This document shows positions 1 through 64,000 of a stretch of 64,000 nt of DNA, piece after piece. This DNA is from an uncultured delta proteobacterium (GTDB taxonomy: Bacteria; Desulfobacterota; Binatia; UBA9968): assembly GCA_963771465.1 (NCBI GenBank), contig CAVYTU010000013.1:160001-224000 (forward strand), read 5' to 3'. Made by a program: the position numbers and the translations under genes. How positions within the stretch are numbered: position 1 is the stretch's first letter; every line of letters starts with the position of its first letter. The notes under the pieces are model-generated. The model was not told where the DNA came from. It searched no databases and saw nothing but the letters and a program-made list of their open reading frames with translations.

Positions 1-1629
1 TTGCTCGCGCCGATGGTGAGCCGGTTGGAACGTTGGCGACTGAATCGCGGGTTGTCGGTCACGGTTGTAGTTTTGCTGACGATTGCAATGCTCGGTGGAA
101 CGATCTGGCTCGCCGGCTTGCAGGTGCGCAATCTGGTTGACGAGTTGCCCCGGTATCGCGCCAACATAAGACAGAAAGTGCGCGATTTGCGTAATCTTGA
201 AAAGCGCAGCGCGCTGGAAAAATTTGGCACTATGATGGGCCAGGTGCAGAACGAATTCAGCAAGAGCGGCAAGCCGGGCGTAGCGCTGGCGCCTTTGCCT
301 TCGCCAGCGACCGCAGCGCCGGTTGCGCCGTCGGATCAGCCGTTGATCCCGGATTGGATCAAGCAGCCGCTGGTGATGACGGGATTGGTTTTATTGTTGC
401 TGATTTACATGCTGGCGCAACGCGAAGAGTTGCGCAATCGTATTGTCGCGTTGATGGGCTACGGCAACCTGCCGATTACGACCCATGCCCTTGAAGAAAT
501 GGGCGAACGCGTCGGCAATTATTTATTAACCCAGTTGGCGATCAACACGAGTTTCGGTTTGCTGATTGCTATCGGTTTGGCCCTGATCGAGCTGCCTTAT
601 GCCTTTCTCTGGGGCTTTTTGGCGACGCTCTTAATCTTCGTTCCGGTGGTCGGTTTCTGGCTGGCCGCCGGGCTGCCGACTGCGCTCAGCCTGGCGGTGT
701 TTACCGGTTGGCTATGGCCTTTGGCGGTGCTCGGACTATTTGTCGTTTTAAAGACCGCCAACAACGTCTTGCTTGAACCGTTGCTCTACGGCAAAAGCGC
801 CGGTGTGCTGCAAGTGCCGCTGTTGATCCTGTTGGCGTTTTGGACCTGGCTCTGGGGACCCGTCGGATTGATCCTGGCGACGCCGCTCACCGTTTGTTTG
901 CTGGTGTTCGCTAAGCACGTGCCGCAACTGGAATTCCTAAGCTTGCTGATAAGCGATAAGCCGGCGATGACCTCGAGAATTGAACTTTATCAAAGACTGC
1001 TGGCGCTCGATTACGACGACGCGGCGGTCATCGTGGAAAATTTTCTGCGCGAGCACCCAAGCGAAGAAATCTACGACGGCTTGTTGCTGCCCGCGCTCTG
1101 CTACGTCAAAGCGGATCGCCGGCGCGGCGTTCTGAGCGAAACCCAGGAGCGTTTTGTCTTTGACAGCTTGGGCACCTTGCACGAAGAGTGGGTTAGCGAG
1201 GCGGCCGGCAGCGGCGCGCAATCGTCGACAGCCGCAAAAATTCTCCTGTTAGGCTGCCCGGCAGATGGCGAAGCCGACGAGATGGCGCTTTATTTTTTGC
1301 GCGTCCTGCTCGATGTGCAGCGCTTTGAGTGCGAGATCGTCGGCCCGGCCACGCTCGCGGCTGAGACCGCGGCGCGCGTGGGTGAACGGAGCCCGGCGGC
1401 GGTTGTCATCGCGGCGCTGCCGCCCGGCGGGCTGGCGCAAACCCGCTATCTCTGCAAACGGTTACGCCGAACTTTTCCCCAGTTAAAGATCATCGTCTTG
1501 CGCTGGGCTCTTGCGGAAGACCGGCAACAGGACCGCGAGTCCTGTCTCGCCGCCGGCGCTGACAACGTCGCGTTAACGATGCCCGAGGCGCGCGGCCAGA
1601 TCGGTAATCTTGCGTTGCTTAAGAATTAA
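1..1629 (+). CDS. AI-2E family (PerM-like) transporter with C-terminal B12-binding-like Rossmann domain; 5' end outside the window
   Basis: Multiple TM helices with AI-2E motifs (LLEPLLYGKS, FWTWLWGPVGLILATPLTVCL); soluble C-terminal cap plus alpha/beta domain; paralog of 16862..18679. Confidence 0.85.
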   Translation: MLAPMVSRLERWRLNRGLSVTVVVLLTIAMLGGTIWLAGLQVRNLVDELPRYRANIRQKVRDLRNLEKRSALEKFGTMMGQVQNEFSKSGKPGVALAPLPSPATAAPVAPSDQPLIPDWIKQPLVMTGLVLLLLIYMLAQREELRNRIVALMGYGNLPITTHALEEMGERVGNYLLTQLAINTSFGLLIAIGLALIELPYAFLWGFLATLLIFVPVVGFWLAAGLPTALSLAVFTGWLWPLAVLGLFVVLKTANNVLLEPLLYGKSAGVLQVPLLILLAFWTWLWGPVGLILATPLTVCLLVFAKHVPQLEFLSLLISDKPAMTSRIELYQRLLALDYDDAAVIVENFLREHPSEEIYDGLLLPALCYVKADRRRGVLSETQERFVFDSLGTLHEEWVSEAAGSGAQSSTAAKILLLGCPADGEADEMALYFLRVLLDVQRFECEIVGPATLAAETAARVGERSPAAVVIAALPPGGLAQTRYLCKRLRRTFPQLKIIVLRWALAEDRQQDRESCLAAGADNVALTMPEARGQIGNLALLKN

Positions 1630-1688
1630 AAATTTAAAAATCAAGAAAATTAGACGGAAAAAAATAATTAACTTACTAAGGACGCCGT

Positions 1689-2750
1689 ATGACAATCCCA
1701 ACCGAGCCCATCGGCAGCATCCCGAGACCTGCTAAACTGATCGAGGCGATCGCCACGCACGGTATCGATGATCCGTCATTAAAGCCGCTCTTCGAAGACG
1801 CAATCCGCGACACCGTCGAACGATTCGAGGCGACGAGATCGCCGGTGATCACCGACGGCGAGCAGAGAAAGTATCATAACTTCTGGACGTACAGCGTACA
1901 CGGATTGCCCAACGCGGCGGCGGACGGCTTTAAGATACCTTTCGTGGCCGGTCACACACGCAGGATGCTGCGGCTGACGGGCGGCCCTTTTCGTTACCAG
2001 CGCTACGCGGATAGCTATCTAGACTTGGCCTTGCGCTACGCTCACGTGCCAGTCAAGCAGGCGGTTATCTCGCCGTCGGCGCTGAGCCTGATGTACCCGC
2101 CCGAGGCGATCCCCGGTTATCCACGCGAGCAGTTCATTGAAGACCTGCTCCGCGAGCACGAGAACGAGGTTCGCGCCTGCCTGCTTAAGGGTGCGCATAA
2201 GGTGCAGATCGACTTCACAGAGGGTCGGCTCGCGCTCAAGATCGACCCCTCGGGAAATCTTCTTCACAGTTTTATTGATCTCAACAACCTAGCGCTTTCC
2301 CGATTCTCCGCGGAGGATCGCAAGCAGATCGGCGTGCACACGTGCCCCGGTGGTGACCTCGATTCAACTCACAGCGCCGATGTCGATTATGCCGAGCTGC
2401 TGCCGAGCTTGTTTGAATTGATGGTCGGGAACTTTTACATCGCGCTGGCGGGCGAAAGAGACCGCGTCCGCGTCCTGAAAATCATCCGCAAGTACATGAA
2501 AGCGGACCAGCGAATCTTCGTTGGCGTCGTCGCGCCGATTGATCCGCGCGTCGAGACGGTGGTGGAAGTTCGGGATCGGGTCCTCGAGGCGGCCGAGTTC
2601 ATTCCGATGGAGCAGCTTGGCACCACCGACGATTGCGGTTTTTCGCCGTTCTGCGATGACGCTTCGACGACCCGCGACATGGCCTTTGCAAAGATCGATG
2701 CGCGGGTACGGGGCACTGCGGTCGCAGCGCAGATTCTCGGAGGTGATTAA
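1689..2750 (+). CDS. Cobalamin-independent methionine synthase II (single-barrel MetE-like) family protein
   Basis: TEPIGSIPRP start, ITDGEQ, GVHTCPGG and DDCGFSPF zinc-ligand motifs; RBS aaggac. Confidence 0.85.
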   Translation: MTIPTEPIGSIPRPAKLIEAIATHGIDDPSLKPLFEDAIRDTVERFEATRSPVITDGEQRKYHNFWTYSVHGLPNAAADGFKIPFVAGHTRRMLRLTGGPFRYQRYADSYLDLALRYAHVPVKQAVISPSALSLMYPPEAIPGYPREQFIEDLLREHENEVRACLLKGAHKVQIDFTEGRLALKIDPSGNLLHSFIDLNNLALSRFSAEDRKQIGVHTCPGGDLDSTHSADVDYAELLPSLFELMVGNFYIALAGERDRVRVLKIIRKYMKADQRIFVGVVAPIDPRVETVVEVRDRVLEAAEFIPMEQLGTTDDCGFSPFCDDASTTRDMAFAKIDARVRGTAVAAQILGGD

Positions 2751-4774
2751 TGGCGGAGAGAGATCACGAGGAGGCTCGGCTTCGTTCCGTCGCTCTACAA
2801 AACGCCCGCAGCATTCGACTTGCCCGCCGGCGTGCCGAGGAGGCGTTGCGCAAGCAGTCGGAGTGGCTGCAAGTCACGCTCTCCAGCATTGGCGACGGGG
2901 TGATCAGCACCGACGCCGAAGGCTCTGTGAGCTTCATGAATGGCGTGGCTGAGTCCTTAACGGGTTGGACTCGGAAGTATGCGATGGGGCAACCGCTCGA
3001 CGACGTCTTCCGCATCGTCAATGAGTCAATACGCGAGAGCGTTGAAAATCCGGCTAAGCGGGTGTTGCGGGAAGGTGCCATTGTCGGGCTGGCAAACCAT
3101 ACTATCCTGATTGCGAAAGATGGCACGGAACGACCGATCGACGACAGCGCCGCGCCCATCTACGATGAGAAGCGGCGCATTGCCGGATGCGTACTGGTCT
3201 TCCGCGATGTTACCGAGTGGCGACGGGCGGAATCCAACCTGCGCCGTAGCGAACGCGAGCTCGCCGATTTCTTCGACAACGCTATCATTGGCCTGCACTG
3301 GGTCGGGCCGGACGGAGTCATCCTACGGGTAAACCAGGCGGAGCTTGATTTGCTCGGTTACGAGCGCGACGAATATGTCGGCCGGCACATCGCGGAGTTT
3401 CATGTCGAAAAGCCGGTCATTGGCGCTATCCTCGCGCGTTTAACCAAGGGTGAGGCGGTACGCGAGTGCCCGGCGCAACTGCGCCGTAAAGACGGATCGA
3501 TCTGCAACGTTCTGATAAATTCCAGCGCGCTGTTCGAGGGCGGTAAATTCATTCACAGTCGCTGCTTCACTCAGGATATCACCCAACTCAAACGGGCCGA
3601 GCAAGAACTCGCTGACCTCAGCCGCCGCAAAGATGAATTTTTGACGACCCTATCGCATGAGCTGAGAAATCCGCTGGCACCGATTCGCAATGCCGTGCAA
3701 ATTCTAAAGACGGTTGATTCTCCGGAACCCAAGCTGCGATGGTGCCGCGACTTGATCGACCAGCAAGTCAACTTGATGTCCCGCCTGATGGAGGATCTAC
3801 TTGACGTCAGCCGGGTCTTGACTGAGCGATTACCGTTGCGCAAGCAGTTGGTGGAACTACACACGGTCGTCGACGACGCGGTGCAAAGCAGCCGGCCACT
3901 CACCGAAGCCGGCGGTCATACGGTCACCATCGATCTGCCGTCTCATAGCATGATACTCGATGGTGATTCGGCCCGACTGATGCAAGTATTCAGCATTCTA
4001 TTGAATAACGCGGCAAAGTACATGGAAGACGACGGCCGGATCCACATAAAGGGCGACCTGGTTTCTCGAGAGGAGCACAACAGTATGCAAGAAGTGGTTG
4101 TCTCGATCAAAGATAGCGGCATCGGCATCGCGCCTGAAATGCTGCCGCATCTTTTCGATATGTTCTTTCAGGTCGATCGCAGCAAGGAACGTCATTACGG
4201 CGGCTTAGGGATCGGGCTTACGCTGGCGCGCAGTATTGTTGAGCTTCACGGCGGCCGCATCGCGGTTAACAGCGAAGGACTCGGTAAGGGCAGCGAATTT
4301 TTCGTGCACCTGCCGTTAGCCAAAACAGCCGGCCAGCCGGTCCAGGATGCCGTCGCTGGCAAGCCAGCGAATCCACGTTCGAGGCGTTGGTCCGGGTTGG
4401 TATTAGTGGTTGATGACAATAAGAATCAGGTTGAAAGTGTCACCGCGCTGCTGAAGATTTTCGGTTGCCAAGTGCGCGCAGCTCATGATGGTCTCAGCGC
4501 CCTTGAAGTACTTAAAGAGTTCACTCCCGAGTTTGCGCTGATCGACATTGGTTTGCCGGGTATCGATGGTTTAGAACTTGCCCGGCGCATCCGCAGAGTC
4601 AACGAGTATAAGAATATCGTGCTAATCGCGCAGACCGGCTGGGGAAGAGATGAGGATCGGGAAGAATCGCACCGAGCCGGTTTCGATTATCATCTAACCA
4701 AGCCGCTCAATTTCCAGCTGCTCGAAAAGATCTTAACGGGAGCGCGGCCCACGGCCGGGTCAAGCTCGGCGTGA
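2750..4774 (+). CDS. Hybrid sensor histidine kinase (2 PAS, HisKA, HATPase, REC)
   Basis: [22 protein letters not shown]-box, N/G boxes, C-terminal receiver; start overlaps the upstream stop (TAATG). Confidence 0.92.
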   Translation: MAERDHEEARLRSVALQNARSIRLARRRAEEALRKQSEWLQVTLSSIGDGVISTDAEGSVSFMNGVAESLTGWTRKYAMGQPLDDVFRIVNESIRESVENPAKRVLREGAIVGLANHTILIAKDGTERPIDDSAAPIYDEKRRIAGCVLVFRDVTEWRRAESNLRRSERELADFFDNAIIGLHWVGPDGVILRVNQAELDLLGYERDEYVGRHIAEFHVEKPVIGAILARLTKGEAVRECPAQLRRKDGSICNVLINSSALFEGGKFIHSRCFTQDITQLKRAEQELADLSRRKDEFLTTLSHELRNPLAPIRNAVQILKTVDSPEPKLRWCRDLIDQQVNLMSRLMEDLLDVSRVLTERLPLRKQLVELHTVVDDAVQSSRPLTEAGGHTVTIDLPSHSMILDGDSARLMQVFSILLNNAAKYMEDDGRIHIKGDLVSREEHNSMQEVVVSIKDSGIGIAPEMLPHLFDMFFQVDRSKERHYGGLGIGLTLARSIVELHGGRIAVNSEGLGKGSEFFVHLPLAKTAGQPVQDAVAGKPANPRSRRWSGLVLVVDDNKNQVESVTALLKIFGCQVRAAHDGLSALEVLKEFTPEFALIDIGLPGIDGLELARRIRRVNEYKNIVLIAQTGWGRDEDREESHRAGFDYHLTKPLNFQLLEKILTGARPTAGSSSA

Positions 4775-5009
4775 GTCGGCTTGCCGTTGGCCGTTCCATG
4801 GCCTGACGATCGTTATGCTGGTGCATAAAACAGCCGGCGCGAAAGTAATGGCATTGCCGGTCATTTGATTACTCCTTAGTTGAAATCGCCGCAAAACTAC
4901 GGCCATAAAATAGACACGCGTGACACACTGGCGAGGCCAAAACCAATGGAACAGTGAGCCGAATCATAACAATTGGAATGGCGGGAATGATTTGAACGCG
5001 CACATCGTG

Positions 5010-6695
5010 CTAACCCGACTTACGCTGGGGTGATTTACTCTGGGGTCGAGCTTGAGCTTGCCGTTCGAAACCGGGAAGGATCGCTTTGAAAAAAGCGTTC
5101 TGGACGATTCCCAAAATAGTTTCAAGCGTGCTGGTTTGCGGATTGGCAAGCTTGCCGCTGACATTAACTTCGGTTGCGACTTCGTCGCGCGGCGTGTTTT
5201 GTAAGACCCACGACAGGCCGCCGATAATTCCTTCATACAGCTTGCGAAAAATTCCTTTATCTTTATCTTGGCGCTGATCGTAAACGTCCATTTCATAGAA
5301 CAGCGGTTTTACATATCCTTCGATATTGCCGTTTCTGACTGAGAGTTCCGAATAGAACGAAAATAGTCCGGCGACCACGTCGAACTTGCCATAGGAGCGC
5401 CAGAGATTGTTCATTGACTTCATGTCTGTGTTTTCGATTGCCACCTTAAGCTCGAAGTCAGGTCCTTTGGGATTTGGCCGCGCCGTGAAGGCGATTTGGG
5501 TGGCGCCGCTGCCCATGAATTTGCCCCGTGCAGAGCCGGTCATGACGCCTTTGCTCGATTGATTGCTGAAGTTAGCAATTTGCAAGTCGAGCTCGTTCCA
5601 GAACACGCGATACTGTAGCTGGCGCGCCGCGTTGATAAATCCCAACTTGCCTTGAACCCGAACCTTATCGACGTTCACGACGAGGCTCGGAGCATCGCTG
5701 TATTTTTTGGCGGCGCTGTCGACTTCTCCGCCGGCCGTTTTGGCGACCGGTTCGGCCAGTTTGTGAATGTAGTCGACATCGGCATCTTGCACCTTCACCT
5801 CAGCTATTTCGATGCGCTCGGTTTTGGCGCCGTACTCGACCTGGCCGTAGGCGGATAAACGGCCCTGGCGCACGGTGATGTTGTAACGCTCGACGATCGG
5901 CTTGAAGTAGGCGAGATCGACATTTTCCAGAGCGAGGGCTTCGGATTTAAATGTGACATGAGGCTCGGCGAGGAGATCAGCGTGACCCTCGGCGCGAAGC
6001 TTGCCTTTTTCGAAGACTACGGCCTCGATCTGCACTGGCGAGGGATAAACGTTGGGATCGGATCTCACGTTGCGAATATTTTCCGCGAGCAGGGCGATCC
6101 TAGTTAACTCGAGAGGACGAAACGGCCCGTCATCGACGTAGGTAAGCGAACCCTCGCGAATCACGAAGCGGTTGATTTTAAGTGGATAGATTTCCTCGAG
6201 CGCTTGCTGCCAACCGCGTTCTTTCATCGGTACTTCATCGTCGAACTCTTTTTTCGCCTGTTTGCGATTGATGTAAAGTTTTGGCTTGTCGATTTCAAAA
6301 TCAGCTACCAGCCTTCCGCGTAGTAACGAGCGCCATTGGATGCCAGCGGTGAGATTGGCGATCTGCGCTACCGGCGGCTCGGGATTGTCGTTCTGACTGA
6401 TCACGGAGTTTTCGAGCTCGAGGGAAAGGCCGATGGGATGAAAGTCGAGCTTGCCAATACGCACCGTGTAGCCGGTGAGCGAACGGTTGAGGTTTGCCTC
6501 CATGCGCTGGCGCAACGGCTCATCGATAAAAAACGCCGCGAACACGATGAGCACAATTAGGACGATGAACAGAGCAGCGGTAAAAAACACCGCCTTCCGA
6601 GTTTTTGAACCGAAGAGGGTGTGGGTCAAGCCGGCACGCCACTGGCGCCCCCGGTGGCCCGAGCCGGAAGCATGGAGCCGTTCTGTTACACTCAT
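5010..6695 (-). CDS. DUF748/AsmA-like membrane-anchored protein
   Basis: N-terminal TM helix then repeated beta-rich segments; C-terminal GYVKPLF...NAFFKA typical of DUF748 proteins. Confidence 0.7.
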   Translation of the reverse strand: MSVTERLHASGSGHRGRQWRAGLTHTLFGSKTRKAVFFTAALFIVLIVLIVFAAFFIDEPLRQRMEANLNRSLTGYTVRIGKLDFHPIGLSLELENSVISQNDNPEPPVAQIANLTAGIQWRSLLRGRLVADFEIDKPKLYINRKQAKKEFDDEVPMKERGWQQALEEIYPLKINRFVIREGSLTYVDDGPFRPLELTRIALLAENIRNVRSDPNVYPSPVQIEAVVFEKGKLRAEGHADLLAEPHVTFKSEALALENVDLAYFKPIVERYNITVRQGRLSAYGQVEYGAKTERIEIAEVKVQDADVDYIHKLAEPVAKTAGGEVDSAAKKYSDAPSLVVNVDKVRVQGKLGFINAARQLQYRVFWNELDLQIANFSNQSSKGVMTGSARGKFMGSGATQIAFTARPNPKGPDFELKVAIENTDMKSMNNLWRSYGKFDVVAGLFSFYSELSVRNGNIEGYVKPLFYEMDVYDQRQDKDKGIFRKLYEGIIGGLSWVLQNTPRDEVATEVNVSGKLANPQTSTLETILGIVQNAFFKAILPGFERQAQARPQSKSPQRKSG

Positions 6696-6744
6696 AAAGT
6701 TTCGCTGTGCCTCTCGCGATCTCGAAGTCTTCAGATTCCGACTT

Positions 6745-8305
6745 TCACCCAGTGCTGGCGCGCCAGCCGCGCAATAACCGGCTTAGACTCGTCAGGCTTT
6801 TGGTTAGAAAAGAGTCTTTAGCGCGATCGCTGGGTTTATCCTTCGCCTCACGAGCGATCTCCGAGTCGAAAGGCAAGCCTTTAGGAAAAATCGTCGTTAA
6901 CCAGCGATATTCTTCCGAAGCACTGCGTATCGGGTGATGGCGTAAACGGGTCTTGCCGCTGTCGGCTAAACCATTCAAATAATCCACCAAACCTTCGGCG
7001 GCGCCGAGTCGATCGAAAGCTTCCGAGCCGAGCCCGGTATGCTCGGCCAGCAAGTTTGCCCGCGCAGCGCGAATCGAGCGGCTAAGCGCGCTGCCCGGCA
7101 CGTCGTCCCAGGCAACATTGAGTTCGGTGTCATAGCCCATGCTGCGGTTGTTCATGTTCGCCGAGCCGATGCTGAGAAAGCGGTCGTCGACCGAGAGCAG
7201 TTTCGAATGAATATAGGTCGGCACCTCGGTGCCGTCGGCTGCCATCGAGGCCGGATAATAAATGCCGAAGGAGTGGCCGGTTTCCGCGGCGACTTGTCTT
7301 AAGCGGCTAATGATCTGGCTCTGCACGATACTAATCGAGAGTTGCTCCAACAATCCGTCGGCATCTTTGGCGATGACCATAACGATTTGCAGGCGCCGGC
7401 GCCGATGCTGACGCATACGCTCGACCAGGGCATCCGATAGCGCTTCGGAACTGCAATATTGGTTTTCAATATAAATCAGCCGTTCGGCGGCATCGATGGC
7501 ATCGATAAACAGCTGGCGGATTTCGAGAATCGGTTTAGCGCTGCTGCGGCTCCGGCAAACCTCGGTGCGGCTGATTGCCACCTGTTGGGCGGCCAGTGGA
7601 AGGCTCGCGTCGAAAAGGCGGCCGGCTCGGTTCGCGCTTTGCCGGAGGCAGCTCAAGCCGATCACCACAGACGGTTTGCCAACGTTGTTTGAAGAGCTCC
7701 GCCAGCTGCTGAACGACGGGTCCGACGTGATACGACTGCAAGTCGTGGAAGGTCCGATAGGCAGAGCCATTACTATTGACTCGGAGTGGATTGTCCGGCC
7801 GATGATCGCGTTCATCCCAGCGGCTGTCGCAAAGATCGATGCCGCCAACAAAACCGAGAGTGCCATCGATGACAACGAATTTTTGATGATGCGAGGCATC
7901 GAACGATTCGCCGCTGTCGTAGCAGAACTTGAGACGTTCGTTGGTATTCTGATTGAAATACCAGTCTTGAAACCATTCGCGGTCGAGGCTGTAGATCATG
8001 CTGTAGTCCCAGGCGAGCATGTAAATGCATAGGGCGGGCTTGCGCTCGCAAAGCTCGTTGAGAAAATCTATGAGATGAACGTTACCTTGCGCCTGCTCGG
8101 CCTCGGCGCCGCGCAAGAGCGCGGTGCCGCTATCGAACTGCCAGCCGGAAATAAGAATGTAACGCTCGGCGGCTTGGGCGGCCTGATAGAAGGCTCGGTA
8201 ATAGTCGCATCCATCGACGAGCAAACCTGTCTGGCTCACCGAGCCGAGCCGCCAGCAATTGCGCCCTGGCGCCAACAGTGAATGGCTAGCCGGCGAGCGC
8301 AGCAT
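6745..8305 (-). CDS. Phospholipase D family protein, split by one frameshift near 7610-7630
   Basis: First HKD motif (SHHQKFVVIDG) in ORF 7535..8347, second (YIHSKLLSVDD...GSANMNNRS) in ORF 6745..7899; start at 8305 chosen to lie downstream of the promoter motif. Confidence 0.85.
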
Positions 8306-8362
8306 CCGGCGCAGTCGCCTGGACGCTCTCGTACGCCCCTTCAACATATTAGAAAATATTGA

Positions 8363-8377
8363 GCAAACGCTGCGCCA
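8363..8377 (-). promoter_or_regulatory. sigma54-type -24/-12 promoter for the PLD-DUF748 operon
   Basis: Minus strand TGGCGCAGCGTTTGC (GG-N10-GC). Confidence 0.7.
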
Positions 8378-8408
8378 GGTTAAACAAGATTATCTTTTCG
8401 CTGGGTTT

Positions 8409-8426
8409 TGTCTTAGATACGCGACA
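8409..8426. promoter_or_regulatory. 18-bp palindromic putative activator site (UAS)
   Basis: TGTCTTAGATACGCGACA, between two divergent sigma54 motifs. Confidence 0.55.
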
Positions 8427-8563
8427 AATTTTCTCTAGTTGTTGCGACATTGAGACGTTGCGTGGGACGCGTTTTCGTTGTGGAGGCATAAACAGCGAAA
8501 AGTGCAGCACTTACTTGCGACGCTCGTCCCATAATGCCCAGATCGACTTACTCGGGCCACAAG

Positions 8564-8578
8564 TGGCATATGACTTGC
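8564..8578 (+). promoter_or_regulatory. sigma54-type -24/-12 promoter
   Basis: TGGCATATGACTTGC, 35 nt before ATG 8613. Confidence 0.75.
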
Positions 8579-8612
8579 TGTTTAGAAGAGTTGTGAAGCA
8601 AGCGAGCACATC

Positions 8613-8885
8613 ATGGCAACAGAAGAAACAGCCGGACAGCAGATTGGAATGACAGCGATGTTGGCACTCTTGGCGTCCATCGCTGGCGTGATAGCGGTTT
8701 TTGTCGGTCAACCCGGGTGGGGATTGATGTTCGCAATATGCGCCGCGCTGCTCGGTGCCATCGGTTTTTTCATGTCGGCCTCACCGCGGGTGAGTGGCGG
8801 GATGATCAGCATCGTCGCCATCGTGATTGGAGTCTTCGGTATCGGTTTATCGGTGCTTGGCGTGATTGGCAGCGCGATTTTTTAG
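8613..8885 (+). CDS. Small membrane protein (3 TM)
   Basis: 90-aa hydrophobic ORF downstream of a sigma54 motif. Confidence 0.7.
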   Translation: MATEETAGQQIGMTAMLALLASIAGVIAVFVGQPGWGLMFAICAALLGAIGFFMSASPRVSGGMISIVAIVIGVFGIGLSVLGVIGSAIF

Positions 8886-8908
8886 AATATTCGGAAAGGA
8901 GGAGTGTT

Positions 8909-8983
8909 ATGAATTCGATTATTTATATCGTCGGTCTAGTCGTAGTGGTGTTGTTCGTTTTGGGTTTCTTAGGACTGCGCTAA
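8909..8983 (+). CDS. 24-aa single-TM peptide MNSIIYIVGLVVVVLFVLGFLGLR
   Basis: Strong RBS AAGGAGGAG, ATG 8909, TAA 8981-8983. Confidence 0.75.
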   Translation: MNSIIYIVGLVVVVLFVLGFLGLR

Positions 8984-9168
8984 AAATTTTTGAATGTCAG
9001 TCGTAATCCCCTTTAGTGAGCGCAGCGACGGTACTCGTTGTCGGCTGGCAGCGCCTTCGAATATGCTAGCCGTCGACGGGTGCTAGCTAACTACGAACGA
9101 AAGTGAAAGGGATAGTCTTGCCTCGCCGTAAGAACATAGCTGAGAAAGGAAAACTGCTTAGCACACAA

Positions 9169-9200
9169 CTATGCGAGGGAAGACTCCTCCCCTCGCATAG
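9169..9200. terminator. Hairpin between convergent genes
   Basis: CTATGCGAGGG-N10-CCCTCGCATAG perfect 11-bp stem. Confidence 0.5.
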
Positions 9201-9236
9201 CTAGATTGCCGAACGCAACACCCAATACTCGTTAAC

Positions 9237-9932
9237 TTAGTCGCTGCTGGTACCACTCTTGCTCGAACCGCTCTTGCTGGAACCGCCCTTGCTTGAACCG
9301 CTCTCGCTTGGAACGCCCTCGCCGGGAATGCCCTCGCTCTTACTGGAATCACTCTTGGTGGAACTACTCTTGGTGGAACTACTTTTATTGGTATCGTTCG
9401 TGGTGGAACCGCTTTTGGTAGGACTGCTGGATGCGCCGGTTCCAGCCCCGTCGCGGCTAGTAGGGTCGCTTGCTGTTCCGCTGCCTGACGAACCCGCACC
9501 GGAGCTGCTACGGCTGGAACTGCCGGGAGTGGAACTGCTACCGGAGGAGAGCGTTACGCCCAATGCGCTCGCCGTGCTGCTGTCGAGCTGTCCGCTAGTC
9601 TGAATATTCTGCGCGCGTTGGAAAGCCCGCAATGCTTGCTGTGTCCGAGGGCCGATGACTCCATCGACCGGTCCAGGATTATGTCCCTTTCCTTTTAAAG
9701 CTTCCTGAACACTTCGCACATCTTCCTGCGACCATTGACCGTTCATCGAAGACCTTCCCATTGAATCGGTGCTGCTCCGCGCCGAAGAAGCATCCGATGG
9801 CCGTGGCCGTTGTTGGTTTTGTTCAGTCGACGGTCCTGAGGTTCCCGGTGAACTTTGAGACCATCCTACCACTGGGCTCAGTGTCAAAGCGCTAAAAACC
9901 ATCCCCGAAATAATCACGCTATTTTTTCTCAT
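9237..9932 (-). CDS. Secreted peptidoglycan-binding domain protein with Ser/Gly/Lys-rich tail
   Basis: Signal peptide, VRSVQEALKGKGHNPGPVDGVIGPRTQQALRAFQ (PG_binding_1); RBS aagggg before ATG 9932. Confidence 0.85.
   Translation of the reverse strand: MRKNSVIISGMVFSALTLSPVVGWSQSSPGTSGPSTEQNQQRPRPSDASSARSSTDSMGRSSMNGQWSQEDVRSVQEALKGKGHNPGPVDGVIGPRTQQALRAFQRAQNIQTSGQLDSSTASALGVTLSSGSSSTPGSSSRSSSGAGSSGSGTASDPTSRDGAGTGASSSPTKSGSTTNDTNKSSSTKSSSTKSDSSKSEGIPGEGVPSESGSSKGGSSKSGSSKSGTSSD
9256..9420. repeat. Degenerate 15-bp coding tandem repeat (5-aa units such as SSTKS/GSSKS)
   Basis: ctcttgctcgaaccg ctcttgctggaaccg cccttgcttgaaccg ... ctcttggtggaacta x2. Confidence 0.7.
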
Positions 9933-9987
9933 GCAAATTTCCCCTTTCAAATTTTGTTTATTAGGCGTTGCGCTTCTCACCAATACC

Positions 9988-10002
9988 GCAAGGAGCATGC
10001 CA
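9988..10002 (-). promoter_or_regulatory. sigma54-type -24/-12 promoter
   Basis: Minus strand TGGCATGCTCCTTGC upstream of ATG 9932. Confidence 0.75.
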
Positions 10003-10114
10003 CCAACGAGCGCATATGGAGGATGAACGTTTAAAAATTGCTCTGCTTACGCGCGCATGTCTAGCCAGTGAAATCATCGGCGCTTGTACGAGGTCGAATA
10101 TTTTTTCTCTCAAG

Positions 10115-10164
10115 CGTCTTAGTATTGCGAAGCCCCATGCGGGGTTTGTCCCAATTAAAAGACG
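10115..10164. promoter_or_regulatory. Pair of putative UAS palindromes
   Basis: CGTCTTAGTATTGCGAAG (10115) and TGTCCCAATTAAAAGACG (10147), 32 bp apart. Confidence 0.5.
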
Positions 10165-10205
10165 TTGTACCACTCGGACACGGGGTGTGCGGTGGATAGT
10201 AGTTG

Positions 10206-10220
10206 TGGCATTACGCTTGC
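10206..10220 (+). promoter_or_regulatory. sigma54-type -24/-12 promoter
   Basis: TGGCATTACGCTTGC upstream of the GT4 gene. Confidence 0.75.
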
Positions 10221-10294
10221 TCAGAAAATGTACACGCGGGATTTATGCACATCTTCGACGGTCGTTCAGTTGCGAATCAGGAGGATTTGTTTAA

Positions 10295-11371
10295 ATGAGA
10301 ATTGCTCAGGTCTCACCGCTCTACGAGAGTGTGCCGCCTAAATTTTACGGCGGTACCGAACGGGTGGTGTCCTATTTAACTGAAGAATTGATTGAGCAAG
10401 GACACGACGTGACGCTGTTTGCCAGCGGTGATTCGATTACCAAAGCGCGCTTAGTTGCGCCCTGCCCGCGGGCGCTGCGTCTCGAGCCCAACACTGAGGA
10501 GCCGTTAGCGTATCATTATATACAGCTCGATCAGGTTTTCGCTGAAGCTGAATACTTCGATATCATTCATTTCCATATCGCCTATCATCATTTTCCACTA
10601 TTTCGCTGCCAGGCGACGCCTCATCTCACCACGGTTCACGGCCGATTGGATATTGCCGATTTGGTACCGCTCTACAAAAGGTATAGAGAAGTACCTCTTA
10701 TATCGATTTCCAACGACCAGAGGCGCCCTTTGCCCTGGGCGAATTGGCAAAGCACGGTCTACCATGGCCTCCCTTTGGATCTGCATCGTTATAACCACCC
10801 GGCGAAGGGGAATTATCTGGCTTTTTTGGGGCGCATATCGCCCGAGAAGCGTTTGGACCGTGCCATCGAGATCGCCACACGCGCGGGTATGAAGCTGAAA
10901 ATAGCGGCTAAAATCGATGCTGTTGATCGCGAGTATTTTCATCAGATCATTGAACCTTTACTCGCTAACCCACTGGTGGAATGCATCGGTGAGATTGCTG
11001 ATCGGGATAAGCAAGATTTTCTTGGCAATGCCTATGCGCTGCTATTTCCGATCGATTGGCCGGAGCCGTTCGGCTTGGTCATTATCGAGGCATTGGCCTG
11101 CGGCACACCCGTCATCGGATTCCGGCGCGGGTCCGTGCCCGAGTTGATTGAAGACGGTGTCACCGGCTTTATCGTCGATGATGTCGATCAAGCCGTCGCC
11201 GCGCTGCCGAATGTTAAAAATCTGGATCGCAGGCGCTGCCGTCAAGTTTTTGAAGAGCGATTTAGCGCGGGGCGTATGACTCGCGATTATCTGCAGATTT
11301 ATTCGCGCATGATCGATGACCCGCCGCAGGTGCGAGGAGGAATCGAATCCGTCGCGATGGTGGGCGGATGA
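10295..11371 (+). CDS. Glycosyltransferase family 4 protein
   Basis: MRIAQVSPLYESVPPKFYGGTERVV, GRISPEK, EPFGLVIIEALACGTPVI. Confidence 0.92.
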   Translation: MRIAQVSPLYESVPPKFYGGTERVVSYLTEELIEQGHDVTLFASGDSITKARLVAPCPRALRLEPNTEEPLAYHYIQLDQVFAEAEYFDIIHFHIAYHHFPLFRCQATPHLTTVHGRLDIADLVPLYKRYREVPLISISNDQRRPLPWANWQSTVYHGLPLDLHRYNHPAKGNYLAFLGRISPEKRLDRAIEIATRAGMKLKIAAKIDAVDREYFHQIIEPLLANPLVECIGEIADRDKQDFLGNAYALLFPIDWPEPFGLVIIEALACGTPVIGFRRGSVPELIEDGVTGFIVDDVDQAVAALPNVKNLDRRRCRQVFEERFSAGRMTRDYLQIYSRMIDDPPQVRGGIESVAMVGG

Positions 11372-11433
11372 GTTTTTACAACTTGTGGTGCACTGCTAAA
11401 CCGGAAATTTGCACTGAGAAGCTGCGCGCAGCT

Positions 11434-13587
11434 TTAGCGCAGAACGATCGTGGCATCGCCGACACGCCGCTCGACGCCAATGCCACGGAAGGCACGGTCC
11501 ATCACTAGATCGACCGCGCCGCTGCCGACGCGTAAATTTTTGATGTGCACCTCCGTGACGAAATCAGGCAGTGAAGGAGCGGTGAAGCAGACGGTGGATT
11601 GGTTGGCCTGAATCGACAGACCGAGGCAGGTTTGCAAGAGTAAAAAAACCGCTCCCGCGGCCCAAGCTTGCGGCGAGCAAGCAACGGGGTAACGGGTTGG
11701 TCCTTCGCCCTCGCGCCGGGTGAAACCGCAAAATAGCTCTGGCAGGCGTTGGATTTCAAAATATAAACTGGCGTCGAACAAGCCTCCGACAATTCGGTTC
11801 ACACCCGCATCAAGGCCATAACGCGCCAGGCCTGCCGCAATGATCGCATTGTCGTGCGGCCATACTGAACCATTGTGATAGGACATGGGATTGTAGCGCA
11901 CCTCAGCCATATCGAGTGTGCGAATGCCCCAACCTGAAAACGAGCCTTCGCTTAACAGAGTCTTGGCAACGCGCCGAGCATATTCATCGGTGGCAATGCC
12001 GGCAAACAGGCAGTGGCCAGCATTGGAGGCTATGATTTCGCATGGCCGCTTGTCACGGTCCAGGGCGATTGCGTAGGTGGAAAGCTCGTCGCACCAAAAC
12101 GCGCGGTTAAATTGTTGCTTCAAGATTTGCGCCTGGGCGCAGAGGTCGCGCGCTGTATCGCCATGACCTAAGTCTGCAGCCATGGCTGCTGCGGCGAGTT
12201 TGGCCGCGTAGACATAACCCTGAACTTCGCAAAGGGCTAAGGGAAATTCCGGTATCGTTCCGTCACGGTGCGATACCGAATCCCATGAATCCTTCCAACC
12301 CTGCTGCACCAAACCAGCCGGCGAGTGGCGCATGGTTTCGACAAAGCCATCGCCGTCAGCGTCGCCATAGGTATCGATCCATTGGAGCGCCAACTTGATC
12401 TGCGGCCAGATGTTGCGAATCGTTTTCAGATCACCGGTGCGCTCATAATAGGCGCCAGCAAGCATGACAAAAAGCGGTGTTGCGTCGGTGCTTCCGTAGT
12501 AGCGATCAAAGGGAATTTCCTGCAGCGCGGCCATTTCCCCGAGACGGGTCTCGTGCAAAATCTTCCCCGGCTCGGCATCTTTTTCGGCGTTCAAGTGCGT
12601 CGCCTGGTGGGCAGCGAGGTAACCGAGCACGCCGCGTGCAACCCGCGGGTTCAACCACAAAACCTCGAGCGCCGTAATGATGCCGTCCCGGCCAAACGGG
12701 GTGCTGAACCACGGCACTCCGGCGTAGGGATAAATCCCATAGGGCGTCTCGCTAAACATCATGTGCAGGTCTGAAATCGAGCGCTCGAGCCAGCTATTGA
12801 ATTCATCGTTTGAAGTTCGAATCGTGCATTCCTCGGCGCGTATCGATGCCAGTGCGGTTTTCGCCTCAGCGCGGGCGGCTTGGCGCGCGCGCGGTACGGT
12901 CCGTTGGGAATTTGACTGGAACGAATAGGTGAGCGCGTAAAGCTCATCTTTCTTGGCATCTAAGACGGTCCTAAACAGCGCTTCGGAGGTCGTCAACTGC
13001 ACTGGTGCTGGAGCGAAATGGATCTCCGTGCGGCGCAAAACATCGTCGAGGCCGCGATACGAAAACGCCAGGTGGTCGGCCTCGATCACGGGCTCTAAAC
13101 GGGCACCCCTCTTTTCACGTTTGACGCCGCGGACCTCAAAGAGGTCGGCGAAATCGGCGTCGAACTGAAATGAGAAAGCGAATTCCAGCGGCGAAAGCCC
13201 ATAGTTGATGAATCGCAACCATTCGTAACAGGTCGCGCGCCAGATAAATTTCGCGCGAAAGATATGCAGGTCGCCGCGGCGCAATACGATTCGCTCTTTG
13301 GCATAGACGTCCGGATTGGTCAGATCGACGGTGAAAAGCAGATTATCTCGTTTTACCGTCGAGCTAAGTAAAAACGGATGCGCCGTGCCCAAGCGGAAAA
13401 CCAGATGTGAGAGATAACGTGTGCCCTCATGATAGATTCCTTGTTCGCCTAAGCCGGTTTGGCGAATATCCCCATAGAGATCGAAGACCGCGAAACTCTC
13501 GCCATGCTTTAGAATGCGCGATTCTTGGGTCGCGCTCGAAGGCGCCGCGATATAAAATGGGTCAGTCAAACGAATCACTTCAGCCAT
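11434..13587 (-). CDS. Amylo-alpha-1,6-glucosidase (glycogen debranching-like) protein
   Basis: AGVPWFSTPFGRD, EPGKILHE, QGWKDS, YHNGSVWPHD, RLPELFCGF, CSPQAWA; RBS aaggag before ATG 13587. Confidence 0.9.
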   Translation of the reverse strand: MAEVIRLTDPFYIAAPSSATQESRILKHGESFAVFDLYGDIRQTGLGEQGIYHEGTRYLSHLVFRLGTAHPFLLSSTVKRDNLLFTVDLTNPDVYAKERIVLRRGDLHIFRAKFIWRATCYEWLRFINYGLSPLEFAFSFQFDADFADLFEVRGVKREKRGARLEPVIEADHLAFSYRGLDDVLRRTEIHFAPAPVQLTTSEALFRTVLDAKKDELYALTYSFQSNSQRTVPRARQAARAEAKTALASIRAEECTIRTSNDEFNSWLERSISDLHMMFSETPYGIYPYAGVPWFSTPFGRDGIITALEVLWLNPRVARGVLGYLAAHQATHLNAEKDAEPGKILHETRLGEMAALQEIPFDRYYGSTDATPLFVMLAGAYYERTGDLKTIRNIWPQIKLALQWIDTYGDADGDGFVETMRHSPAGLVQQGWKDSWDSVSHRDGTIPEFPLALCEVQGYVYAAKLAAAAMAADLGHGDTARDLCAQAQILKQQFNRAFWCDELSTYAIALDRDKRPCEIIASNAGHCLFAGIATDEYARRVAKTLLSEGSFSGWGIRTLDMAEVRYNPMSYHNGSVWPHDNAIIAAGLARYGLDAGVNRIVGGLFDASLYFEIQRLPELFCGFTRREGEGPTRYPVACSPQAWAAGAVFLLLQTCLGLSIQANQSTVCFTAPSLPDFVTEVHIKNLRVGSGAVDLVMDRAFRGIGVERRVGDATIVLR

Positions 13588-13707
13588 TCCATTGCTCCTT
13601 TTGATGAGTTCGCGTGATTCAAAAATCGTTCCGGCGCAACCGTTGTCGGGGTTCACAGCACTTGAATCACATCATTCGACTGCTTGAGCATCGCTTCTCT
13701 TATAATA

Positions 13708-13722
13708 CGGTCTCAAATTTGC
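13708..13722 (+). promoter_or_regulatory. Possible sigma54-type promoter for the HAD remnant/topoisomerase IB unit
   Basis: CGGTCTCAAATTTGC, weaker -24 half. Confidence 0.45.
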
Positions 13723-13751
13723 TGTGTGAAGTTGAAGAGGAGTGTTTTTAG

Positions 13752-13964
13752 ATGCGTTACTTGGCTCTAGCCTGCGATTATGATGGCACCTTGGCGTCGG
13801 CAGGCAAGGTATCGAACGAAACTTGTCTGCCTGAGCTGCCGGACTTGCTTTCGGCGTTTCCGCGCTGCGCGTTGTTTGACGCTATGGTTGAAAGTGCGGC
13901 GCGGCGATTTTGCCGCGTTGGAGCTTTGGCAGCGCGAAAGTCGCCCAGCTTATCGATTCGATAG
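13752..13964 (+). pseudogene. Truncated HAD-family (Cof-like) hydrolase remnant
   Basis: RBS gaggag; MRYLALACDYDGTLA is HAD motif I, but motif II (TGR) is missing and the ORF ends at 70 aa. Confidence 0.65.
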
Positions 13965-13968
13965 AAAG

Positions 13969-15237
13969 ATGAAAGACGACGACCACGACTCCAACCGGCA
14001 AATTTCGCGTAGCAACGGCACGGACGCCATCGCCGCAGCACAGGCGGCGCGATTGCGTTATGTTGGCGATTGGCATCCCGGGTTGCGCCGCAGGCGAAGC
14101 AGGAAGACTTTCGTTTACGTTGGCGTCAATGGTAAACCCCTGCGCGATCGCGAGCAGGTGCGCCGGATAAAAGCCCTGGCGATTCCACCGGCGTGGAGCG
14201 AAGTGTGGATATGCCCCTGGGCCGACGGTCACCTGCAGGCAACCGGCCGCGATGCGCGCGGCCGTAAACAGTATCGCTACCATTCGCACTGGCGCGAGGT
14301 GCGCGACGAGAACAAATACCAGCGTATGATCGCCTTTGGGCAGGTCTTGCCGCGCATCCGCACGCAGGTAGAGAAAGATCTGGCACTTTCGGGACTGCCG
14401 CGCCCCAAGGTGCTCGCTACAGTGGTCAAGCTCCTTGAGATGACCCATATTCGAGTCGGCAACGAAGAGTATGCGCGCAGTAACCAGTCCTTCGGTTTAG
14501 CAACCTTGCGCAACCGCCACGTTAAGATTACGGGAGGCAAATTGCGCTTTGAATTTCGCGGCAAGAGCCGGGTCGAACACGCTATCGATTTACAAGACCC
14601 GCGCCTGACGCGCATAGTCAAGCGCTGCCAAGATCTTCCCGGTTACGACTTGTTCCAATATATCGATGATGACGGTGTGCGTTGTGCCATCGAAGCAAGC
14701 GACGTGAACGATTATTTGCGCGAAATTGCCGGCGCCGAGTTTAGCACCAAAGATTTTCGCACTTGGGCTGGTACCGTGCTCGCCGCGCGAGCTCTGCGCC
14801 AGTTCAAGATTACGGGATCACAAGCCAAGACCAAACGGGATATCAACAAAGCGATCCACGCCGTAGCGCAATTGTTGGGTAACACCACGGCCGTGTGCCG
14901 CAAATGTTACATCCATCCCGCCGTACTCGATGCCTATACCTCAGGAACCTTAGGCAGTCCTGTGCTCGGCAGGCGTGCGCAGAATGGCGGAAACCGGGGC
15001 TTGGCAGCGGAGGAAAGCGCGCTCTTGGCGCTGTTGCAGCGCATGGCGCGGAGATCTGCCAGGCGAGAAAAAGTTTCACTCAAGCCGAGCCGGCGCGCCG
15101 GCGGAAAAAAATTGCGCGGCGCGCGCGTGTCTTTCACCCACGTAACGGTGACACCCGCAAAAAAGGAAAATGGGAAGAACCAGAGTTTGAGCCGTGATCG
15201 AAGGACGAAGTCGGCGCTTGCTGTCGGTTTAAAATGA
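13969..15237 (+). CDS. Bacterial DNA topoisomerase IB with basic C-terminal tail
   Basis: LAIPPAW, GRDARGRKQYRYH, RVGNEEY, FRGKS, KDFRTW, LGNTTAVCRKCYIHP catalytic motifs; start approximate. Confidence 0.92.
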   Translation: MKDDDHDSNRQISRSNGTDAIAAAQAARLRYVGDWHPGLRRRRSRKTFVYVGVNGKPLRDREQVRRIKALAIPPAWSEVWICPWADGHLQATGRDARGRKQYRYHSHWREVRDENKYQRMIAFGQVLPRIRTQVEKDLALSGLPRPKVLATVVKLLEMTHIRVGNEEYARSNQSFGLATLRNRHVKITGGKLRFEFRGKSRVEHAIDLQDPRLTRIVKRCQDLPGYDLFQYIDDDGVRCAIEASDVNDYLREIAGAEFSTKDFRTWAGTVLAARALRQFKITGSQAKTKRDINKAIHAVAQLLGNTTAVCRKCYIHPAVLDAYTSGTLGSPVLGRRAQNGGNRGLAAEESALLALLQRMARRSARREKVSLKPSRRAGGKKLRGARVSFTHVTVTPAKKENGKNQSLSRDRRTKSALAVGLK

Positions 15238-15393
15238 TTACAACGCGCTTCGCCAAAGACGCTGAAGAGCACGAAAAAAACTGTAGCGTCCAAAGCGCCG
15301 TAGAAACTAGTTAATCAGTGCTATTTTTCCTCTGTGTAGCATCATGCGCGCTATTTAACCGCGGGTGAGAATGGCCGGAACGCGCCAGCTACT

Positions 15394-15441
15394 CGTGCCA
15401 AAAACGAGACGAATTCCAAGCGAAGTCCTGGTTTTCGGACG
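15394..15441. promoter_or_regulatory. Pair of putative UAS palindromes
   Basis: CGTGCCAAAAACGAGACG (15394) and AGTCCTGGTTTTCGGACG (15424), 30 bp apart. Confidence 0.45.
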
Positions 15442-15492
15442 GCGCTCAGCCAAACCAGTGAAAATTTGTATTGAAATAGAGCAGCGAGCCTC

Positions 15493-15507
15493 TGGCACGT
15501 TAGTTGC
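15493..15507 (+). promoter_or_regulatory. sigma54-type -24/-12 promoter
   Basis: TGGCACGTTAGTTGC, perfect TGGCAC-N5-TTGC consensus. Confidence 0.85.
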
Positions 15508-15544
15508 GCTAAGTAGTTTTAGTTTTAAAATTTAAGGAGGCCTT

Positions 15545-15949
15545 GTGAAACGTATTACATTTACAATTATACCGATGTGTTTGTTAACCACACTCATTGT
15601 CGTCGGTTGTTCGAAGGATCGAGCTAGCAATGAAAAAGTATCTCAAACTAGCGCAGCACCGGACAACTCCGCTGTCAATGTCCGAGATCGCAACGATCAA
15701 ACAAAGACCGCAGGAGATCAGGCCGAAAACGAAGCCGATCGAACGATTAGTCAGAACATAAGAAAGGAGCTTAGTGCGGACGATTCACTTTCAACCAACG
15801 GTAAGAACGTTAAAATTATTACCGCGGACGGTAAGGTGACCTTACGTGGTCCGGTGAAGAGTGACGCGGAAAAATCTGCCATCGCCGGCAAAGCGCAGCA
15901 GGTAGCAGGTGTTAAAAACGTCGATAACCAATTAGAAATCGCCAATTAA
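15545..15949 (+). CDS. BON domain (OsmY-like) lipoprotein
   Basis: Lipobox IVVGC; GKVTLRGPV...AGVKNVDNQLEI; RBS aaggagg. Confidence 0.9.
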   Translation: MKRITFTIIPMCLLTTLIVVGCSKDRASNEKVSQTSAAPDNSAVNVRDRNDQTKTAGDQAENEADRTISQNIRKELSADDSLSTNGKNVKIITADGKVTLRGPVKSDAEKSAIAGKAQQVAGVKNVDNQLEIAN

Positions 15950-15972
15950 AAAAACTTATTTTAGGAGGTTTT

Positions 15973-16536
15973 ATGTCCAAATCTGTATTCTGTTTAGTCG
16001 ATAGCGAAGTCCAGGCGGAAGCCATCGTCGACAATCTCAAAGCCGCCAATTTTTCCAACAACGAAATTTCGGTCTTATTTCCGGATAAATCCGGCACCAG
16101 AGACTTTGCTCACGAACAACACACTAAGGCCCCCGAGGGAGCCGCCACAGGCGCAGGAACCGGTGGGGTAGTGGGTGGAGTTTTGGGCTGGCTCGTTGGG
16201 ATCGGTTCGCTAGCGATACCGGGTGTTGGCCCTTTTATCGCTGCGGGACCGATCATGGCGGCGCTCGCCGGCGCAGGCGCTGGTGCGGCGGTCGGCGGAC
16301 TGACTGGAGCCCTGATCGGCATGGGCATTCCGGAGTACGAGGCCAAGCAGTATGAGGGAAAAATAAAGGGTGGCAATATTCTTATTTCGGTCCATTCGGA
16401 GAACAGCGATGAAAGAACGCGCGCGAAGGATATTTTCGAGCGCGCCGGGGCGCACGACATTTCCTCCACGGAAGAAGAGAGTGTTCCCGACGAAAGTAAG
16501 GTCCATCCCAGAGCGGGATATCCGTCGCGCCCATGA
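15973..16536 (+). CDS. General stress protein (YflT/17M-like fold with glycine-zipper membrane segment)
   Basis: PEGAATGAGTGG...AIPGVGPFIAAGP...GMGIPEYEAKQYE; RBS aggagg. Confidence 0.8.
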   Translation: MSKSVFCLVDSEVQAEAIVDNLKAANFSNNEISVLFPDKSGTRDFAHEQHTKAPEGAATGAGTGGVVGGVLGWLVGIGSLAIPGVGPFIAAGPIMAALAGAGAGAAVGGLTGALIGMGIPEYEAKQYEGKIKGGNILISVHSENSDERTRAKDIFERAGAHDISSTEEESVPDESKVHPRAGYPSRP

Positions 16537-16557
16537 AGCGTTTCGGGAGAACCCACC

Positions 16558-16668
16558 ATGAGACTGTTGAAAGACCAACAAGGAAAAGTGGGATGGGTAC
16601 TTCTTTGGGCCTTAGGCGTGCCCATTCCCGTTTTAGTCATTTTGTTCTTGATGCGTGGCTGTACCTGA
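16558..16668 (+). CDS. 36-aa membrane peptide MRLLKDQQGKVGWVLLWALGVPIPVLVILFLMRGCT
   Basis: RBS ggag, last ORF before a terminator, hydrophobic LLWxLGxPIP motif. Confidence 0.7.
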   Translation: MRLLKDQQGKVGWVLLWALGVPIPVLVILFLMRGCT

Positions 16669-16757
16669 TCGATTAATTATCGCCAATTGAAGCTGTCAAC
16701 GTGGGCAGTAGTGCATTCTGGAATTATCACAGCGATCGCCGGTTAGCCGGCTTGCAA

Positions 16758-16806
16758 GACGCGGGAGGCGCGCTACGTCGTGCCTCCCGCGTCGCCTTTT
16801 GTTTTT
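16758..16806 (+). terminator. Rho-independent terminator
   Basis: GACGCGGGAGGCGCG/CGTGCCTCCCGCGTC stem followed by a T-rich tract. Confidence 0.75.
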
Positions 16807-16861
16807 CCAGTACGATTATTGCGTTCTCCTCTCGCCTAATTTTCGTTGATCCAGTCATCGT

Positions 16862-18679
16862 ATGAGCACTTCCCGAGCCGACCCAACGTCGAGCTACGGA
16901 TGGAGCGGCAAGTTGCCCTCCCTATCGGTCCTCCCCGCGTTGGTTCTCGTTGTCGCGTCTCTTTATTGGGCGCAGTTATTTCTCATTCCCATTGCGCTCG
17001 CGGTTTTGCTCACATTTTTATTGACTCCTGTAGTGACGGCGCTGGAAACCCTAGGCTTGCGTCGTGTTCCTTCTGTCCTACTCATTGTCATCATTCTCTT
17101 TTCACTGTTGGGAATTATCGGCTGGATTGTCGCGCTTCAACTTAACAGCGTCGCCAATCAGCTGCCCACGTACAGAAATAATATTCGGCAAAAGATCGCG
17201 GATGTGCGCGGCGCTGGCAAGGGTAGCGCCTGGGAGAAGATGAAAGAGACCGCGAAGGAAGTAAAAAAAGAACTCAGCAAAGATCCCAGTTCGGCGCCCC
17301 AGCCGCGTCCAGTGGTTGTTCAAGGTGAAGAGTCGACGACGTTCTGGCCCATTTCACCGTCCGCGGCTTCGATGTTCGATCGTCTGGCGGGAGCTGGGTT
17401 CGTGATCGTTTTGGTGGTTTTTATGCTCATCCGCCGGGAAAATTTGCGTAACCGGCTGATTCGGCTGCTAGGTTATGGACGCTTGACGATTACTACCAAA
17501 GCGATGGAAGAGGCCGGCCGCGGCATAACTCGCTATCTAGTTATGCAGTCGCTGCTCAATAGTGGGTTTGGCATGGCGGTGGCAGCTGCGCTTCTATTGA
17601 TTGGGCTCCCTTATGCGCTTCTCTGGGGTTTTTTGGCTGCTTTGTTGCGCTTCATTCCTTACGTCGGCTCAATGGTAGCGGCGACTCTGCCGACAGTCTT
17701 AAGTCTCGCGGTGTTCGATGGCTGGTTCTGGCCAATGCTCGTTTTTGGCGTGATTGTCGCTATGGAACTCGTGAACGGCATGATTTTGGAACCTTTACTT
17801 TATGGTGAAAGCGCGGGTGTCTCTGAAGTCGGCCTGCTCGTCGCGATTGCGTTTTGGACCTGGCTTTGGGGCCCGCTCGGACTTTTACTCGCGACTCCCC
17901 TTACAGTTTGTGTTGTTGTGATCAGCAAACACGTGCCGCAGATGGAATTTATCGATGTGCTCATGAGCGACGATCGCATCGTCGATATCGATACCGACAT
18001 TATCTATTATCAACGGTTGTTAGCGATGGATCGGGTCGAAGCGAGGGAAATCATCGAAGACCATTTCAAGTCGCATCCCGCCGAACAGGTTTTCGACGAA
18101 CTCATGGTTCCAGCCCTCAGTTATGCCAAAAGAGATTTTTCACGTGGCCGATTAACCGAAGCCGAAGAACAGTTGGTTTTCCAATCGACACGCGAGATTC
18201 TGGCGGAGGTTGAAAGTTTGCAGCCGAAGGATTCCTCAGATTCGTCCAGCCCGACGATCGACGCTCAGCGCCAGCCTTCGATTTCCGGGAAACTTTGCAT
18301 TATCGGTTGTCCAGCCAAGGACGAGGGTGACGAGTTGGCTCTGGCCATGTTTAGTCGGTTGCTCGATCCGAACCGTTATGAGATCGAAATACTCGCCGAT
18401 GAGTTGCTGATCTCCGAGATCATCGAACGGATTGCTGAAAAAAACCCTGCGATAGTCTGTATAGCGTCAGTACCCCCGGATGGATTGGATCATACTCGAT
18501 CCCTTTGCAAACGGCTGAGACAGCGATTCCCTGACCTGCAAATCTTCGTTGGTCGATGGGGTATCGACGGTCGGGACAATACCGATCAGTTAATGTTGGC
18601 TGGCGCTGACAAGATCGGCAAAACGATAATAGAATCGCAACAGCAAGTCATGCAGGTGAATCAACTGACTGCCAATTGA
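16862..18679 (+). CDS. AI-2E family transporter with C-terminal B12-binding-like domain
   Basis: LIPIALAVLLTFLLTPVV, ILEPLLYGES, FWTWLWGPLGLLLATPLTVC; full-length paralog of 1..1629. Confidence 0.88.
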   Translation: MSTSRADPTSSYGWSGKLPSLSVLPALVLVVASLYWAQLFLIPIALAVLLTFLLTPVVTALETLGLRRVPSVLLIVIILFSLLGIIGWIVALQLNSVANQLPTYRNNIRQKIADVRGAGKGSAWEKMKETAKEVKKELSKDPSSAPQPRPVVVQGEESTTFWPISPSAASMFDRLAGAGFVIVLVVFMLIRRENLRNRLIRLLGYGRLTITTKAMEEAGRGITRYLVMQSLLNSGFGMAVAAALLLIGLPYALLWGFLAALLRFIPYVGSMVAATLPTVLSLAVFDGWFWPMLVFGVIVAMELVNGMILEPLLYGESAGVSEVGLLVAIAFWTWLWGPLGLLLATPLTVCVVVISKHVPQMEFIDVLMSDDRIVDIDTDIIYYQRLLAMDRVEAREIIEDHFKSHPAEQVFDELMVPALSYAKRDFSRGRLTEAEEQLVFQSTREILAEVESLQPKDSSDSSSPTIDAQRQPSISGKLCIIGCPAKDEGDELALAMFSRLLDPNRYEIEILADELLISEIIERIAEKNPAIVCIASVPPDGLDHTRSLCKRLRQRFPDLQIFVGRWGIDGRDNTDQLMLAGADKIGKTIIESQQQVMQVNQLTAN

Positions 18680-18710
18680 GACGACAGCTCATTTTTGGGT
18701 AATTCGTCGG

Positions 18711-18759
18711 TATCTCATTCGTGAGACACTGACGGTTGCTTTGTCTCACCTCTGTAACA
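18711..18759. promoter_or_regulatory. Pair of putative UAS palindromes
   Basis: TATCTCATTCGTGAGACA (18711) and TGTCTCACCTCTGTAACA (18742), 31 bp apart. Confidence 0.6.
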
Positions 18760-18812
18760 TTCAGAATCGTGCTTCATCATCCCCCACGGTAAACCGGCGT
18801 GAATGCGTGCTT

Positions 18813-18827
18813 TGGTACGATGGTTGC
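18813..18827 (+). promoter_or_regulatory. sigma54-type -24/-12 promoter
   Basis: TGGTACGATGGTTGC. Confidence 0.75.
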
Positions 18828-18926
18828 GTAATTTTTAACCAAGGCCGCAAATAAAACCAAAGGGCAAATTAATTGAGATTTCTTGGTCACTAGGGTGGCT
18901 AATAAAAATTTGCGAGGAGGTACAGC

Positions 18927-19262
18927 ATGCAGAAAAAAGAATCTATTAAATCGGCAGACGAAACTCGGGTCACGGGTTTGTTCGACGACTCCGAGCAAGC
19001 CAAAGAGGCGGTCGAAGAATTAAAAGACGCTGGCTTTGGCGGAGATCGGATTGCTATCGCCATGCAGGATAGCGCGGCCCAGGACAGCTTTGTCGCCGAA
19101 ACCAAGGTGCATACAGCGGCCGCGGAGGAAATTCCCAGCATTCCGGAACTAGACGCCGGGCAGGTGCTTCTTTTGGTCGAAGCTGCGGATCAGGCCGCGC
19201 TAGCGTTAGAAATTATCAATCGCAATCAAGGCATCACCGGTGGCGTGCGCATGCCGACGTAG
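18927..19262 (+). CDS. Stand-alone general stress (YflT-like) domain protein
   Basis: VTGLFDDSEQAKEAVEELKDAGF; RBS gaggagg; closely similar to the C-terminal domain of 21803..22615. Confidence 0.75.
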   Translation: MQKKESIKSADETRVTGLFDDSEQAKEAVEELKDAGFGGDRIAIAMQDSAAQDSFVAETKVHTAAAEEIPSIPELDAGQVLLLVEAADQAALALEIINRNQGITGGVRMPT

Positions 19263-19444
19263 AATGCGGATGGTATAGTCGGGACTTTTCCTAGCGCCAC
19301 CGATAAAACGGCGCGCGTGCTGCGCTTTTGCACACAGGTTAAGACTTAAACGGTCAGCAGCTTCCCGCGCGAGCAAACCAAAGTAGGACTATTTTTCCGA
19401 GCGGCTACGATCGATTCACCGGCTGCTCCTGGCGGAGAATGGGT

Positions 19445-20383
19445 TCATGACGTTGGTCGCACGAGGCGGTTGTTGCCTCGCACACGCTTGCCCCGTTGTA
19501 TTTCAGGCGCTGCCGGCTGTGCCTTGTGCGACGGCGTAAACCCCGAGCCTAATCTGGTGGCATAGACCTGGGTCATCTCGGCACCAAAGAAAAAAATTAG
19601 CGATGAGTAATAAATCCATAAAAGCAAGGTGACAAGCGATCCCGCGGCGCCGTATACAGACGTCACCGAGCTTTGCCCGAGATAAAGACCGATAAAGAAC
19701 TTTCCGACGTTAAACAAGAGAGCGGTGAGTATCCCGCCGACCGCTACGTCCTTCCAAACGATGCGCCCGTCCGGCATGAATCTATAAATAGCGGCGAATA
19801 TAAATGCGATCAGGCCAAATGAGACGAAAAAATGTATAGCCTGGAGCAGGACGCCGGTGTCTGGCATCGTGCTTCGGAGAAACTGATCGAATGCAGAAAG
19901 AGCCGCGCTGACGGCTAGAGACACCAGCAACAGAAAGCCAACACCGAGCACCATTGCGTAAGAGATGAAGCGTTCTTTGACGAAACCGACCACGCCTTGC
20001 TCGGGTTTTGGTTCGATTCCCCAGATCATGTTTAGTGAGCTTTGTAGCTGGCCGACCACACCGCCGGCGCCAAATAACAGCAGCGCTACGCCAACTAGCA
20101 TCGTCGCGATACTATCCCCAGTTTGCTGCTTGCCGGCGTTTTCGATCATTGTTTGGATGACCAAGCCGGTGTCCTTACCGACAAAACCCGACAGCGTCTG
20201 AACTAACTGATCTTGCGCTGCCTCGCGGCCGAAAAATAAACCCGCCAGAGACACAGCAATTACTAGCAGGGGAGCAAGTGAGAAGAGCGTGTAATAAGCC
20301 AAAGCGGCAGCCAATTCGAACGGCCGGTCTTCATTCCACCACTGGTTAAACGCTTCCTTTAGTACGGTCCAAAACGATCGCAT
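19445..20383 (-). CDS. YihY/BrkB family membrane protein
   Basis: AAALAYYTLFSLAPLL, YGAAGSLVTLLLWIYYSSLIFFFGAE; start placed downstream of the promoter motif. Confidence 0.9.
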   Translation of the reverse strand: MRSFWTVLKEAFNQWWNEDRPFELAAALAYYTLFSLAPLLVIAVSLAGLFFGREAAQDQLVQTLSGFVGKDTGLVIQTMIENAGKQQTGDSIATMLVGVALLLFGAGGVVGQLQSSLNMIWGIEPKPEQGVVGFVKERFISYAMVLGVGFLLLVSLAVSAALSAFDQFLRSTMPDTGVLLQAIHFFVSFGLIAFIFAAIYRFMPDGRIVWKDVAVGGILTALLFNVGKFFIGLYLGQSSVTSVYGAAGSLVTLLLWIYYSSLIFFFGAEMTQVYATRLGSGFTPSHKAQPAAPEIQRGKRVRGNNRLVRPTS

Positions 20384-20412
20384 TTGATTTAATTCCATTG
20401 CCCAATGCTTTC

Positions 20413-20427
20413 GCAAGCGGAATGCCA
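20413..20427 (-). promoter_or_regulatory. sigma54-type -24/-12 promoter
   Basis: Minus strand TGGCATTCCGCTTGC. Confidence 0.7.
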
Positions 20428-20604
20428 CCCAACACGGCGCATGGCGGGCAGTGCGTGCGATACGGAAGGACCAAATTAAACCTGCTGAGTCTCACGATTC
20501 ACACACTAGAGGGAACGAAAGTATCAGAAGTAGGATTTGATTCGAGAGTCGAGCGGAAAAAGATTTTTGCCTGGCGTACCAGGAGTCTCAGGATTCGGCA
20601 ACTT

Positions 20605-20619
20605 TGGTGTGGCTCTTGC
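20605..20619 (+). promoter_or_regulatory. sigma54-type -24/-12 promoter
   Basis: TGGTGTGGCTCTTGC upstream of RBS aaggag and ATG 20666. Confidence 0.6.
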
Positions 20620-20665
20620 ACTATTGAAACCGTGAAGAAGTCTAATCCATAAGGAGCAATTTTTT

Positions 20666-20983
20666 ATGCCGAACGCGACACAATTACTACGTCAGGATCA
20701 TAAGAAGGTGAAGGCTTTGTTCGCCAAATTCGAGCAGGGCAAGGCTGCCGATGCAAAAAGGCGCTTTGCTATGCAGTCAATGAATGAGCTGGAAGTTCAC
20801 GCCCGGGTAGAAGAAGAGATTTTCTATCCCGCCGATCACTAAGTACGGCGAGATCCTGAGGAACGAAACGCAAAGTCTGGAACCCGATCGAAGACCAAAA
20901 GCAACGCTAAATCGACTCCTCAGAGGAAATCACGGTCGAGGACCGCGCGCAGCTCTGGCCGCAAACGAGCACGGGCAAGCTAA
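20666..20983 (+). pseudogene. Hemerythrin/HHE-domain gene with internal deletion and premature stop
   Basis: MPNATQLLRQDHKKVKALF...ELEVHARVEEEIFYPA then TAA at 20840-20842; the same frame resumes as a basic tail ending KRARAS; parallels 27457..27906. Confidence 0.75.
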
Positions 20984-21119
20984 CCGATAAGCGCGCTGCC
21001 GAGCAACCGCACTCGCACGCTGATCTATATTCGGGACGTTCTCAAAGCTAATTACTTAAAACTGGAACGGATGATGATAGCCGTCACATTGGTTGCAGGG
21101 GAAACCGTCTGTGCCTGCG

Positions 21120-21134
21120 CGGCATGTTAGTTGC
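21120..21134 (+). promoter_or_regulatory. sigma54-type -24/-12 promoter
   Basis: CGGCATGTTAGTTGC, nearly identical to the 15493 motif. Confidence 0.7.
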
Positions 21135-21155
21135 TCTCTAAAGCTAGCGAAGAAG

Positions 21156-21758
21156 ATGATTAACGACAATACACAGCGCCAGGACGAATTAACCGTGGAG
21201 GGGCTGAATGGATCGGCGAGTGTTGCAAATAAGCAAAGCGATCACGTCACTAAGACGATCGAAGATATTCTGAAACTAGAATCTCTCGAGCGGACGCACA
21301 CTGAGCGCATAGCCGATGGCATCACAGGTTTCTTTGGGAGCATCGGTTTTATTTGGCTGCACGTCCTCTGGTTCTCGCTGTGGATTATTTTCAATCTTCC
21401 GGGATGGGGCTTCGAACCGCTCGATCCGTTTCCGTTTACGTTTTTGACGATGATTGTTTCGTTGGAAGCAATTTTCCTGTCGGCATTTATCTTGATGTCA
21501 GAAAATAGGCAGGGACGTCTGGCCGACCGCAGAGCACGAGTTAATTTACAAGTGGACATGATCGCCGAGCGCGAGGTTACTAAATTGATGGAATTGGTCA
21601 TGGACATACACTCGCAACTGGGAATCAAGAAACCGGTGGATGACGAGCTGGAGAGTATGCAGAAACCGACCAATATCGAGCATCTAACCGAGGCCGCTCA
21701 AACAGCTGAGGACGAAAACTGCGCCACGTCCTCGGCAAAGGTCACCTTGGATCGTTAA
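21156..21758 (+). CDS. DUF1003 membrane protein
   Basis: ERIADGITGFFGS, DPFPFTFLTMIVSLEAIFLSAFILMSENRQ. Confidence 0.88.
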   Translation: MINDNTQRQDELTVEGLNGSASVANKQSDHVTKTIEDILKLESLERTHTERIADGITGFFGSIGFIWLHVLWFSLWIIFNLPGWGFEPLDPFPFTFLTMIVSLEAIFLSAFILMSENRQGRLADRRARVNLQVDMIAEREVTKLMELVMDIHSQLGIKKPVDDELESMQKPTNIEHLTEAAQTAEDENCATSSAKVTLDR

Positions 21759-21802
21759 TTCTAAAAATTCCTTTATGTCTAATAATAATTGGGAGGTGTT
21801 TT

Positions 21803-22615
21803 ATGCAGCTTAAAGAATTTATTAATTCTCGCGTCGAAACAGTCCAACCCGGTGACACATTACAACAAGCCGCGGAAAAAATGAAAGAATTGGATGTCGG
21901 ATCGCTGCCGGTGTGCGCCGGCGGGCAGCTGGTCGGCATGATCACAGACCGTGACATCACGATTCGCGCAGTTGCCAGAGGAAGCGAGCCGGCAACGGCG
22001 ACGGTGAGTGAAGTGATGACGCCCGACGCCCTGTGGTGTTTTGAGGATGAGACAGTCGAAGAAGCCGCCCGAACTATGCAAGAGCATCAAGTGCGGCGAA
22101 TTCTTGTGCTTAACGAAGCCAAGGAGCTCGTCGGTATCACCTCGTTGGGAGAACTGGTTACGGTCACGGGCGATCGCCGGTTGGCCGGTGAGACGCTCGA
22201 AGCCATTTCTGAAGCCAGACAAGCGGAAGACAAACTTGATGACGATGAGCTTGACGTCGAGGAGCCTGGCGATGACTCAAATAGCGAAGAAGGCGGCGCC
22301 GGGTCAAATGAAACGCGAGTGACAGGGCTTCTCCACGACCGCGAAGCCGCCAAAAGAGCGGTCGAGGAATTAAAGGATGCAGGCTTCACAGACAGCTCAA
22401 TTCTGGTTGCCATGCAGGATGAAACCGAGCAGGAGAGTTTTGCCGAGGAGACTCATGCGCAAGCCATCGGGGCCGGGGAAATTCCCAGCTTGCCTGATTT
22501 GAGCCCGGGCCAAGTCCTAGTCATGGTCGAAGCCGAAAGCCGCGCAGCGGATGCTTTGAATATACTCAATCGGAATCATGCGGTCACTGGCGGCGTGCGC
22601 ACTCCTGCTGCTTGA
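21803..22615 (+). CDS. CBS-pair protein fused through an acidic linker to a YflT-like domain
   Basis: LDVGSLPVC...GMITDRDI...QVRRILV CBS pair; D/E-rich linker; C-terminal copy of the 18927 domain. Confidence 0.85.
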   Translation: MQLKEFINSRVETVQPGDTLQQAAEKMKELDVGSLPVCAGGQLVGMITDRDITIRAVARGSEPATATVSEVMTPDALWCFEDETVEEAARTMQEHQVRRILVLNEAKELVGITSLGELVTVTGDRRLAGETLEAISEARQAEDKLDDDELDVEEPGDDSNSEEGGAGSNETRVTGLLHDREAAKRAVEELKDAGFTDSSILVAMQDETEQESFAEETHAQAIGAGEIPSLPDLSPGQVLVMVEAESRAADALNILNRNHAVTGGVRTPAA

Positions 22616-22631
22616 TTTGAATCGGGAGCCT

Positions 22632-23000
22632 ATGCAGCCGAACTCCGGCACTCTTAAAAGCATCCTTTCGGCTCAGGGAGCCTATTATTTAGTTACGGGG
22701 GTATGGCCGCTGGTGGCCATGCGCAGTTTTGAGCGTGTCACCGGGCCGAAGACCGATAAATGGCTGGTCAAAACCGTCGGTGTTTTGGTCGCAGCCATCG
22801 GCGGCTCATTGATGGTTGCGGGCCGCCGAAATCCGGTCAGTCGGGAAGCGCGGCTGCTCGCTGCGGCAAGCGCCGGCGGGCTTGCGCTGATCGATATCAC
22901 CTACGTCGCTAAGCGTCGCATCGCGCCGATCTACTTGCTCGATGCATTGGCAGAAGTAGCGTTGCTGGCGATGGGGAAATACGTGCACGCGAGAGACTGA
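22632..23000 (+). CDS. Hypothetical membrane protein
   Basis: RBS ggag; QGAYYLVTGVWPLV...FERVTGPKTDKWLVKTVG; hydrophobic segments. Confidence 0.7.
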   Translation: MQPNSGTLKSILSAQGAYYLVTGVWPLVAMRSFERVTGPKTDKWLVKTVGVLVAAIGGSLMVAGRRNPVSREARLLAAASAGGLALIDITYVAKRRIAPIYLLDALAEVALLAMGKYVHARD

Positions 23001-23102
23001 GGCTCAGCGCTCTACACCTGTCAACCGGGAGGTTGCGCTGAACGATTACCGAAAAAGGGAATTTAGTTCGAGAACAAATTTTTATTTTAAAGGAGACGAC
23101 AA

Positions 23103-23696
23103 ATGGAAAACGAAGAGCTGAAGCAGCTTCTCTACGAGGCTTTGGAGACCGAGCTTGGCGGTGTGAAGGTTTATGAAATGGCGATTCAATGCGCCGTGAA
23201 CGAGGATTTAAAGAAGGAGTGGGAAGAGTATCTAGATCAAACTACGAATCACGTCCAGGTCGTACGCAACATATTTGAAAAACTCGGGCTTGACTCTGAA
23301 GCCGAAACGCCGGGCCGCCAAGTGGTGCGTCATATCGGACAGTCGCTTGTGAAAGCTATGGAAATGGCTCAGCAAGCGGGGAGGCCCCAGGCCGCTGAAA
23401 TCGTTGCGGCCGAGTGTGTCGGAGAAGCAGAGACTAAGGATCATTTGAACTGGGAATTGATTGGCCTAGCCGCCAAAAAGGTAAAAGGAGAAGAAGGTAA
23501 AGCGTTAAAAGAGGCGCACGAAGAAGTTGAGGACGAGGAAGACGAGCACCTTTATCATACTAAAGGATGGAGTCGGGAGTTGTGGATGCAATCGATGGGT
23601 TTTCCTGCGGTGATACCACCGCCAGAGGAAAAAAAGGACGTCAAAACTGCGATAGGAGCTGCACGCGCTAAACAAAGCCGTTCCGAAATGCTGTAA
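23103..23696 (+). CDS. Ferritin-like (DUF892/YciE-like) protein
   Basis: ALETELGG, EYLDQTTNH, ETKDH, EEDEH ExxH-type ligands; RBS aaggag. Confidence 0.8.
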   Translation: MENEELKQLLYEALETELGGVKVYEMAIQCAVNEDLKKEWEEYLDQTTNHVQVVRNIFEKLGLDSEAETPGRQVVRHIGQSLVKAMEMAQQAGRPQAAEIVAAECVGEAETKDHLNWELIGLAAKKVKGEEGKALKEAHEEVEDEEDEHLYHTKGWSRELWMQSMGFPAVIPPPEEKKDVKTAIGAARAKQSRSEML

Positions 23697-24033
23697 CGTG
23701 GATTAATTACTTTCTACAACAAGTGAGACCGGTTGATCACAGCTAGAGAGCGGTTTTGGGCCGCCCCCTTCCTGGAGGGCGGCTGCTTGCGTGCGCGCGC
23801 CGCTTGCTGGCGCTGATCAATATAATTACTCAATAATCGCGCCGGTCAATTTATTATGAACGAGTGGTATCGGCGATACCCTTCAGAAAAATGAAGCGCG
23901 ACGAAAGGGTGCGGGCGCAATAAAAGCGGCAGGGGCGCATCTACGGGCGACAATAAGCTCCATGAACTTTAAGCCGCATCAGAGCCCGCCGTTAAGGCAA
24001 GTAACAGTAAATGCTGATTAGGAAGGACTACTA

Positions 24034-26521
24034 ATGGCGACCAGAAAAAAAACCCGTTCCAACCGTTCCAAAGACAGTTTGAAAACCCGCTCCGGCCAGA
24101 ATGAAAAGGCGAGGGATAAAAGAACCAGCCCAAAAGACGCTAGCGACGCGACAGCATCCAAGGCGAGTACACGTTCGACGGTGAGCGGTCCCATGAATCC
24201 GAGCGGATCTTCGGCCGCGAGCGATGCCCTGGCCGCTAAGTTCGACGCGACTCAGAAGCTTGCGGCGGATATGCCGTACAACGTAAACAAGGCGCTCGAA
24301 CACGGCGAACTTTCGTTGCAGCCTCAAGAGGGCCAGAGAGTCGAGCCCGCCGATCCTTCAGCGACCGGCAGTACGTTGAGCGAAACCAATTCGTCCGATA
24401 AGACCGGCGCTGGCAAGCCACAGCTGGGAACCAATCCAAGCAGTCTTCCACTCGACCGGGTACGTGTCGATTCCAGTGGTCAAGCGCTGACCACCAATCA
24501 GGGTGTTCCAGTCGCCGACAATCAGAATTCGCTCAAAGCCGGATATCGCGGGCCGGCACTACTCCAAGATTTTATTCTGCGCGAGAAGATCACCCATTTT
24601 GACCACGAGCGCATACCGGAGCGCATAGTTCACGCCCGCGGTTCGGCCGCACACGGGTATTTCGAATGCTACGAGTCGCTGCAAAAATATACCGCCGCGT
24701 CGCTATTTGCCGAAGCCGGCAAACGCACCCCTGTTTTCGTGCGCTTCTCGACCGTCATTGGCGAACGAGGCTCCGCTGATACCGTGCGCGACGTGCGCGG
24801 TTTCGCGGTGAAGTTCTACACCGATCAAGGCAATTTCGATTTGGTCGGCAACAACATTCCGGTTTTCTTTATTCAGGACGCGATGAAATTTCCGGACCTG
24901 GTGCACGCCGCCAAGCCTGAGCCTCATTTTGCGGTGCCCCAAGCCTCGACGGCGCACGATACTTTCTGGGATTTTATTTCTTTAATGCCGGAATCGACGC
25001 ATATGATGATGTGGGCGATGTCGGATCGCGCGATTCCGCGCAGCTATCGCATGATGCAGGGCTTCGGCGTGCACACCTTTCGATTGGTGAATGCAGATGG
25101 CGAGTCCCAATTCGTAAAATTCCACTGGCGTCCGATCGCCGGCACTCATTCGCTCGATTGGGATGAGGCGGTCAAGATTTCAGGTGCGGATGCTGACTTC
25201 CACCGCCGCGACTTGTGGGAAGCGATCGAAGCCGGCGCTTACCCCGAGTACGAGTTCGGCATGCAGATCTTCACTGAAGAGCAGGCGGAAAAGTTCACCT
25301 TCGATGTATTGGACGCCACCAAAATAGTGCCCGAGGAATTGGTTCCAGTAATGCCTGTTGGAAAAATGGTTTTGAACCGTAACCCGGACAATTTTTTTGC
25401 GGAAACCGAGCAGGTCGCATTCTGTGCCGCGCACATCGTGCCCGGATTGGACTTTTCCAACGATCCACTACTGGCCGGGCGCATTCATTCTTATATCGAT
25501 ACACAAATATCGCGGCTCGGCGGCCCCAACTTTCATGAAATTCCGATTAATGCGCCGATCGCGCCGGCGCACAACAATCAACGCGACGGCATGCATCGCC
25601 AGGCGCTTAATCGTGGCCGGGCCGCCTACGAACCGAATTCGCTTGCAGGCGGCTGCCCTTTCCAGGCCGGAGCGGCTGGTTTCAGCTCGTTTCCAGAGCC
25701 CCTACATGGAGATCAGGTACGCGCTAAGCCCGAGCGCTTTGCGGATCATTACACCCAGGCAACGCTGTTCTGGAACAGTCAGACGGCGGTCGAGAAGGCG
25801 CACATCATCCGGGCGTTTCGCTTTGAGCTTACGCGGGTGCAGATTCCGGCGGTGCGCACGCGCGTCGTGGCCATGCTGGCAAACGTCGCCAATGATCTTG
25901 CCGCAAGTGTTGCTCAAGGACTTGGCATGGCAGTGCCGGCTGCTCAGCCTAAGGCGATGGAAAAGCCGCCTAAGCCGGAGGTTGCCGCTTCGCCTGCGCT
26001 ATCGCTGTTCGCTCGGCCCGGTGACGGCAATATACGCACGCGCAGGATTGCCATCTTAGTCGCAGATGGGGTGATCGGCGCAGACTTGAACTCGCTACAC
26101 GAAGGCCTCACCGCCCAGGGGGCTGTGCCGCGTTTCGTTGGCGCTCGTCTAGGCAGCGTTGAAAGCGCAGACGGGGACCGGATCGAAGTCGATGCGACCT
26201 TGGAAGCGGTGCCCTCCGTACTTTATGACGCAGTGGTAATTCCCAGCGGTCGAGAAGCCATAGAGGCGCTGGGAAAATTGGGACATGCGGCCGAATTCAT
26301 TAAAGATCAATATCGCCACTGCAAACCCCTTCTGGTGCTCGGTGCCGGCCGAGAGCTGGTTGAAAATACCGGCGTTCCATTGACCCTCCCGTCCGGCGAA
26401 CCTGATCCTGGGGTACTGATATTTACCGATGAGCAAGCTGACGAGGCACTCGCACAATTTGTCGAAGGCGATTGGCAAGCACCGCCATTTTGCCCGTGAA
26501 ATGGATCCTCCGCCCGTTTGA
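24034..26521 (+). CDS. katE: Large-subunit catalase HPII with C-terminal DJ-1-like domain; frameshift near 26466 affects the last ~17 aa
   Basis: [33 protein letters not shown]; the alternative frame gives the expected [17 protein letters not shown] ending at 26521. Confidence 0.93.
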
Positions 26522-26567
26522 TCGTCTAGTGGGAACGAACGGGTCAATGATCGGACAAGGACTTTCC

Positions 26568-27279
26568 ATGCAGCGCCAAGTATCAGTTGCGCGAACTGGC
26601 GAACGAAAAAAAGTAAGCAAGGCCCGCGTTTTTTTATGAGAACGGCCTTTCCATCGTGCTGTTCGGTTGCTTTCTGGCTTTTTTAATCGGCCAGGGAATC
26701 GCGGGTCATCACCAGTATAATGAGGACTTGAAAGAGCACGGGCAGCCCGGCATCACTTTGTCGCAATATCTTGGCAGCGATCATTTTCTTGAAGCTACTG
26801 CGGAAAATTGGGAAAGCGAGTTTCTGCAGATGTTCGCCTATGTGATGTTCACGATCTTTCTTTATCAAAAAGGTTCATCTGAATCGAAAACGCCTGGTGA
26901 GCCGGACGCGGTTGACAGAGAACCGATAAAGTCGGCAAAGGATGCTCCCTGGCCGGTGCGCAAAGGTGGGGTTATTTTGAAGCTCTACGAGAATTCTCTG
27001 GCGCTAGTTTTTCTATTACTTTTTCTCGGATCGTTCATGGTACACGCCGTTGCGGGCGCGAGGCTTCAGAGTAAGGACCAAGAGCTGCACGGCAAACCAG
27101 CTATGTCAGTTTCTGAATATTTAGGCACTTCGCGTTTCTGGTTCGAGGCTTTGCAAAACTGGCAAAGCGAATTTTTAGCTATTGGTTCGATGGTGTTCTT
27201 ATCGATTTTTCTGCGTCAAAAAGGCTCGCCTGAATCCAAGCCGGTCGATAGCCCGCATGGTCAAACAGGAAAAGACTAG
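26568..27279 (+). CDS. DUF6766-like membrane protein; frameshift in the T7 run at 26629-26635
   Basis: Duplicated ENWESEFLQ/QNWQSEFL and QKGSxESK motifs; ATG 26568 with RBS joins YENGLSIV if one T is removed. Confidence 0.75.
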
Positions 27280-27406
27280 CGGTCATCGAATCAAGTTACG
27301 CTGCGATGGAGTAAGCGATAGTCGTCTGGTACGGGCACGCTTCGTGGAACCATAGCGTTGCCGCCAATGCCTTCAGATAATATGGGTGGGCTCACTGTAG
27401 GGCGGG

Positions 27407-27434
27407 CAGGGAGGGATTATTAAATCCCTCCCTG
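27407..27434. terminator. Hairpin between convergent genes
   Basis: CAGGGAGGGAT-N6-ATCCCTCCCTG. Confidence 0.55.
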
Positions 27435-27456
27435 TGTTGGTGTAGTCCGATAGTCG

Positions 27457-27906
27457 TTAGCTGGCTTTGCGTCTTTTTTGGCCCTGTCCTTTAGCTGCTT
27501 CGAGGTCAGACCCCAGTTTTTCGAGCTGCTGCTTACTCATAACCTTGCGGAGTTTGGGAAACATTTTTCCTTCTTCCTCTTCTTCCGCGTGATGCTCGAC
27601 GTTCTCCATCAGCACCTGAAGCTTGGGCTCGAATTTCTCGCTGTCCGAAGTCAGATTGTCCATCTCTTTCAGCAGCGTCTTGATCTGTTTATGCTCTTCC
27701 AGCGATTCGAGCACCATGTCTTTTACTTCTTCATGTTTCTGCACCGCCGGATAAAATACCGTCTCTTCAATCCGAGCATGGGTTTCTAGCTCGGTTTTGA
27801 TCTGATCAAAGATGTTTTCTTGTTCCTTGCCTTCGGCTTCTTCAGCTTGCTCAAAAAGCTCTTTTACTTTTTGATGATCCTTTTTTAACAGTTCTAATCC
27901 GTCCAT
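27457..27906 (-). CDS. Hemerythrin/HHE cation-binding domain protein
   Basis: LLKKDHQKV, HARIEETVFYP, EEH, HHAEEEE. Confidence 0.9.
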   Translation of the reverse strand: MDGLELLKKDHQKVKELFEQAEEAEGKEQENIFDQIKTELETHARIEETVFYPAVQKHEEVKDMVLESLEEHKQIKTLLKEMDNLTSDSEKFEPKLQVLMENVEHHAEEEEEGKMFPKLRKVMSKQQLEKLGSDLEAAKGQGQKRRKAS

Positions 27907-27952
27907 GTTTTGTTGCCCCCTTAAGTAAATATGTTAACGACTACACAGTAGA

Positions 27953-27967
27953 GCAAATGCGGGACCA
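27953..27967 (-). promoter_or_regulatory. sigma54-type -24/-12 promoter
   Basis: Minus strand TGGTCCCGCATTTGC; palindrome TGTCCTAGTCATAGGATT at 28007-28024 lies upstream. Confidence 0.7.
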
Positions 27968-28069
27968 GGCAATAGTTAGATATCCTTTGTGAATAAGAGA
28001 CCCGATTGTCCTAGTCATAGGATTTTACAGCAGCGCAGCGGGCGACAATGGGACAGCAGCGCGAATTCA

Positions 28070-28309
28070 TCAGCCGTTGCCGTCGTCATTTTTTTTGACG
28101 CCGCGAATGTTTAGTCCGGCAAGGCAGATCTGCAAGATCACCATCGCCCAGGCACGATCATGCCAGCCCCAAATTCCCCAGAGTAAGTTACTCGCAAGAA
28201 AACACCAAAAACCAATCTCACGGCGAACTTTTCGTTGCGACGCGATTAGCCAAGCGGCAACGACGGTGGTGGCCATTGCCGGCCACTGTAGGAAATCCAA
28301 CCATTCCAT
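28070..28309 (-). CDS. Small membrane protein
   Basis: LQWPAM...GFWCFLASNLLWGIWGW, three hydrophobic segments. Confidence 0.7.
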   Translation of the reverse strand: MEWLDFLQWPAMATTVVAAWLIASQRKVRREIGFWCFLASNLLWGIWGWHDRAWAMVILQICLAGLNIRGVKKNDDGNG

Positions 28310-28495
28310 GTCTTAGGTAACTGCGGCGCGAGCTGCCGTCTACCGAACGTTTATGCGAGCAATGTCGAGACCAGCTTTCTCCAGATGGGTGGTTCTTCGG
28401 CGGTTCGAATTGCAACCCCCTTGAAACTTGCCGATATGTTGGTGAGACTAATCCTCCGGAGCGGTCACTCTGGGGCAAGGCGTGTTATTTAAAAC

Positions 28496-28510
28496 TGGCA
28501 TACACCTTGC
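28496..28510 (+). promoter_or_regulatory. sigma54-type -24/-12 promoter
   Basis: TGGCATACACCTTGC. Confidence 0.75.
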
Positions 28511-28556
28511 GTTAGTTATGTCTCTCGTAGACTTTCTATCTAAAAGGGGCGCCTTT

Positions 28557-29051
28557 ATGGAAAAACCGAACGAACCCGCGCCGATGCGCGAAACCAACGG
28601 AGCTGGCCAAAGCGAGCGGAGCGAGCCTCTCAAGAGCATCGTGGAAAACTTGAAAGAAACGGGCAAGGAGAGGCTCGCAAACGAGAAACAGGCGGTGGCC
28701 GAGCAGGCCGAGAAGTTGGTGGATGTGGTCCAACGGGCGATCGACGAATTGGGCCGGGTCGATTTTTTGTCGATCGCCGGGTACGCCAATCAGCTGGCGT
28801 CGACGATGAAAAGGTTTGCCGACAAACTGCACAATAGTAGCATTGAGGATTTGCTCGATGAAACTCGCCGCGCCGCGCGCCGTAATCCCGAACTGTTTTT
28901 GTTGGGCAGCATTGCCGCCGGCGTGGCTTTGTCGCGTTTCTTCAAAGCATCCCAACAGCGGGAATCGCCTGGGCGGGCAACAGCGCAGGCCGAGGATGAC
29001 GACCGGCATATGGAGCCCGCGCGTGATTACACTTACGCTGCCGGCGATTAG
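28557..29051 (+). CDS. Helical stress protein with C-terminal membrane anchor (ElaB/YqjD-like architecture)
   Basis: ARRNPELFLLGSIAAGVALSRFFKAS; RBS aagggg before ATG 28557. Confidence 0.7.
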   Translation: MEKPNEPAPMRETNGAGQSERSEPLKSIVENLKETGKERLANEKQAVAEQAEKLVDVVQRAIDELGRVDFLSIAGYANQLASTMKRFADKLHNSSIEDLLDETRRAARRNPELFLLGSIAAGVALSRFFKASQQRESPGRATAQAEDDDRHMEPARDYTYAAGD

Positions 29052-29068
29052 GAGAGGAGGTCTTGATC

Positions 29069-29740
29069 ATGGTATTGGAAACGACATTCCGCGATGAGCG
29101 CGCCTTAGAGGAAAAAAAGTTGTCGCCCAGCAATTTGCTCGATACAGTTATAAGTTATTTTCGCGCGCACGGCGGTGAAATGACTAAGGCGGTCGGCCGT
29201 TTTGCGAAAGACCATCCCGCAGTGGCTCTCATGGGTGTCGGCGTCGCCTGGATATTATTAACGCCAAAATCTGCCAACGACTTGGAACGCGATGGGTCCG
29301 TTTCTGGCCGCGACGGTCAGGAGGACGCGACTGAGGAGTATGCGGGCAATCGAAGCACCAGCAAAGCAGGCGACGAATCGATAGAGGGCAACCCTTCAAC
29401 GATCGGCGCTGCCAAAGAGCGCGTGAGCTCGGTCGCGCGGCACGCTGTCAAACGGGCGCAATCACAGACCGAACCCCTGACGCGCGGGCTGAGGGTTATT
29501 GCCCAAGAGCAGCCGTTCTTGCTCGCTGCCATAGGAATGGCCATCGGTGCTGCTATTGGCGCGGCATTGCCGGAGAGCGAACCCGAGCATCGCTGGCTCG
29601 GTCCGGCGCGTGATCGGACGTTGGGCAAAATAAAAGCAGAGGGCGAACATGCCTATGAGCAAGTGCGCGGCGCCACTCAACGAGCGGTCGAGGGCGTCAA
29701 GCAGGCGGTGTGGGAAGTGGCGACGGGAAGTAAAAATTGA
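29069..29740 (+). CDS. DUF3618-associated type stress protein
   Basis: QPFLLAAIGMAIGAAIGAALPESEPEHRWLGPARD; RBS ggagg. Confidence 0.65.
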   Translation: MVLETTFRDERALEEKKLSPSNLLDTVISYFRAHGGEMTKAVGRFAKDHPAVALMGVGVAWILLTPKSANDLERDGSVSGRDGQEDATEEYAGNRSTSKAGDESIEGNPSTIGAAKERVSSVARHAVKRAQSQTEPLTRGLRVIAQEQPFLLAAIGMAIGAAIGAALPESEPEHRWLGPARDRTLGKIKAEGEHAYEQVRGATQRAVEGVKQAVWEVATGSKN

Positions 29741-29815
29741 AAGACTTAAAACGCCGCCGGTGTCCGAGGCACCCAAGGATTTCCACACCGGAACCGTCTT
29801 AAGATCGTTCGACCG

Positions 29816-30805
29816 ATGGCTTTTTCTTCTCGCGGGCAGAGTCAGCGTGCCGGCACGTTTGAAACTGACCGCAAACCGAACCAAGCTGTTCTCCGGCCAA
29901 AGTTAACGGCGCTCAGAGAGGTTTTCGAATTCGGCGGCCTTAGTTGGAAAGAGCTTGGTAGGCGGGTCATTGCCGGTGTTCAGAGGACCGACTGCTCTGG
30001 CTACGCCGCGGCGCTCGCTTACTATTTTTTATTTTCCTTGTTTCCCTTCCTGATATTTCTCACCGCGCTGCTGGCCTATTTGCCGCTCGGCGATTGGTTC
30101 GAACAGGTGATCGCCCTACTGGCGCGGTTCATGCCAGGCGCGGCTCTGGAGCTGGTGCGCGATTATCTAAGCGTTCTGCTTTCCCAACAGCGCGGTGGCT
30201 TACTGTCGTTCGGGATTCTAATCGCGCTCTGGACCGCCTCAAACGGAATGTCGGCGATATCGGGCGCTCTCAATCACGCCTACGGAGTGGAAGAGGGACG
30301 GCCGTTTTGGAAAGTGCGCGCTATGGCGATTCTGTTAACGGTCGGATTGTCGATCTTTCTCATCGCCTCGATCGTGTTGCTGATTTTTGGCCCGCAGATC
30401 GGCGGTTATATCGCCAATTGGATGGGACTGGGGACGGTGTTCGAAATCGGTTGGAATATCTTGCGCTGGCCGGTCATCTTGATCCTGGTTACGACCGCGA
30501 TCGCGGCGATTTATTACTTTGCCCCGGACGTCGAACAACAGTGGAAATGGATCGCTCCGGGTTCGCTGTTCGCGGTAATCCTGTGGACCATCCTTTCTTT
30601 GGGTTTTTCTTACTATGTGAATAATTTCGGCTCCTATGACAAAACCTACGGCAGTATCGGCGCGATCATCGTTATGCTCACATGGATGTACGCCAGCGGA
30701 TTCGTCATTCTCGTCGGCGGCGAAATCAATGCTGAGATCGAGCACGCGAGCGCGGGAGGCAAAAACCCTGGGGAGAAGCAGACGCCAGACAGCGTAATGG
30801 CATAA
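29816..30805 (+). CDS. YihY/BrkB family membrane protein
   Basis: AAALAYYFLFSLFP, YDKTYGSIGAIIVMLTWMY...GGEINAE. Confidence 0.9.
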   Translation: MAFSSRGQSQRAGTFETDRKPNQAVLRPKLTALREVFEFGGLSWKELGRRVIAGVQRTDCSGYAAALAYYFLFSLFPFLIFLTALLAYLPLGDWFEQVIALLARFMPGAALELVRDYLSVLLSQQRGGLLSFGILIALWTASNGMSAISGALNHAYGVEEGRPFWKVRAMAILLTVGLSIFLIASIVLLIFGPQIGGYIANWMGLGTVFEIGWNILRWPVILILVTTAIAAIYYFAPDVEQQWKWIAPGSLFAVILWTILSLGFSYYVNNFGSYDKTYGSIGAIIVMLTWMYASGFVILVGGEINAEIEHASAGGKNPGEKQTPDSVMA

Positions 30806-30931
30806 GTAATAGATTTGCTCTGGCTTCCTTAAATAAGATGAACAATGCCAATTTTTCTAGTTTCCGCTTTTTAAATGCGCCGGGTGAGATTTGCGCTAAA
30901 TCCTATCGTTGACACGCCATCACTTGGTATC

Positions 30932-31023
30932 TGTCCTAAAACTGCAACAGCGCAATTGACTCAAGGCGGATTTCGCTCGGTTAACGTGCTTCTTTGGAGA
31001 CCCTTAGTGGGTATGCCCTTTGC
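30932..31023 (+). promoter_or_regulatory. UAS palindrome (30932-30949) plus sigma54-type promoter (31009-31023)
   Basis: TGTCCTAAAACTGCAACA and GGGTATGCCCTTTGC. Confidence 0.6.
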
Positions 31024-31090
31024 GATTAAATTTTTTTGAATAATAGCGTGTGCAATTTACCACATAGGCTAATTTGATTGGAGAAACGAC

Positions 31091-31762
31091 ATGCCGGAAT
31101 CAGTGACTCGCGAGGAAGTCCAAACGTTAGTGCATAATGGCGCGCAGTTGATCGACGTCTTGGGCGAGCGCCAGTACGCCGAAGCCCATTTAACCGGCGC
31201 GATCAATATTCCGTTGGCGCATCTCGATCACAAAAGCACCGCGGAGGTCACCCACGAACGGCCGGTGATCGTGTATTGCCATGACCTTCAATGAGACTTG
31301 AGCGCGCGGGCCGCGTGGCGGCTCGAAAGTTTGGATTTCGAAAATGTGTGCGACTACGTTGCCGGAAAGCAGGATTGGCTAGCTTATGGGCTGCCGATCG
31401 AAGGCGAATTAGCTGAAGCGGTGACCGCCGGCCAGTTAGCGCTTCGTGAGGTGCCCGTCTGTCGCCTCGAAGACAAATTGTCTGCATTGGCGCAGCGGTT
31501 GCGCCCCAGCGCCTGGAATCAATGCGTCGTCGTTAACGAGGCGGGGATCGTTCTTGGACTATTGCGCAAATCGATGTGGGAAGGCGCGACCAACGATGTG
31601 ACGGCGGAACAGGTGATGGAATCGGCACCGATTACCTTCCGTCCTCACCTACGACGCGACGAAATAATTGCCGACATGGAAAAAAAGAAAATGGAATCCG
31701 CCTTGGTGACTACGCCGGATGGAAAATTACTGGGATTACTGCGGCGTGAAGCAACAGTTTGA
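31091..31762 (+). CDS. Rhodanese-CBS protein with in-frame TGA at 31292-31294 (candidate selenocysteine)
   Basis: ORFs 31091..31294 and 31298..31762 share a frame and the rhodanese domain spans the stop: VIVYCHDLQ*DLSARAAWRLESLDFENVCDYVAGKQDW. Confidence 0.8.
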
Positions 31763-31867
31763 ACGGTCGTATCTCTCAACGCGGAAGCACCTCGGTGAAC
31801 GCCTCAGAACGCGCGTCGCATTTTACTTTAAGAAAATCGCCCCATCCAAGTCGGGAAAGAAAGGAAC

Positions 31868-32251
31868 ATGAACATGCTGGGAAACATCGACGCATGCGCT
31901 AACTTGGCGGTCAAGGATTTGACTGCGGCGCGGAATTTTTACGAAGGCACACTGGGACTGACCCAGATCGGGTCTGAAGGCGATGAGCTGGTCGTCTATC
32001 GCAGCGGCAAGACGACGCTCAACGTTTATACCTCGCAGGAGGCTGGGACCAACAAGGCGACTGCGGTCACCTGGGCGGTTGGCGACCAGGTCGAGGATAT
32101 CGTGCGGGCGCTGAAGGCGAAGGGCGTCGCTTTCGAGCATTACGACATGCCGGACACGACGCTCCAGGGTGACGTCCACGTCGCCGGCGACATCAAGGTC
32201 GCCTGGTTCAAAGATCCCGACGGCAACATCCTCAACATCATCAATCGATAA
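31868..32251 (+). CDS. VOC/glyoxalase family protein
   Basis: LAVKDLTAARNFYEGTLGL...AWFKDPDGNILNI. Confidence 0.9.
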   Translation: MNMLGNIDACANLAVKDLTAARNFYEGTLGLTQIGSEGDELVVYRSGKTTLNVYTSQEAGTNKATAVTWAVGDQVEDIVRALKAKGVAFEHYDMPDTTLQGDVHVAGDIKVAWFKDPDGNILNIINR

Positions 32252-32268
32252 ACTTGCTGGGGTGAGCA

Positions 32269-32589
32269 ATGAGCACCATCTCCAAAGACAACAAAGTCGT
32301 CACACTGGTCAACGTCTTTACCGTCGGTGCGGAGAACCAGCAGCGGCTAGTCGACGTCTTGATCGAAGCGACGGAAAAAACCATGAAGCATCAGCCCGGT
32401 TTCGTTTCCGCCAGCATCCATCGGAGCTTTGACGGCGGCAAGGTGGTCAACTACGCCCAGTGGCGCAGCCGCGAGGACTTTGCCGCGATGATGCGCAACC
32501 CGGAGGCGCATCCGCATATGGCAGCCGCGGCGGCGCTGGCCGAGTTCGATCCCATCTTGTGTGAAGTCGTCGATTCCATCGACGCATGA
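32269..32589 (+). CDS. Antibiotic biosynthesis monooxygenase (ABM) family protein
   Basis: QPGFVSASIHRSFDGGKVVNYAQWRSREDF. Confidence 0.88.
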   Translation: MSTISKDNKVVTLVNVFTVGAENQQRLVDVLIEATEKTMKHQPGFVSASIHRSFDGGKVVNYAQWRSREDFAAMMRNPEAHPHMAAAAALAEFDPILCEVVDSIDA

Positions 32590-32662
32590 GCGGAGTTTTG
32601 CAATAGCGCGGGCGAAGCGCTTGACGCTCCGCGCCGCTGCTCGGTTCGGAACAAAAAATAAA

Positions 32663-35600
32663 TTATTTCTTTTCTTTGCCGTCGATGATGCGTTGCAGTC
32701 GATCGTGATCGATGGGCTTGACGAGATGATAGTCGAAACCGGCGGCGCTCGATTGCTCGCGGTCTTCATCGCGGCCCCAGCCGGTTTGCGCAATCAAAAT
32801 AGTTTTATCAAAGCGCGGCTGCGCGCGTATCTGACGGGCCACATCGTGGCCGCTCATGCCGCGCGGCAGACCGAGATCGATGAGCGCGAAGTCGGGAACG
32901 AAGTCCGCCAATAGGGCCAGCGCACTCGGGCCATCGGCAGCGGTTTTGACTTCATGGCCGCTGAATTCCAGCAGCAGGCAGAGCGACGTGGCCTGCATCT
33001 TGTTGTCGTCGACGACGAGAAGTTTTTTGCGCGCCTGCGTCGCCCCAGGTTTAGCTTGGGCATCCACTTTCGATTCCTCCTGAGGCGCTTGCGCCATCAG
33101 CGGCAGCCGCACGCTGAATACGCTGCCGCGATTGACGCCTTCGCTGTGCGCCTGGACGCTGCCGCCGTGCAACTCGACCAGGCTTTTGACCAGAGTGAGA
33201 CCGATGCCGAGGCCGCCGCTGTCCGTGGCGCGCTCTCCCTGGGAAAACATCTCAAATACCCGGCGCAATAATGCTTTAGACATACCCACGCCGTTGTCGC
33301 TTACGCTGACGCAGACTTGGTTATTTTCCAGTTGCGCCGCTATGCGGATGTCACCGCCCGGATTGGTAAATTTGGCCGCGTTAATCAGCAAATTTGAAAA
33401 TACTTGGCTGAGCCGGACGCGGTCGGCCTCCACCCAGAGGTCGTCGGCGGGCAAAGCTACTTGCAACTTATGATTTTTCTCATCGACGAAGGGTTGGCTG
33501 GCTTCGATGGCTTCTTGGATAATGGTTGCCAGCTTGAGCGGCTGCTTGCGCAAATCGAGCCGGTGTCGGGTCAGCCGGCTGACATCGAGGAGATCTTCCA
33601 ACATGCGCGCCATCTGCTGCACTTCGCGGCCGATAATATTCAGGCTGGTGCTCTGCAAGTCCGGCATCGGCCGTGCCCAAGCGCAGAATCTCGACTGCGT
33701 TGCTGATCGGCGCCAAGGGATTGCGCAGCTCATGGGCGAGCAAAGCGACAAATTCATTTTTCTGCCGATCGGCTTCTTTGAGCTCTTCAATGCGATCTTG
33801 CAATGCTGCCGCGGTTCGCTTCTGCGCGGTGATATCGAAACAGACGCCGGTAAGATAGGCCGGCGCGCCCGCCGCATCGTGGAAAATTTTAGCCGTGGTC
33901 AAAAGCCAGCAGATCGAGCCGTTGGCGCGCAAAAAACGCAGCTCTTCGGTAAAACCGCCGGTGGTCAATGCCTGGCGGCGCGCGGCGCTCAGTTTTTCCC
34001 GATCGTCGGGGTGAATCGCGCTGAAAAATCCCTCGTCGGTAAGCGGTTGCGGCAGCACGCCGAGCAGCGCATGAATGCGATCGTCCCAATAGCACCGATC
34101 GGTCTTGAGATCGCAATACCAAGTCGCCAGCGAGCCGCCTTCGAGCGCCAGCCGCAAGCGCTCGTCTTTTTCGCGCAGCGCTTGCTCGGCGCTCTTAATA
34201 TCCGTGATGTCGAAACTGGAGCCGACGTAGCCGAGAAAATTGCCATCGGCGGAGAAGCGCGGCACGCCGAGAGACTTCATCCAGCGGTATTCGCCGTCAC
34301 GGCGGCGCATGCGGAAGTAGGCTTCGAACGGAGTGCGTTGGGCGACCGCGCCCGCATAGGTTTTCACATACGCTTCATGATCCTCCGGATGGAGGTAGCG
34401 CGACCAAATGTCGTCTTGCAACTCGGTTTCGCTGCCGGCGCCGACGAATTCTAAAAAAGCTCGGTTGACAAACTCATGACCGTTCGCGCCGGCAAGCCAG
34501 ATCAACACCGGCGCGGTGTCGGCGAGCAGGCGGAAACGCGCCTCGCTTTCGCGGATCGCTTCGGCGCTCTTTTTGATGTCGTCGATATCGATCAAAAGGA
34601 TCACCGCGCCTTCGATCTTGTGATCGGCGGTGCGGTAGGGATGAATGCGCAGGCGATGCCAGCGTCCCTCAAGGTCGCGCACTTCGCGCTCGCGCAGTTG
34701 CACCTGATTGATGACTTCATAGATCAAGTCGTCGAGATCGGCGATTTCGATATTGCTCTTCAAATCGGTGAGCGGCCGGCCGATGTCGTTGGCGCGCAGG
34801 TTAAACGCCCGGCGCGCGGCATCGGTGTAGCGCCGGATGCGCAGGTCGGGACCGACCATCACCATCGGAATCGCCATGCTCGCCAGCAGGTTCGATAAAT
34901 CGTTGTTGAGCAGGGTGAGGTCCGAATTGCGATTGTGCAGCTGCTCGTTGACCGTGGTCAGTTCTTCGTTGGTCGACTGCAACTCTTCTTTAGCGGTTTC
35001 CAACTCCTCGTTGGTGCTTTGCAACTCTTCGTTGCTCGACAGGGTCTCCTCATTGGCCGAGCGCAGCTCCTCGTTGGCGGCGTCCTGCTGCTCGAGCAGC
35101 GACTGCAAATATTCTTTGATCGCCGTCAGCTCGCGGCGCAGTTGCAGGACTTCGCGCTCCTCTTCGGGCTCGAAGCGGGCCTCGCGCCGTCGCCGTTGGT
35201 CTCCTGGGTTTTTTCCGGCGCGGCGATTTCATCGAACATAACCAAGAAACAGGTTTCGCGGCTCGCCGGCGGCCGCACCGGCACCACTTCAAGATTGACG
35301 CTGCGGCTGTCGCCGTCGACGCGCACGCGCAGTCCTTCGCGGCGCACGGCGTGGTGTTGCTTGCGCGCCTCTTCGATGGCGCTGCGCAGTTCGAGGAACA
35401 AACCCTCGCGCGCCATTTTGAGCAAATTGTTGGTCGGCTCGCCCGGAGGCAGCTCCAAATAATTGCTGGTGCGGCCGCGAAACTGCACGATGTCGAGGTT
35501 GTCATTGACCAGCACGCCCGGCGGCGCGTAGCGCCCGAGCAGCATTCGGTCGGCTTCACGTTGGAAATCGGCCGGCGTCGAGCCCGGCGCCACGGCGCGT

Positions 35601-37175
35601 TTCTCGATGAAATGGCCGGTGGTGCGAAAGTCTTCCGGGGCGAAATGAATCACAGGCCGGGTCACCGCGGGTTTTTTGGCGTAAATCTTATTGTTCCGGT
35701 CGGTCGCCTCGAACAGGTCGACATTGTCGCCGATCGATTCGGAGCTGCCGAGCACGAGAAAGCCGGGCGAGTTCAAGGCATAGTGAAACGTCGGCAACAC
35801 GCGCTTTTGCAACGGCGGCGCCAGATAGATCAGCACGTTGCGGCAACTCACCATATCGACATGGGAAAAGGGCGGGTCCGCGGTCAGATTTTGGCGCGCG
35901 AATACGCACATATCGCGAATCGATTTATCGATTCGGTAGATATGGTCCTCTTTTTGAAAAAAACGTTTCAAGCGCTCGGGACTGAGCTCGGCTTCGATAT
36001 TGTCGGGATAGATTCCCGCGCGCGCTTTCTCTAAGGAACTTGGCTCGCCGATATCGGTGGCGAAGATCTGAATCGGCGACCGGCTTGGTTTGTTATCGAA
36101 AAACTCGACCAGGCTCATGGCGATGGAATAGGCTTCCTGCCCCGTCGAGCAGCCCGGCACCCAAACCCGTAGCGTCGACAAGGCATGCTTGGCTTCGACG
36201 ATTTCCGGATAGACCCGCTTTTTGAGGGCGTCGAACAAAGCCGGATCGCGAAAAAAACTGGTGACGTTGATCAGCAGATCTTGATAAAGCGCCTTGACCT
36301 CTTGCGGGTCGTTTTCGAGGCGCTGGATATAATCGCCCATGGTTTCCTGGGTGTGCAGCGCCATGCGCCGCAGGATGCGCCGTTTGATCGTGGTATCGCG
36401 ATACATGGTGAAATCGACGCCGGTAACGGCGCGCACCCGGGTGAGAACTTTTCGATACTGGGTTTCGCTATCGTCGGGGATAATCGGCGCCGGTTGTTGC
36501 GAAGTTGGATTTAGATAAGGATGAGTGCGGATCTGCGCCAGCCGGCGGCCGATCTCGTCGGGCGGTAAGATCAGGTCGGCGCAGCGGCTTTCGGCGGCGC
36601 TATGCGGCATGCCGCTATACTTCGCCGACTGCTCGTCCTGGGCGAAGGTGATGCCGCCCATCGCCTTGATTTCGCAAATCCCTTGGGCGCCGTCGGACCC
36701 CGTGCCGGATAGAATGATTCCCACCGCGCAGGTCTTCTGATCTTCCGCCAAGGCGCGAAAAAAATAATCGATGGGCAGATGTAGTCCGCGTCCCTCGGCG
36801 CGCGGCGTGATTTGCAGTATTCCCTGGACAATCGCCAGATTCACATTGGGCGGAATGATATAAACGTGATTGGGCTCGACCTTGAGGCCTTGCGCTGCCT
36901 CGCTCACCGGCATCCGCGTATAGCGCGCCAATAGATCGACCAGCCGGCTTTCATGATGCGGATCGAGATGCTGGATCAAAACGAACGCCATGCCGGTGTC
37001 GTCCGGCAGATGAGCTGAGGAGTTGCTGGTAGGCTTCGAGGCCGCCCGCCGATGCGCCGACGCCGACGATCGGAAAGGCGCCATTGCCGTTATCGCCGCC
37101 GGCGACGGGACCCTTGTCATGCTCTTCGGCAACGGGGAATCTTGATTCAGGATCGTTAGGATTACTTAAAGTCAT
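32663..37175 (-). CDS. CheB-CheR-coiled coil-PAS-histidine kinase-REC fusion, broken by three frameshifts (~37015, ~35200, ~33670)
   Basis: VGVGASAGGLEA / IQHLDP / SGTGSDG (CheB); VPGCSTGQEAYS, SCRNVLIY (CheR); NEELQSTNEEL repeats; PAS; [11 protein letters not shown]; REC. Domains are consecutive across four frames. Confidence 0.88.
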
Positions 37176-37305
37176 ACCGATGATCCCTAAATCTCGGCAC
37201 GAAATACGACTTTACGGCCCAAATCTCGTGCAGCAAGAGTTCTAATAATTACTTACCCGCGCATGGTGTGTCAACAGGCTATTCTGCAACGCCGACCGCG
37301 GCCGC

Positions 37306-37429
37306 TGTCCCAATTCTAAGAAAGATATTTTGCAAAAAGTTGCGTTTGGGTAACAGCCTTATTTTTTCTATTCACCAATTGCCGCGCGTTGATCGTGGAT
37401 CGCGCCATTGCTGCTGGCACGAGCGTTGC
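37306..37429 (+). promoter_or_regulatory. UAS palindrome (37306-37323) plus sigma54-type promoter (37415-37429)
   Basis: TGTCCCAATTCTAAGAAA and perfect-consensus TGGCACGAGCGTTGC. Confidence 0.8.
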
Positions 37430-37500
37430 TCCACTCATTTCATACAGGGAAAATTAAAATCGCCGCCGTAAAACCGGCCGGGTAGGCAAGGAGGCATGCA

Positions 37501-37860
37501 ATGAATGAACAGCAACAGCCTATCGATCACGATATGGAAGTGTGCATTGAAAACTGTACCGAGTGTCATCGGATTTGCTTGGAGACGATGGAGTATTGTC
37601 TTGGCATGGGTGGCAAACACGCTGACGCAGCGCACATCGCCCTATTGGCCGATTGCGCGCAGATTTGTCAGACCAGCGCTGATTTCCTGATTCGCGACTC
37701 GCGATTGCACCAGCAAATCTGCGCTGTCTGCGCGGCGGTTTGCCGGCGTTGCGCCGATGACTGCATCGCTGTGGGCGGCGACGACGAGCAGATGCATCAG
37801 TGCGCCGAACAGTGCGTCATCTGTGAGGAGAGCTGCGCCGAGATGGCGGGACATAAGTAG
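37501..37860 (+). CDS. Cys-rich four-helix bundle copper-binding protein (DUF326/Csp3-like)
   Basis: Repeated CxxxCxxC motifs, no signal peptide; RBS aaggagg. Confidence 0.88.
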   Translation: MNEQQQPIDHDMEVCIENCTECHRICLETMEYCLGMGGKHADAAHIALLADCAQICQTSADFLIRDSRLHQQICAVCAAVCRRCADDCIAVGGDDEQMHQCAEQCVICEESCAEMAGHK

Positions 37861-37896
37861 TACTGAACGAAAGTAGAATTTGAACGAGGCCTAAGA

Positions 37897-39243
37897 ATGA
37901 AAATCAAACTAAAAAAAATCCGTGACCAAATTATCGTTATCACCGGCGCTTCGTCGGGCATCGGCTTGGCGACGGCGCGTATGGCGGCGCAACGGGGCGC
38001 CAAGCTCGTGTTGGCGGCACGCAGCCACGGAGCGCTGCGAACGCTGACCGACGAGATCAAACAAAAAGGCGGTCAGGCGATTCATTTCGAAGCGGACGTC
38101 GGCAATCCCGAAGACGTGTGCGACATCGCCCGCGCCGCCATCGAGCGCTACGGCGGTTTCGATACCTGGGTGAACAACGCCGGCATCGGTATGTACGGCA
38201 AACTCGAAGACGCCGATACCGAGGATATGCGCAAACTGTTCGAAACCAATTTCTGGGGATTGCTCTACGGCTCTCTCGAAGCCGTCAAACACTTGAAACT
38301 GCGCGGTGGCGCTTTGATCAACGTCGGCAGCACCGAATCCGAACGGGGTGTGCCCTTGCAAGGCGTCTATGCGGCCTCGAAACATGCCGTGAAAGGATTC
38401 ACCGATGTGCTGCGCATGGAACTCGAAGCCGACGGCGCGCCGGTATCGGTTACTTTGATCAAGCCCGCCGCCATCGACACGCCGTTTCCGTTGAACGCCA
38501 AAAATTATCTCGCCAGCGAGCCGCAGCATGTGGCGCCGGTCTACGCGCCCGAGGCGGTGGCCGAAGCGATCTTGCACTGTTGCGAAAATCCGGTGCGCGA
38601 GCTGTTTGTCGGCGCCGGCGGCAAAGGTTACGCCGCCATGGGTTACTATGCGCCGAGTCTGGCCGACAAAGTCGGAGAACAATACGTCATGGCCGGAACC
38701 CAGAGCGGCAAGCCCCGGCGTGAACGCGATGCTTTGGATCGGCCTTCAGAAAAACTCCAGGAGCGCGGCGATTACCCGGGTCATGTGGCGCAATCGAGCT
38801 TGTACACGAAAACTTCATTGCACCCGTGGTTATCCGCCGTGGCCGCGTTGGGCGCCGGCTGGCTGCTGCGCGCTTGGTGGCGCGCCGTCCGCTCGCAGCC
38901 GGCGAGTGACGGTCTCCATTGGACCAATCCTTATGAAAACAAATCGACAACTACACAAGCGAGGAGCGAGGCGATGATTGAAAAATCACAAATCCGCGAG
39001 CATATGCAGGTGCGCGGATCGGACGGCCAGCCAGTCGGCGAGGTCGACAAGCTCGAAGGCGATCGTATCAAGCTGACGAAAAATAGCGTCTCCGCTGAGG
39101 ATCAGCATCAGTATATCGACCTCGATGCGGTGGTGTCGGTGCAAGGCGACGTCTTATGTCTCGATAAAACCGCCGAGGCGGCCAAGCGCGAGATGCAAGC
39201 GCGACAAAGCGAGTCCGGCGCCACCGGGCCGGCTGACATTTAA
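37897..39243 (+). CDS. SDR oxidoreductase continuing in frame into a DUF2171-like domain (own RBS and ATG at 38974)
   Basis: TGASSGIG, NNAG, YAASK; C-terminal IREHMQVRGSDGQPVGEVDKLEGDRIKLTK. Confidence 0.85.
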   Translation: MKIKLKKIRDQIIVITGASSGIGLATARMAAQRGAKLVLAARSHGALRTLTDEIKQKGGQAIHFEADVGNPEDVCDIARAAIERYGGFDTWVNNAGIGMYGKLEDADTEDMRKLFETNFWGLLYGSLEAVKHLKLRGGALINVGSTESERGVPLQGVYAASKHAVKGFTDVLRMELEADGAPVSVTLIKPAAIDTPFPLNAKNYLASEPQHVAPVYAPEAVAEAILHCCENPVRELFVGAGGKGYAAMGYYAPSLADKVGEQYVMAGTQSGKPRRERDALDRPSEKLQERGDYPGHVAQSSLYTKTSLHPWLSAVAALGAGWLLRAWWRAVRSQPASDGLHWTNPYENKSTTTQARSEAMIEKSQIREHMQVRGSDGQPVGEVDKLEGDRIKLTKNSVSAEDQHQYIDLDAVVSVQGDVLCLDKTAEAAKREMQARQSESGATGPADI

Positions 39244-39338
39244 TCCAGCGCGCCGATGGCGCGCGGATAATCATTTGGCTCTTCGCGTAGTCGAGTGGGT
39301 GAATTCTTGGTAACGACTCTTGTGATTGAGGTTTTCCA

Positions 39339-39460
39339 TCCCCCTTTGAAAAAAGGGGGACCGAGGGGGATTTGTTCGACGCCGAGGGACGAACTGTCAC
39401 CGAGCATCAAACCACGCGCAACGAAAAAATCCCTCCTAACCTCCCTTTGCCAAAGGGAGG
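39339..39460. repeat. Inverted pair of REP-like palindromic units
   Basis: TCCCCCTTTGAAAAAAGGGGGACCGAGGGGGATTT and, inverted, AAATCCCTCCTAACCTCCCTTTGCCAAAGGGAGG. Confidence 0.65.
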
Positions 39461-39513
39461 AACCGTCCGCGATGATCCAATCATTTAACCAACGGCCGGA
39501 AAGGATGACAATT

Positions 39514-40869
39514 ATGAAAGCCTTATGTTGGTACGGCACGAAAGATGTGCGCGTGGAAACGGTGCCCGACCCGAAGATTATCACGCCGCGCGACGTGATC
39601 GTTAAGATCACCACGACGGCGATTTGCGGTTCGGATCTGCATCTTTACGGCGGCTACATTCCGACCATGGAAAAGGGCGACATTCTCGGCCATGAAAACA
39701 TGGGCGAAGTCGTCGAAACCGGCGCGGACGTGAAAAAATTAAAGGTCGGCGATCGCGTCGTCGTGCCGTTCACGATTGCTTGCGGCGAATGTTTCTTTTG
39801 CCGGAAGCAATTGTGGTCGCTGTGCGACAACACCAACCCCAATGCCGCCATGGCGGAAAAACTCTACAGCTATTCCCCCTCGGGGTTGTTCGGTTATTCG
39901 CACATGCTGGGCGGCTATGCCGGCGGCCAGGCGGAATATCTGCGTGTGCCGTTTGCCGACGTCGGCTGCTTAAAAATTCCCAACGGCATGGAAGACGAGA
40001 AAGTGCTATTCCTCTCGGACATTCTCCCCACCGGCTATATGGCCGCGGAGAATTGCGCCATCGAGCCGGGCGACACCGTGGCGGTGTGGGGCTGCGGTCC
40101 GGTGGGCCAGTTTGCGATCAGGAGCGCCTACCTGCTCGGCGCCCAACGGGTGATCGCCATTGACCGCATACCCGAGCGGCTCGACATGGCCGAGAAAAAA
40201 AGCGGCGCGGAAACCATCAACTACGAAACCGAAGAACTGTTCGACGTATTGAAAGAGAAAACCGACGGCCGCGGCCCGGATCGTTGTATCGACGCGGTGG
40301 GCATGGAAGCCCACGTGCCGGGAGCCATCGGCGTTTACGACACGGTCAAACAATCGATGATGCTGGAAACCGACCGGCCTCATGCGTTGCGCCAGGCGAT
40401 TACCTACTGCCGCAAAGGCGGCACGGTTTCGGTGCCCGGTGTTTACGGCGGCTTCATCGACAAATTCCCCATGGGCTCGGTGGTGAATAAAGCGCTGACG
40501 GTCAAGTCCGGGCAAACCCATATGCACCGCTACATGCAGCCGCTGCTCGAACGAATTCAAAACGGCGAAATCGATCCCTCGGATATTATTACCCATCGCT
40601 TGTCCCTCGACGAGGCGCCCCATGGTTATGAAATTTTCCGCGACAAGGCAGAAGGCTGCATCAAAGTCGTGTTGAAACCTGGACAATCGATCCCACGCGC
40701 GGAACATGCAAAACCGGCCAACGAGGCGGCCGCGACGCACGTGATGCATAATGTCTTGCCGCGCTTGAGCGCAGCGAAAACCGGATGGTGGTTCAGTCTG
40801 GATTTTTCGGAAAAGACTTGTTGCGTTGACCTGCAGAGCAGACATGACAACTTCAAAACTGCCTCATGA
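39514..40869 (+). CDS. Zinc-dependent alcohol/formaldehyde dehydrogenase-like protein (YbdR type)
   Basis: [25 protein letters not shown]...C, GCGPVG. Confidence 0.92.
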
Positions 40870-40984
40870 ACTTCATAATAAACGTTACGCTTATGCTCGG
40901 TGTTTCTGTCTGTATCGGATTGATCTTCTGGCTTCTCAAGAAGTGAAACGCTAAAACCGACGTCGCTTGGCGCAAGGAGCAGCG

Positions 40985-41263
40985 ATGAAAAAATGTCCCC
41001 ATTGCGCCGAAGAAGTGCAAGACGAAGCGGTGAAGTGTCGTTATTGCGGTTCCAGTTTGCACGCCGGCGGCTCGCGCCTTAAGCAGTTGCATCGCTCGCG
41101 CCGGGACCGCAAGATTGCCGGCATCTGCGCCGGCCTTGCCGAATATTTCGACGTCGACGTTGTCATCATGCGTGTCGCCTGGGTGATTTTCGGGTTCGTC
41201 TCCGTCGGCGTCGCCGTGTTGCTTTACCTGGTGTTGATTTTCGTCATACCTAGCGAAGAATAA
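40985..41263 (+). CDS. Zinc-ribbon plus PspC domain protein
   Basis: CPHCAEE...CRYCG then [19 protein letters not shown]...IP; RBS aaggag. Confidence 0.88.
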
Positions 41264-41305
41264 TCTGCGCGTGCAAAGCGCCGTGGCGTGCGAAATTCTC
41301 TCCAC

Positions 41306-41323
41306 TGTCCCGTAAATAGGACA
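41306..41323. promoter_or_regulatory. 18-bp palindrome upstream of kaiC
   Basis: TGTCCCGTAAATAGGACA. Confidence 0.55.
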
Positions 41324-41473
41324 GCGCTTTTATCCAGTCCGTTAAGGATATTCCCAATCTTTATTCTTGCAGAGCGGTTAGATTTGTGTTTTTTCTATGA
41401 CTCGCGATTCCGTCTGCGCCTTCGGGTTCGAGCGCGCGGCGATGCAACTCATCGGTGGAGAACTTCGACAGTT

Positions 41474-43249
41474 ATGGCAAGGCGAACCAACCAATCTAAA
41501 GCAAGTATGCCGGCGCTCGCCAAGGCAACCACCGGTATCGCCGGGTTCGACGAAATAACCGGCGGCGGTTTGCCGCGCGGCCGGACTTCGCTTGTTGCCG
41601 GCAGCGCCGGCGCCGGTAAAACTCTTTTCGGCATGGAATTTATTTATCGTGGCGCGACGCAGTTCGGCGAGCCGGGCGTGTTCATGGCCTTCGAGGAGAA
41701 TGAAACCGAGTTGGCCGAGAACGTCGCCAGCCTCGGCTTTGATCTCGACGCGTCGATCAAACGCAATCAGATCATGGTCGATTTTGTCCGGGTCGAGCGC
41801 AGCGAGATCGAAGAGACCGGCGAATACGATCTCGAAGGTTTGTTTATCCGCCTGGGCCACGCCATCGAGAAAGTGAAAGCCAAGCGCGTCGTGCTCGACA
41901 CCCTCGAGGCGCTGTTCGCAGCCTTGCCTAATGAAGGCATCTTGCGCGCCGAGATGCGCCGATTGTTTCGCTGGCTCAAAGAGCGCGGCGTCACCGCCGT
42001 CATCACCGCCGAACGCGGCAGCGGCGCGCTCACGCGCCACGGTTTGGAAGAATACGTTTCGGACTGTGTAATTTTGCTCGACCATCGAGTGATCGAACAA
42101 ATGTCGACCCGGCGCATGCGCGTGGTGAAATATCGCGGCTCGGCGCACGGCACCAATGAATATCCGTTTTTGATCGACACCCAGGGACTATCGGTGCTGC
42201 CGGTCACGTCGCTCGGTTTAAATCACGATGCTCCCAACGAGCGCATCTCTTCTGGTATCGCCGCGCTCGATGCCATGCTCGACGGGCGAGGTTACTACCG
42301 GGGTGGCAGCGTGCTGGTATCGGGCACGCCCGGCGCGGGCAAGAGTTCGCTGTCGGCGCACTTCATCGCTGCCGCCTGCGCGCGCGGCGAACGCTGTATG
42401 TATTTTGCCTTCGAAGAGTCGGAGCGCCAGATCGTGCGCAACATGCGCTCAATCGGCATCGATCTCGGCCGTTGGCTAGAAAGCGGCAGGTTGCGCTTTC
42501 ACGCGGCCCGGCCGCAATTGCAGGGATTGGAGTCCCATCTGGCGCTTATGCTTAAGCAGATCAGCGATTTCGATCCGGCGGTGGTGGTGGTCGATCCGAT
42601 GACCAATCTCACCGAGGTCGGCAGCCCGGCGGAAGCCAAAACGATGCTCGTGCGCCTGGTGGATTTTCTCAAATCGCGGCGCATCACAACGCTGTTTGTG
42701 AGTCTGACCACGGACCAGCAGAATCCTGAGCAGACCGAAGTCGGCATCTCGTCTTTGATGGACACCTGGCTTTTGTTGCGTAATCTGGAAACCAATGGTG
42801 AACGCAATCGCGGCCTCTACGTTTTAAAATCGCGCGGCATGCCGCACTCCAATCAGATTCGCGAATTCACTTTGACCGATCACGGCGCGCAATTAAGAGA
42901 AATCTATACGGGAGTCGCGGGCGTCTTGACCGGCACCGCGCGCATCGCGCAGGAGGCGCGCGAGCGCGCTGAAATACTGGCGCGCCAACAGGAGAACGAG
43001 CGCAAACGGCGCGAACTCCAAGGCAAACGCCAAGCGATGGAAGCGCAAATCACGGCGCTGCGGGCCGCTTTTGCCGCTGAGTCCGCGGAGCTCGAGAAAG
43101 TTGTCAACGATACGCGGAGTGCTGATACTCTCATGACTGACACGCGCGCAACTCTCGCTAGTTTGCGCGGTGGCGACGCCAATTCGAAGTCCCGCAACAA
43201 GCGAAAAGGAGCCGATCGTGGCAGTAATAAAGCGAACTCGCGCAAATAG
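41474..43249 (+). CDS. kaiC: Circadian clock KaiC-family double-domain ATPase/kinase
   Basis: [23 protein letters not shown] and GTPGAGKS Walker A, FEE motifs, [29 protein letters not shown]; C-terminal coiled coil. Confidence 0.93.
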
Positions 43250-43547
43250 CGACGCCGAGGACCCGCCGGCTAAGCTCTGGCGGCTGCGCCTCTATGTTGC
43301 CGGGCAAAGCCCCAAGTGCTTGGCCGCCTTTGCCAATCTGAAAAAGATCTGCGAAGAGCATCTCGCAGGTGAGTATGAAATTGAAATAATCGATCTGCTC
43401 GAGCATCCGCACCTGGCGCGCGGCGACCAAATCCTGGCGATTCCAACCCTGGTGCGCAAACTTCCGGCACCCATGCGCAAAATCATCGGCGATCTGTCCA
43501 ATACCGAGCGCGTGCTCGTCGGATTGGATTTGCGGCCCGCGGGCTAG
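43218..43547 (+). CDS. kaiB: KaiB family protein
   Basis: [11 protein letters not shown]...[23 protein letters not shown]; RBS aaggag with GTG 43218. Confidence 0.92.
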
Positions 43548-43597
43548 CGAGTTCGTTCAAGACGTAGGAAGAGATTCCAATAACCGGAAGGGATCAA

Positions 43598-43939
43598 ATG
43601 GCAAAACCAAAACGTCAAACCGCAAGGGAAAAGCCCGGCAGTCCAGACGGCCAAATTTACCTGTTCAAGCTGTGCATCAGCGGCATGACGCCGCGCTCGC
43701 GCCAAGCGGTGGTGAATATCAAGCGTATCTGCGAGGAATACCTGGCCGGCCAATACGAACTCGAGATCATCGATCTTTACCAGCAACCGGAGCTCGCCGC
43801 GCGCCACCAGATTATTGCCACGCCCACATTGCTACGGAACTTGCCGCAGCCGCAGCGACAAATGTTTGGCGATCTCACCGATACCAAAGCGACTTTACGC
43901 CGCCTTGGCATCGCGATCAAAGACGAGCTGCCCACATGA
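43598..43939 (+). CDS. kaiB: Second KaiB family protein
   Basis: [12 protein letters not shown]...[23 protein letters not shown]. Confidence 0.9.
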
Positions 43940-45565
43940 CGGCGCCGCAGACCAGCCACGATGAGCTGCTCGAGGAGAACCAGGACCTCCAAGCGCGTCT
44001 CGAAGAAGCGGAAGAATTACTGCACGCCATCCGCTCCGGCAATCTCGACGCGCTGCTGCTGGATGGTCAACAGGGCCCTCAGGTCTACACTCTGCAAGGC
44101 GCCGATCAACCCTATCGCGTCTATGTGGAAACCATGAATGAAGGCGCGGTGACGCTGTCAAACGACGGCACGATACTTTACGCCAACCACCAATTCGCCG
44201 AGTTCGTTGGCGAAGGCCTTGAGCAAACCGTCGGTAAATCGTTTCGCGATTTTATTACCGGCGCCGACGACGAGGCCTTCGCCACGCTGGTGCGCGAGAT
44301 CGGCGGCGGCAGCCGCAGGGCTGAAATCACGCTAACCAATCACACCGGCGGGCTCCTTCCGGTCGGGCTTTCGGCGCGGCAAATGGAGCATGGCGGCGAC
44401 CGATTTATTTGTCTTGTGGTGACGGATTTGAGCGGCCAAAGGCTCCAGGAACAATTGCGCGAAGCCGACCGGCACAAGGATGAGTTCCTGGCGATGTTGG
44501 GTCATGAGCTGAGAAATCCCCTGGCGATTATGCACAATGTGCTGCAAGTTCTGCGCAAAAAATATGGGCGCGGATGGATCGGGCGAAATGCGCGGCATGA
44601 TTGAAGAGCAGGTGCGCCATATGGGGCGGCTGATCGACGATTTGCTCGACATATCGCGCGTCACCACGGGCAAGATTCGCCTGGAATCAACCCGTTTCGA
44701 CCTCGTCAAAGTTGTCGCCGACACCGTGCAAAGCTACCGCGACAGTCTTGAAGGCAACGGTTTGACGCTCTCGCTCGAATTGCCAAACCGTCCGTTATTC
44801 GTCCAAGGCGACAAAACCCGCATCGCCCAGGTGATCGGCAATTTGCTGCATAATGCCAGCAAGTTTACCGACAGCGGCGGCAAGGTGACGGTAGCGTTGA
44901 GCGCAGATCCTGGCGTCAATACCGCGTCGATCCGAGTGCGCGATACCGGTATCGGTGTAGACGGCGAAACTTTGCGGCGCGTGTTCGATACTTTCGCCCA
45001 GGCGGACCGCAGCATGGCGCGCAGCCGCGGCGGTCTTGGTTTGGGGTTGGCGCTCGTCAAAGGGCTGGTCGAGCTGCATGGCGGCACAGTGGCGGCGGCG
45101 AGCGACGGGCCGGGACAGGGTTCGGAATTCATCATTCACCTACCGATCGCAGGAGCGCTGTCGGAGGCACCGAGCGAAGAGACCGCAACGGTTGGCCCAA
45201 CGCGCTCTTTCCGTATTCTAGTAATTGAAGATAACCAGGCCGGCGCCTTGAGCATGCAGATGTTGTTGAAACATCTGGGCCATGTCGCGGAAGTCGCCTA
45301 TAACGGCATCGACGGTCTTGCTGCCGCGCAGCGTTTCAAGCCCGATGTGGTGCTCTGCGATATCGGCTTGCCGGGCCTCGACGGCTATCAAATCGCTCAG
45401 CGCTTGCGCGCCAACCAAGAGTTGCGCCAAAGTTTTCTCATCGCTCTCAGCGGCTACGGTCAGGAGGAGGATAAACAGCGCGCCCTGGGGGCAGGATTCG
45501 ATATCCACTGCATCAAACCGCTAAACATCGAACTGCTCGAAAAGTATCTGTCGGAACTGAGTTAA
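43936..45565 (+). CDS. Kai-associated PAS hybrid histidine kinase; frameshift near the A run at 44557-44562
   Basis: ATGA overlap with kaiB; [33 protein letters not shown] in one frame, HATPase and REC in ORF 44537..45565. Confidence 0.88.
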
Positions 45566-45594
45566 ACGAAACCTATCAGAAACGGTTTGCCGCG

Positions 45595-46563
45595 CTAATA
45601 TTGTGGCGCGGTTTTTAAATAAAGCGGGGTTTTTGTCGGCGTTAAGAAGATCGTCGGTTCTGCGCCGGACTGAGCCTGGCGCGAGAAGAATGTTTCGAGG
45701 ATGTTCTCGATCGAGAGAACGCCGGCGGTGTTGTCGCTGCCGTTGACGATGATGCCGATGGGATTTCCCGCGGCGTCCAGCACGGCGCCGCCGCTCATGT
45801 GGTTTTCCACGCGCATGCCCCATTTGGTGTCGGGCGCGATACCGACACCGCGCAAATAGGCGGGTGAATAGAGTGGGTAGTCCGCCGAAAAGTAACCGCG
45901 GTGCTTGTCATCGCTCAAGTTCAAAAATCCATAGCTGATTTGGAAACGGCCCTGTTGCGGGTAGCCGGCAACAAATATTCTTTTGGGTGGAAAGAGCGGC
46001 TGCAACTCGAAATCCGCCCGCGGCCGGCCGAGATCGATCTTGCCTTGGGCGAAATCTTTGAGCGGCCAATAAGGAAAACGCTCTGCGGGCGCGGCTTTGA
46101 GCCGGGCTATGACGAAATCGCGTTGCTTGATGATCTCGTCGGGACTGTGGCTCGATTTGCCGCTGGTCGAGTCGGTCTCGTTCAAATGCGAGAGCACTTC
46201 AATTTCATATTCGCGGTCGCTAGTTTGGGCTAGATAGCGCAGGCGCGGGCGATTTTTCGAACAGTCGGAAAGATCGGCGAAACGGCTGGCTTCTTTCTGC
46301 GCATCCAAGCAGTATTTCATCACGTGATAAGCGGTGATGAACAGACCGTCGAGGGAAATCAGGAAACCCGATCCGAGATTGACACGTTTCTTGGCCTCGC
46401 CGTCTTGGTATTCCAGCGAAATTTTCACGCTTCTCGACTCGACGTCGCGCCATGAAAACTCCGCGCCGGCTGTTTTGAGCTGCTCAGCTCCCGTCAGATA
46501 ATCGCCCAATGAGATCGACGGACAAAGCAACGCAATAATGATGAAAAAAAAGGAACGTTGCAC
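45595..46563 (-). CDS. Secreted trypsin-like serine peptidase domain protein
   Basis: Signal peptide; GSGFLIS...ITAYHV, DF, HMSGGAVLD...IGI. Confidence 0.7.
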   Translation of the reverse strand: MQRSFFFIIIALLCPSISLGDYLTGAEQLKTAGAEFSWRDVESRSVKISLEYQDGEAKKRVNLGSGFLISLDGLFITAYHVMKYCLDAQKEASRFADLSDCSKNRPRLRYLAQTSDREYEIEVLSHLNETDSTSGKSSHSPDEIIKQRDFVIARLKAAPAERFPYWPLKDFAQGKIDLGRPRADFELQPLFPPKRIFVAGYPQQGRFQISYGFLNLSDDKHRGYFSADYPLYSPAYLRGVGIAPDTKWGMRVENHMSGGAVLDAAGNPIGIIVNGSDNTAGVLSIENILETFFSRQAQSGAEPTIFLTPTKTPLYLKTAPQY

Positions 46564-46682
46564 TGGGAATTTGCCGTAAATTACACGACAAAAAATTAAA
46601 AATCAACAAAAATTAAAAATTAAAGGGCTGCGAAAAACGGCGATTTTCAATTCTCGGCGTTTCCGCGAAATTGCCGCCGAGT

Positions 46683-46697
46683 TGGTCCGGAGATTGC
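46683..46697 (+). promoter_or_regulatory. sigma54-type -24/-12 promoter
   Basis: TGGTCCGGAGATTGC. Confidence 0.6.
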
Positions 46698-46787
46698 AGC
46701 TTATTATTTTATGGTTTTTATTACCTGCCGTAGGCAGGATTGTGGTCGCGCGAGGATTCAAGCTGGCGCGAGAAGGGTTGGTGCAAT

Positions 46788-47216
46788 ATGGCGAAGGATT
46801 TTAAAAAGGTTTTCGCCCGACCGAAGGTCGTTCCGCTGCGTAAGACGCTATTCCCAAAGCCCCGGCTAGTTAGGCCGAAGCGGGCGGAGGAGTCGAAATG
46901 GCAACGGGTCGAGTTGGCATTACTGGTCAGGCTCGAAGCAAGACCTGGAAAAGAGCACGAGCTGGCAAATTGTCTGCGCGCCGGATTGACGCTGGTGCAG
47001 CAGGAGCCCACTACTGCGTCCTGGTTTGCGATTCGCCTCGGACCGTCGACATTTGCGCTCTTCGATGCGTTCCCAGACGAAGCCGGACGTCAGGCCCATC
47101 TGGAGGGTTCACTGGCGGCGATCCTCAAAGAGATAACTTCCAAGCGCTTGGCTCGGCCGCCGGTGATCGAAAGGGTCGACGTGCTGGCCGCCAAGCTGGC
47201 CCATTTCGGCGTTTAG
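46788..47216 (+). CDS. ABM/putative quinol monooxygenase family protein with basic N-terminal extension
   Basis: LLVRLEARPGKE...WFAIRLGPSTFALFDAFPDEAGRQAHL. Confidence 0.8.
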   Translation: MAKDFKKVFARPKVVPLRKTLFPKPRLVRPKRAEESKWQRVELALLVRLEARPGKEHELANCLRAGLTLVQQEPTTASWFAIRLGPSTFALFDAFPDEAGRQAHLEGSLAAILKEITSKRLARPPVIERVDVLAAKLAHFGV

Positions 47217-47300
47217 CGCGCAAAGGAGAAGGGGATGCGAGCCAAGCTGATCAATGACGACGCGCAGAAAGCTTTAGAGCAAAAAGCATAAGGAGGTTTT

Positions 47301-47471
47301 ATGGCGAAAGCAAAAAAGCGCAGTAAACAAACGGTAAAGAAGAACAAATCCTCCAAGGGTAAACGCCATCGTAAGATCAGCGGCTCACAGACTAATCAGC
47401 CCTTCGAGCAAGACGCCAAACGCCGTATCGGCCAATACGGCGGAGCAGGCGAGCCACCGATCATGAAGTAA
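47301..47471 (+). CDS. 56-aa Lys/Arg-rich small protein
   Basis: RBS AAGGAGG; MAKAKKRSKQTVKKNKSSKGKRHRK...FEQDAKRRIGQYGGAGEPPIMK. Confidence 0.7.
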   Translation: MAKAKKRSKQTVKKNKSSKGKRHRKISGSQTNQPFEQDAKRRIGQYGGAGEPPIMK

Positions 47472-47508
47472 TTCATTTTAACAAGAAGAAAAATTTTCGG
47501 GGATGCTC

Positions 47509-47658
47509 ATGATTCGCAAGCTTAAATCTGGGCAATATAGATTGTACTCGGGCAAGAAGAATCCAAAAACCGGGAAACGCAGGAATCTCGGAACGTTCAA
47601 GAGTCTCAAGGCAGCGCAGCATCATGAACGGGCGGTGCAATTTTTCAAGCGCCATTGA
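47509..47658 (+). CDS. 49-aa basic small protein
   Basis: MIRKLKSGQYRLYSGKKNPKTGKRRNLGTFKSLKAAQHHERAVQFFKRH; resembles a conserved hypothetical small protein from memory. Confidence 0.78.
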   Translation: MIRKLKSGQYRLYSGKKNPKTGKRRNLGTFKSLKAAQHHERAVQFFKRH

Positions 47659-47698
47659 TTTCACGGATGGTGTTCGCTGATTCAGCGCTGAGGCCGCC

Positions 47699-47959
47699 AT
47701 GCCTAAAACGAAAAAATGGGTGGGCAAGGTGAAAACAGTTTCTACCGCGCCGCCGAAAAATTTATTCACTAAAAATGCTCAAACGATTGCCAAGACGCTG
47801 GCAAGAAAAAGCGTGAGTCCCAAAGGGATCGGTTCCGGTATCCGGATGATCCAATATTTCATCAATCGCGGCGGCAAAAATTTACCTGTGAGCCGTAAGC
47901 GTGAGCTCGAGAAGGCGAAGATGATACTGCAAAAGAAAAATACCAAGCGCGCGAACTAA
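47699..47959 (+). CDS. DUF3175-like basic protein
   Basis: KKW...LFT...IA...MIQYFINRGGKNL...LEKAK. Confidence 0.78.
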   Translation: MPKTKKWVGKVKTVSTAPPKNLFTKNAQTIAKTLARKSVSPKGIGSGIRMIQYFINRGGKNLPVSRKRELEKAKMILQKKNTKRAN

Positions 47960-48024
47960 GTTAAGACTTCGGGTAGCAAGTCACTTGCTCCAGGAAAAGC
48001 CCGTCACGTGAAAGGGTTAATATT

Positions 48025-48198
48025 ATGGGCACTCCCGCACACAGGCCGCCTAATCCTAAGCCGCCGTTTCCCGACCCGGATCCACCTCGTCCGCCGCCGC
48101 GTCCGCTCCCCGATCCACCCCTGCCGCCACAGAATCCGCGACCACCGCTGAACAAATCGTTCGCCGGTGACAGTTATTGGGTCATGCCGAGGATATGA
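48025..48198 (+). CDS. 57-aa proline-rich peptide
   Basis: MGTPAHRPPNPKPPFPDPDPPRPPPRPLPDPPLPPQNPRPP...; RBS-like aaggg. Confidence 0.45.
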   Translation: MGTPAHRPPNPKPPFPDPDPPRPPPRPLPDPPLPPQNPRPPLNKSFAGDSYWVMPRI

Positions 48199-48200
48199 AG

Positions 48201-48701
48201 TTATGAATGGCGTCGCGCACGCGTACGCGCGGCTTTCCGGCCGGCGGCAGAACGTCCCCTGCGGCCTTTAGTTAGTGCGGCTTTGCGTGCTGCGTTTGAG
48301 CGCGCAGCTCTTGTCCGTTTGCGCGCCGCGGAACGCGTCTGCTTGGATAACGCTTGCTTGGACGCCGCGCTGCCGCTTTCACGTTTCAGAGCGCGTTCAG
48401 TGGCGTCCGATCGGCGGCGAGAGGGTTTCTGTTTTCCTCGCTGGCCGGCTTGATAGGCACGTTTCGCGCTGCGCCGCGTCTTTTCGGAAACGGTGCCTTT
48501 CTCCGGGGGCGGCAAATCGACTCCCGAGCGCCGCGCTTTAGATAAACCGATGGCAATCGCCTGTTTCGCCGATCGAGCGCCGTGTTTACCTTCCCTGATG
48601 TGATGGATTTCCTCCCGCACGAATTCTCCCGCTTGCGTGCTGGACGACTTTCCTTGTTGCTTATCCCTCTTGGCTCTACTGATTGTTTGTTTTTCCGGCA
48701 T
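48201..48701 (-). CDS. DUF6496-like highly basic putative DNA-binding protein
   Basis: STQAGEFVREEIHHIREGKHGARSAKQAIAIGLSKARR and an Arg/Lys/Ala-rich tail; RBS gagg. Confidence 0.8.
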   Translation of the reverse strand: MPEKQTISRAKRDKQQGKSSSTQAGEFVREEIHHIREGKHGARSAKQAIAIGLSKARRSGVDLPPPEKGTVSEKTRRSAKRAYQAGQRGKQKPSRRRSDATERALKRESGSAASKQALSKQTRSAARKRTRAARSNAARKAALTKGRRGRSAAGRKAARTRARRHS

Positions 48702-48779
48702 GATCCATTTCCTCTTCTGCTATGAACGCAGGGAAGCTGCGCGAAGCTCGCGACCAAACTAACCTGTATGGTTCTTCGG

Positions 48780-49217
48780 CTAACGATTGGGCTCAGACGG
48801 CTCCGATATGTCAATGAGTGTCTCGTCGACCAGCTTCTGATCTTTGCCTGCGCTGCGCACAGCGAGATCGCCCAAGGACAACATTCCGATCAACTGCTTT
48901 TCTCTGTTCAGTATGGGCAGACGGCGAATTTGCTCTGCTTGCATTACCGTCGAAGCTTCTTCTAATGATTGATCGTCGAAGCAATAAGTCACGCCGGGGG
49001 TCATGATGTCGCTCACCTTGGTGGTCGCGGGATCGAGCCCTTCGGCGACAAGACGTATGGCGATATCGCGATCGGTGATTATCCCTTCGAGCTTCTCCCC
49101 GTTACACACAGGCAAAGATCCGACGTCCAACTCTCTCATCTTCGCAGCCGCTTCTACCGCCGCGGCATCCAAGTAAACAACTTCCGCGCCCTGAGTCATA
49201 ATATCTCTGATTTGCAT
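48780..49217 (-). CDS. CBS-pair protein
   Basis: LDVGSLPVC, GIITDRDI, QIRRLPI; paralog of the N-terminal half of 21803..22615; RBS ggagg. Confidence 0.9.
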   Translation of the reverse strand: MQIRDIMTQGAEVVYLDAAAVEAAAKMRELDVGSLPVCNGEKLEGIITDRDIAIRLVAEGLDPATTKVSDIMTPGVTYCFDDQSLEEASTVMQAEQIRRLPILNREKQLIGMLSLGDLAVRSAGKDQKLVDETLIDISEPSEPNR

Positions 49218-49401
49218 AACAGCACCTCCGTTTTTTTTTCAGCTGTATTCTGGGGATTATAATCTGACTGATCGATCCGTTCTGCTACTTGTTGCACGGA
49301 TGGCGCATCGAAACTGTCGGCTCGCTGTCGGAGTTTTACATCGGGGCATTGAACGTCTTTGTTTTGTGGCTTATGTTTCGTCGCGCGTGCCAGGTAATGA
49401 C

Positions 49402-49416
49402 GCAAACCGAATGCCA
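49402..49416 (-). promoter_or_regulatory. sigma54-type -24/-12 promoter for the CBS/DUF6496 unit
   Basis: Minus strand TGGCATTCGGTTTGC. Confidence 0.65.
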
Positions 49417-49751
49417 TGGTTCCGAGAGTAGAAGAGAATAAAAACTCATCATGTGCGTAGCGATCATCGCGTACGCGCAAGCCTGCAAGTATTAAGCACA
49501 TGCCGATGCGTGGAAATTTTCACGCGGTTCATTCACGTCTAGTGTAAGCGCCAAAATGATTTGACGGCCGTCCGATCTTCGCTTTCCTGTTCGCTCTGCT
49601 GTCCCCAAACTGGGTCGCCGAGGCCGAGCAAACTCTCAATTATAGTAATGGTGTTTCGACTAGATCTTCTTATCGCCTTCAGCGGCCAGACAACGGTGGT
49701 TTATCGATGCGAGGATCTTTTTGATTCGTCTAAATCGGGTGCGCAATCGCC

Positions 49752-49852
49752 TGTCCCATTTGTGATACAAATTGCGCAAATCCGGCCACAAGTTGTCTCA
49801 AATATAGGAACTAAAAAAAATAAAAATATGGTGAATTGGAATAATCTTGACA
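49752..49852 (+). promoter_or_regulatory. Two UAS-like palindromes followed by a sigma70-type -35 hexamer
   Basis: TGTCCCATTTGTGATACA (49752), TGTCTCAAATATAGGAAC (49794), TTGACA (49847); -10 element imperfect. Confidence 0.5.
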
Positions 49853-49932
49853 ACCGCAAACCAAAAATTGATTAATTGTGAGTCATCATTAGACATCATA
49901 TCTAGAGGACAACTGGCGTAAGGAGAACGCGG

Positions 49933-56274
<6,342 letters not shown>

Positions 56275-56349
56275 CCGTTGTTCGAGGTTATCTGTTAACG
56301 TTCAAAGCGAAAACGTTGGATCTCGAACCTTGAAATCTTACGACCCACT

Positions 56350-57465
56350 ATGAATGAACCGACCAACATTCTCCTCGTCGACGATCAGGCGCGTAATCTC
56401 GATGCCCTCGAGGCGATCCTGGCTTCGCCGGACTACCGCCTGTTCCGCGCCCAATCGGCCAACGAAGCGCTGCTGGCATTGCTCAACCACGATTTCGCGG
56501 TCATTGTGCTCGATATCCGCATGCCGGATGTCAACGGCTACGAGCTCGCGCAGATGATCAAGCAGCGCAAAAAAAATCAGCATCTGCCGATCATTTTCTT
56601 GACCGCCTATTTGCAGGATGATAGAGAAATCCTCGACGCCTACGGCGCCGGCGCGGTGGACTATTTGAGCAAGCCGATCAACCCTTTGATCCTCAAGTCC
56701 AAGGTCGGAGTTTTTGTCGATCTGTTTCGCAAGACCCGCGAGCTGGCGCGCCTCAACGAAATCATGGAGAGCGAGATCGAAGAGCGGGTGGCGCAGATCA
56801 GGGCGAGCTTGCAAGAAAAAGAAATTTTGCTCAAGGAAGTCCATCACCGGGTAAAAAATAACATGCAGGTCATTTCGAGTCTGCTGAGTCTGCAAGCCGA
56901 GCGCGTTGGCGAAGGCGAGACCCGGCAACAATTTCGCGACGTGCGCGATCGCGTCCAGTCGATGGCGCTGGTGCACGAGAAGCTTTACCAGTCCGAGAAC
57001 TTCGCGCATGTGCAGATTGACGATTATACGCGCAGCTTGATGAACGATCTATTTCAAGCCTACGCCAGCGGACTTCCGAAGGTGCAACTTCATCTCGATC
57101 TTGAGACGGCCGAGCTACCCGTGAATCTCGCTATCTCTTTTGGACTGATCCTGAACGAGTTGGCAACCAATGCCTTCAAGCATGCGTTTCGCGGCCGTGA
57201 CAGCGGCGAAATCCAGATCAAACTTGAAACTAACCGAAATGAAGAAATCCGGTTGCGATTCGCGGATAATGGCCGGGGCTTTGCCGCGCCACTGCGTTGG
57301 GAGAGCGTCGATTCGTTGGGCCTGCGTTTGGTCCGCATGCTAACCCAGCAGCTCGGCGGGCACGTCGAAATGCGCAGCGAACGGGGCACGACTTTCGAGC
57401 TGAGCTTCAAAATCAGTCCTGCGGCAATGTCGCCTGGCAGCAATGAGGAGTCGTTAAGGTCATGA
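56350..57465 (+). CDS. REC plus HisKA_2-type histidine kinase
   Basis: ILLVDDQARNL receiver; LLKEVHHRVKNNMQVISSLL; NELATNAFKHAF. Confidence 0.9.
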   Translation: MNEPTNILLVDDQARNLDALEAILASPDYRLFRAQSANEALLALLNHDFAVIVLDIRMPDVNGYELAQMIKQRKKNQHLPIIFLTAYLQDDREILDAYGAGAVDYLSKPINPLILKSKVGVFVDLFRKTRELARLNEIMESEIEERVAQIRASLQEKEILLKEVHHRVKNNMQVISSLLSLQAERVGEGETRQQFRDVRDRVQSMALVHEKLYQSENFAHVQIDDYTRSLMNDLFQAYASGLPKVQLHLDLETAELPVNLAISFGLILNELATNAFKHAFRGRDSGEIQIKLETNRNEEIRLRFADNGRGFAAPLRWESVDSLGLRLVRMLTQQLGGHVEMRSERGTTFELSFKISPAAMSPGSNEESLRS

Positions 57466-59456
57466 GCAGCGCGAGCATTCTAGTTGTCGAAGATGAAGCG
57501 ATCGTCGCGCTCGATCTCAGTCAACGATTGACCCGCCTGGGTTACCGAGTCATCGCCACGGTCGACCAAGGAGAAAAGGCGGTTGCTGCGACGCTCACGC
57601 ATAATCCAGATTTGGTGCTGATGGACCTTCGACTCGCCGGCGCCATGGACGGCATTGCCGCAGCGCAACAGATCGCGCAGGTGGCCGACGTTCCGATCGT
57701 TTTTTTGACCGCCCACTCCGACCCCGAAACCCTCGCCAGGGCGTGCCTGACCGGGCCATTCGGTTATATTTTGAAGCCCTTCAACGAGCGCGAGTTACAC
57801 ACCCAGCTTGAAATTGCACTTTACCGCCACGGCGCGGAACGGCGCGTGCGCGAAAGCGAAGCGCAGCTGCGCGCCGTCATGAACACTGCCCAAGACGGTA
57901 TACTGGCGATCGATAAGGCTGGGGTGATTCTCAGTACGAACCCGGGAGGCGAAGAAATCTTTGGCTATGGCGCCGGCGAAATGATTGGGCTCGACGCTGG
58001 CGAATTGATGCCTAGCTTGCACGTGATGATAGACAACGATGACGATCAAGGTTTTGTCAAAACCCGCGGCGGCAGTATTTTGAGCGCGGTTCGAGAAGTG
58101 AGCGGCAAGCGCAAAGACGGCGCCCTACTGCCGCTCGAGATAACTCTAAGCAAAAGAAACGATCGGGCACAACGCAACTACATTGGCATCGTGCGCAATA
58201 TCAGCCGGCGCAAGCAACTTGAAAATAAACTTAAGGGGATCGTCGACGACCTGCGCGAGAGCGATCGGCGCAAGGATGAATTTTTGGCAACGCTGTCGCA
58301 CGAATTGCGCAACCCCTTGGCACCCATACGCAGTGTCTCGGATATTCTCAAGAGCATGGTGGATATAGTCGATCCCAAATTTCACTGGTGTTGTGAGATT
58401 CTCGACCGCCAGATGGACCTAGTGACCCGCCTGATGGAAGATCTGCTCGATGTTGGCCGGATTAGCCGGGGCAGCCTGATATTGCACAAGGAATGGGTCG
58501 ATTTTCGCGAAATCGTTCGCACGCTCATCGCAGCTTGCAGCCCTGAGGTCGACGCCGCTGGACATAAACTCGTCGTTGACGTCCCTGATATCGACATCAA
58601 GATGTTCGTGGACCCGGTCCGGATGACGCAAATCTTGAGCAACTTAGTGAACAACGCCGTGAAATATACGGATGGCCACGGCGAGGTGCGATTTATTGTC
58701 CAAAGCCAACGCGATGAGATCGTCATTCAAGTGCAAGATTCCGGCATCGGCATCTCGGCCGATTTTTTGCCTTCGGTATTTCAAATGTTCAGGCAGGCGG
58801 ATAGTAGTTTGGAACGCAACCGGGGCGGGCTTGGCATCGGGCTCGCGTTGGTGAAAAGCCTAGTCGAGCTGCACGGCGGCAGTGTTGAGGCTTCGAGCCT
58901 CGGTCTCGGCCAAGGTAGTGTGTTTACGGTGCGACTGCCGGTGGCGCCGGTGGGCTCGATTGCCGCTGACATGCTCCCACGCGCTGCCGAACAGAACGGC
59001 CGACCAGCGCCGACGTCGAGGTCTAAACGAATTCTAATCGTCGACGATAATAAATTGCAGGCCCAAAGCCTGGGGATTTTAGTGCAGCTCTGGGGTTATG
59101 AGGTTCGGCTCGCTTATGACGGGCCGAGCGCGCTTGCGGCCTTGGGTGAATATTCGGCCGACGTTGCGCTTATCGATATCGGGTTGCCCGGTATCAGTGG
59201 CTACGAAGTCGCGCGTCAAATCCGTGAACAGCCGCAATGGCGGCACATGACACTGATCGCGCAGACCGGTTGGGGGCGCGACAGTGATCGCGACAAATCG
59301 GAACAAGCGGGTTTCGATCATCACTTCACCAAGCCGCTCAACCACAACGCCTTGGAAAAAGTTCTTGTTCAGACGGTGGCGCAAAACATTGGCGCATCAA
59401 TGGATTTCGTGGAAATTCACAGTAGCGATCCAGCCCCTCCAATGAAATCGAGTTGA
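57462..59456 (+). CDS. REC-PAS-histidine kinase-REC hybrid
   Basis: [26 protein letters not shown]-terminal receiver; ATGA overlap. Confidence 0.92.
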   Translation: MSSASILVVEDEAIVALDLSQRLTRLGYRVIATVDQGEKAVAATLTHNPDLVLMDLRLAGAMDGIAAAQQIAQVADVPIVFLTAHSDPETLARACLTGPFGYILKPFNERELHTQLEIALYRHGAERRVRESEAQLRAVMNTAQDGILAIDKAGVILSTNPGGEEIFGYGAGEMIGLDAGELMPSLHVMIDNDDDQGFVKTRGGSILSAVREVSGKRKDGALLPLEITLSKRNDRAQRNYIGIVRNISRRKQLENKLKGIVDDLRESDRRKDEFLATLSHELRNPLAPIRSVSDILKSMVDIVDPKFHWCCEILDRQMDLVTRLMEDLLDVGRISRGSLILHKEWVDFREIVRTLIAACSPEVDAAGHKLVVDVPDIDIKMFVDPVRMTQILSNLVNNAVKYTDGHGEVRFIVQSQRDEIVIQVQDSGIGISADFLPSVFQMFRQADSSLERNRGGLGIGLALVKSLVELHGGSVEASSLGLGQGSVFTVRLPVAPVGSIAADMLPRAAEQNGRPAPTSRSKRILIVDDNKLQAQSLGILVQLWGYEVRLAYDGPSALAALGEYSADVALIDIGLPGISGYEVARQIREQPQWRHMTLIAQTGWGRDSDRDKSEQAGFDHHFTKPLNHNALEKVLVQTVAQNIGASMDFVEIHSSDPAPPMKSS

Positions 59457-59706
59457 ATGGCCAGCGTAATCTGCCCAGGGAATTCGCTGCGAAAAATCGC
59501 GCAGCGGTGATAGTTCCAGAGGCGTTTTTCACGCTTGTGGTCACGCCAACGGACTCTTTCATGCCGTTTGAGCGTGCCCATTGTCGACTTTGTTTAAACA
59601 GTTTTTGGTTTTCGGGTTGGCACCGTTGGCGGCGCGATTTTGCTGTGCTAGTCTGCGACAGCTTTCGCGTTCGATCATTCGCCAATCCAGATTTAAGTAG
59701 GAGAGC

Positions 59707-60411
59707 ATGGTGTCCAAAAAAACCGGCGATCTAAAATTTTTGAAATTGTGGTGTGGCTTGATTGTCGGTGGTGCGGTGATGATGTCTTGTTCCCTCAATC
59801 CGAAAATTCCCGTGGTCGCTGATGAGCCGATCGAGAAGTTGGTGCGCGAGGAAGCCGGTCAGATTCTGGCCGCGGCCGATCCGAGCGCCGAGTTTGCCCA
59901 TTACCATTTTCAGCTTTCAGCGTTTCCACGGGGCGATCTGCTCGGTTTAAGTATTGGGCGCGGGCGGGTCTATATCAGCTATCGGCTAGCGCAGCTGGCG
60001 CTCAAAAGTTCTTATCATCGCTGGCTGCTGCGGCAGACCCTGGCCCATGAAATTGCCCATGAGCTCGCCGGACATGCAAATCAGCGCGGCGCCGTCGCTA
60101 ATACCTCGGCGGCACAAGGGGGCATCACCGCAGGTCATCTCGGGCTCGCTGGGCGGGTGCAGTTCCAAAACTATTCCGTTGAAAAAGAGTTGCAAGCAGA
60201 CTTTTACGGCATGAGCTACTGGGCCAAGCTGGGTTGGGATTGCACCATCTGGGTCAATATCCTGCGCGAATTTCAAAGACAGAATTATTCCGGAGATAGT
60301 TTCCACCCGACTGATCGCCGCTTGGAGCAGGCGTCGGCAAGCTGTCCCGCGATTCGCCAGCGGCCAACAACTCCCGTCGCCTCCACTGCCGCTAGCCCGT
60401 CGCTTTATTGA
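59707..60411 (+). CDS. M48-like zinc metallopeptidase, probable lipoprotein
   Basis: LAHEIAH, YSVEKELQAD, FHPTDRRL; N-terminal hydrophobic segment ending in SC. Confidence 0.75.
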   Translation: MVSKKTGDLKFLKLWCGLIVGGAVMMSCSLNPKIPVVADEPIEKLVREEAGQILAAADPSAEFAHYHFQLSAFPRGDLLGLSIGRGRVYISYRLAQLALKSSYHRWLLRQTLAHEIAHELAGHANQRGAVANTSAAQGGITAGHLGLAGRVQFQNYSVEKELQADFYGMSYWAKLGWDCTIWVNILREFQRQNYSGDSFHPTDRRLEQASASCPAIRQRPTTPVASTAASPSLY

Positions 60412-60495
60412 GCTTCAGAGACAGCGCAGTGGCACGTTTTTAATCACCCGTGATTTAGCGACAGTGAGATCCTTGCCCGTTATTATCCAGTCTAA

Positions 60496-61911
60496 ATGGC
60501 AAATCGATACGATGCCGTCGTAATCGGTTCCGGCCCCAACGGTTTAGCGGCGGCGATTACCTTGGCCCAGGCGGGCCGATCGGTAATCGTCTATGAAGCA
60601 GAAGCGATTCCCGGCGGCGGGGCGCGCTCGTTTGCGCTGACCTTGCCGGGTTACGTTCACGATGTCTGCTCGGCAGTCTATCCACTGGCCATCGGTTCGC
60701 CGTTTTTTCGCACCTTACCTCTCGATCAGCACGGGCTTGATTGGATCCATCCGCCGTCGCCGCTGGCGCATCCACTCGACGATGGCACAGCGGTGATCGT
60801 CGAGCGCTCGGTCGACGCCACTGCGGCCAGCCTCAATGACGACGCTAATTCCTATCGCCGCTTGATGAATTATTTCTGCGCCCGGTGGGACGGATTGGAC
60901 ATCGACCTGTTGGGGCCACCGCGAATGCCACGCCACCCGTTGGTGTTGGCGCGCTTCGGCTTTCTTGGCATTCGCCCGGCAGCGAACTTTGCCCGCAGCT
61001 ATTTCAAAGGTGCTCGAGCACGCGCGTTATTTGCCGGATTGGCGGCCCATTCCATGTTGCCGCTCGAAGCGTTGGGCTCGGCGGCATTCGGACTGGTCTT
61101 GGGCATCACCGCTCACAGCGTCGGCTGGCCGGTGGCACGCGGCGGCGCGCAAAGGTTGGCCGATGCGCTGGTTTCCTACGCGCGCTCGCTGGGCGTGGAG
61201 ATTGTCACCGAGCGGCGTGTTCGCGCGCTTCGCCAACTGCCAAAAGCGCGCGCCGTGTTATGCGATGTGACGCCGCGCCAGCTTTTAGCGCTGGCGGAAA
61301 ATGAATTGCCGGATTCGTTCCAGCGGCGCTTGCAAAGCTATCGCTACGGCATGGGCGTTTACAAAGTCGATTGGGCGCTCTCGGCGCCGGTGCCCTGGCG
61401 AGCAGCCGAGTGCGCCCGCGCCGCCACGGTTCACCTCGGCGGTTCGCTGGAAGAAATTGCGCTGTCGGAACGCGCTGCGGCGCGCGGCGAACAGAATGAC
61501 CGGCCCTTCGTCCTGATCGCGCAGCCCTCACTTTTCGATGAATCGCGCGCGCCCCAAGGCAAACACACGCTCTGGGGTTACTGTCATGTGCCCCATGGTT
61601 CGGACCGACCGATGCTGGATAACATTGAAAGTCAGATCGAGCGGTTTGCGCCGGGGTTTCGCGAGATCGTGCTGGCGCGGCATACAATGGGGCCGGCGCT
61701 GCTCGAACAGCGCAATGCCAATCTAGTGGGCGGGGACATCAACGGCGGTACTGCCGATCTGCGGCAATTATTTTTGCGGCCGTCCCGGCGCATGTACGGT
61801 ACTCCGGTAAAAGGTCTTTATCTATGCTCGGCGTCGACGCCGCCCGGCGGCGGCGTGCACGGCATGTGCGGCTATTTTGCCGCGCGCCGGGCCCTCAGCG
61901 AGATGGAATAA
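60496..61911 (+). CDS. Phytoene desaturase-like FAD-dependent oxidoreductase
   Basis: IGSGPNGLAAA, HDVCSAV, CSASTPPGGGVHGMCG. Confidence 0.88.
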   Translation: MANRYDAVVIGSGPNGLAAAITLAQAGRSVIVYEAEAIPGGGARSFALTLPGYVHDVCSAVYPLAIGSPFFRTLPLDQHGLDWIHPPSPLAHPLDDGTAVIVERSVDATAASLNDDANSYRRLMNYFCARWDGLDIDLLGPPRMPRHPLVLARFGFLGIRPAANFARSYFKGARARALFAGLAAHSMLPLEALGSAAFGLVLGITAHSVGWPVARGGAQRLADALVSYARSLGVEIVTERRVRALRQLPKARAVLCDVTPRQLLALAENELPDSFQRRLQSYRYGMGVYKVDWALSAPVPWRAAECARAATVHLGGSLEEIALSERAAARGEQNDRPFVLIAQPSLFDESRAPQGKHTLWGYCHVPHGSDRPMLDNIESQIERFAPGFREIVLARHTMGPALLEQRNANLVGGDINGGTADLRQLFLRPSRRMYGTPVKGLYLCSASTPPGGGVHGMCGYFAARRALSEME

Positions 61912-62143
61912 AGCGTCGGACCCGTCGCAACGATAACAATTAACCTTCCTTTCGTCGCCGCTTATCTTTTTAATCCCGCGGCTTTAGACTGGACGCGAGC
62001 CATCGTCTAGAGGAACCGGTAGCCAAAAAGTGCTTAAGGCCCGTGTGTCCGCGTTGGCGGCTCGACCTGCATCCATTGGGTAAATCTTTACGTCTGGATT
62101 AAGTTTTGCAGAGCCAGAGGTGTTGTGGGACTAACATTCGCTC

Positions 62144-62407
62144 ATGTTTCGAAAGAAATTTTCCGTTTCAGCGTGCGAGGTAGGTGCAATGGTTAGACTG
62201 AAGAAATCATCCGATCAAAGAGCCAAACAAACTCAGACGGCCGACCCTGTGCTCATCGAGCTCAGCGCTGAAGCCAAAACCAATCTGAAAAAGCTCCAGT
62301 TACTCTCTTTGGATGGCGAGGGGCGGCAACCGGGCGCCTCACAGATTATCGAAAAACTGATCAACGCCGCGGTGGTTAGCGGCCCGGATGCGCCTTATCC
62401 GGGATGA
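62144..62407 (+). CDS. Hypothetical protein (start may be 62189)
   Basis: 87-aa ORF ending 3 nt before the next gene; RBS-like gaggtagg before ATG 62189. Confidence 0.45.
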   Translation: MFRKKFSVSACEVGAMVRLKKSSDQRAKQTQTADPVLIELSAEAKTNLKKLQLLSLDGEGRQPGASQIIEKLINAAVVSGPDAPYPG

Positions 62408-62410
62408 TCT

Positions 62411-63679
62411 GTGCATCGGGTCGTGGTGATCGGTGGCGGGTTTGGCGGACTTTGCGCGGTCCAGTCGATGCGCCATTTACCCGTCGAGGTCACGCTCGTA
62501 GACCGGCGCAATTTCCATCTTTTTCAGCCACTGCTTTACCAAGTTGCTACCGGTTGGTTATCGCCGGCCAACATCGCTTCGACCCTTAGAGCCGTATTAC
62601 GTCACCAAAAGAACGCCAAAGTTCTTCTTACAGAAGTAACCGACATTGACCCGGCGCGTCGCAAAGTAGTTTTCGCCGGCGGAACACTTGACTATGACAC
62701 GCTGATCGTCGGCACCGGCTCGAGTCACCATTATTTCGGACATGACCATTGGCAGAAACTTGCACCGGGCTTAAAGACCATCGAAGACGCCATCGAAATG
62801 CGCCGCCGGATCTTTTCCGCCTTCGAGTCCGCTGAGCGAGAGACCGATCCGGCCAAGATTCGCGACTGGTTGACCTTCGTGATTGTCGGCGGCGGTCCTA
62901 CCGGCGTGGAACTCGCCGGTGCGTTAGCGGATATTGCCAATCAAACTTTGACTCACGACTTTCGCAGCATCGATCCTAGCGCGACGCGAATACTTTTGCT
63001 TGAGGCGTCTGATCGTATCCTATCGACTTATCCTGAGGATCTGGCGAGCAACGCGCAAGGCTTTCTAAAGAACCTTGGTGTGTCAGTGCAAACTCGCACT
63101 GCGGTCACCGAACTCCGGCCGGGTGAGGTTGCGGTCAAGCGTTGTGAGACGCCTGAGGTGATTCCCTGTCAGACGGTGCTCTGGGCGGCGGGGGTGCGCG
63201 CATCGCAACTTGGCGAAGTGCTGGCGCGCTGCGGCGTTGCGACTTTGGATCGCGGCCGCAGGGTGATCGTTGAGGACGATTTTTCTCTTGCCAATCATCC
63301 GGAGATTTTTGTCATCGGCGATCTGGCTTGCTATACGCCGTCCGGCGGCAATCCGTTGCCGGGTATCGCGCCGGTCGCGCAACAAGCCGGTCGCTACGTC
63401 GCCCAAATTATCGGCAACCGTCTCAATGGCAAAACTACGCGGCCATTCAAATATCGGGATCGCGGCAGTATGGCAATTGTCGGTCGCGCCATTGCCGTCG
63501 CGGACTTGGGAGGCATGCATCTCGCCGGTTTCGCCGCTTGGCTCGCGTGGTTGTTTATTCATCTGATGCAGATCGTTGAGTTCGAAAACCGTGTGCTGGT
63601 ACTGGTTCAATGGGGCTGGTTCTATTTTCGCCGCAGCCGTGCTGCGCGGTTAATTACGGGTGACAAGTTTGAGTCGTGA
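62411..63679 (+). CDS. ndh: Type II NADH dehydrogenase family FAD oxidoreductase
   Basis: IGGGFGG, FQPLLYQVATG, VGGGPTGVELAG, WAAGV, IGD, FKYRDRGSMA. Confidence 0.88.
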   Translation: MHRVVVIGGGFGGLCAVQSMRHLPVEVTLVDRRNFHLFQPLLYQVATGWLSPANIASTLRAVLRHQKNAKVLLTEVTDIDPARRKVVFAGGTLDYDTLIVGTGSSHHYFGHDHWQKLAPGLKTIEDAIEMRRRIFSAFESAERETDPAKIRDWLTFVIVGGGPTGVELAGALADIANQTLTHDFRSIDPSATRILLLEASDRILSTYPEDLASNAQGFLKNLGVSVQTRTAVTELRPGEVAVKRCETPEVIPCQTVLWAAGVRASQLGEVLARCGVATLDRGRRVIVEDDFSLANHPEIFVIGDLACYTPSGGNPLPGIAPVAQQAGRYVAQIIGNRLNGKTTRPFKYRDRGSMAIVGRAIAVADLGGMHLAGFAAWLAWLFIHLMQIVEFENRVLVLVQWGWFYFRRSRAARLITGDKFES

Positions 63680-63791
63680 AACTGCGCGGGCGAAAATTAA
63701 AAACCCAATTGGCTCGCTCCGTAGAATTACCGTGAGGCTGCGTGATTCGTCGCGCGCGAGATCCTGACAAAATGCGCTAACGCAATGACAA

Positions 63792-63928
63792 TGTCTCATT
63801 TTTGAAACACCGTAAAGCTTTTCGTATCATTCTTGGGATTACGCGCCCCAGCGAAATTTTACAAAGCGGTTGAATTTCGTTCGTTGCCGTTGGTTCACGC
63901 GACGACTCGCCACTGGCATGTCGGTTGC
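63792..63928 (+). promoter_or_regulatory. UAS pair (63792, 63823) plus sigma54-type promoter (63914-63928) for a gene beyond the window
   Basis: TGTCTCATTTTTGAAACA, CGTATCATTCTTGGGATT (31 bp apart), TGGCATGTCGGTTGC. Confidence 0.7.
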
Positions 63929-64000
63929 TCTTTTGACACGCAAAACTTTGGCCTTTCTGGCACTTGCGCGTCGTCGCCGTTTGGACGCCGACCCAAATTG

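Follow-up and report, generated by a model that had tools for sequence, protein, structure and literature searches.

A stress-gene island in an uncultured soil bacterium, probably driven by sigma-54 promoters and a neighbouring NtrC-type activator

The stretch of DNA analysed here (the window, 64,000 nucleotides of contig C13 from an uncultured soil bacterium) would form the core of a roughly 100-kb island, at about 148-241 kb of C13, in which most operons encode stress protection. Proteins of the island include KatE, Dps, BON/OsmY-like, YflT-like, YtxH, DUF892/YciE-like, hemerythrin, CBS-pair and YihY/BrkB proteins, together with enzymes of storage sugars or compatible solutes, and Pfam matches bore out the families named in a preliminary description of this DNA (KatE, BON, DUF892 (YciE-like), YflT, CBS and BrkB/YihY). 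Homologues of KaiC (41288-43249) and KaiB (43598-43939), recognized by Pfam on the forward strand (41288-43939), also lie inside the island, with no sigma-54 site of their own of at least 9 bits. The preliminary description had proposed that 17 -24/-12 promoters place the stress genes under sigma-54. A coordinate check of the 64-kb window recovered all 17 motifs on the expected strands, each pointing to a downstream start codon at a distance of mostly 20-110 nt (roughly 180-200 nt at 49402 and 63914).

The bare GG-N10-GC pattern occurs at chance level in the window (828 matches vs 819±24 in shuffles), which, together with two unsupported sites (13708 and 20605), favours reading the motifs not as promoters but as chance matches, sites of another DNA-binding protein or a repeat element. 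Against that reading, the fuller TGGC-N7-TTGC pattern occurs 15 times vs 4.13±1.88 in shuffled sequence, with none of 100 shuffles reaching 15; ten of these matches belong to the 17 motifs, and the number of the other five (4891, 17634, 31488, 35809 and 57270) is in line with chance. The two exact TGGCAC-N5-TTGC matches described previously are present, at 15493 and 37415 (shuffle mean 0.16, with one of 100 reaching two). Using a sigma-54 matrix trained on 61 strict sites, all outside C13:140-245 kb, we found 12 matches of at least 13 bits and eight of at least 17 bits in the window, vs genome means of 3.0 and 1.0 per 64 kb, which puts the motif density far above background. Such counts were reached by 20 and 18 of 723 sliding windows, respectively, and the 12 top-ranked windows were confined to two regions, one on C13 (starts at 112-152 kb) and one on contig C15 (starts at 472-528 kb). 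Eleven of the 12 window matches of at least 13 bits are intergenic and correctly oriented, the exception being 50030(-). Across the genome, about 88% of which is covered by open reading frames, 72 of 119 strict sites lie upstream of a gene in the correct orientation, and 14 of these 72 have an activator gene no more than 5 kb away vs 2.7 expected by area; in position, strand and activator proximity, the strict motif thus behaves as a promoter would genome-wide. Conservation upstream of orthologues, another feature that we checked, showed the -24 and -12 blocks kept and the spacers free to vary in up to nine other genomes. With rpoN and a GAFTGA-bearing activator also in the genome, the non-promoter reading is extremely improbable and already close to refuted.

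For each site, we considered three independent lines of evidence: the matrix, an enhancer dyad (scored with a matrix of eight activator-gene dyads taken from four other genomes) and conservation in relatives. The claim of 17 sigma-54 promoters stood for the 12 sites with at least two lines (8363, 8564, 9988, 10206, 15493, 18813, 20413, 21120, 27953, 37415, 49402 and 63914), while three sites have a single line (28496, matrix; 46683, conservation; 31009, dyad) and two, 13708 and 20605, have none from matrix, dyad or conservation.

At the left of the window, two pairs of divergent promoters each have a dyad in common. The promoter at 8363-8377(-) (TGGCGC-N5-TTTGC, 13.8 bits) serves a PLD-like gene (7535-8347(-), Pfam PLDc), and that at 8564-8578(+) (19.7 bits) serves a 90-aa gene (8613-8885) that matched no family in the Pfam search; between them lies a dyad with a GTCTT-N6-GCGAC core at 8408-8427 (16.7 bits with the other-genome matrix). 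The dyad block is conserved in two related genomes, G004 and G003, where the 8363 variant recurs upstream of the orthologues and the 8564 site is kept with a varied spacer. The second pair comprises 9988-10002(-) (21.9 bits, identical in G004 and G003), for a PG_binding_1 protein (9237-9998(-), Pfam), and 10206-10220(+) (21.2 bits, kept in G004), for a GT4 glycosyltransferase (10295-11371, Pfam). Their dyad at 10146-10165 (GTCCCAATTAAAAGAC core, 17.4 bits) is a conserved block in the three-genome alignment, was recovered de novo by Gibbs sampling and adjoins a second conserved block, GTCTT..GCGAA. Upstream of topoisomerase IB (13780-15237), the motif at 13708-13722(+) is probably not a sigma-54 promoter, as it scores below 9 bits, has a best dyad of -0.2 bits and has no counterpart in G004, G003 or G018.

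The exact match at 15493-15507(+) (20.8 bits) precedes a pair of BON (15545-15949) and YflT-like (15973-16536) genes, and seven of eight homologous BON loci in seven congeneric genomes have a site at the matching position. Its dyad (14.4 bits, 15393-15412) is accompanied by a conserved GTCCT-N6-CGGAC block closer to the promoter. Two RNA-library contigs from one study span this gene pair from 15546/15548 to 16692/16700, and RNA contig X6 (15433-15859) crosses the promoter. For the YflT-like gene at 18927-19262, a TGGTAC variant at 18813-18827(+) scores 12.8 bits with a weak dyad (7.9 bits); in G004 and G003, the CBS-YflT gene in the syntenic position also has TGGTAC-N5-TTGC, and the YihY/BrkB gene follows it in an operon. 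The window's YihY/BrkB gene (19445-20380(-)) has a promoter at 20413-20427(-) (18.9 bits, no dyad), with an exact-type site in three of six close relatives plus one degenerate site. A 58-aa hemerythrin-like ORF (20666-20842), located directly 3' of YihY in relatives, is preceded by the unsupported TGGTGT motif at 20605-20619(+) (below 9 bits, no dyad).

A CGGCAT variant at 21120-21134(+) (14.2 bits; dyad of 13.5 bits at 21020-21039) heads a same-strand row encoding DUF1003, CBS-YflT, a 140-aa ORF, DUF892, KatE (24034-26499) and DUF6766 (Pfam). No sigma-54 site belongs to KatE itself: the 338-nt gap before it has none, and the nearest is the 21120 promoter, 2.9 kb upstream. In G004 and G003, CGGCACG(T/C)TAGTTGC with dyads lies directly upstream of DUF892-KatE. 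For the hemerythrin gene at 27457-27906(-), conservation and a dyad support a TGGTCC variant at 27953-27967(-): G004, G003 and G012 have TGGYCY-N5-TTTGC at an identical offset, and a conserved TCCT-N6-AGGA dyad (9.0 bits) lies at 28006-28025. The site at 28496-28510(+) (17.1 bits, no dyad) is a probable promoter for two ORFs with no Pfam family in our search (28578-29051 and 29063-29740), followed by a second YihY/BrkB gene (29816-30805); the gene behind it had no orthologue among 30 congeners. An ambiguous site is GGGTAT at 31009-31023(+), upstream of a 67-aa ORF and a CBS gene (31298-31762), which scores below 9 bits and is absent upstream of three close orthologues, with a dyad of 16.0 bits 58 nt upstream (30931-30950).

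In the right half, the exact match at 37415-37429(+) (20.1 bits; dyad of 16.3 bits at 37305-37324), kept in G179, G003 and G004, serves a 119-aa ORF, an SDR+DUF2171 gene (37897-39243, Pfam) and a zinc ADH gene (39295-40869, Pfam). The TGGTCY-N5-ATTGC element at 46683-46697(+), upstream of a 158-aa ORF (46740-47216), scores below 9 bits with no dyad in the window; TGGTCTGGAGATTGC precedes all three orthologues found (G179, G003 and G004), and the element is likely a variant sigma-54 promoter. A CBS-pair gene (48780-49217(-)), followed by DUF6496 (48201-48701), has a promoter at 49402-49416(-) (14.5 bits) and a GACCC-N6-GGGAC dyad at 49599-49618 that is kept in the three closest relatives. All 10 homologous loci that could be tested have an upstream site (an eleventh, cut by a contig end, was excluded and an unpublished genome omitted). 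A score of 23.0 bits belongs to 63914-63928(+), for a 120-aa ORF starting 108 nt past the window end and an AI-2E-family permease (Pfam); this site and its dyad (15.5 bits, 63791-63810) are kept in G003, G174, G179 and G004.

A dyad of at least 10 bits lies upstream of 10 of the 17 window sites vs 12 of 1995 random upstream regions. Gibbs sampling of 30 upstream regions returned tGTCCCAAnnnnGCGA, in most cases at a distance of 60-100 nt from the -24 element; outside its training region, the de novo enhancer matrix gave a moderate outcome, with 20 of 339 matches near a sigma-54 site vs 2-9 of 181-474 for column-shuffled matrices. Genome-wide, 36 of 584 sigma-54-like sites carry the dyad, 18 of them within C13:152-236 kb. 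The seven window sites lacking a dyad of at least 10 bits include the strong promoters 20413 and 28496, and more than one activator therefore acts in the island. These seven sites also lend weight to a patchwork, in which the sigma-54 promoters are real and belong to independent activator modules, each with its own signal (oxygen/peroxide, osmotic/desiccation, light via B12-binding domains or envelope damage), with no single general stress response. Pointing the same way are the roughly 23 activators in the genome, a 60%-identical paralogue of the island's activator (C13:418909-420252) with additional sigma-54 sites and with CBS and hemerythrin genes nearby, and a second stress island on C15, whose promoters share a different upstream motif, GGAAWTTCCTCC-like, with the C13-type dyad at only two sites. 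The C15 island uses sigma-54, probably with a different activator, and two or more activator modules are present rather than a single one. For C13, however, a single dyad type recurs in at least eight distinct upstream regions of the window and at 18 of the island's sigma-54 sites, including that of the activator's own gene, which indicates one large regulon rather than many small ones and leaves the patchwork rather unlikely.

Outside the islands, copies of the same gene families mostly have no sigma-54 site (three of 13 BON genes have one, in a search window that missed at least one promoter), and the wiring is therefore specific to islands, not families.

The genome encodes one full-length rpoN with AID, CBD and DBD domains, adjoining lptB-like and ptsN-like genes, and has 35 PF00158 matches, about 23 of them full-length activator genes. 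Among its 16 sigma-70-family genes, ten were scanned with models and comprise RpoD, a second RpoD-like sigma, RpoH, FliA and ECF types, the other six being of ECF size. No SigB/F/G or RpoS equivalog scored above cut-off among the ten scanned, and the PhyR model matched only receiver domains, none above cut-off. Known stress genes often have dual promoters, and a sigma-70-family factor could be the main driver, with sigma-54 as a secondary input: the second RpoD-like sigma (508 aa), below the RpoD and RpoS cut-offs, has RpoS among its nearest models (261 vs 378.7 bits) and might yet prove to be a stationary-phase sigma; ECF-type sigmas number about 11. This alternative is weakened by phylogenetic footprints, in which the conserved -24/-12 element and dyad are the dominant features of the short intergenic regions and no other block is conserved as strongly, and we regard it as very unlikely. 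Motif density, conservation, rpoN and the lack of an RpoS, SigB or PhyR model above cut-off are all in keeping with the original proposal of stress genes wired to sigma-54 and an enhancer-binding protein.

The main activator is most likely an NtrC-type response regulator encoded 5 kb left of the window (C13:153626-154981), with REC-AAA+-HTH_8 architecture and GAFTGA, Walker A and Walker B motifs. Its gene has its own sigma-54 promoter and two tandem GTCCY-N6-RGGAC dyads, all present in G000 and in four other genomes (G004, G003, G011 and G018). A neighbourhood check revealed no adjoining kinase gene. Within the window, a hybrid histidine kinase (PAS-PAS-HisKA-HATPase-REC by Pfam, 2750-4774(+)) comes behind an AI-2E/B12-binding fusion (1-1629) and a MetE-like gene (1689-2750) as the third gene of a row that begins at a divergent region with dyads (C13:159.6-159.8 kb); we infer that the kinase is a candidate sensor. 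Under the reading that we favour, which we consider probable, island operons would be read from -24/-12 promoters by sigma-54 RNA polymerase and stay silent until an enhancer-bound AAA+ activator opens them. The NtrC-type regulator would bind the 16-bp dyads, located some 30-180 nt 5' of the -24 element, and switch on its own gene, creating a self-reinforcing switch that a sensor kinase, perhaps the PAS hybrid kinase, would set by phosphorylating the receiver domain.

The preliminary description knew of no such architecture at this scale; in Myxococcus, one study describes sigma-54 starvation regulons of comparable size (PMC9765219). The nearest parallels to the island are the Nla28 starvation regulon of Myxococcus and sigma-54 stress modules of small size. 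The island genes may serve the cell as a general stress response, or they may form one or two stress regulons. Stress genes under sigma-54 and one neighbouring activator would represent an unusual wiring of the stress response.

All 17 sigma-54-like (-24/-12) motifs that the preliminary description had placed in the window were recovered at the same positions, every one facing a gene, and exact TGGCAC-N5-TTGC sites were indeed found twice. The bare GG-N10-GC pattern occurs in the window at chance level (828 matches vs 819±24) and, being uninformative, was rejected as evidence. For TGGC-N7-TTGC, we counted 15 matches vs 4.13±1.88 in shuffled sequence, a number reached by none of 100 shuffles; 10 of the 15 are among the described sites, and the remaining five equal the chance expectation. 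We then scored the window with a position matrix trained on 61 strict TGGCAY-N5-TTGC sites upstream of ORFs, all outside C13:140–245 kb (C13 being the contig that harbors the window). This single training outside the region was used in place of an iterated matrix, which drifted from 516 to 1246 matches at a fixed threshold and was dropped. The window held 12 matches at ≥13 bits and 8 at ≥17 bits, where the genome averages 3.0 and 1.0 per 64 kb, respectively. Among 723 sliding windows, no more than 20 and 18 attained these counts, and the best 12 were confined to two places, with starts at 112–152 kb on C13 and 472–528 kb on C15. Motif density, the comparison with background proposed beforehand, is thus above both the shuffles and the genome mean. 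With the matrix trained elsewhere in the genome, 12 of the 17 sites scored at least 12.8 bits, in keeping with the promoter class, for which GG and GC stand 10 nt apart in a YTGGCAY-N5-TTGCW context, and 11 of the 12 window matches at ≥13 bits were intergenic and correctly oriented.

Across the whole genome, 72 of the 119 strict sites precede an ORF that they face; another 31 fall well inside coding sequence and 16 elsewhere, even though crude ORF calls cover 86–91% of each contig. Of the 72 gene-facing sites, 14 have one of the 26 sigma-54-activator loci no more than 5 kb away, vs 2.7 expected by area. Judged by sequence, the strict motif acts as a promoter motif in this genome. One sigma-54 site, TGGTACGGTGATTGC, is present in three copies at C13:442804(-), C15:705478(+), and C17:65919(+), each with a nearly identical dyad ~90 nt upstream; these could belong to a small gene that is repeated, or to a mobile unit with its own enhancer-promoter cassette.

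The promoters of the C13 island (~148–241 kb) are intergenic, and their upstream site is a 16-bp inverted dyad, GTCCY-N6-RGGAC. In 30 upstream regions of the island, both k-mer counting and a Gibbs sampler found tGTCCCAAnnnnGCGA, mostly 60–100 nt from the -24 element; GTCCCAA was present in 11 of 30 island upstream regions vs 33 of 1500 controls, and alignments with relatives revealed the enhancer blocks as conserved parts of the upstream regions. When the 230 nt upstream of each of the 17 sites were scored with a matrix built only from 8 dyads of four other genomes (G004, G003, G011, and G018), 10 sites had a dyad of ≥10 bits vs 12 of 1995 random upstream regions, and 8 had one of ≥14 bits vs 2 of 1995. 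This was a cleaner test than a de novo enhancer matrix, which we set aside and which showed only ~2.5-fold enrichment outside its training region. The strict full dyad GTCYY-N6-RRGAC, rare at 39 occurrences in the genome, was unfit for target counting; 11 of the 39 are near a loose sigma-54 site vs 3–4 of 48–110 for control patterns. Genome-wide, 36 of 584 sigma-54-like sites have a dyad; 18 of these fall in C13:152–236 kb and 2 in the C15 hot spot, with the other 16 outside both. The dyads are kept in relatives and are predicted activator sites; none of ≥10 bits was found at 7 of the 17 window sites, the strong 20413 and 28496 among them. The Gibbs runs on the C13 island also returned an A/T-rich motif of the GAAAAAT/AAATTT type between dyad and -24 element (for example, at window positions 15470–15490 and 20530–20560), possibly an IHF site or an intrinsic bend of the kind that many sigma-54 promoters have.

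The activator gene of the island (C13:153626–154981) lies 5 kb left of the window. According to Pfam, its product comprises Response_reg (residues 5–115), Sigma54_activat (144–310), AAA_lid_14, and HTH_8 (407–446); it has GAFTGA at residue 219 as well as Walker A and B motifs, and this order of receiver, AAA+ sigma-54 interaction, and Fis-type HTH domains fits an NtrC-type response-regulator enhancer-binding protein (EBP). Upstream of the gene are one sigma-54 site and two tandem GTCCY-N6-RGGAC dyads, a layout shared by G004 and G003 (protein 91–93% identical) and by G011 and G018 (64–65%). The simplest reading is that this self-regulated activator would drive most of the island. No kinase ORF flanks the activator gene; the nearest candidate, ~8 kb off, encodes a PAS-PAS hybrid kinase (window 2750–4774) that we regard as no more than a candidate for the activator's sensor. 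A paralogue of the activator (60% identical) is located at C13:418909–420252. In its vicinity are two further sigma-54 sites, 421879 and 415167, the latter accompanied by a strong dyad-like site, together with a hemerythrin gene and four stand-alone CBS-domain ORFs; the segment C13:413–428 kb may be a third, smaller module.

As the preliminary description had anticipated, the genome encodes sigma-54: a single rpoN, with all three Pfam domains (AID, CBD, and DBD), is positioned between an lptB-like ABC ATPase gene and a PtsN-type EIIA gene. The sigma-54 interaction domain has 35 matches, ~23 of them in full-length proteins. Of 16 sigma-70-family genes found, we scanned ten (the longer ones and some of ECF size), the other six being of ECF size (172–191 aa); the ten comprise RpoD, a second RpoD-like sigma, RpoH, FliA, and ECF types, and none passed the SigB/F/G or RpoS models. 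The PhyR model matched receiver domains only, with a best score of 94.6 bits vs a cut-off of 240. A look for rpoS, sigB, and ecfG, also proposed beforehand, therefore gave no RpoS, SigB, or PhyR model above cut-off in this genome. The second RpoD-like sigma (508 aa; C17:914918–916447(-), locus L054) scored 416 vs the RpoD cut-off of 555 and 261 vs the RpoS cut-off of 378.7 bits, and it is possible that it is a stationary-phase sigma.

Comparing upstream regions within the genus, we observed that the -24 and -12 blocks are kept while spacers and flanks have changed; the proposed check of motif conservation upstream of orthologues came out in favor of the preliminary description. The site of the BON promoter was present at 7 of 8 homologous loci from seven genomes, and that of the CBS promoter (49402) at 10 of 10 testable loci. 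The promoters of the PLD, 90-aa ORF, and PG-binding genes are kept in G004 and G003, and the GT4 promoter in G004. Variant elements are also retained: TGGTAC at the syntenic CBS-YflT gene, TGGYCY at the hemerythrin gene (three genomes), and TGGTCY at the 158-aa ORF (all three orthologues found). The promoter of the 119-aa ORF is kept in three genomes and that of the 120-aa ORF past the window end in four. For YihY, three of six relatives have a site and one has a degenerate site; in G004 and G003, YihY is located within the preceding operon. Sites 13708 and 31009 were not conserved in the relatives compared, and the gene after 28496 has no orthologue among 30 congeners. The 120-aa ORF behind the 63914 promoter (L048:109–471, equivalent to C13:224109–224471) has no Pfam family; its N-terminal ~50 residues match short ORFs, often in 2–3 copies, in 27 of 30 congeneric genomes (one unpublished genome included).

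The large catalase KatE had been described as one of the sigma-54 targets, and the family is present, yet its own site was not seen: the 338-nt gap upstream of KatE and all of 22401–24036 are devoid of one. KatE is part of a same-strand row with the 21120 promoter at its head. In G004 and G003, the same unusual type of site, CGGCACG(T/C)TAGTTGC with upstream dyads, directly precedes DUF892-KatE, at -370 and -251. Because the gap in the window has no site and these two relatives do, sigma-54 control of KatE is something that we infer by comparison.

Beyond the genus, the YflT-like 187-aa protein (window 15973–16536) is unusually conserved, with 64–76% identity across other families of the class and ~85% within the genus, and its usual position is right after a BON-size ORF. 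Within 700 nt upstream of YflT-like genes, 12 of 29 loci had a sigma-54-like site on the same strand; for the opposite strand this was true of 1 of 29. A group of eight same-strand sites, mostly from family f12, is found at -440 to -532, i.e., before the preceding BON-size ORF, and most of the eight have a TCGC -12 element; families f4, f5, f10, and f13 yielded one site in 12 loci, at -651, away from this cluster. The f12 BON-YflT promoter lacks the GTCCY dyad. At f12 loci L118, L119, L122, and L142, TGGCACRCATCTCGC precedes the BON-YflT pairs, and a conserved CTTTGTAGG block occurs ~90–110 nt upstream in L118, L119, and L122, with a partial match only in L142. The f12 element is a promoter of the sigma-54 type, and its enhancer is likely a different one. 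Sites upstream of BON-YflT in other families argue that sigma-54 control of this operon, as predicted from sequence, is older than the genus, with an enhancer that differs in f12.

The genome itself comprises 6.9 Mb in 19 contigs with 56% G+C, and is rated 99% complete with 6% contamination. By YihY (74–87% identity), its nearest named public relatives are soil MAGs labeled Candidatus Binatia, 'delta proteobacterium', or Thermodesulfobacteriota, and parts of the stretch are present in soil, rhizosphere, and groundwater runs (15 studies). The target families named in the preliminary description were borne out by Pfam, which added others: the window encodes PLD-like, PG_binding_1, GT4, glycogen-debranching/MGH-like, topoisomerase IB, BON, and three YflT-like proteins; two AI-2E permeases fused to B12-binding domains, two YihY/BrkB proteins, hemerythrin, DUF1003, and CBS pairs; and DUF892, KatE, DUF6766, SDR+DUF2171, zinc ADH, KaiC, and KaiB. 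To the left are Dps/ferritin, YtxH, DUF948, and a single-domain receiver, and to the right a sugar nucleotidyltransferase, CBM48, HAD, and metallophosphoesterase. Such gene sets (KatE, Dps, OsmY-like BON, YciE/YciF-like DUF892, YflT, YtxH, and sugar/solute metabolism) belong to RpoS, SigB, and EcfG regulons. Both AI-2E/B12-binding fusions (window 1–1629 and 16862–18679) are within the island, as is a third AI-2E permease without the fusion (L048:567–1724); the fusion suggests that transport may be coupled to the sensing of cobalamin or light. A KaiC-KaiB pair (window 41288–43939) sits in the middle of the stress island, where no sigma-54 site scoring ≥9 bits was seen for the pair itself, and a 2113-aa ORF (window 49933–56274), unrelated to the stress genes, has many internal repeats visible as a ladder of ~90-aa antisense ORFs.

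Contigs from RNA libraries (four runs of three studies, from soil and rhizosphere) cover BON-YflT, YflT at 18905–19160, hemerythrin, the 90-aa ORF, PG-binding, and CBS-YflT; being assembled contigs, they are blind to starts, strands, and levels, and the parts that they leave uncovered carry no meaning. Two contigs from one study span BON and YflT, from 15546/15548 to 16692/16700, with 0–1 mismatches, and a third (X6) crosses the BON promoter.

The second hot spot, at C15:470–590 kb (loci L049 and L050), also has sigma-54 sites before stress-type genes, encoding AAA-BON, a glycine-zipper protein, MlaC, SRPBCC, a CBS pair, YflT-like, and PG-binding proteins. Its promoters share a GGAAWTTCCTCC-like motif in place of the GTCCY dyad; in the C15 island, no enhancer could be linked to its activator gene, nor the GGAAWTTCCTCC-like motif to an activator. 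For the idea of one regulator over unrelated protective genes, the gene content fits and much of the C13 island shares a single dyad type, whereas something other than this dyad serves the seven window sites that lack it at ≥10 bits and the C15 island. We also counted, family by family, how many genomic copies have a sigma-54 site upstream: 2 of 4 for YflT, 3 of 13 for BON, 2 of 4 for hemerythrin, 4 of 9 for small CBS, and 2 of 10 for large CBS proteins vs a background of 139 of 1500, in a count blurred by operon position and a too-short search window; we used it only to conclude that the sigma-54 wiring is specific to islands.

Several known systems pair sigma-54 with a dedicated activator answering a stress, among them PspF/psp, RtcR, NorR, ZraR, and the Borrelia Rrp2-RpoN-RpoS cascade. 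These specialized modules serve one or a few operons or switch on another sigma, whereas in the island sigma-54 sites directly precede effector genes, and many of them. RpoS of E. coli, SigB of Bacillus subtilis, and EcfG/PhyR of Alphaproteobacteria resemble the island in gene content; the island differs from them in relying on the unrelated sigma-54 family, which works only with an upstream enhancer and an activator that hydrolyses ATP. One study (PMC4641369) mentions EBPs for phage shock and metal stress, and another (PMC3162934) mentions Rrp2. The former also lists Desulfovibrio vulgaris DVU3305, a response-regulator EBP with two operons under 'general stress response', which by this description is similar to the island activator as a two-component sigma-54 activator for general stress from a deltaproteobacterial lineage; in contrast to those two operons, the island's dyad type accounts for ~18 sites in one island and 36 genome-wide. 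Also among the closest known systems is Nla28 of Myxococcus xanthus, an NtrC-like, self-regulated activator of a starvation-induced sigma-54 regulon with 12 confirmed and 58 putative promoters (PMC9765219). Predicted to be shared with the island are the autoregulating NtrC-like activator, dozens of sigma-54 promoters, and a starvation/resistance program, and both hosts are activator-rich soil bacteria of the former 'Deltaproteobacteria'. Nla28 is reported to use tandem 8-bp direct repeats and mostly intragenic promoters, neither of which is seen at the island sites with their 16-bp inverted dyad and intergenic promoters; also unlike Nla28, the island's targets are canonical general-stress families in clusters, and multicellular development is not implied. 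In the available text of the survey by Francke et al., the stress sigmas named are sigma-S and SigB only, the general stress response is the domain of SigB, and neither catalase nor Dps appears. In the part of the literature that was searched, we found no published sigma-54 control of a KatE/Dps/BON/YflT-type regulon.

General stress responses are textbook cases of sigma-factor control, with three known designs (sigma-S, sigma-B, and EcfG/PhyR), all of them built on factors of the sigma-70 family, which have leaky promoters and compete for the core polymerase. Overall, the observation of a sigma-54 stress-gene island is confirmed, now with a shared enhancer and a self-regulated NtrC-type activator, and its earlier interpretation is supported in its main lines; that the island is the organism's general stress response, and the signal sensed, are matters that we infer. 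As a tentative reading, possible rather than probable, sigma-54 would take over the role of RpoS, SigB, or EcfG/PhyR in this Binatia-like soil lineage: a phosphorelay would switch on the self-amplifying NtrC-type activator, which via one 16-bp dyad would fire at least 30 promoters directly before classic general-stress genes, while a sister island would be governed by a second activator. The design would be all-or-none because sigma-54 promoters are silent without their activator, and would represent a mechanistically distinct fourth one for a bacterial general stress or dormancy response, with the origin of its BON-YflT operon part reaching back to other families of the class.

The promoter motif, the 16-bp enhancer, ~36 candidate target sites, and a named activator gene predicted to regulate itself make this a well-defined case, which is therefore testable in a surrogate host despite the organism being uncultured. 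Conservation extends over a genus from which at least 30 genomes have been sampled, and the putative BON-YflT promoter is also found in other families of the class. If the reading is true, each sigma-54 stress promoter would be off until the ATP-driven activator acts, which fits a dormancy-like switch and the drying and rewetting of soil, and metatranscriptomes could be used to read out which regulatory state an abundant but uncultured soil group is in.

Follow-up and report, generated by a model that had tools for sequence, protein, structure and literature searches.

A recurring 18-bp palindrome as the probable binding site of an NtrC-family activator ahead of sigma-54-like promoters of stress-protection genes

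What reads the 18-bp palindrome TGTCYYA-N4-TRRGACA, which recurs along a 64,000-nucleotide stretch of DNA (the window) from an uncultured soil bacterium, often in pairs three helical turns apart? The original prediction assigned it to a single activator, encoded outside the window and controlling the island in which the sites lie. Its 11 listed 18-mers and six partner pairs are all present where it had placed them, the pairs having start-to-start spacings of 32, 30, 31, 32, 33, and 31 bp, and one pair absent from that list was found at 8409/8440 (31 bp). From computed evidence (the motif, its excess, its geometry to promoters, its conservation with an activator gene, and the domain make-up of that gene's product), we conclude that the palindrome is probably the upstream activator sequence (UAS) of one NtrC-family enhancer-binding protein, here called EBP1, encoded ~5 kb upstream of the window. 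The mechanism of sigma-54 activation is itself classical; we found no description of this motif, its activator, or its ~35-promoter regulon in the literature searched.

The palindrome has the approximate consensus nGTCYYA-wwww-TRRGACn, with half-site TGTCCCA and half-site centers 10 bp apart. The sites are individually degenerate, with matrix scores of just 9–12 for several seeds. The window holds 17 matches to TGTCYYA-N4-TRRGACA at up to three mismatches, compared to 8.8 ± 2.8 in dinucleotide shuffles, none of which (0/100) reached 17. At up to two mismatches, the genome has 89 matches, of which 12 fall in the window, which is 0.9% of the genome DNA; the average across the 6.9-Mb genome is 0.82 matches per 64 kb. 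Motif discovery was expected to recover the pattern, and did so in part: in a motif-free search upstream of 427 intergenic sigma-54-like sites, GTCCCA/TGGGAC was the most enriched 6-mer (39 observed vs 13.5 expected; p 5e-9 across 2080 words) and words overlapping it likewise ranked high, but GTC-N10-GAC did not emerge from strict dyad searches with palindromic 3-mers and 4-mers.

We scanned the genome for co-occurrence with -24/-12 elements, as had been proposed, using intergenic matrix hits only and excluding all matrix-training DNA. A sigma-54-like -24/-12 site lies 25–130 bp downstream of 19 of the 40 hits, against ~1.0 expected (binomial P ~4e-20), and the reverse orientation gives one. 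Among whole-genome matches with up to two mismatches, 12 of 89 have a strict TGGYAY-N5-TTGC at most 400 bp downstream. Nine of the 12 close pairs outside training DNA are spaced by 30–34 bp. The distance from the proximal site to the -24 GG is helically phased (R = 0.62–0.65 at a period of 10.5–11 bp), with a Rayleigh p of ~0.001–0.002 for n = 16 that is uncorrected for the periods tried and includes divergent promoters that share sites. We found no further conserved element ahead of the promoters. The genome has one rpoN gene, and we infer that these promoters depend on sigma-54.

Within the window, the pair at 8409-8426 and 8440-8457 (31 bp apart; matrix scores 16.5 and 11.1) is flanked by divergent sigma-54-like sites at 8362-8377 (-) and 8564-8579 (+), the latter preceding a 90-aa ORF (8613-8885). 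The sites at 10115-10132 and 10147-10164 (32 bp apart; scores 13.2 and 16.6) have their centers 82.5 and 50.5 bp upstream of the -24 GG of the sigma-54-like promoter TGGCATTACGCTTGCT (10206..10221, +), ahead of a GT4 glycosyltransferase gene (10295-11371), and a divergent sigma-54-like site (9987-10002, -) faces a PG_binding gene. The pair at 15394-15411 and 15424-15441 (30 bp apart) is followed by the sigma-54-like promoter TGGCACGTTAGTTGCG (15493..15508, +), ahead of a BON gene (15545-15949) and a YflT-like gene (15973-16536); in relatives, a -24/-12 site is kept upstream of BON orthologues. Sites at 18711-18728 and 18742-18759 (31 bp apart) accompany the sigma-54-like promoter TGGTACGATGGTTGCG (18813..18828, +) of a YflT-domain gene (18927-19262). 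With a weaker pair at 20488-20505 and 20520-20537 (32 bp apart; scores 11.4 and 11.5), the sigma-54-like promoter TGGCATTCCGCTTGCG (20412..20427, -) faces a BrkB/YihY-family gene called at 19445-20428, whose real start must lie downstream of this promoter.

Further along, a lone site (28007..28024, score 14.3) goes with the sigma-54-like promoter TGGTCCCGCATTTGCT (27952..27967, -), ahead of a hemerythrin gene (27457-27906, -). The pair at 30899-30916 (weak) and 30932-30949 (33 bp apart; scores 8.8 and 15.8) has behind it a weak -24/-12-like element, GGGTATGCCCTTTGCG (31009..31024, +), which reaches only 7/11 consensus positions and keeps GG-N10-GC. This element precedes a 67-aa ORF (31091-31294) and a CBS gene (31298-31762), and its distances to the two site centers are 69.5 and 102.5 bp, a spacing class that recurs at other units. 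A strong site (37306..37323, score 18.5), with a degenerate second site 31 bp downstream (37337-37354), goes with the consensus sigma-54 promoter TGGCACGAGCGTTGCT (37415..37430, +), which precedes a 119-aa ORF (37501-37860), an SDR-DUF2171 gene (37897-39243), and a Zn-ADH gene (39295-40869). In three relatives the left half-site TGTCCCA is all that is conserved of the 37306 site; the promoter is identical in two. At the end of the window, the pair at 63792-63809 and 63823-63840 (31 bp apart; scores 20.7 and 12.9) goes with the sigma-54-like promoter TGGCATGTCGGTTGCT (63914..63929, +) of the first gene past the window end (C13:224109-224471), which an AI-2E-family transporter gene follows. The idea that the sites lie upstream of sigma-54 motifs does not extend to every site, however: no -24/-12 element was found near the orphan, near-perfect palindrome TGTCCCGTAAATAGGACA (41306..41323, score 19.6) upstream of a KaiC gene, nor near two sites 42 bp apart (49752 and 49794, spanning 49752..49811) upstream of a 2113-aa HAMP-array hybrid kinase gene (49933-56274), where a TTGACA hexamer comes after the sites.

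Across the genome we predict ~35 promoter units, with 16 in the island at C13:150-240 kb and nine strong ones in the window. Just part of the island's operons have sites, and the regulon reaches other contigs. The targets are general-stress gene types (CsbD, YtxH, BON, YflT, Dps, catalase, and hemerythrin). Those outside the training set include CsbD three times, YtxH, DUF948, BON, a Dps-like ferritin, DUF3309, DUF892, a catalase locus, and a PG_binding gene. Many stress genes belonging to these families have no sites, which are found at 3/6 CsbD, 2/13 BON, and 1/2 YtxH genes. The target set is coherent, its genes being typical of general stress or dormancy proteins, and the palindrome would be an activator-binding motif ahead of sigma-54 promoters of stress-protection genes.

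That the activator is encoded outside the window agrees with a search of the flanking DNA, which yielded a REC-AAA+(GAFTGA)-HTH candidate. EBP1 (G000:C13:153626-154981) is an orphan NtrC-family response regulator of 451 aa with a REC domain carrying D54, a Walker A motif, an AAA+ domain with GAFTGA, and an HTH_8 domain. No kinase gene is adjacent. It scores under the NtrC threshold of NCBIfam (402 bits vs 558.6), and under those for AtoC, ZraR, and NtrX as well. Two sites (scores 17.3 and 20.6; 32 bp apart) are centered 81.5 and 49.5 bp upstream of its promoter, TGGTACGGGGATTGCC, with a third matrix hit lying across the -24 element. Any member of the regulon would likewise carry sites, as the EBP1 gene does. 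The sigma-54 activator domain has 35 matches in the genome; of the 26 activator loci examined, EBP1 is the sole one with sites scoring at least 12.5 within 3.5 kb.

Relatives repeat this arrangement. Tandem sites 31 bp apart, then a -24/-12 site, precede the EBP1 homologue gene at 11 of the 20 loci with at least 62% identity and upstream DNA present. Four further loci at that identity have one strong site each, with a second PWM hit that is weaker (L035, 10.2; L038, 9.5), overlaps the -24 element (L036, 15.9), or lies downstream and is weak (L043, 11.0). Among 13 activator loci with ≤45% identity, no tandem pair was seen. On a quick tree, sites occur in 7/7 EBP1-clade rows and 8/8 sister-clade rows with upstream DNA, while 4/5 paralogue-clade rows have none and one has a single site. 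In clades with sites the recognition helix is SRSSLYRK, and in the paralogue clade it is SLSS/SLST; no upstream sites accompany the SRSS helix of L040. Orthologous loci (208 kb) contain 47 hits and 18 pairs at 30–33 bp, and the DNA around other activators (642 kb) contains seven hits and no pairs. Counts of the strict pattern and of its reversed control are 53 vs 18 in five genomes with EBP1 at ≥90% identity; 19 further genomes from the genus give 66 vs 92, and 16 from two other families give 29 vs 87. Where the activator is of the sister clade, the strict pattern is not in excess genome-wide, and G018 has just eight hits in 140 kb around its sister-clade activator gene. Conservation in relatives holds for the EBP1 promoter, in orthologues and the sister clade, and is partial at target promoters: in the upstream regions of two targets' orthologues, a sigma-54-like site is kept in 12/18 and a site scoring at least 9.5 in 8/18. 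Excess, position, orientation, ~31-bp spacing, phasing, and conservation together support tandem sites for one NtrC/Fis-HTH enhancer-binding protein, as first proposed, and co-localization and co-conservation make EBP1 the likely binder.

Co-localization is not proof of binding, and the palindrome could be a sigma-54 UAS for a different enhancer-binding protein, with EBP1 a mere regulon member, as in a cascade. The genome's many activator-domain matches and the spread of the regulon over other contigs leave room for an activator encoded elsewhere, or for a 60%-identical paralogue (C13:418909-420252) whose HTH helices are like those of EBP1. We consider this unlikely, as none of the 25 other activator loci examined has a site scoring at least 12.5 within 3.5 kb, sites track the EBP1 and sister clades, and the genome-wide excess follows EBP1 at ≥90% identity. 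The paralogue comes after its own kinase gene, has a single upstream hit (11.4), and begins its recognition helix with L rather than R.

Less probable still is that a factor other than an enhancer-binding protein (e.g., a repressor, anti-activator, or architectural protein) binds the palindrome and modulates the promoters, the true activator sites lying elsewhere or the activator acting from solution. The strong sites at 41306, 49752, and 49794, the hit over the -24 element at the EBP1 promoter, and the absence of an IHF consensus between site and promoter in all 35 units would fit such a factor. The geometry, however, is activator-like (36–116 bp upstream, orientation 19 vs 1, three-turn pairing, and phasing), no further conserved element was found upstream, and Pfam gave no other DNA-binding regulator among the scanned ORFs of the window and flanks, some small ORFs matching no family. 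A motif with no regulatory role, due to chance or composition or left behind by a dispersed repeat element, would suit the degeneracy of single sites and the background level of the strict pattern in genomes lacking EBP1, but is highly improbable given the shuffles, the reversed-pattern control, the independent positional test, the EBP1-locus footprint, the flanking site density, and the cross-genome conservation, and because across sites the arms alone are conserved while centers and flanks vary, unlike copies of a mobile repeat.

If EBP1 is indeed the activator, each palindrome would be bound by one EBP1 dimer through its C-terminal Fis-type HTH, and two dimers 31–32 bp apart, or three helical turns, would therefore sit on the same DNA face. 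A signal and a kinase would act on EBP1, and phosphorylation of receiver-domain Asp54 by the kinase would let the dimers assemble into an AAA+ ring. The ring would touch sigma-54 holoenzyme held at a -24/-12 promoter, the proximal site being 36–83 bp upstream, and use ATP to open that promoter. EBP1 would thereby drive ~35 promoter units and switch on its own gene, a positive feedback.

A close classical parallel is NtrC (NRI) at enteric glnAp2, whose REC-AAA+-Fis-HTH dimers occupy two palindromic sites ~three helical turns apart, roughly 100–140 bp upstream of the sigma-54 promoter, and oligomerize upon Asp54 phosphorylation. EBP1 shares this domain order and has predicted site pairs of similar spacing, but its half-site is GTCCCA rather than GCACCA, its putative targets are stress proteins rather than nitrogen assimilation genes, it misses the NCBIfam NtrC cut-off, and its gene has no adjacent kinase gene. 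The NifA UAS, TGT-N10-ACA, is likewise a TGT...ACA palindrome located ahead of -24/-12 promoters and recognized by the Fis-type HTH of an enhancer-binding protein, as is presumed here. The palindrome described here has 12 bp rather than 10 between its outer TGT and ACA, EBP1 has a REC domain where NifA has GAF, and the regulons are unrelated. In gene content, the regulon overlaps strongly with the general stress regulons of sigma-B (Bacillus), sigma-S (enterics), and EcfG (Alphaproteobacteria), sharing CsbD, YtxH, YflT, Dps, KatE-type catalase, BON/OsmY-like, SDR, and DUF892/YciF-like genes. Those regulons use alternative sigma-70-family factors curbed by partner-switching or proteolysis, whereas the promoters here are of -24/-12 type with a predicted ATP-dependent activator; no RpoS was found by NCBIfam cut-off (best match 294 bits vs 378.7). 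In Borrelia burgdorferi, a sigma-54 activator is reported to stand atop a global adaptive response, Rrp2-RpoN-RpoS (PMC4014564). In that pathway sigma-54 drives one gene, rpoS, whose product reads the regulon, unlike the sigma-54-type promoters here, which lie directly on effector genes. Another parallel is NmpR of Myxococcus xanthus, an NtrC-like activator of its own operon with two palindromic sites (S1 and S2) upstream of sigma-54 promoters; a multi-kinase relay feeds the soil-stress (low-oxygen) regulon that it controls (PMC11841059). Both regulons are defined by a site pair, a sigma-54 site, and orientation; that of NmpR has the motif GCGCA-N5-TGCGC with 14–15 bp between sites and comprises seven promoters and 23 oxygen-utilization genes verified by EMSA and reporters, whereas the one described here has GTCYYA-N4-TRRGAC, ~35 units predicted from sequence, and an orphan activator (PMC11841059).

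The palindrome TGTCYYA-N4-TRRGACA very probably marks sigma-54 enhancer sites, and it is likely, at a lower level of confidence, that the protein that binds them is a single enhancer-binding protein that we call EBP1. The original prediction had named eleven 18-mers and six partner pairs, each with a position, and every one of them is present there. The six pairs are spaced 32, 30, 31, 32, 33, and 31 bp start to start, and a further pair, absent from that list, lies at 8409/8440 (31 bp). We scored sites with a symmetrised position weight matrix trained by coordinate on 20 of them (18 in the window and two upstream of the EBP1 gene). To avoid circularity, independent tests were confined to everything outside C13:153400–224100, where C13 is the contig that contains the window, at 160001–224000; the host genome comprises 6.9 Mb in 19 contigs at ~56% G+C.

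The activator had been proposed to be encoded outside the window, and a search of flanking DNA for a gene of REC-AAA+(GAFTGA)-HTH architecture had been suggested; this search yields a candidate. None of the window ORFs scanned by Pfam has a DNA-binding regulator domain, and the EBP1 gene (451 aa) is located just upstream, at C13:153626–154981. Its product carries all three marks of the NtrC family: a receiver (Response_reg, 1.8e-27, residues 5–115) with D54 in a VLLDLKMPG context, a AAA+ domain (Sigma54_activat, 6.2e-71, residues 144–310) with GESGVGKE and GAFTGA in the translation, and, beyond a AAA lid, a C-terminal Fis-type helix-turn-helix (HTH_8, 8.3e-13, residues 407–446). Among solved structures, its best relatives are NtrC-family proteins of the Aquifex type (4l4u and 1ny5, for example). 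EBP1 belongs to no named equivalog that we tried, scoring under the NCBIfam cut-off for AtoC (456 vs 714), NtrC (402 vs 558.6), ZraR (389 vs 760), PEP_resp_reg (379 vs 502.6), and NtrX (370 vs 600). No kinase gene adjoins it in its own genome or in four relatives, and it is therefore classed as an orphan response regulator.

The EBP1 promoter reads CGTCCCAAATTCGGGACG, 32 bp on TGTCCCGTAAATGAGACA, then TGGTACGGGGATTGCC, a ribosome-binding site, and ATG. The two sites score 17.3 and 20.6, and the distances from their centres to the -24 GG are 81.5 and 49.5 bp. The sigma-54 activator domain has 35 matches in the genome, and among the 26 loci examined, the 25 others have no match scoring at least 12.5 within 3.5 kb. 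A paralogue 60% identical to EBP1 (C13:418909–420252) lies downstream of a kinase gene and has a single upstream match scoring 11.4. There is also a third matrix match at the EBP1 promoter, AGTCTCATTTTTGGTACG (score 17.4; G000:C13:153566–153583, or L111:5566–5583 in the numbering of the EBP1 locus), which overlaps the -24 element. The same overlap is seen in six EBP1-clade relatives (L031–L036; CGTCTCATTTTTGGCACG and variants), and at one sister-clade locus, L043, a weak third match ends just upstream of the -24 element with no overlap. The overlapping match could be a negative-feedback site, or it could be an artefact of the resemblance of TGGCAC to the right half-site TGGGAC.

Queried with EBP1, species-representative genomes yielded 21 loci at 62%–93% identity, after which identity falls to 45% or less. 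The 21 bear titles of Candidatus Binatia or "uncultured delta proteobacterium" MAGs, apart from a few that are labelled otherwise. Conservation of the motif in relatives, on which the original prediction also depended, is evident upstream of these orthologues: at 11 of the 20 close loci with upstream DNA, a pair of sites spaced 31 bp precedes a -24/-12 site. Four more have one strong site and a second match, which is weaker in L035 (10.2) and L038 (9.5), overlaps the -24 element in L036, and is downstream and weak in L043. Sites are absent from four of the remaining five (L040, L047, L050, and L051), and L049 has a single distant one. No such pair is seen at any of 13 activator loci whose identity is 45% or below. 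Clade statements here rest on a quick maximum-likelihood tree with SH-aLRT support, on which the site-bearing activator genes form two clades, the EBP1 clade (sites in 7/7 rows) and a sister clade (8/8 rows with upstream DNA); the paralogue from the same genome clusters with four genes, of which three lack sites and one has a single site. In the clades that carry sites, the recognition helix is SRSSLYRK, versus SLSS or SLST in the paralogue clade, with L040 (SRSS helix, sites absent) as the exception. In 208 kb flanking the orthologous loci there are 47 matches (29 tied to a sigma-54-like site) and 18 pairs spaced 30–33 bp, compared to seven matches and no pairs in 642 kb flanking unrelated activators.

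It is conceivable that another activator binds the palindromes and that EBP1 is merely one of its targets. A target gene would carry sites at its promoter just as EBP1 does. The autoregulatory layout is conserved across two clades, and the recognition helix otherwise follows the sites; from these two features of the sequences we infer that EBP1 would bind the palindromes itself, and we regard a different activator as unlikely.

To compare the extent of the regulon, we counted the strict pattern, allowing one mismatch, against a reversed control in 41 genomes, with the unpublished G005 left out of the sums. The five genomes whose EBP1 is at least 90% identical have 53 matches and 18 in the control; the corresponding figures are 66 and 92 for 19 other genomes of the genus and 29 and 87 for 16 genomes of two other families. 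The excess is confined to the first group, and hence the large regulon tracks the EBP1 clade. A composite of site and promoter with a single 30-bp gap range recovered 4–8 matches in the genome under study, and the plain palindrome count was used instead. We had expected a comparable regulon in the sister clade, and the strict pattern has no genome-wide excess there; what the sister clade retains seems to be chiefly the autoregulatory sites, along with a few targets. In the 140 kb of G004 syntenic with the region (activator 91% identical), there are 21 matches scoring at least 12.5 and 15 site-promoter units. G018, whose sister-clade activator is 65% identical, has eight matches in the 140 kb around that gene, along with six sigma-54-like sites that have a match 25–135 bp upstream. 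One sister-clade target, at L038:3640–4800 on the minus strand, is an operon of an HSP20 gene and a gene fusing hibernation-factor (Ribosomal_S30AE) and cold-shock domains, behind a palindrome scoring 17.3 and a -24/-12 site. Conservation at individual target promoters is only partial. Upstream of the orthologues of two targets, a sigma-54-like site is present in 12/18 regions and a match scoring at least 9.5 in only 8/18, and in orthologues of the gene at 37501, all that is retained is the left half-site TGTCCCA with, 31 bp on, a degenerate second site.

The link to sigma-54 can be seen in the window and, independently, outside it. Sites of the TGGCAC-N5-TTGCW type, at 10206, 15493, 18813, 37415 (a perfect consensus match), and 63914 on the plus strand and at 8377, 20427, and 27967 on the minus strand, lie downstream of the palindromes. 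The hallmarks of such promoters are present: exactly 10 bp separate the -24 GG from the -12 GC within a TGGCAC-N5-TTGCW sequence, a gene follows, and the genome encodes rpoN, as a single gene (C14:367875–368351). For genome-wide counts, a sigma-54-like site was defined as at least nine of 11 consensus positions with GG and GC fixed. Outside the training zone, 90 palindrome matches score at least 12.5, of which 40 are intergenic by a crude ORF call. The co-occurrence with -24/-12 sites, for which a genome-wide test had been proposed, is clear in this set, with 19 of the 40 followed 25–130 bp downstream by a sigma-54-like site in the correct orientation, where 1.0 would be expected at randomly chosen intergenic positions (binomial P ~4e-20); the opposite orientation is seen once.

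The geometry is likewise that of enhancers, with dyad sites spaced 30–34 bp and located 36–116 bp from the promoter, at a phasing R of ~0.63. At a score of at least 10, nine of the 12 pairs found 10–80 bp apart outside the training zone are spaced 30–34 bp. Across 16 promoter units with paired sites, the centre of the proximal site is 36.5–82.5 bp upstream of the -24 GG. These distances group at intervals of roughly one helical turn (R 0.62–0.65 at 10.5–11 bp; Rayleigh p ~0.001–0.002, with several periods tried and no correction, and with some divergent promoters sharing one pair). The IHF pattern WATCAR-N4-TTR is found between proximal site and promoter in none of 35 units. Four metatranscriptome runs from three studies contain contigs identical or near-identical to parts of 8301–28300, for instance 15546–16692 with zero differences; these are assembled contigs picked by this same stretch, possibly with DNA carry-over, and are silent on starts, strand, level, and sigma-54 dependence.

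A factor that is not an activator might bind the palindromes. The preference for a single orientation, the spacing, and the phasing are those expected of activator sites, and we consider such a factor improbable, more so than a different activator. Some palindromes stand apart from any such promoter. The strongest orphan (41306) is directly upstream of kaiC, with no -24/-12 element found nearby, and upstream of a giant kinase gene two palindromes 42 bp apart (49752/49794) are followed by a TTGACA hexamer in place of a sigma-54 promoter. These sites may reflect repressive use, sigma-70-linked use, or decoys.

The palindrome is also in excess. With up to three mismatches it occurs 17 times in the window, versus 8.8 ± 2.8 in dinucleotide-preserving shuffles, none of 100 of which reaches 17. 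With up to two mismatches there are 89 matches genome-wide, or 0.82 per 64 kb, of which the window holds 12, and C13 128–256 kb has 16. Recovery by motif discovery, as first envisaged, was mixed. Exact 3-mer and 4-mer inverted repeats with gaps of 0–16 bp, upstream of 427 intergenic sigma-54-like sites, do not have GTC-N10-GAC among the top dyads because the sites are degenerate. A half-site test succeeded: with no prior motif, GTCCCA/TGGGAC is the most enriched 6-mer at -140 to -15 of the same 427 sites (39 regions vs 13.5 expected, p 5e-9 over 2,080 words), and the next-ranked words overlap it (TCCCAA, CGTCCC, GGACAA, and GGGACA). In the face of the shuffles, the reversed control, the positional test outside the training zone, and the conservation across genomes, a chance pattern or a repeat element is scarcely credible. 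Other dyads enriched upstream of sigma-54-like sites, AAGA-N5-TCTT (nine regions vs 0.93 expected) and GTAA-N5-TTAC (six vs 0.36), might be recognised by other activators.

Genome-wide, 54 sigma-54-like sites have a match scoring at least 10.5 at 25–135 bp upstream, and 35 of these units are strong (a match scoring at least 12.5, or a pair). Sixteen of the strong units are in the island at C13:150–240 kb, nine of them in the window. The larger window ORFs encode, by Pfam, a BON protein (15545), three YflT-domain proteins, a long KatE-type catalase (24034), two BrkB/YihY proteins, CBS-domain proteins, DUF1003, hemerythrin, a glycogen-debranching-type hydrolase, a type IB topoisomerase, an SDR fused to DUF2171, and a Zn-dependent alcohol dehydrogenase, a content that resembles general stress regulons. 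The topoisomerase (13780–15237), encoded just ahead of the BON promoter region, is of eukaryotic type (Topoisom_I + Top1B_N_bact). Among the first genes outside the training set are three CsbD genes, YtxH with DUF948, BON, a Dps-like ferritin, DUF3309, a DUF892-like protein, a PG_binding protein beside a second catalase, a rubrerythrin-like protein, a single-domain receiver, a GFO/IDH/MocA oxidoreductase, and a CBM48 protein. Of the six CsbD genes in the genome, three have both sites and promoter upstream, as do two of 13 BON genes, one of two YtxH genes, and two of four YflT-domain matches, counting the second gene of a BON operon. A second CsbD-BON-YtxH-like cluster (G000:C17:797985–801246) has no palindromes; its only sigma-54-like site, at the CsbD gene, is 439 bp away with no palindrome nearby. 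Thus, the genome has stress genes outside the regulon. Nothing in the genome scores above the cut-off for RpoS.

The window also has a dense signalling set: a KaiC/KaiB pair, a CheB-CheR fusion, several hybrid histidine kinases, and a 2,113-aa HAMP-array kinase. After KaiC (653 aa) and KaiB come a PAS histidine kinase and then a receiver (41288–45565). The giant hybrid kinase (49933–56274) has about ten HAMP/HAMP_2 repeats, GAF, HisKA, HATPase_c, and three receiver domains. The hybrid kinases at 32663–35108 (minus strand) and 43672–45565 (plus strand) each consist of two overlapping ORFs broken inside HisKA, the first with PAS and the first 29–39 HisKA positions and the next with HATPase_c and REC, a pattern that a frameshift, an assembly error, or a true split could explain. 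Among these genes is a receiver fused to a HisKA_2/HWE-type kinase (56350–57465); kinases of this type are associated with the alphaproteobacterial general stress response.

The reading of the palindromes as tandem enhancer sites of one activator is thus upheld, with EBP1, just outside the window, as a specific candidate. A dimer would occupy each palindrome, as half-site centres 10 bp apart suit a dimeric HTH protein, and two palindromes three helical turns apart and phased with the promoter would assemble a cooperative activator ring, touching the sigma-54 holoenzyme through a short loop. EBP1 would be activated via Asp54 by a kinase and would activate its own gene, and the target promoters would be sigma-54 dependent.

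Hallmark proteins of the sigma-B, sigma-S, and EcfG regulons are the gene types found among the predicted targets, and to our knowledge all well-studied general stress responses use an alternative sigma-70-family factor (sigma-S, sigma-B, or EcfG). We tentatively suggest that a general stress/dormancy response of this Binatia-like soil lineage is wired directly through sigma-54. One positively autoregulated orphan NtrC-type regulator might read a GTCCCA-type enhancer at ~35 promoters, and EBP1 could conceivably stand in for the alternative sigma-70-family factor. We hold it equally tentative that the island's hybrid kinases and KaiC/KaiB feed signals into EBP1, and that the large regulon is a recent one-clade expansion of an ancestral autoregulatory circuit that included chaperone and hibernation-factor genes. 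Enhancer-binding proteins usually control few operons. If the reading is true, one with ~35 promoter units would show that an ATP-gated, zero-leak sigma-54 switch can act as a general stress controller.

In a mostly open-access literature we found no description of the motif, the activator subfamily, or a sigma-54-read general-stress regulon in Binatia. Terms looked up in PMC12316311 and in the text of PMC4641369 likewise matched no description of motif, activator, or such a regulon; a similar motif may be reported in the logos or supplementary tables of PMC4641369 or in the supplements to PMC11841059. An uncultured, widespread soil lineage, related to named Candidatus Binatia and "delta proteobacterium" MAGs, gains a concrete and testable regulatory model consisting of a DNA motif, a candidate activator, and a list of target promoters, and the motif can be used to annotate the regulon's many unnamed small proteins as stress-associated.

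In kind, the system is textbook. The NtrC paradigm has paired dimer sites, a cooperative ring, and contact with the sigma-54 holoenzyme by looping, and the likeness here is the palindrome pair at three turns, phased with the promoter. NmpR of Myxococcus xanthus, as described in PMC11841059 on the basis of EMSA and reporters, has two sites (S1 and S2) and activates the operon containing its own gene; its motif is GCGCA-N5-TGCGC, and its regulon comprises seven promoters concerned with oxygen utilisation. On that account, NmpR and EBP1 have in common the site pair and autoregulation (predicted for EBP1), whereas motif and regulon differ.

Follow-up and report, generated by a model that had tools for sequence, protein, structure and literature searches.

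Does an in-frame TGA interrupt or extend the rhodanese gene?

The locus at 31091-31762, on the plus strand of the DNA stretch that we analysed (hereafter the window, 64,000 nucleotides in all), raises the question of what a TGA codon means in the middle of a conserved domain: a dead gene, the boundary between two genes, or a codon read as selenocysteine (Sec). Starting from the ATG at 31091, 67 codons lead to a TGA at 31292-31294, after which the same frame is open as far as a second TGA at 31760-31762 (Table 1). The GGAG at 31080-31083 upstream of this ATG is kept in all seven close orthologues. The stretch around the internal stop reads V-I-V-Y-C-H-D-L-Q-*-D-L-S-A-R-A-A and, since the Rhodanese match of the read-through product covers residues 7-98, the TGA lies inside one domain. 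The initial annotation had described it as an in-frame TGA that interrupts the rhodanese active-site loop with no frameshift; the frame and the Pfam matches of the read-through product bear this description out.

Table 1. Coordinates of the features of the rhodanese-CBS locus in the window.
Feature	Position	Strand	Basis
Ribosome-binding site GGAGAAA	31080..31086	+	TGGAGA invariant in 7/7 close orthologues, shortly upstream of the ATG
Coding sequence, 223 residues + stop	31091..31762	+	Read through the internal TGA; terminal TGA at 31760-31762
Rhodanese domain, residues 7-98	31109..31384	+	Pfam PF00581, 46.9 bits vs 22.2, E 3.9e-12
Cys63 codon TGC	31277..31279	+	Canonical rhodanese nucleophile position, end of strand 59-62
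UGA read as selenocysteine (Sec68)	31292..31294	+	TGA in 156/160 and Cys codons in 4/160 loci; aligns with the second Sec of TsoB
Extended hairpin of the window copy	31293..31339	+	MFE fold; lower stem takes in part of the UGA
Spacer from UGA to SECIS upper helix, 12 nt	31295..31306	+	Sequence and alignment column numbering
SECIS core: 8-bp helix 31307-31314/31318-31325, apical loop GUG 31315-31317	31307..31325	+	99.0 % paired, 146 sequences
CBS pair (Bateman module), residues ~110-222	31418..31756	+	Pfam, secondary structure and Foldseek

An AlphaFold2 model of the read-through product, built from a 31-row alignment, reached a mean pLDDT of 94.7 and a pTM of 0.85. In this model, strand 59-62 runs into a loop formed by residues 63-69 (C-H-D-L-Q-U-D), which is followed by helix 70-80, and a two-repeat CBS module begins at about residue 110. 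The first half is a rhodanese both by its Pfam score, which exceeds the gathering threshold, and by the presence of Cys63 following strand 59-62. In the CBS part, one repeat passes the Pfam threshold (PF00571, residues 173-219: 28.7 bits for a cut-off of 24, E 1.7e-06) and the other is recognised by fold alone, the modelled secondary structure consisting of two beta-alpha-beta-beta-alpha units; two cysteines of this part, Cys124 and Cys145, are conserved at 90 % or more. As modelled, Cys63 is at the canonical position of the rhodanese nucleophile and Sec68 at the far end of the seven-residue loop. The proposal of a CxxxxU motif joined to CBS domains was thus right, the motif being Cys63-x4-Sec68 and the CBS domains forming a pair. 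Translated in this way, the rhodanese-CBS selenoprotein is a cytoplasmic protein of 223 residues.

Gene callers annotate relatives of this locus as two genes and, read likewise, the window would encode a rhodanese fragment of 67 residues and a 'CBS protein' of 154 residues initiated at TTG 31298, the first in-frame start past the TGA in the list of open reading frames. Public protein data look at first sight as such a split would predict. Among the best 120 of 478 matches of a protein search, which were examined, the 22 best (69-98 % identity) are short proteins of 138-185 residues that match no more than 60-80 % of the query; four were aligned (P0002, P0008, P0019 and P0045) and begin M-S-P-R-A-A, just behind the TGA column, and some short matches bear the name 'CBS domain-containing protein'. 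Proteins that start behind the column are, however, the output expected of a gene caller that stops at the TGA. Moreover, the break would fall between the strand and the helix of a single rhodanese fold, across which the pLDDT is 92 or more. The second piece would begin mid-domain, TTG 31298 being two codons past the TGA and within the rhodanese domain, and no GGAGG-like stretch was seen by eye in the 18 bases that precede it, in agreement with the earlier remark that the downstream part starts mid-domain with no ribosome-binding site. Finally, the Cys-type relatives are single proteins, the full-length database entries measuring 221-260 residues at ~40-50 % identity. We consider two separate genes extremely unlikely.

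The TGA is conserved across phyla

We analysed the codon at residue 68 in 160 homologous loci, made up of the best 80 relatives from one-genome-per-species contigs and the best 80 from metagenomes. Cys or TGA had been expected at this column, and this is what the alignment revealed: among these closest fetched loci, TGA occupies the column in 156 (77/80 genome loci and 79/80 metagenome loci) and a Cys codon, TGT or TGC, in the four others. As a Sec-type query was used and its top tblastn matches were taken, these numbers understate the share of Cys in the wider family. At residue 63, Cys is encoded in 157 loci, Ser in one and TGA in two. Position 68 is U or C in 160/160 loci, including the one with Ser at residue 63, and we therefore take residue 68 as essential and residue 63 as its partner. 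The two loci with TGA at residue 63 (L100 and L198) have TGA at both positions (Y-U-M-D-x-x-U-D-M-S), a possible U-x4-U pair like that of TsoB (see below), with a single hairpin for both codons.

In one-genome-per-species contigs, 352 relatives were confirmed by tblastn. They are labelled as Binatia and 'delta proteobacterium' MAGs (the closest), Chloroflexota, Actinomycetota and Rokubacteria/Methylomirabilota, and further as Eisenbacteria, Dormibacterota, Limnocylindria and Udaeobacter. Closer to the window, six of 40 related genomes contain a clear orthologue (E ≤ 1e-30). TGA stands exactly at the column in the same-genus orthologues of genomes G002, G004 and G019 (76 %, 69 % and 47 % identity, respectively), as well as in that of an unpublished genome, G005 (43 % identity), and the orthologue of G003, also of the same genus (76 % identity), has TGT at column 68 and Ser at residue 63. 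The orthologue of G011 (L026) contains one TGA within the match, column 68 of which was not placed by the motif search. Queried with the rhodanese half, 150 other genomes of the phylum sample gave no close orthologue, the best match being 38 % identical. The protein sequence is conserved on either side of the TGA, and full-length orthologues, 46-76 % identical, can be aligned over their entire length.

This distribution bears on the possibility that the locus is a pseudogene, a rhodanese-CBS gene inactivated in the window genome when a sense codon, such as TGC or TGG, became a TGA stop. The window might seem a likely place for such an event: the initial annotation mentioned other disruptions in it, and the minus-strand region 32663-35108 looks like a frameshifted sensor kinase. 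Yet the same TGA is found in the 156 loci described above, which come from several phyla and many assemblies and have intact frames on both sides, and it is also found in independently assembled DNA and RNA contigs. Positions 31292-31294 are bridged by contigs of soil DNA runs X1 and X2 and of metatranscriptome runs X9 and X14, from four studies (records 1, 2, 17, 18, 9, 10 and 23), with zero differences at the codon and many nearby; the RNA contigs attest to presence in RNA libraries, which is not proof of transcription. Because independent contigs have no differing letter at the TGA, an assembly error is excluded, and the concern that reads might show TGC or TGT here was not confirmed. The chance that the locus is a pseudogene is practically negligible. 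For several contigs from other organisms, the alignment is confined to 31292 to ~31330, preceded by …VYC-x4, and such short alignments indicate a high conservation of the core formed by the TGA and the downstream hairpin.

A conserved hairpin lies 12 nt downstream of the TGA

In bacterial SECIS elements, the upper stem is located about 11-12 nt past the UGA, and the helix and GUG loop of the rhodanese-CBS genes fit this layout. The helix has the sequence CGRGCCGC / GCGGCUYG (alignment columns 22-29 with 33-40), and its pairing drops from the family-wide value given in Table 1 to 25-59 % of cells when the partner strand is slid by 1-3 columns. In the predicted fold, the gene thus has what defines a SECIS element, a hairpin just 3' of the UGA with a G in its apical loop. 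The initial annotation had announced a hairpin directly 3' of the TGA with G in the loop, and this part stands (GUG, 12 nt after the UGA); the exact pairing it gave does not, its inner stem GCGCG-GGC-CGCGT being unconserved, with the required 'CG' end of codon 72 in 68 of 147 relatives only. The hairpin resembles SECIS elements of the fdhF type, which are likewise located within the coding region immediately downstream of the UGA and carry G/U in the apical loop, and differs from them by a predicted loop of only three bases (GUG) and by having no evident bulged U. The decoding mechanism of the gene is probably of the ordinary bacterial type, with a standard bacterial SECIS.

Because no relative shows a gap in the region that follows the TGA, the codons that encode the helix could be tabulated (Table 2). 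We counted them in 147 distinct Sec-type sequences, one of which comes from the unpublished genome G005, and used the same genes outside this stretch as background. Five stem codons are fixed in 146-147 of the 147 sequences, for a background use of 36-44 %, and each frozen third position corresponds to an obligatory helix-pairing base or to the first base of the loop.

Table 2. Codon use in the SECIS stem of 147 distinct Sec-type sequences.
Residue	Codons observed	Background
Arg73	CGA 77, CGG 59, AGG 8, AGA 3; CGC/CGT never; purine-ending 147/147	CGC 36 %
Ala74	GCC 147/147	GCC 44 %
Ala75	GCG 147/147	GCG 39 %
Residue 76	TGG (Trp) 137; otherwise Ala, GCG 9, GCT 1	not applicable
Arg77	CGG 146, CGT 1	CGG 36.5 %
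Leu78	CTC 142, CTT 5, never CTG	CTC 41 %, CTG 36 %

In 139 of 146 genes, moreover, the real sequence gives a more stable fold than its synonymous resamples (mean of -23.0 vs -18.2 kcal/mol). For the window copy, the MFE of 31286-31350 is -21.4 kcal/mol, and the energy of its hairpin is not significant, neither against shuffles (z -1.21; 25 of 200 fold as well) nor against synonymous resamples, of which 81 in 1000 are equally stable; support for the hairpin is hence taken from the family-wide codon counts and not from this single copy. Among the 146 sequences, the upper helix shows no compensatory double change: four pairs never vary, two vary on one side and two depart only through unpaired cells. 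As no pair is altered on both sides, the support for the RNA structure consists of invariance at synonymous sites and not of covariation, and part of the nucleotide conservation is owed to the protein, since the amino acids RAAWRL are themselves conserved. The register of the lower stem of the extended hairpin is not conserved across the family. A lower helix, tried off by one column, was paired in 45.7 % of cells, and RNAalifold retains the upper stem only.

Two of the four distinct Cys-type sequences contain codons that break the stem and that none of the 147 Sec forms has, GCG at Ala74 in L070 and CGC at both Arg73 and Arg77 in L092; the two others, L041/G003 and L152, keep the helix. Loss of the Sec trait, tried as the cause of the Cys forms, gave a mixed picture: of the genomes with Cys forms, G003 and G193 (that of L092) encode SelA, and in G192 (that of L070), which may be incomplete, no SelA was detected.

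A DNA pattern combining the TGA with the SECIS core matches at least 119 stretches in species-representative genomes. Among them is the genome of a cultured Micromonospora sp. (L237), which has SelA and in which the gene reads …VIVYCHDTAUDMSPRAAWRLE…. The pattern also occurs on a contig labelled as a MAG of the archaeon Candidatus Nitrosopolaris sp. (L268), an occurrence that may reflect bin contamination or transfer.

The genome encodes the machinery for Sec insertion

The presence of Sec machinery in the genome had been proposed as a check on the locus, and the genes of this machinery were all found above their cut-offs. A tRNA-Sec is encoded on the same contig as the rhodanese-CBS gene (76.7 bits for a gathering score of 47), which ARAGORN also reports as tRNA-SeC with anticodon TCA. 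SelA (536.9 bits), SelB (358.6 bits, cut-off 242) and SelD (376.3 bits, cut-off 125) are encoded side by side on contig 14, at about 197.5-201.6 kb (L009, L011 and L019). The selD gene is itself a selenoprotein gene, with an in-frame TGA in K-A-A-G-U-A-A-K; the 65 nt past this TGA fold with a z of -2.08.

The UGA could also be recoded as something other than Sec, by read-through as Trp, Cys or Gly or through an altered genetic code. Near-cognate tRNAs can in principle read UGA, and the 23 full-length database proteins that were aligned have C at column 68 in 17 cases, R in one (P0059) and W in five (P0025, P0034, P0037, P0046 and P0051). The W forms are full-length metagenome proteins that match none of the 160 fetched loci; our guess is that a gene caller run on metagenomes translated TGA with code 4 in these cases. 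Several observations go against such a recoding: the gene's own stop is a TGA, its relatives come from standard-code phyla, the fetched DNA that lacks TGA at the column has Cys codons there while TGG occurs in 0/160 loci, and a conserved hairpin at SECIS distance coexists with a complete Sec machinery. Recoding to another residue is very unlikely. The in-frame TGA is almost certainly the selenocysteine codon of one rhodanese-CBS protein, and we put the probability that 31091-31762 is a genuine Sec-decoded selenoprotein gene at about 0.93.

Relation to known rhodanese selenoproteins

The decoding of UGA as Sec is textbook knowledge, and predictions of rhodanese-type selenoproteins date back to 2005; the mechanism is therefore unsurprising. 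Forms 1-3 of these proteins reportedly trace to Zhang & Gladyshev 2005. The family table of a 2026 review counts 119 prokaryotic selenoprotein families, of which five are rhodanese forms, namely form 1 (UxxS), form 2 (UxxG), form 3 (CxU, NF041203), form 4 (UxxG) and form 5 (TsoB, UxxxxU), the rhodanese-fold forms having been predicted by bioinformatics (PMC13188914). The word CBS is absent from main-text portions of this review and of the 2022 review PMC9312934, and the same portions of PMC13188914 make no mention of soil, Actinobacteria or Chloroflexi. Among the papers searched, none combines rhodanese, 'CBS domain' and selenocysteine or selenoprotein. No NCBIfam model was passed by the window protein; its best rhodanese-type scores were 31.6 bits with TsoB (cut-off 805) and 24.4 bits with NF041203 (cut-off 115).

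The closest likeness in the loop is to TsoB (NF045694), which 11 of 151 same-phylum genomes encode. Its stretch …FYU-AGLA-U-VRSDSAARV…LGYKNVY aligns gap-free with …VYC-HDLQ-U-DLSARAAWRL…LDFENVC of the window protein and, the two loops being collinear, Sec68 corresponds to the second Sec of TsoB. In contrast, TsoB spans ~572 positions, resembles a rhodanese/DsbD fusion with a DsbD-like part and contains two Sec residues, whereas in the window protein the first position is Cys and a CBS pair replaces the membrane part. With a score so far below the cut-off of the model and no DsbD-like part, the window protein is not a TsoB, the position in the loop alone being common to both. A Cx4U rhodanese loop also exists in another architecture, in the 460-474-residue products of L330 and L332 (…VVYCEGPRUALTP…), encoded in two complete 1.8-Mb genomes of the phylum (G109 and G070). 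Given the loops of TsoB and of these two proteins, the position of the Sec is therefore not new.

The other catalogued forms are more distant. NF041203 (form 3, LYCAU) has its Sec two residues after the Cys, as against five in the window protein, so that the motif is CxU vs Cx4U and the window protein falls outside this family. Forms 2 and 4 differ by their UxxG motif, and form 1 (WP_010941598.1), compared by motif only, has a UxxS that is compatible with the U-D-L-S of the window protein. Among solved structures, the best match in both sequence and fold is BH2092 of Bacillus halodurans, a structural-genomics rhodanese (PDB 3NHV and 3O3W): 3NHV matches the N-terminal half with an E of 1.4e-06 and an rmsd of 1.3 A over 107 columns, at 23-24 % identity. 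The loop of BH2092, YCWGPACNGATKAA, is of equal length, aligns gap-free and has Cys at both positions; the protein differs by this Cys instead of Sec and by having no CBS pair. The C-terminal half is matched by fold by the CBS pairs of the MgtE cytosolic domain, AcuB and CBSX1, stand-alone or fused (Foldseek E 1e-9 to 2e-7, rmsd 1.9-2.8 A, identity 12-20 %).

The CBS-fused, single-Sec family appears to be uncatalogued, with form 1 compared at the level of its motif. The window gene is a new and widely mis-annotated member of the rhodanese-type selenoproteins, with a function that we infer. Somewhat more boldly, we lean towards regarding the family as an uncatalogued sixth rhodanese-selenoprotein form, a CBS-regulated Cys-x4-Sec enzyme with Sec in ~97 % of the closest members. 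Its carriers would be aerobic soil phyla (among them Actinomycetota, Chloroflexota, Binatia, Methylomirabilota and Dormibacterota, and one cultured Micromonospora), and public annotation would systematically split it into a 'rhodanese' of 67 residues and a 'CBS protein' of 150. In that case, it may rank among the commonest selenoproteins of soil bacteria and would couple selenium redox chemistry to adenine-nucleotide sensing. The useful point is the scale of the mis-annotation, with the 352 relatives, the at least 119 stretches that match the pattern and nearest examined database proteins that amount to the second half of the gene. To our knowledge, few selenoproteins have been described in the phyla that carry the rhodanese-CBS family, which would add one to them and offers a very clean SECIS consensus. 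The Micromonospora sp. (L237) offers a cultured carrier with SelA for experiments.

Other rhodanese loci were noticed in the same genus. Eight of them (L028-L033, L038 and L040), in several genomes, combine a weakly related rhodanese domain with one in-frame TGA, and six of the eight have open frames of 357-418 residues; L034, in another genus of the order, encodes 167 residues, and L037 encodes 657 residues with no stop. The eight loci may represent a different rhodanese-containing selenoprotein. A loose motif search in L028, L029, L031 and L033 found nothing.

Proposed mechanism

By analogy with standard bacterial Sec decoding, a ribosome arriving at UGA 31292-31294 would encounter SelB and Sec-tRNA(Sec) held by the SECIS hairpin 12 nt downstream, and selenocysteine would be inserted in place of termination. 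In the folded protein, Sec68 may act as the primary nucleophile, which would take up sulfane sulfur or selenium or attack an oxidised substrate. Cys63 would then resolve the Sec68 adduct as a selenenylsulfide across the loop, and a thiol reductase would re-reduce this Cys63-Sec68 bond. The CBS pair might bind an adenosine ligand and tune or dimerise the enzyme. We offer this chemistry of Sec68, Cys63 and the CBS pair as a tentative scheme, which is rather less probable than not.

Promoter and neighbourhood

The gene had been placed under a sigma54-type stress promoter. No TGGCAC-N5-TTGCW site was detected on the plus strand in 30568-31487, even with up to three mismatches, and at this tolerance the sigma-54 scan returned 274 matches for 285 expected by chance. 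A GG-N10-GC-like stretch near 31020-31036 recurs in one of six other close orthologues (L121), and in four of the six the upstream region resembles the end of another gene, both points having been read by eye from one alignment. Neither the scan nor the upstream regions of the orthologues support the link to sigma-54. A sigma-70 scan found 0 sites in 30700-32000. Elsewhere on the plus strand, a match with two mismatches at 28496-28511, located 2.6 kb and two genes upstream of the rhodanese-CBS gene, may be the promoter that was meant, and a perfect match to TGGCAC-N5-TTGCW is present at 37415-37430. In 9248-9419 of the same strand, sigma-54-like partial matches (TGGAACCGCTCTTGCT and variants) recur exactly 15 nt apart, which points to a 15-nt tandem repeat.

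In the window, the gene is preceded by one for a BrkB/YihY membrane protein and followed by genes for glyoxalase-fold and ABM proteins. Clustering of the open reading frames around 81 loci revealed no partner conserved in more than eight loci, and neither these loci nor the window neighbours give a hint of a pathway. Three larger clusters were discarded, as they consist mostly of alternative-frame open reading frames that overlap the gene itself (142/164, 25/28 and 17/18). On the minus strand of the region 32663-35108, two open reading frames overlap, at 33480-35108 (542 aa) and 32663-33877 (404 aa); one frame terminates with a HisKA-like stretch, and the ATPase part follows in the second. The two look like a single PAS/histidine-kinase/receiver gene interrupted by a frameshift, which would reflect an indel error or else a pseudogene.
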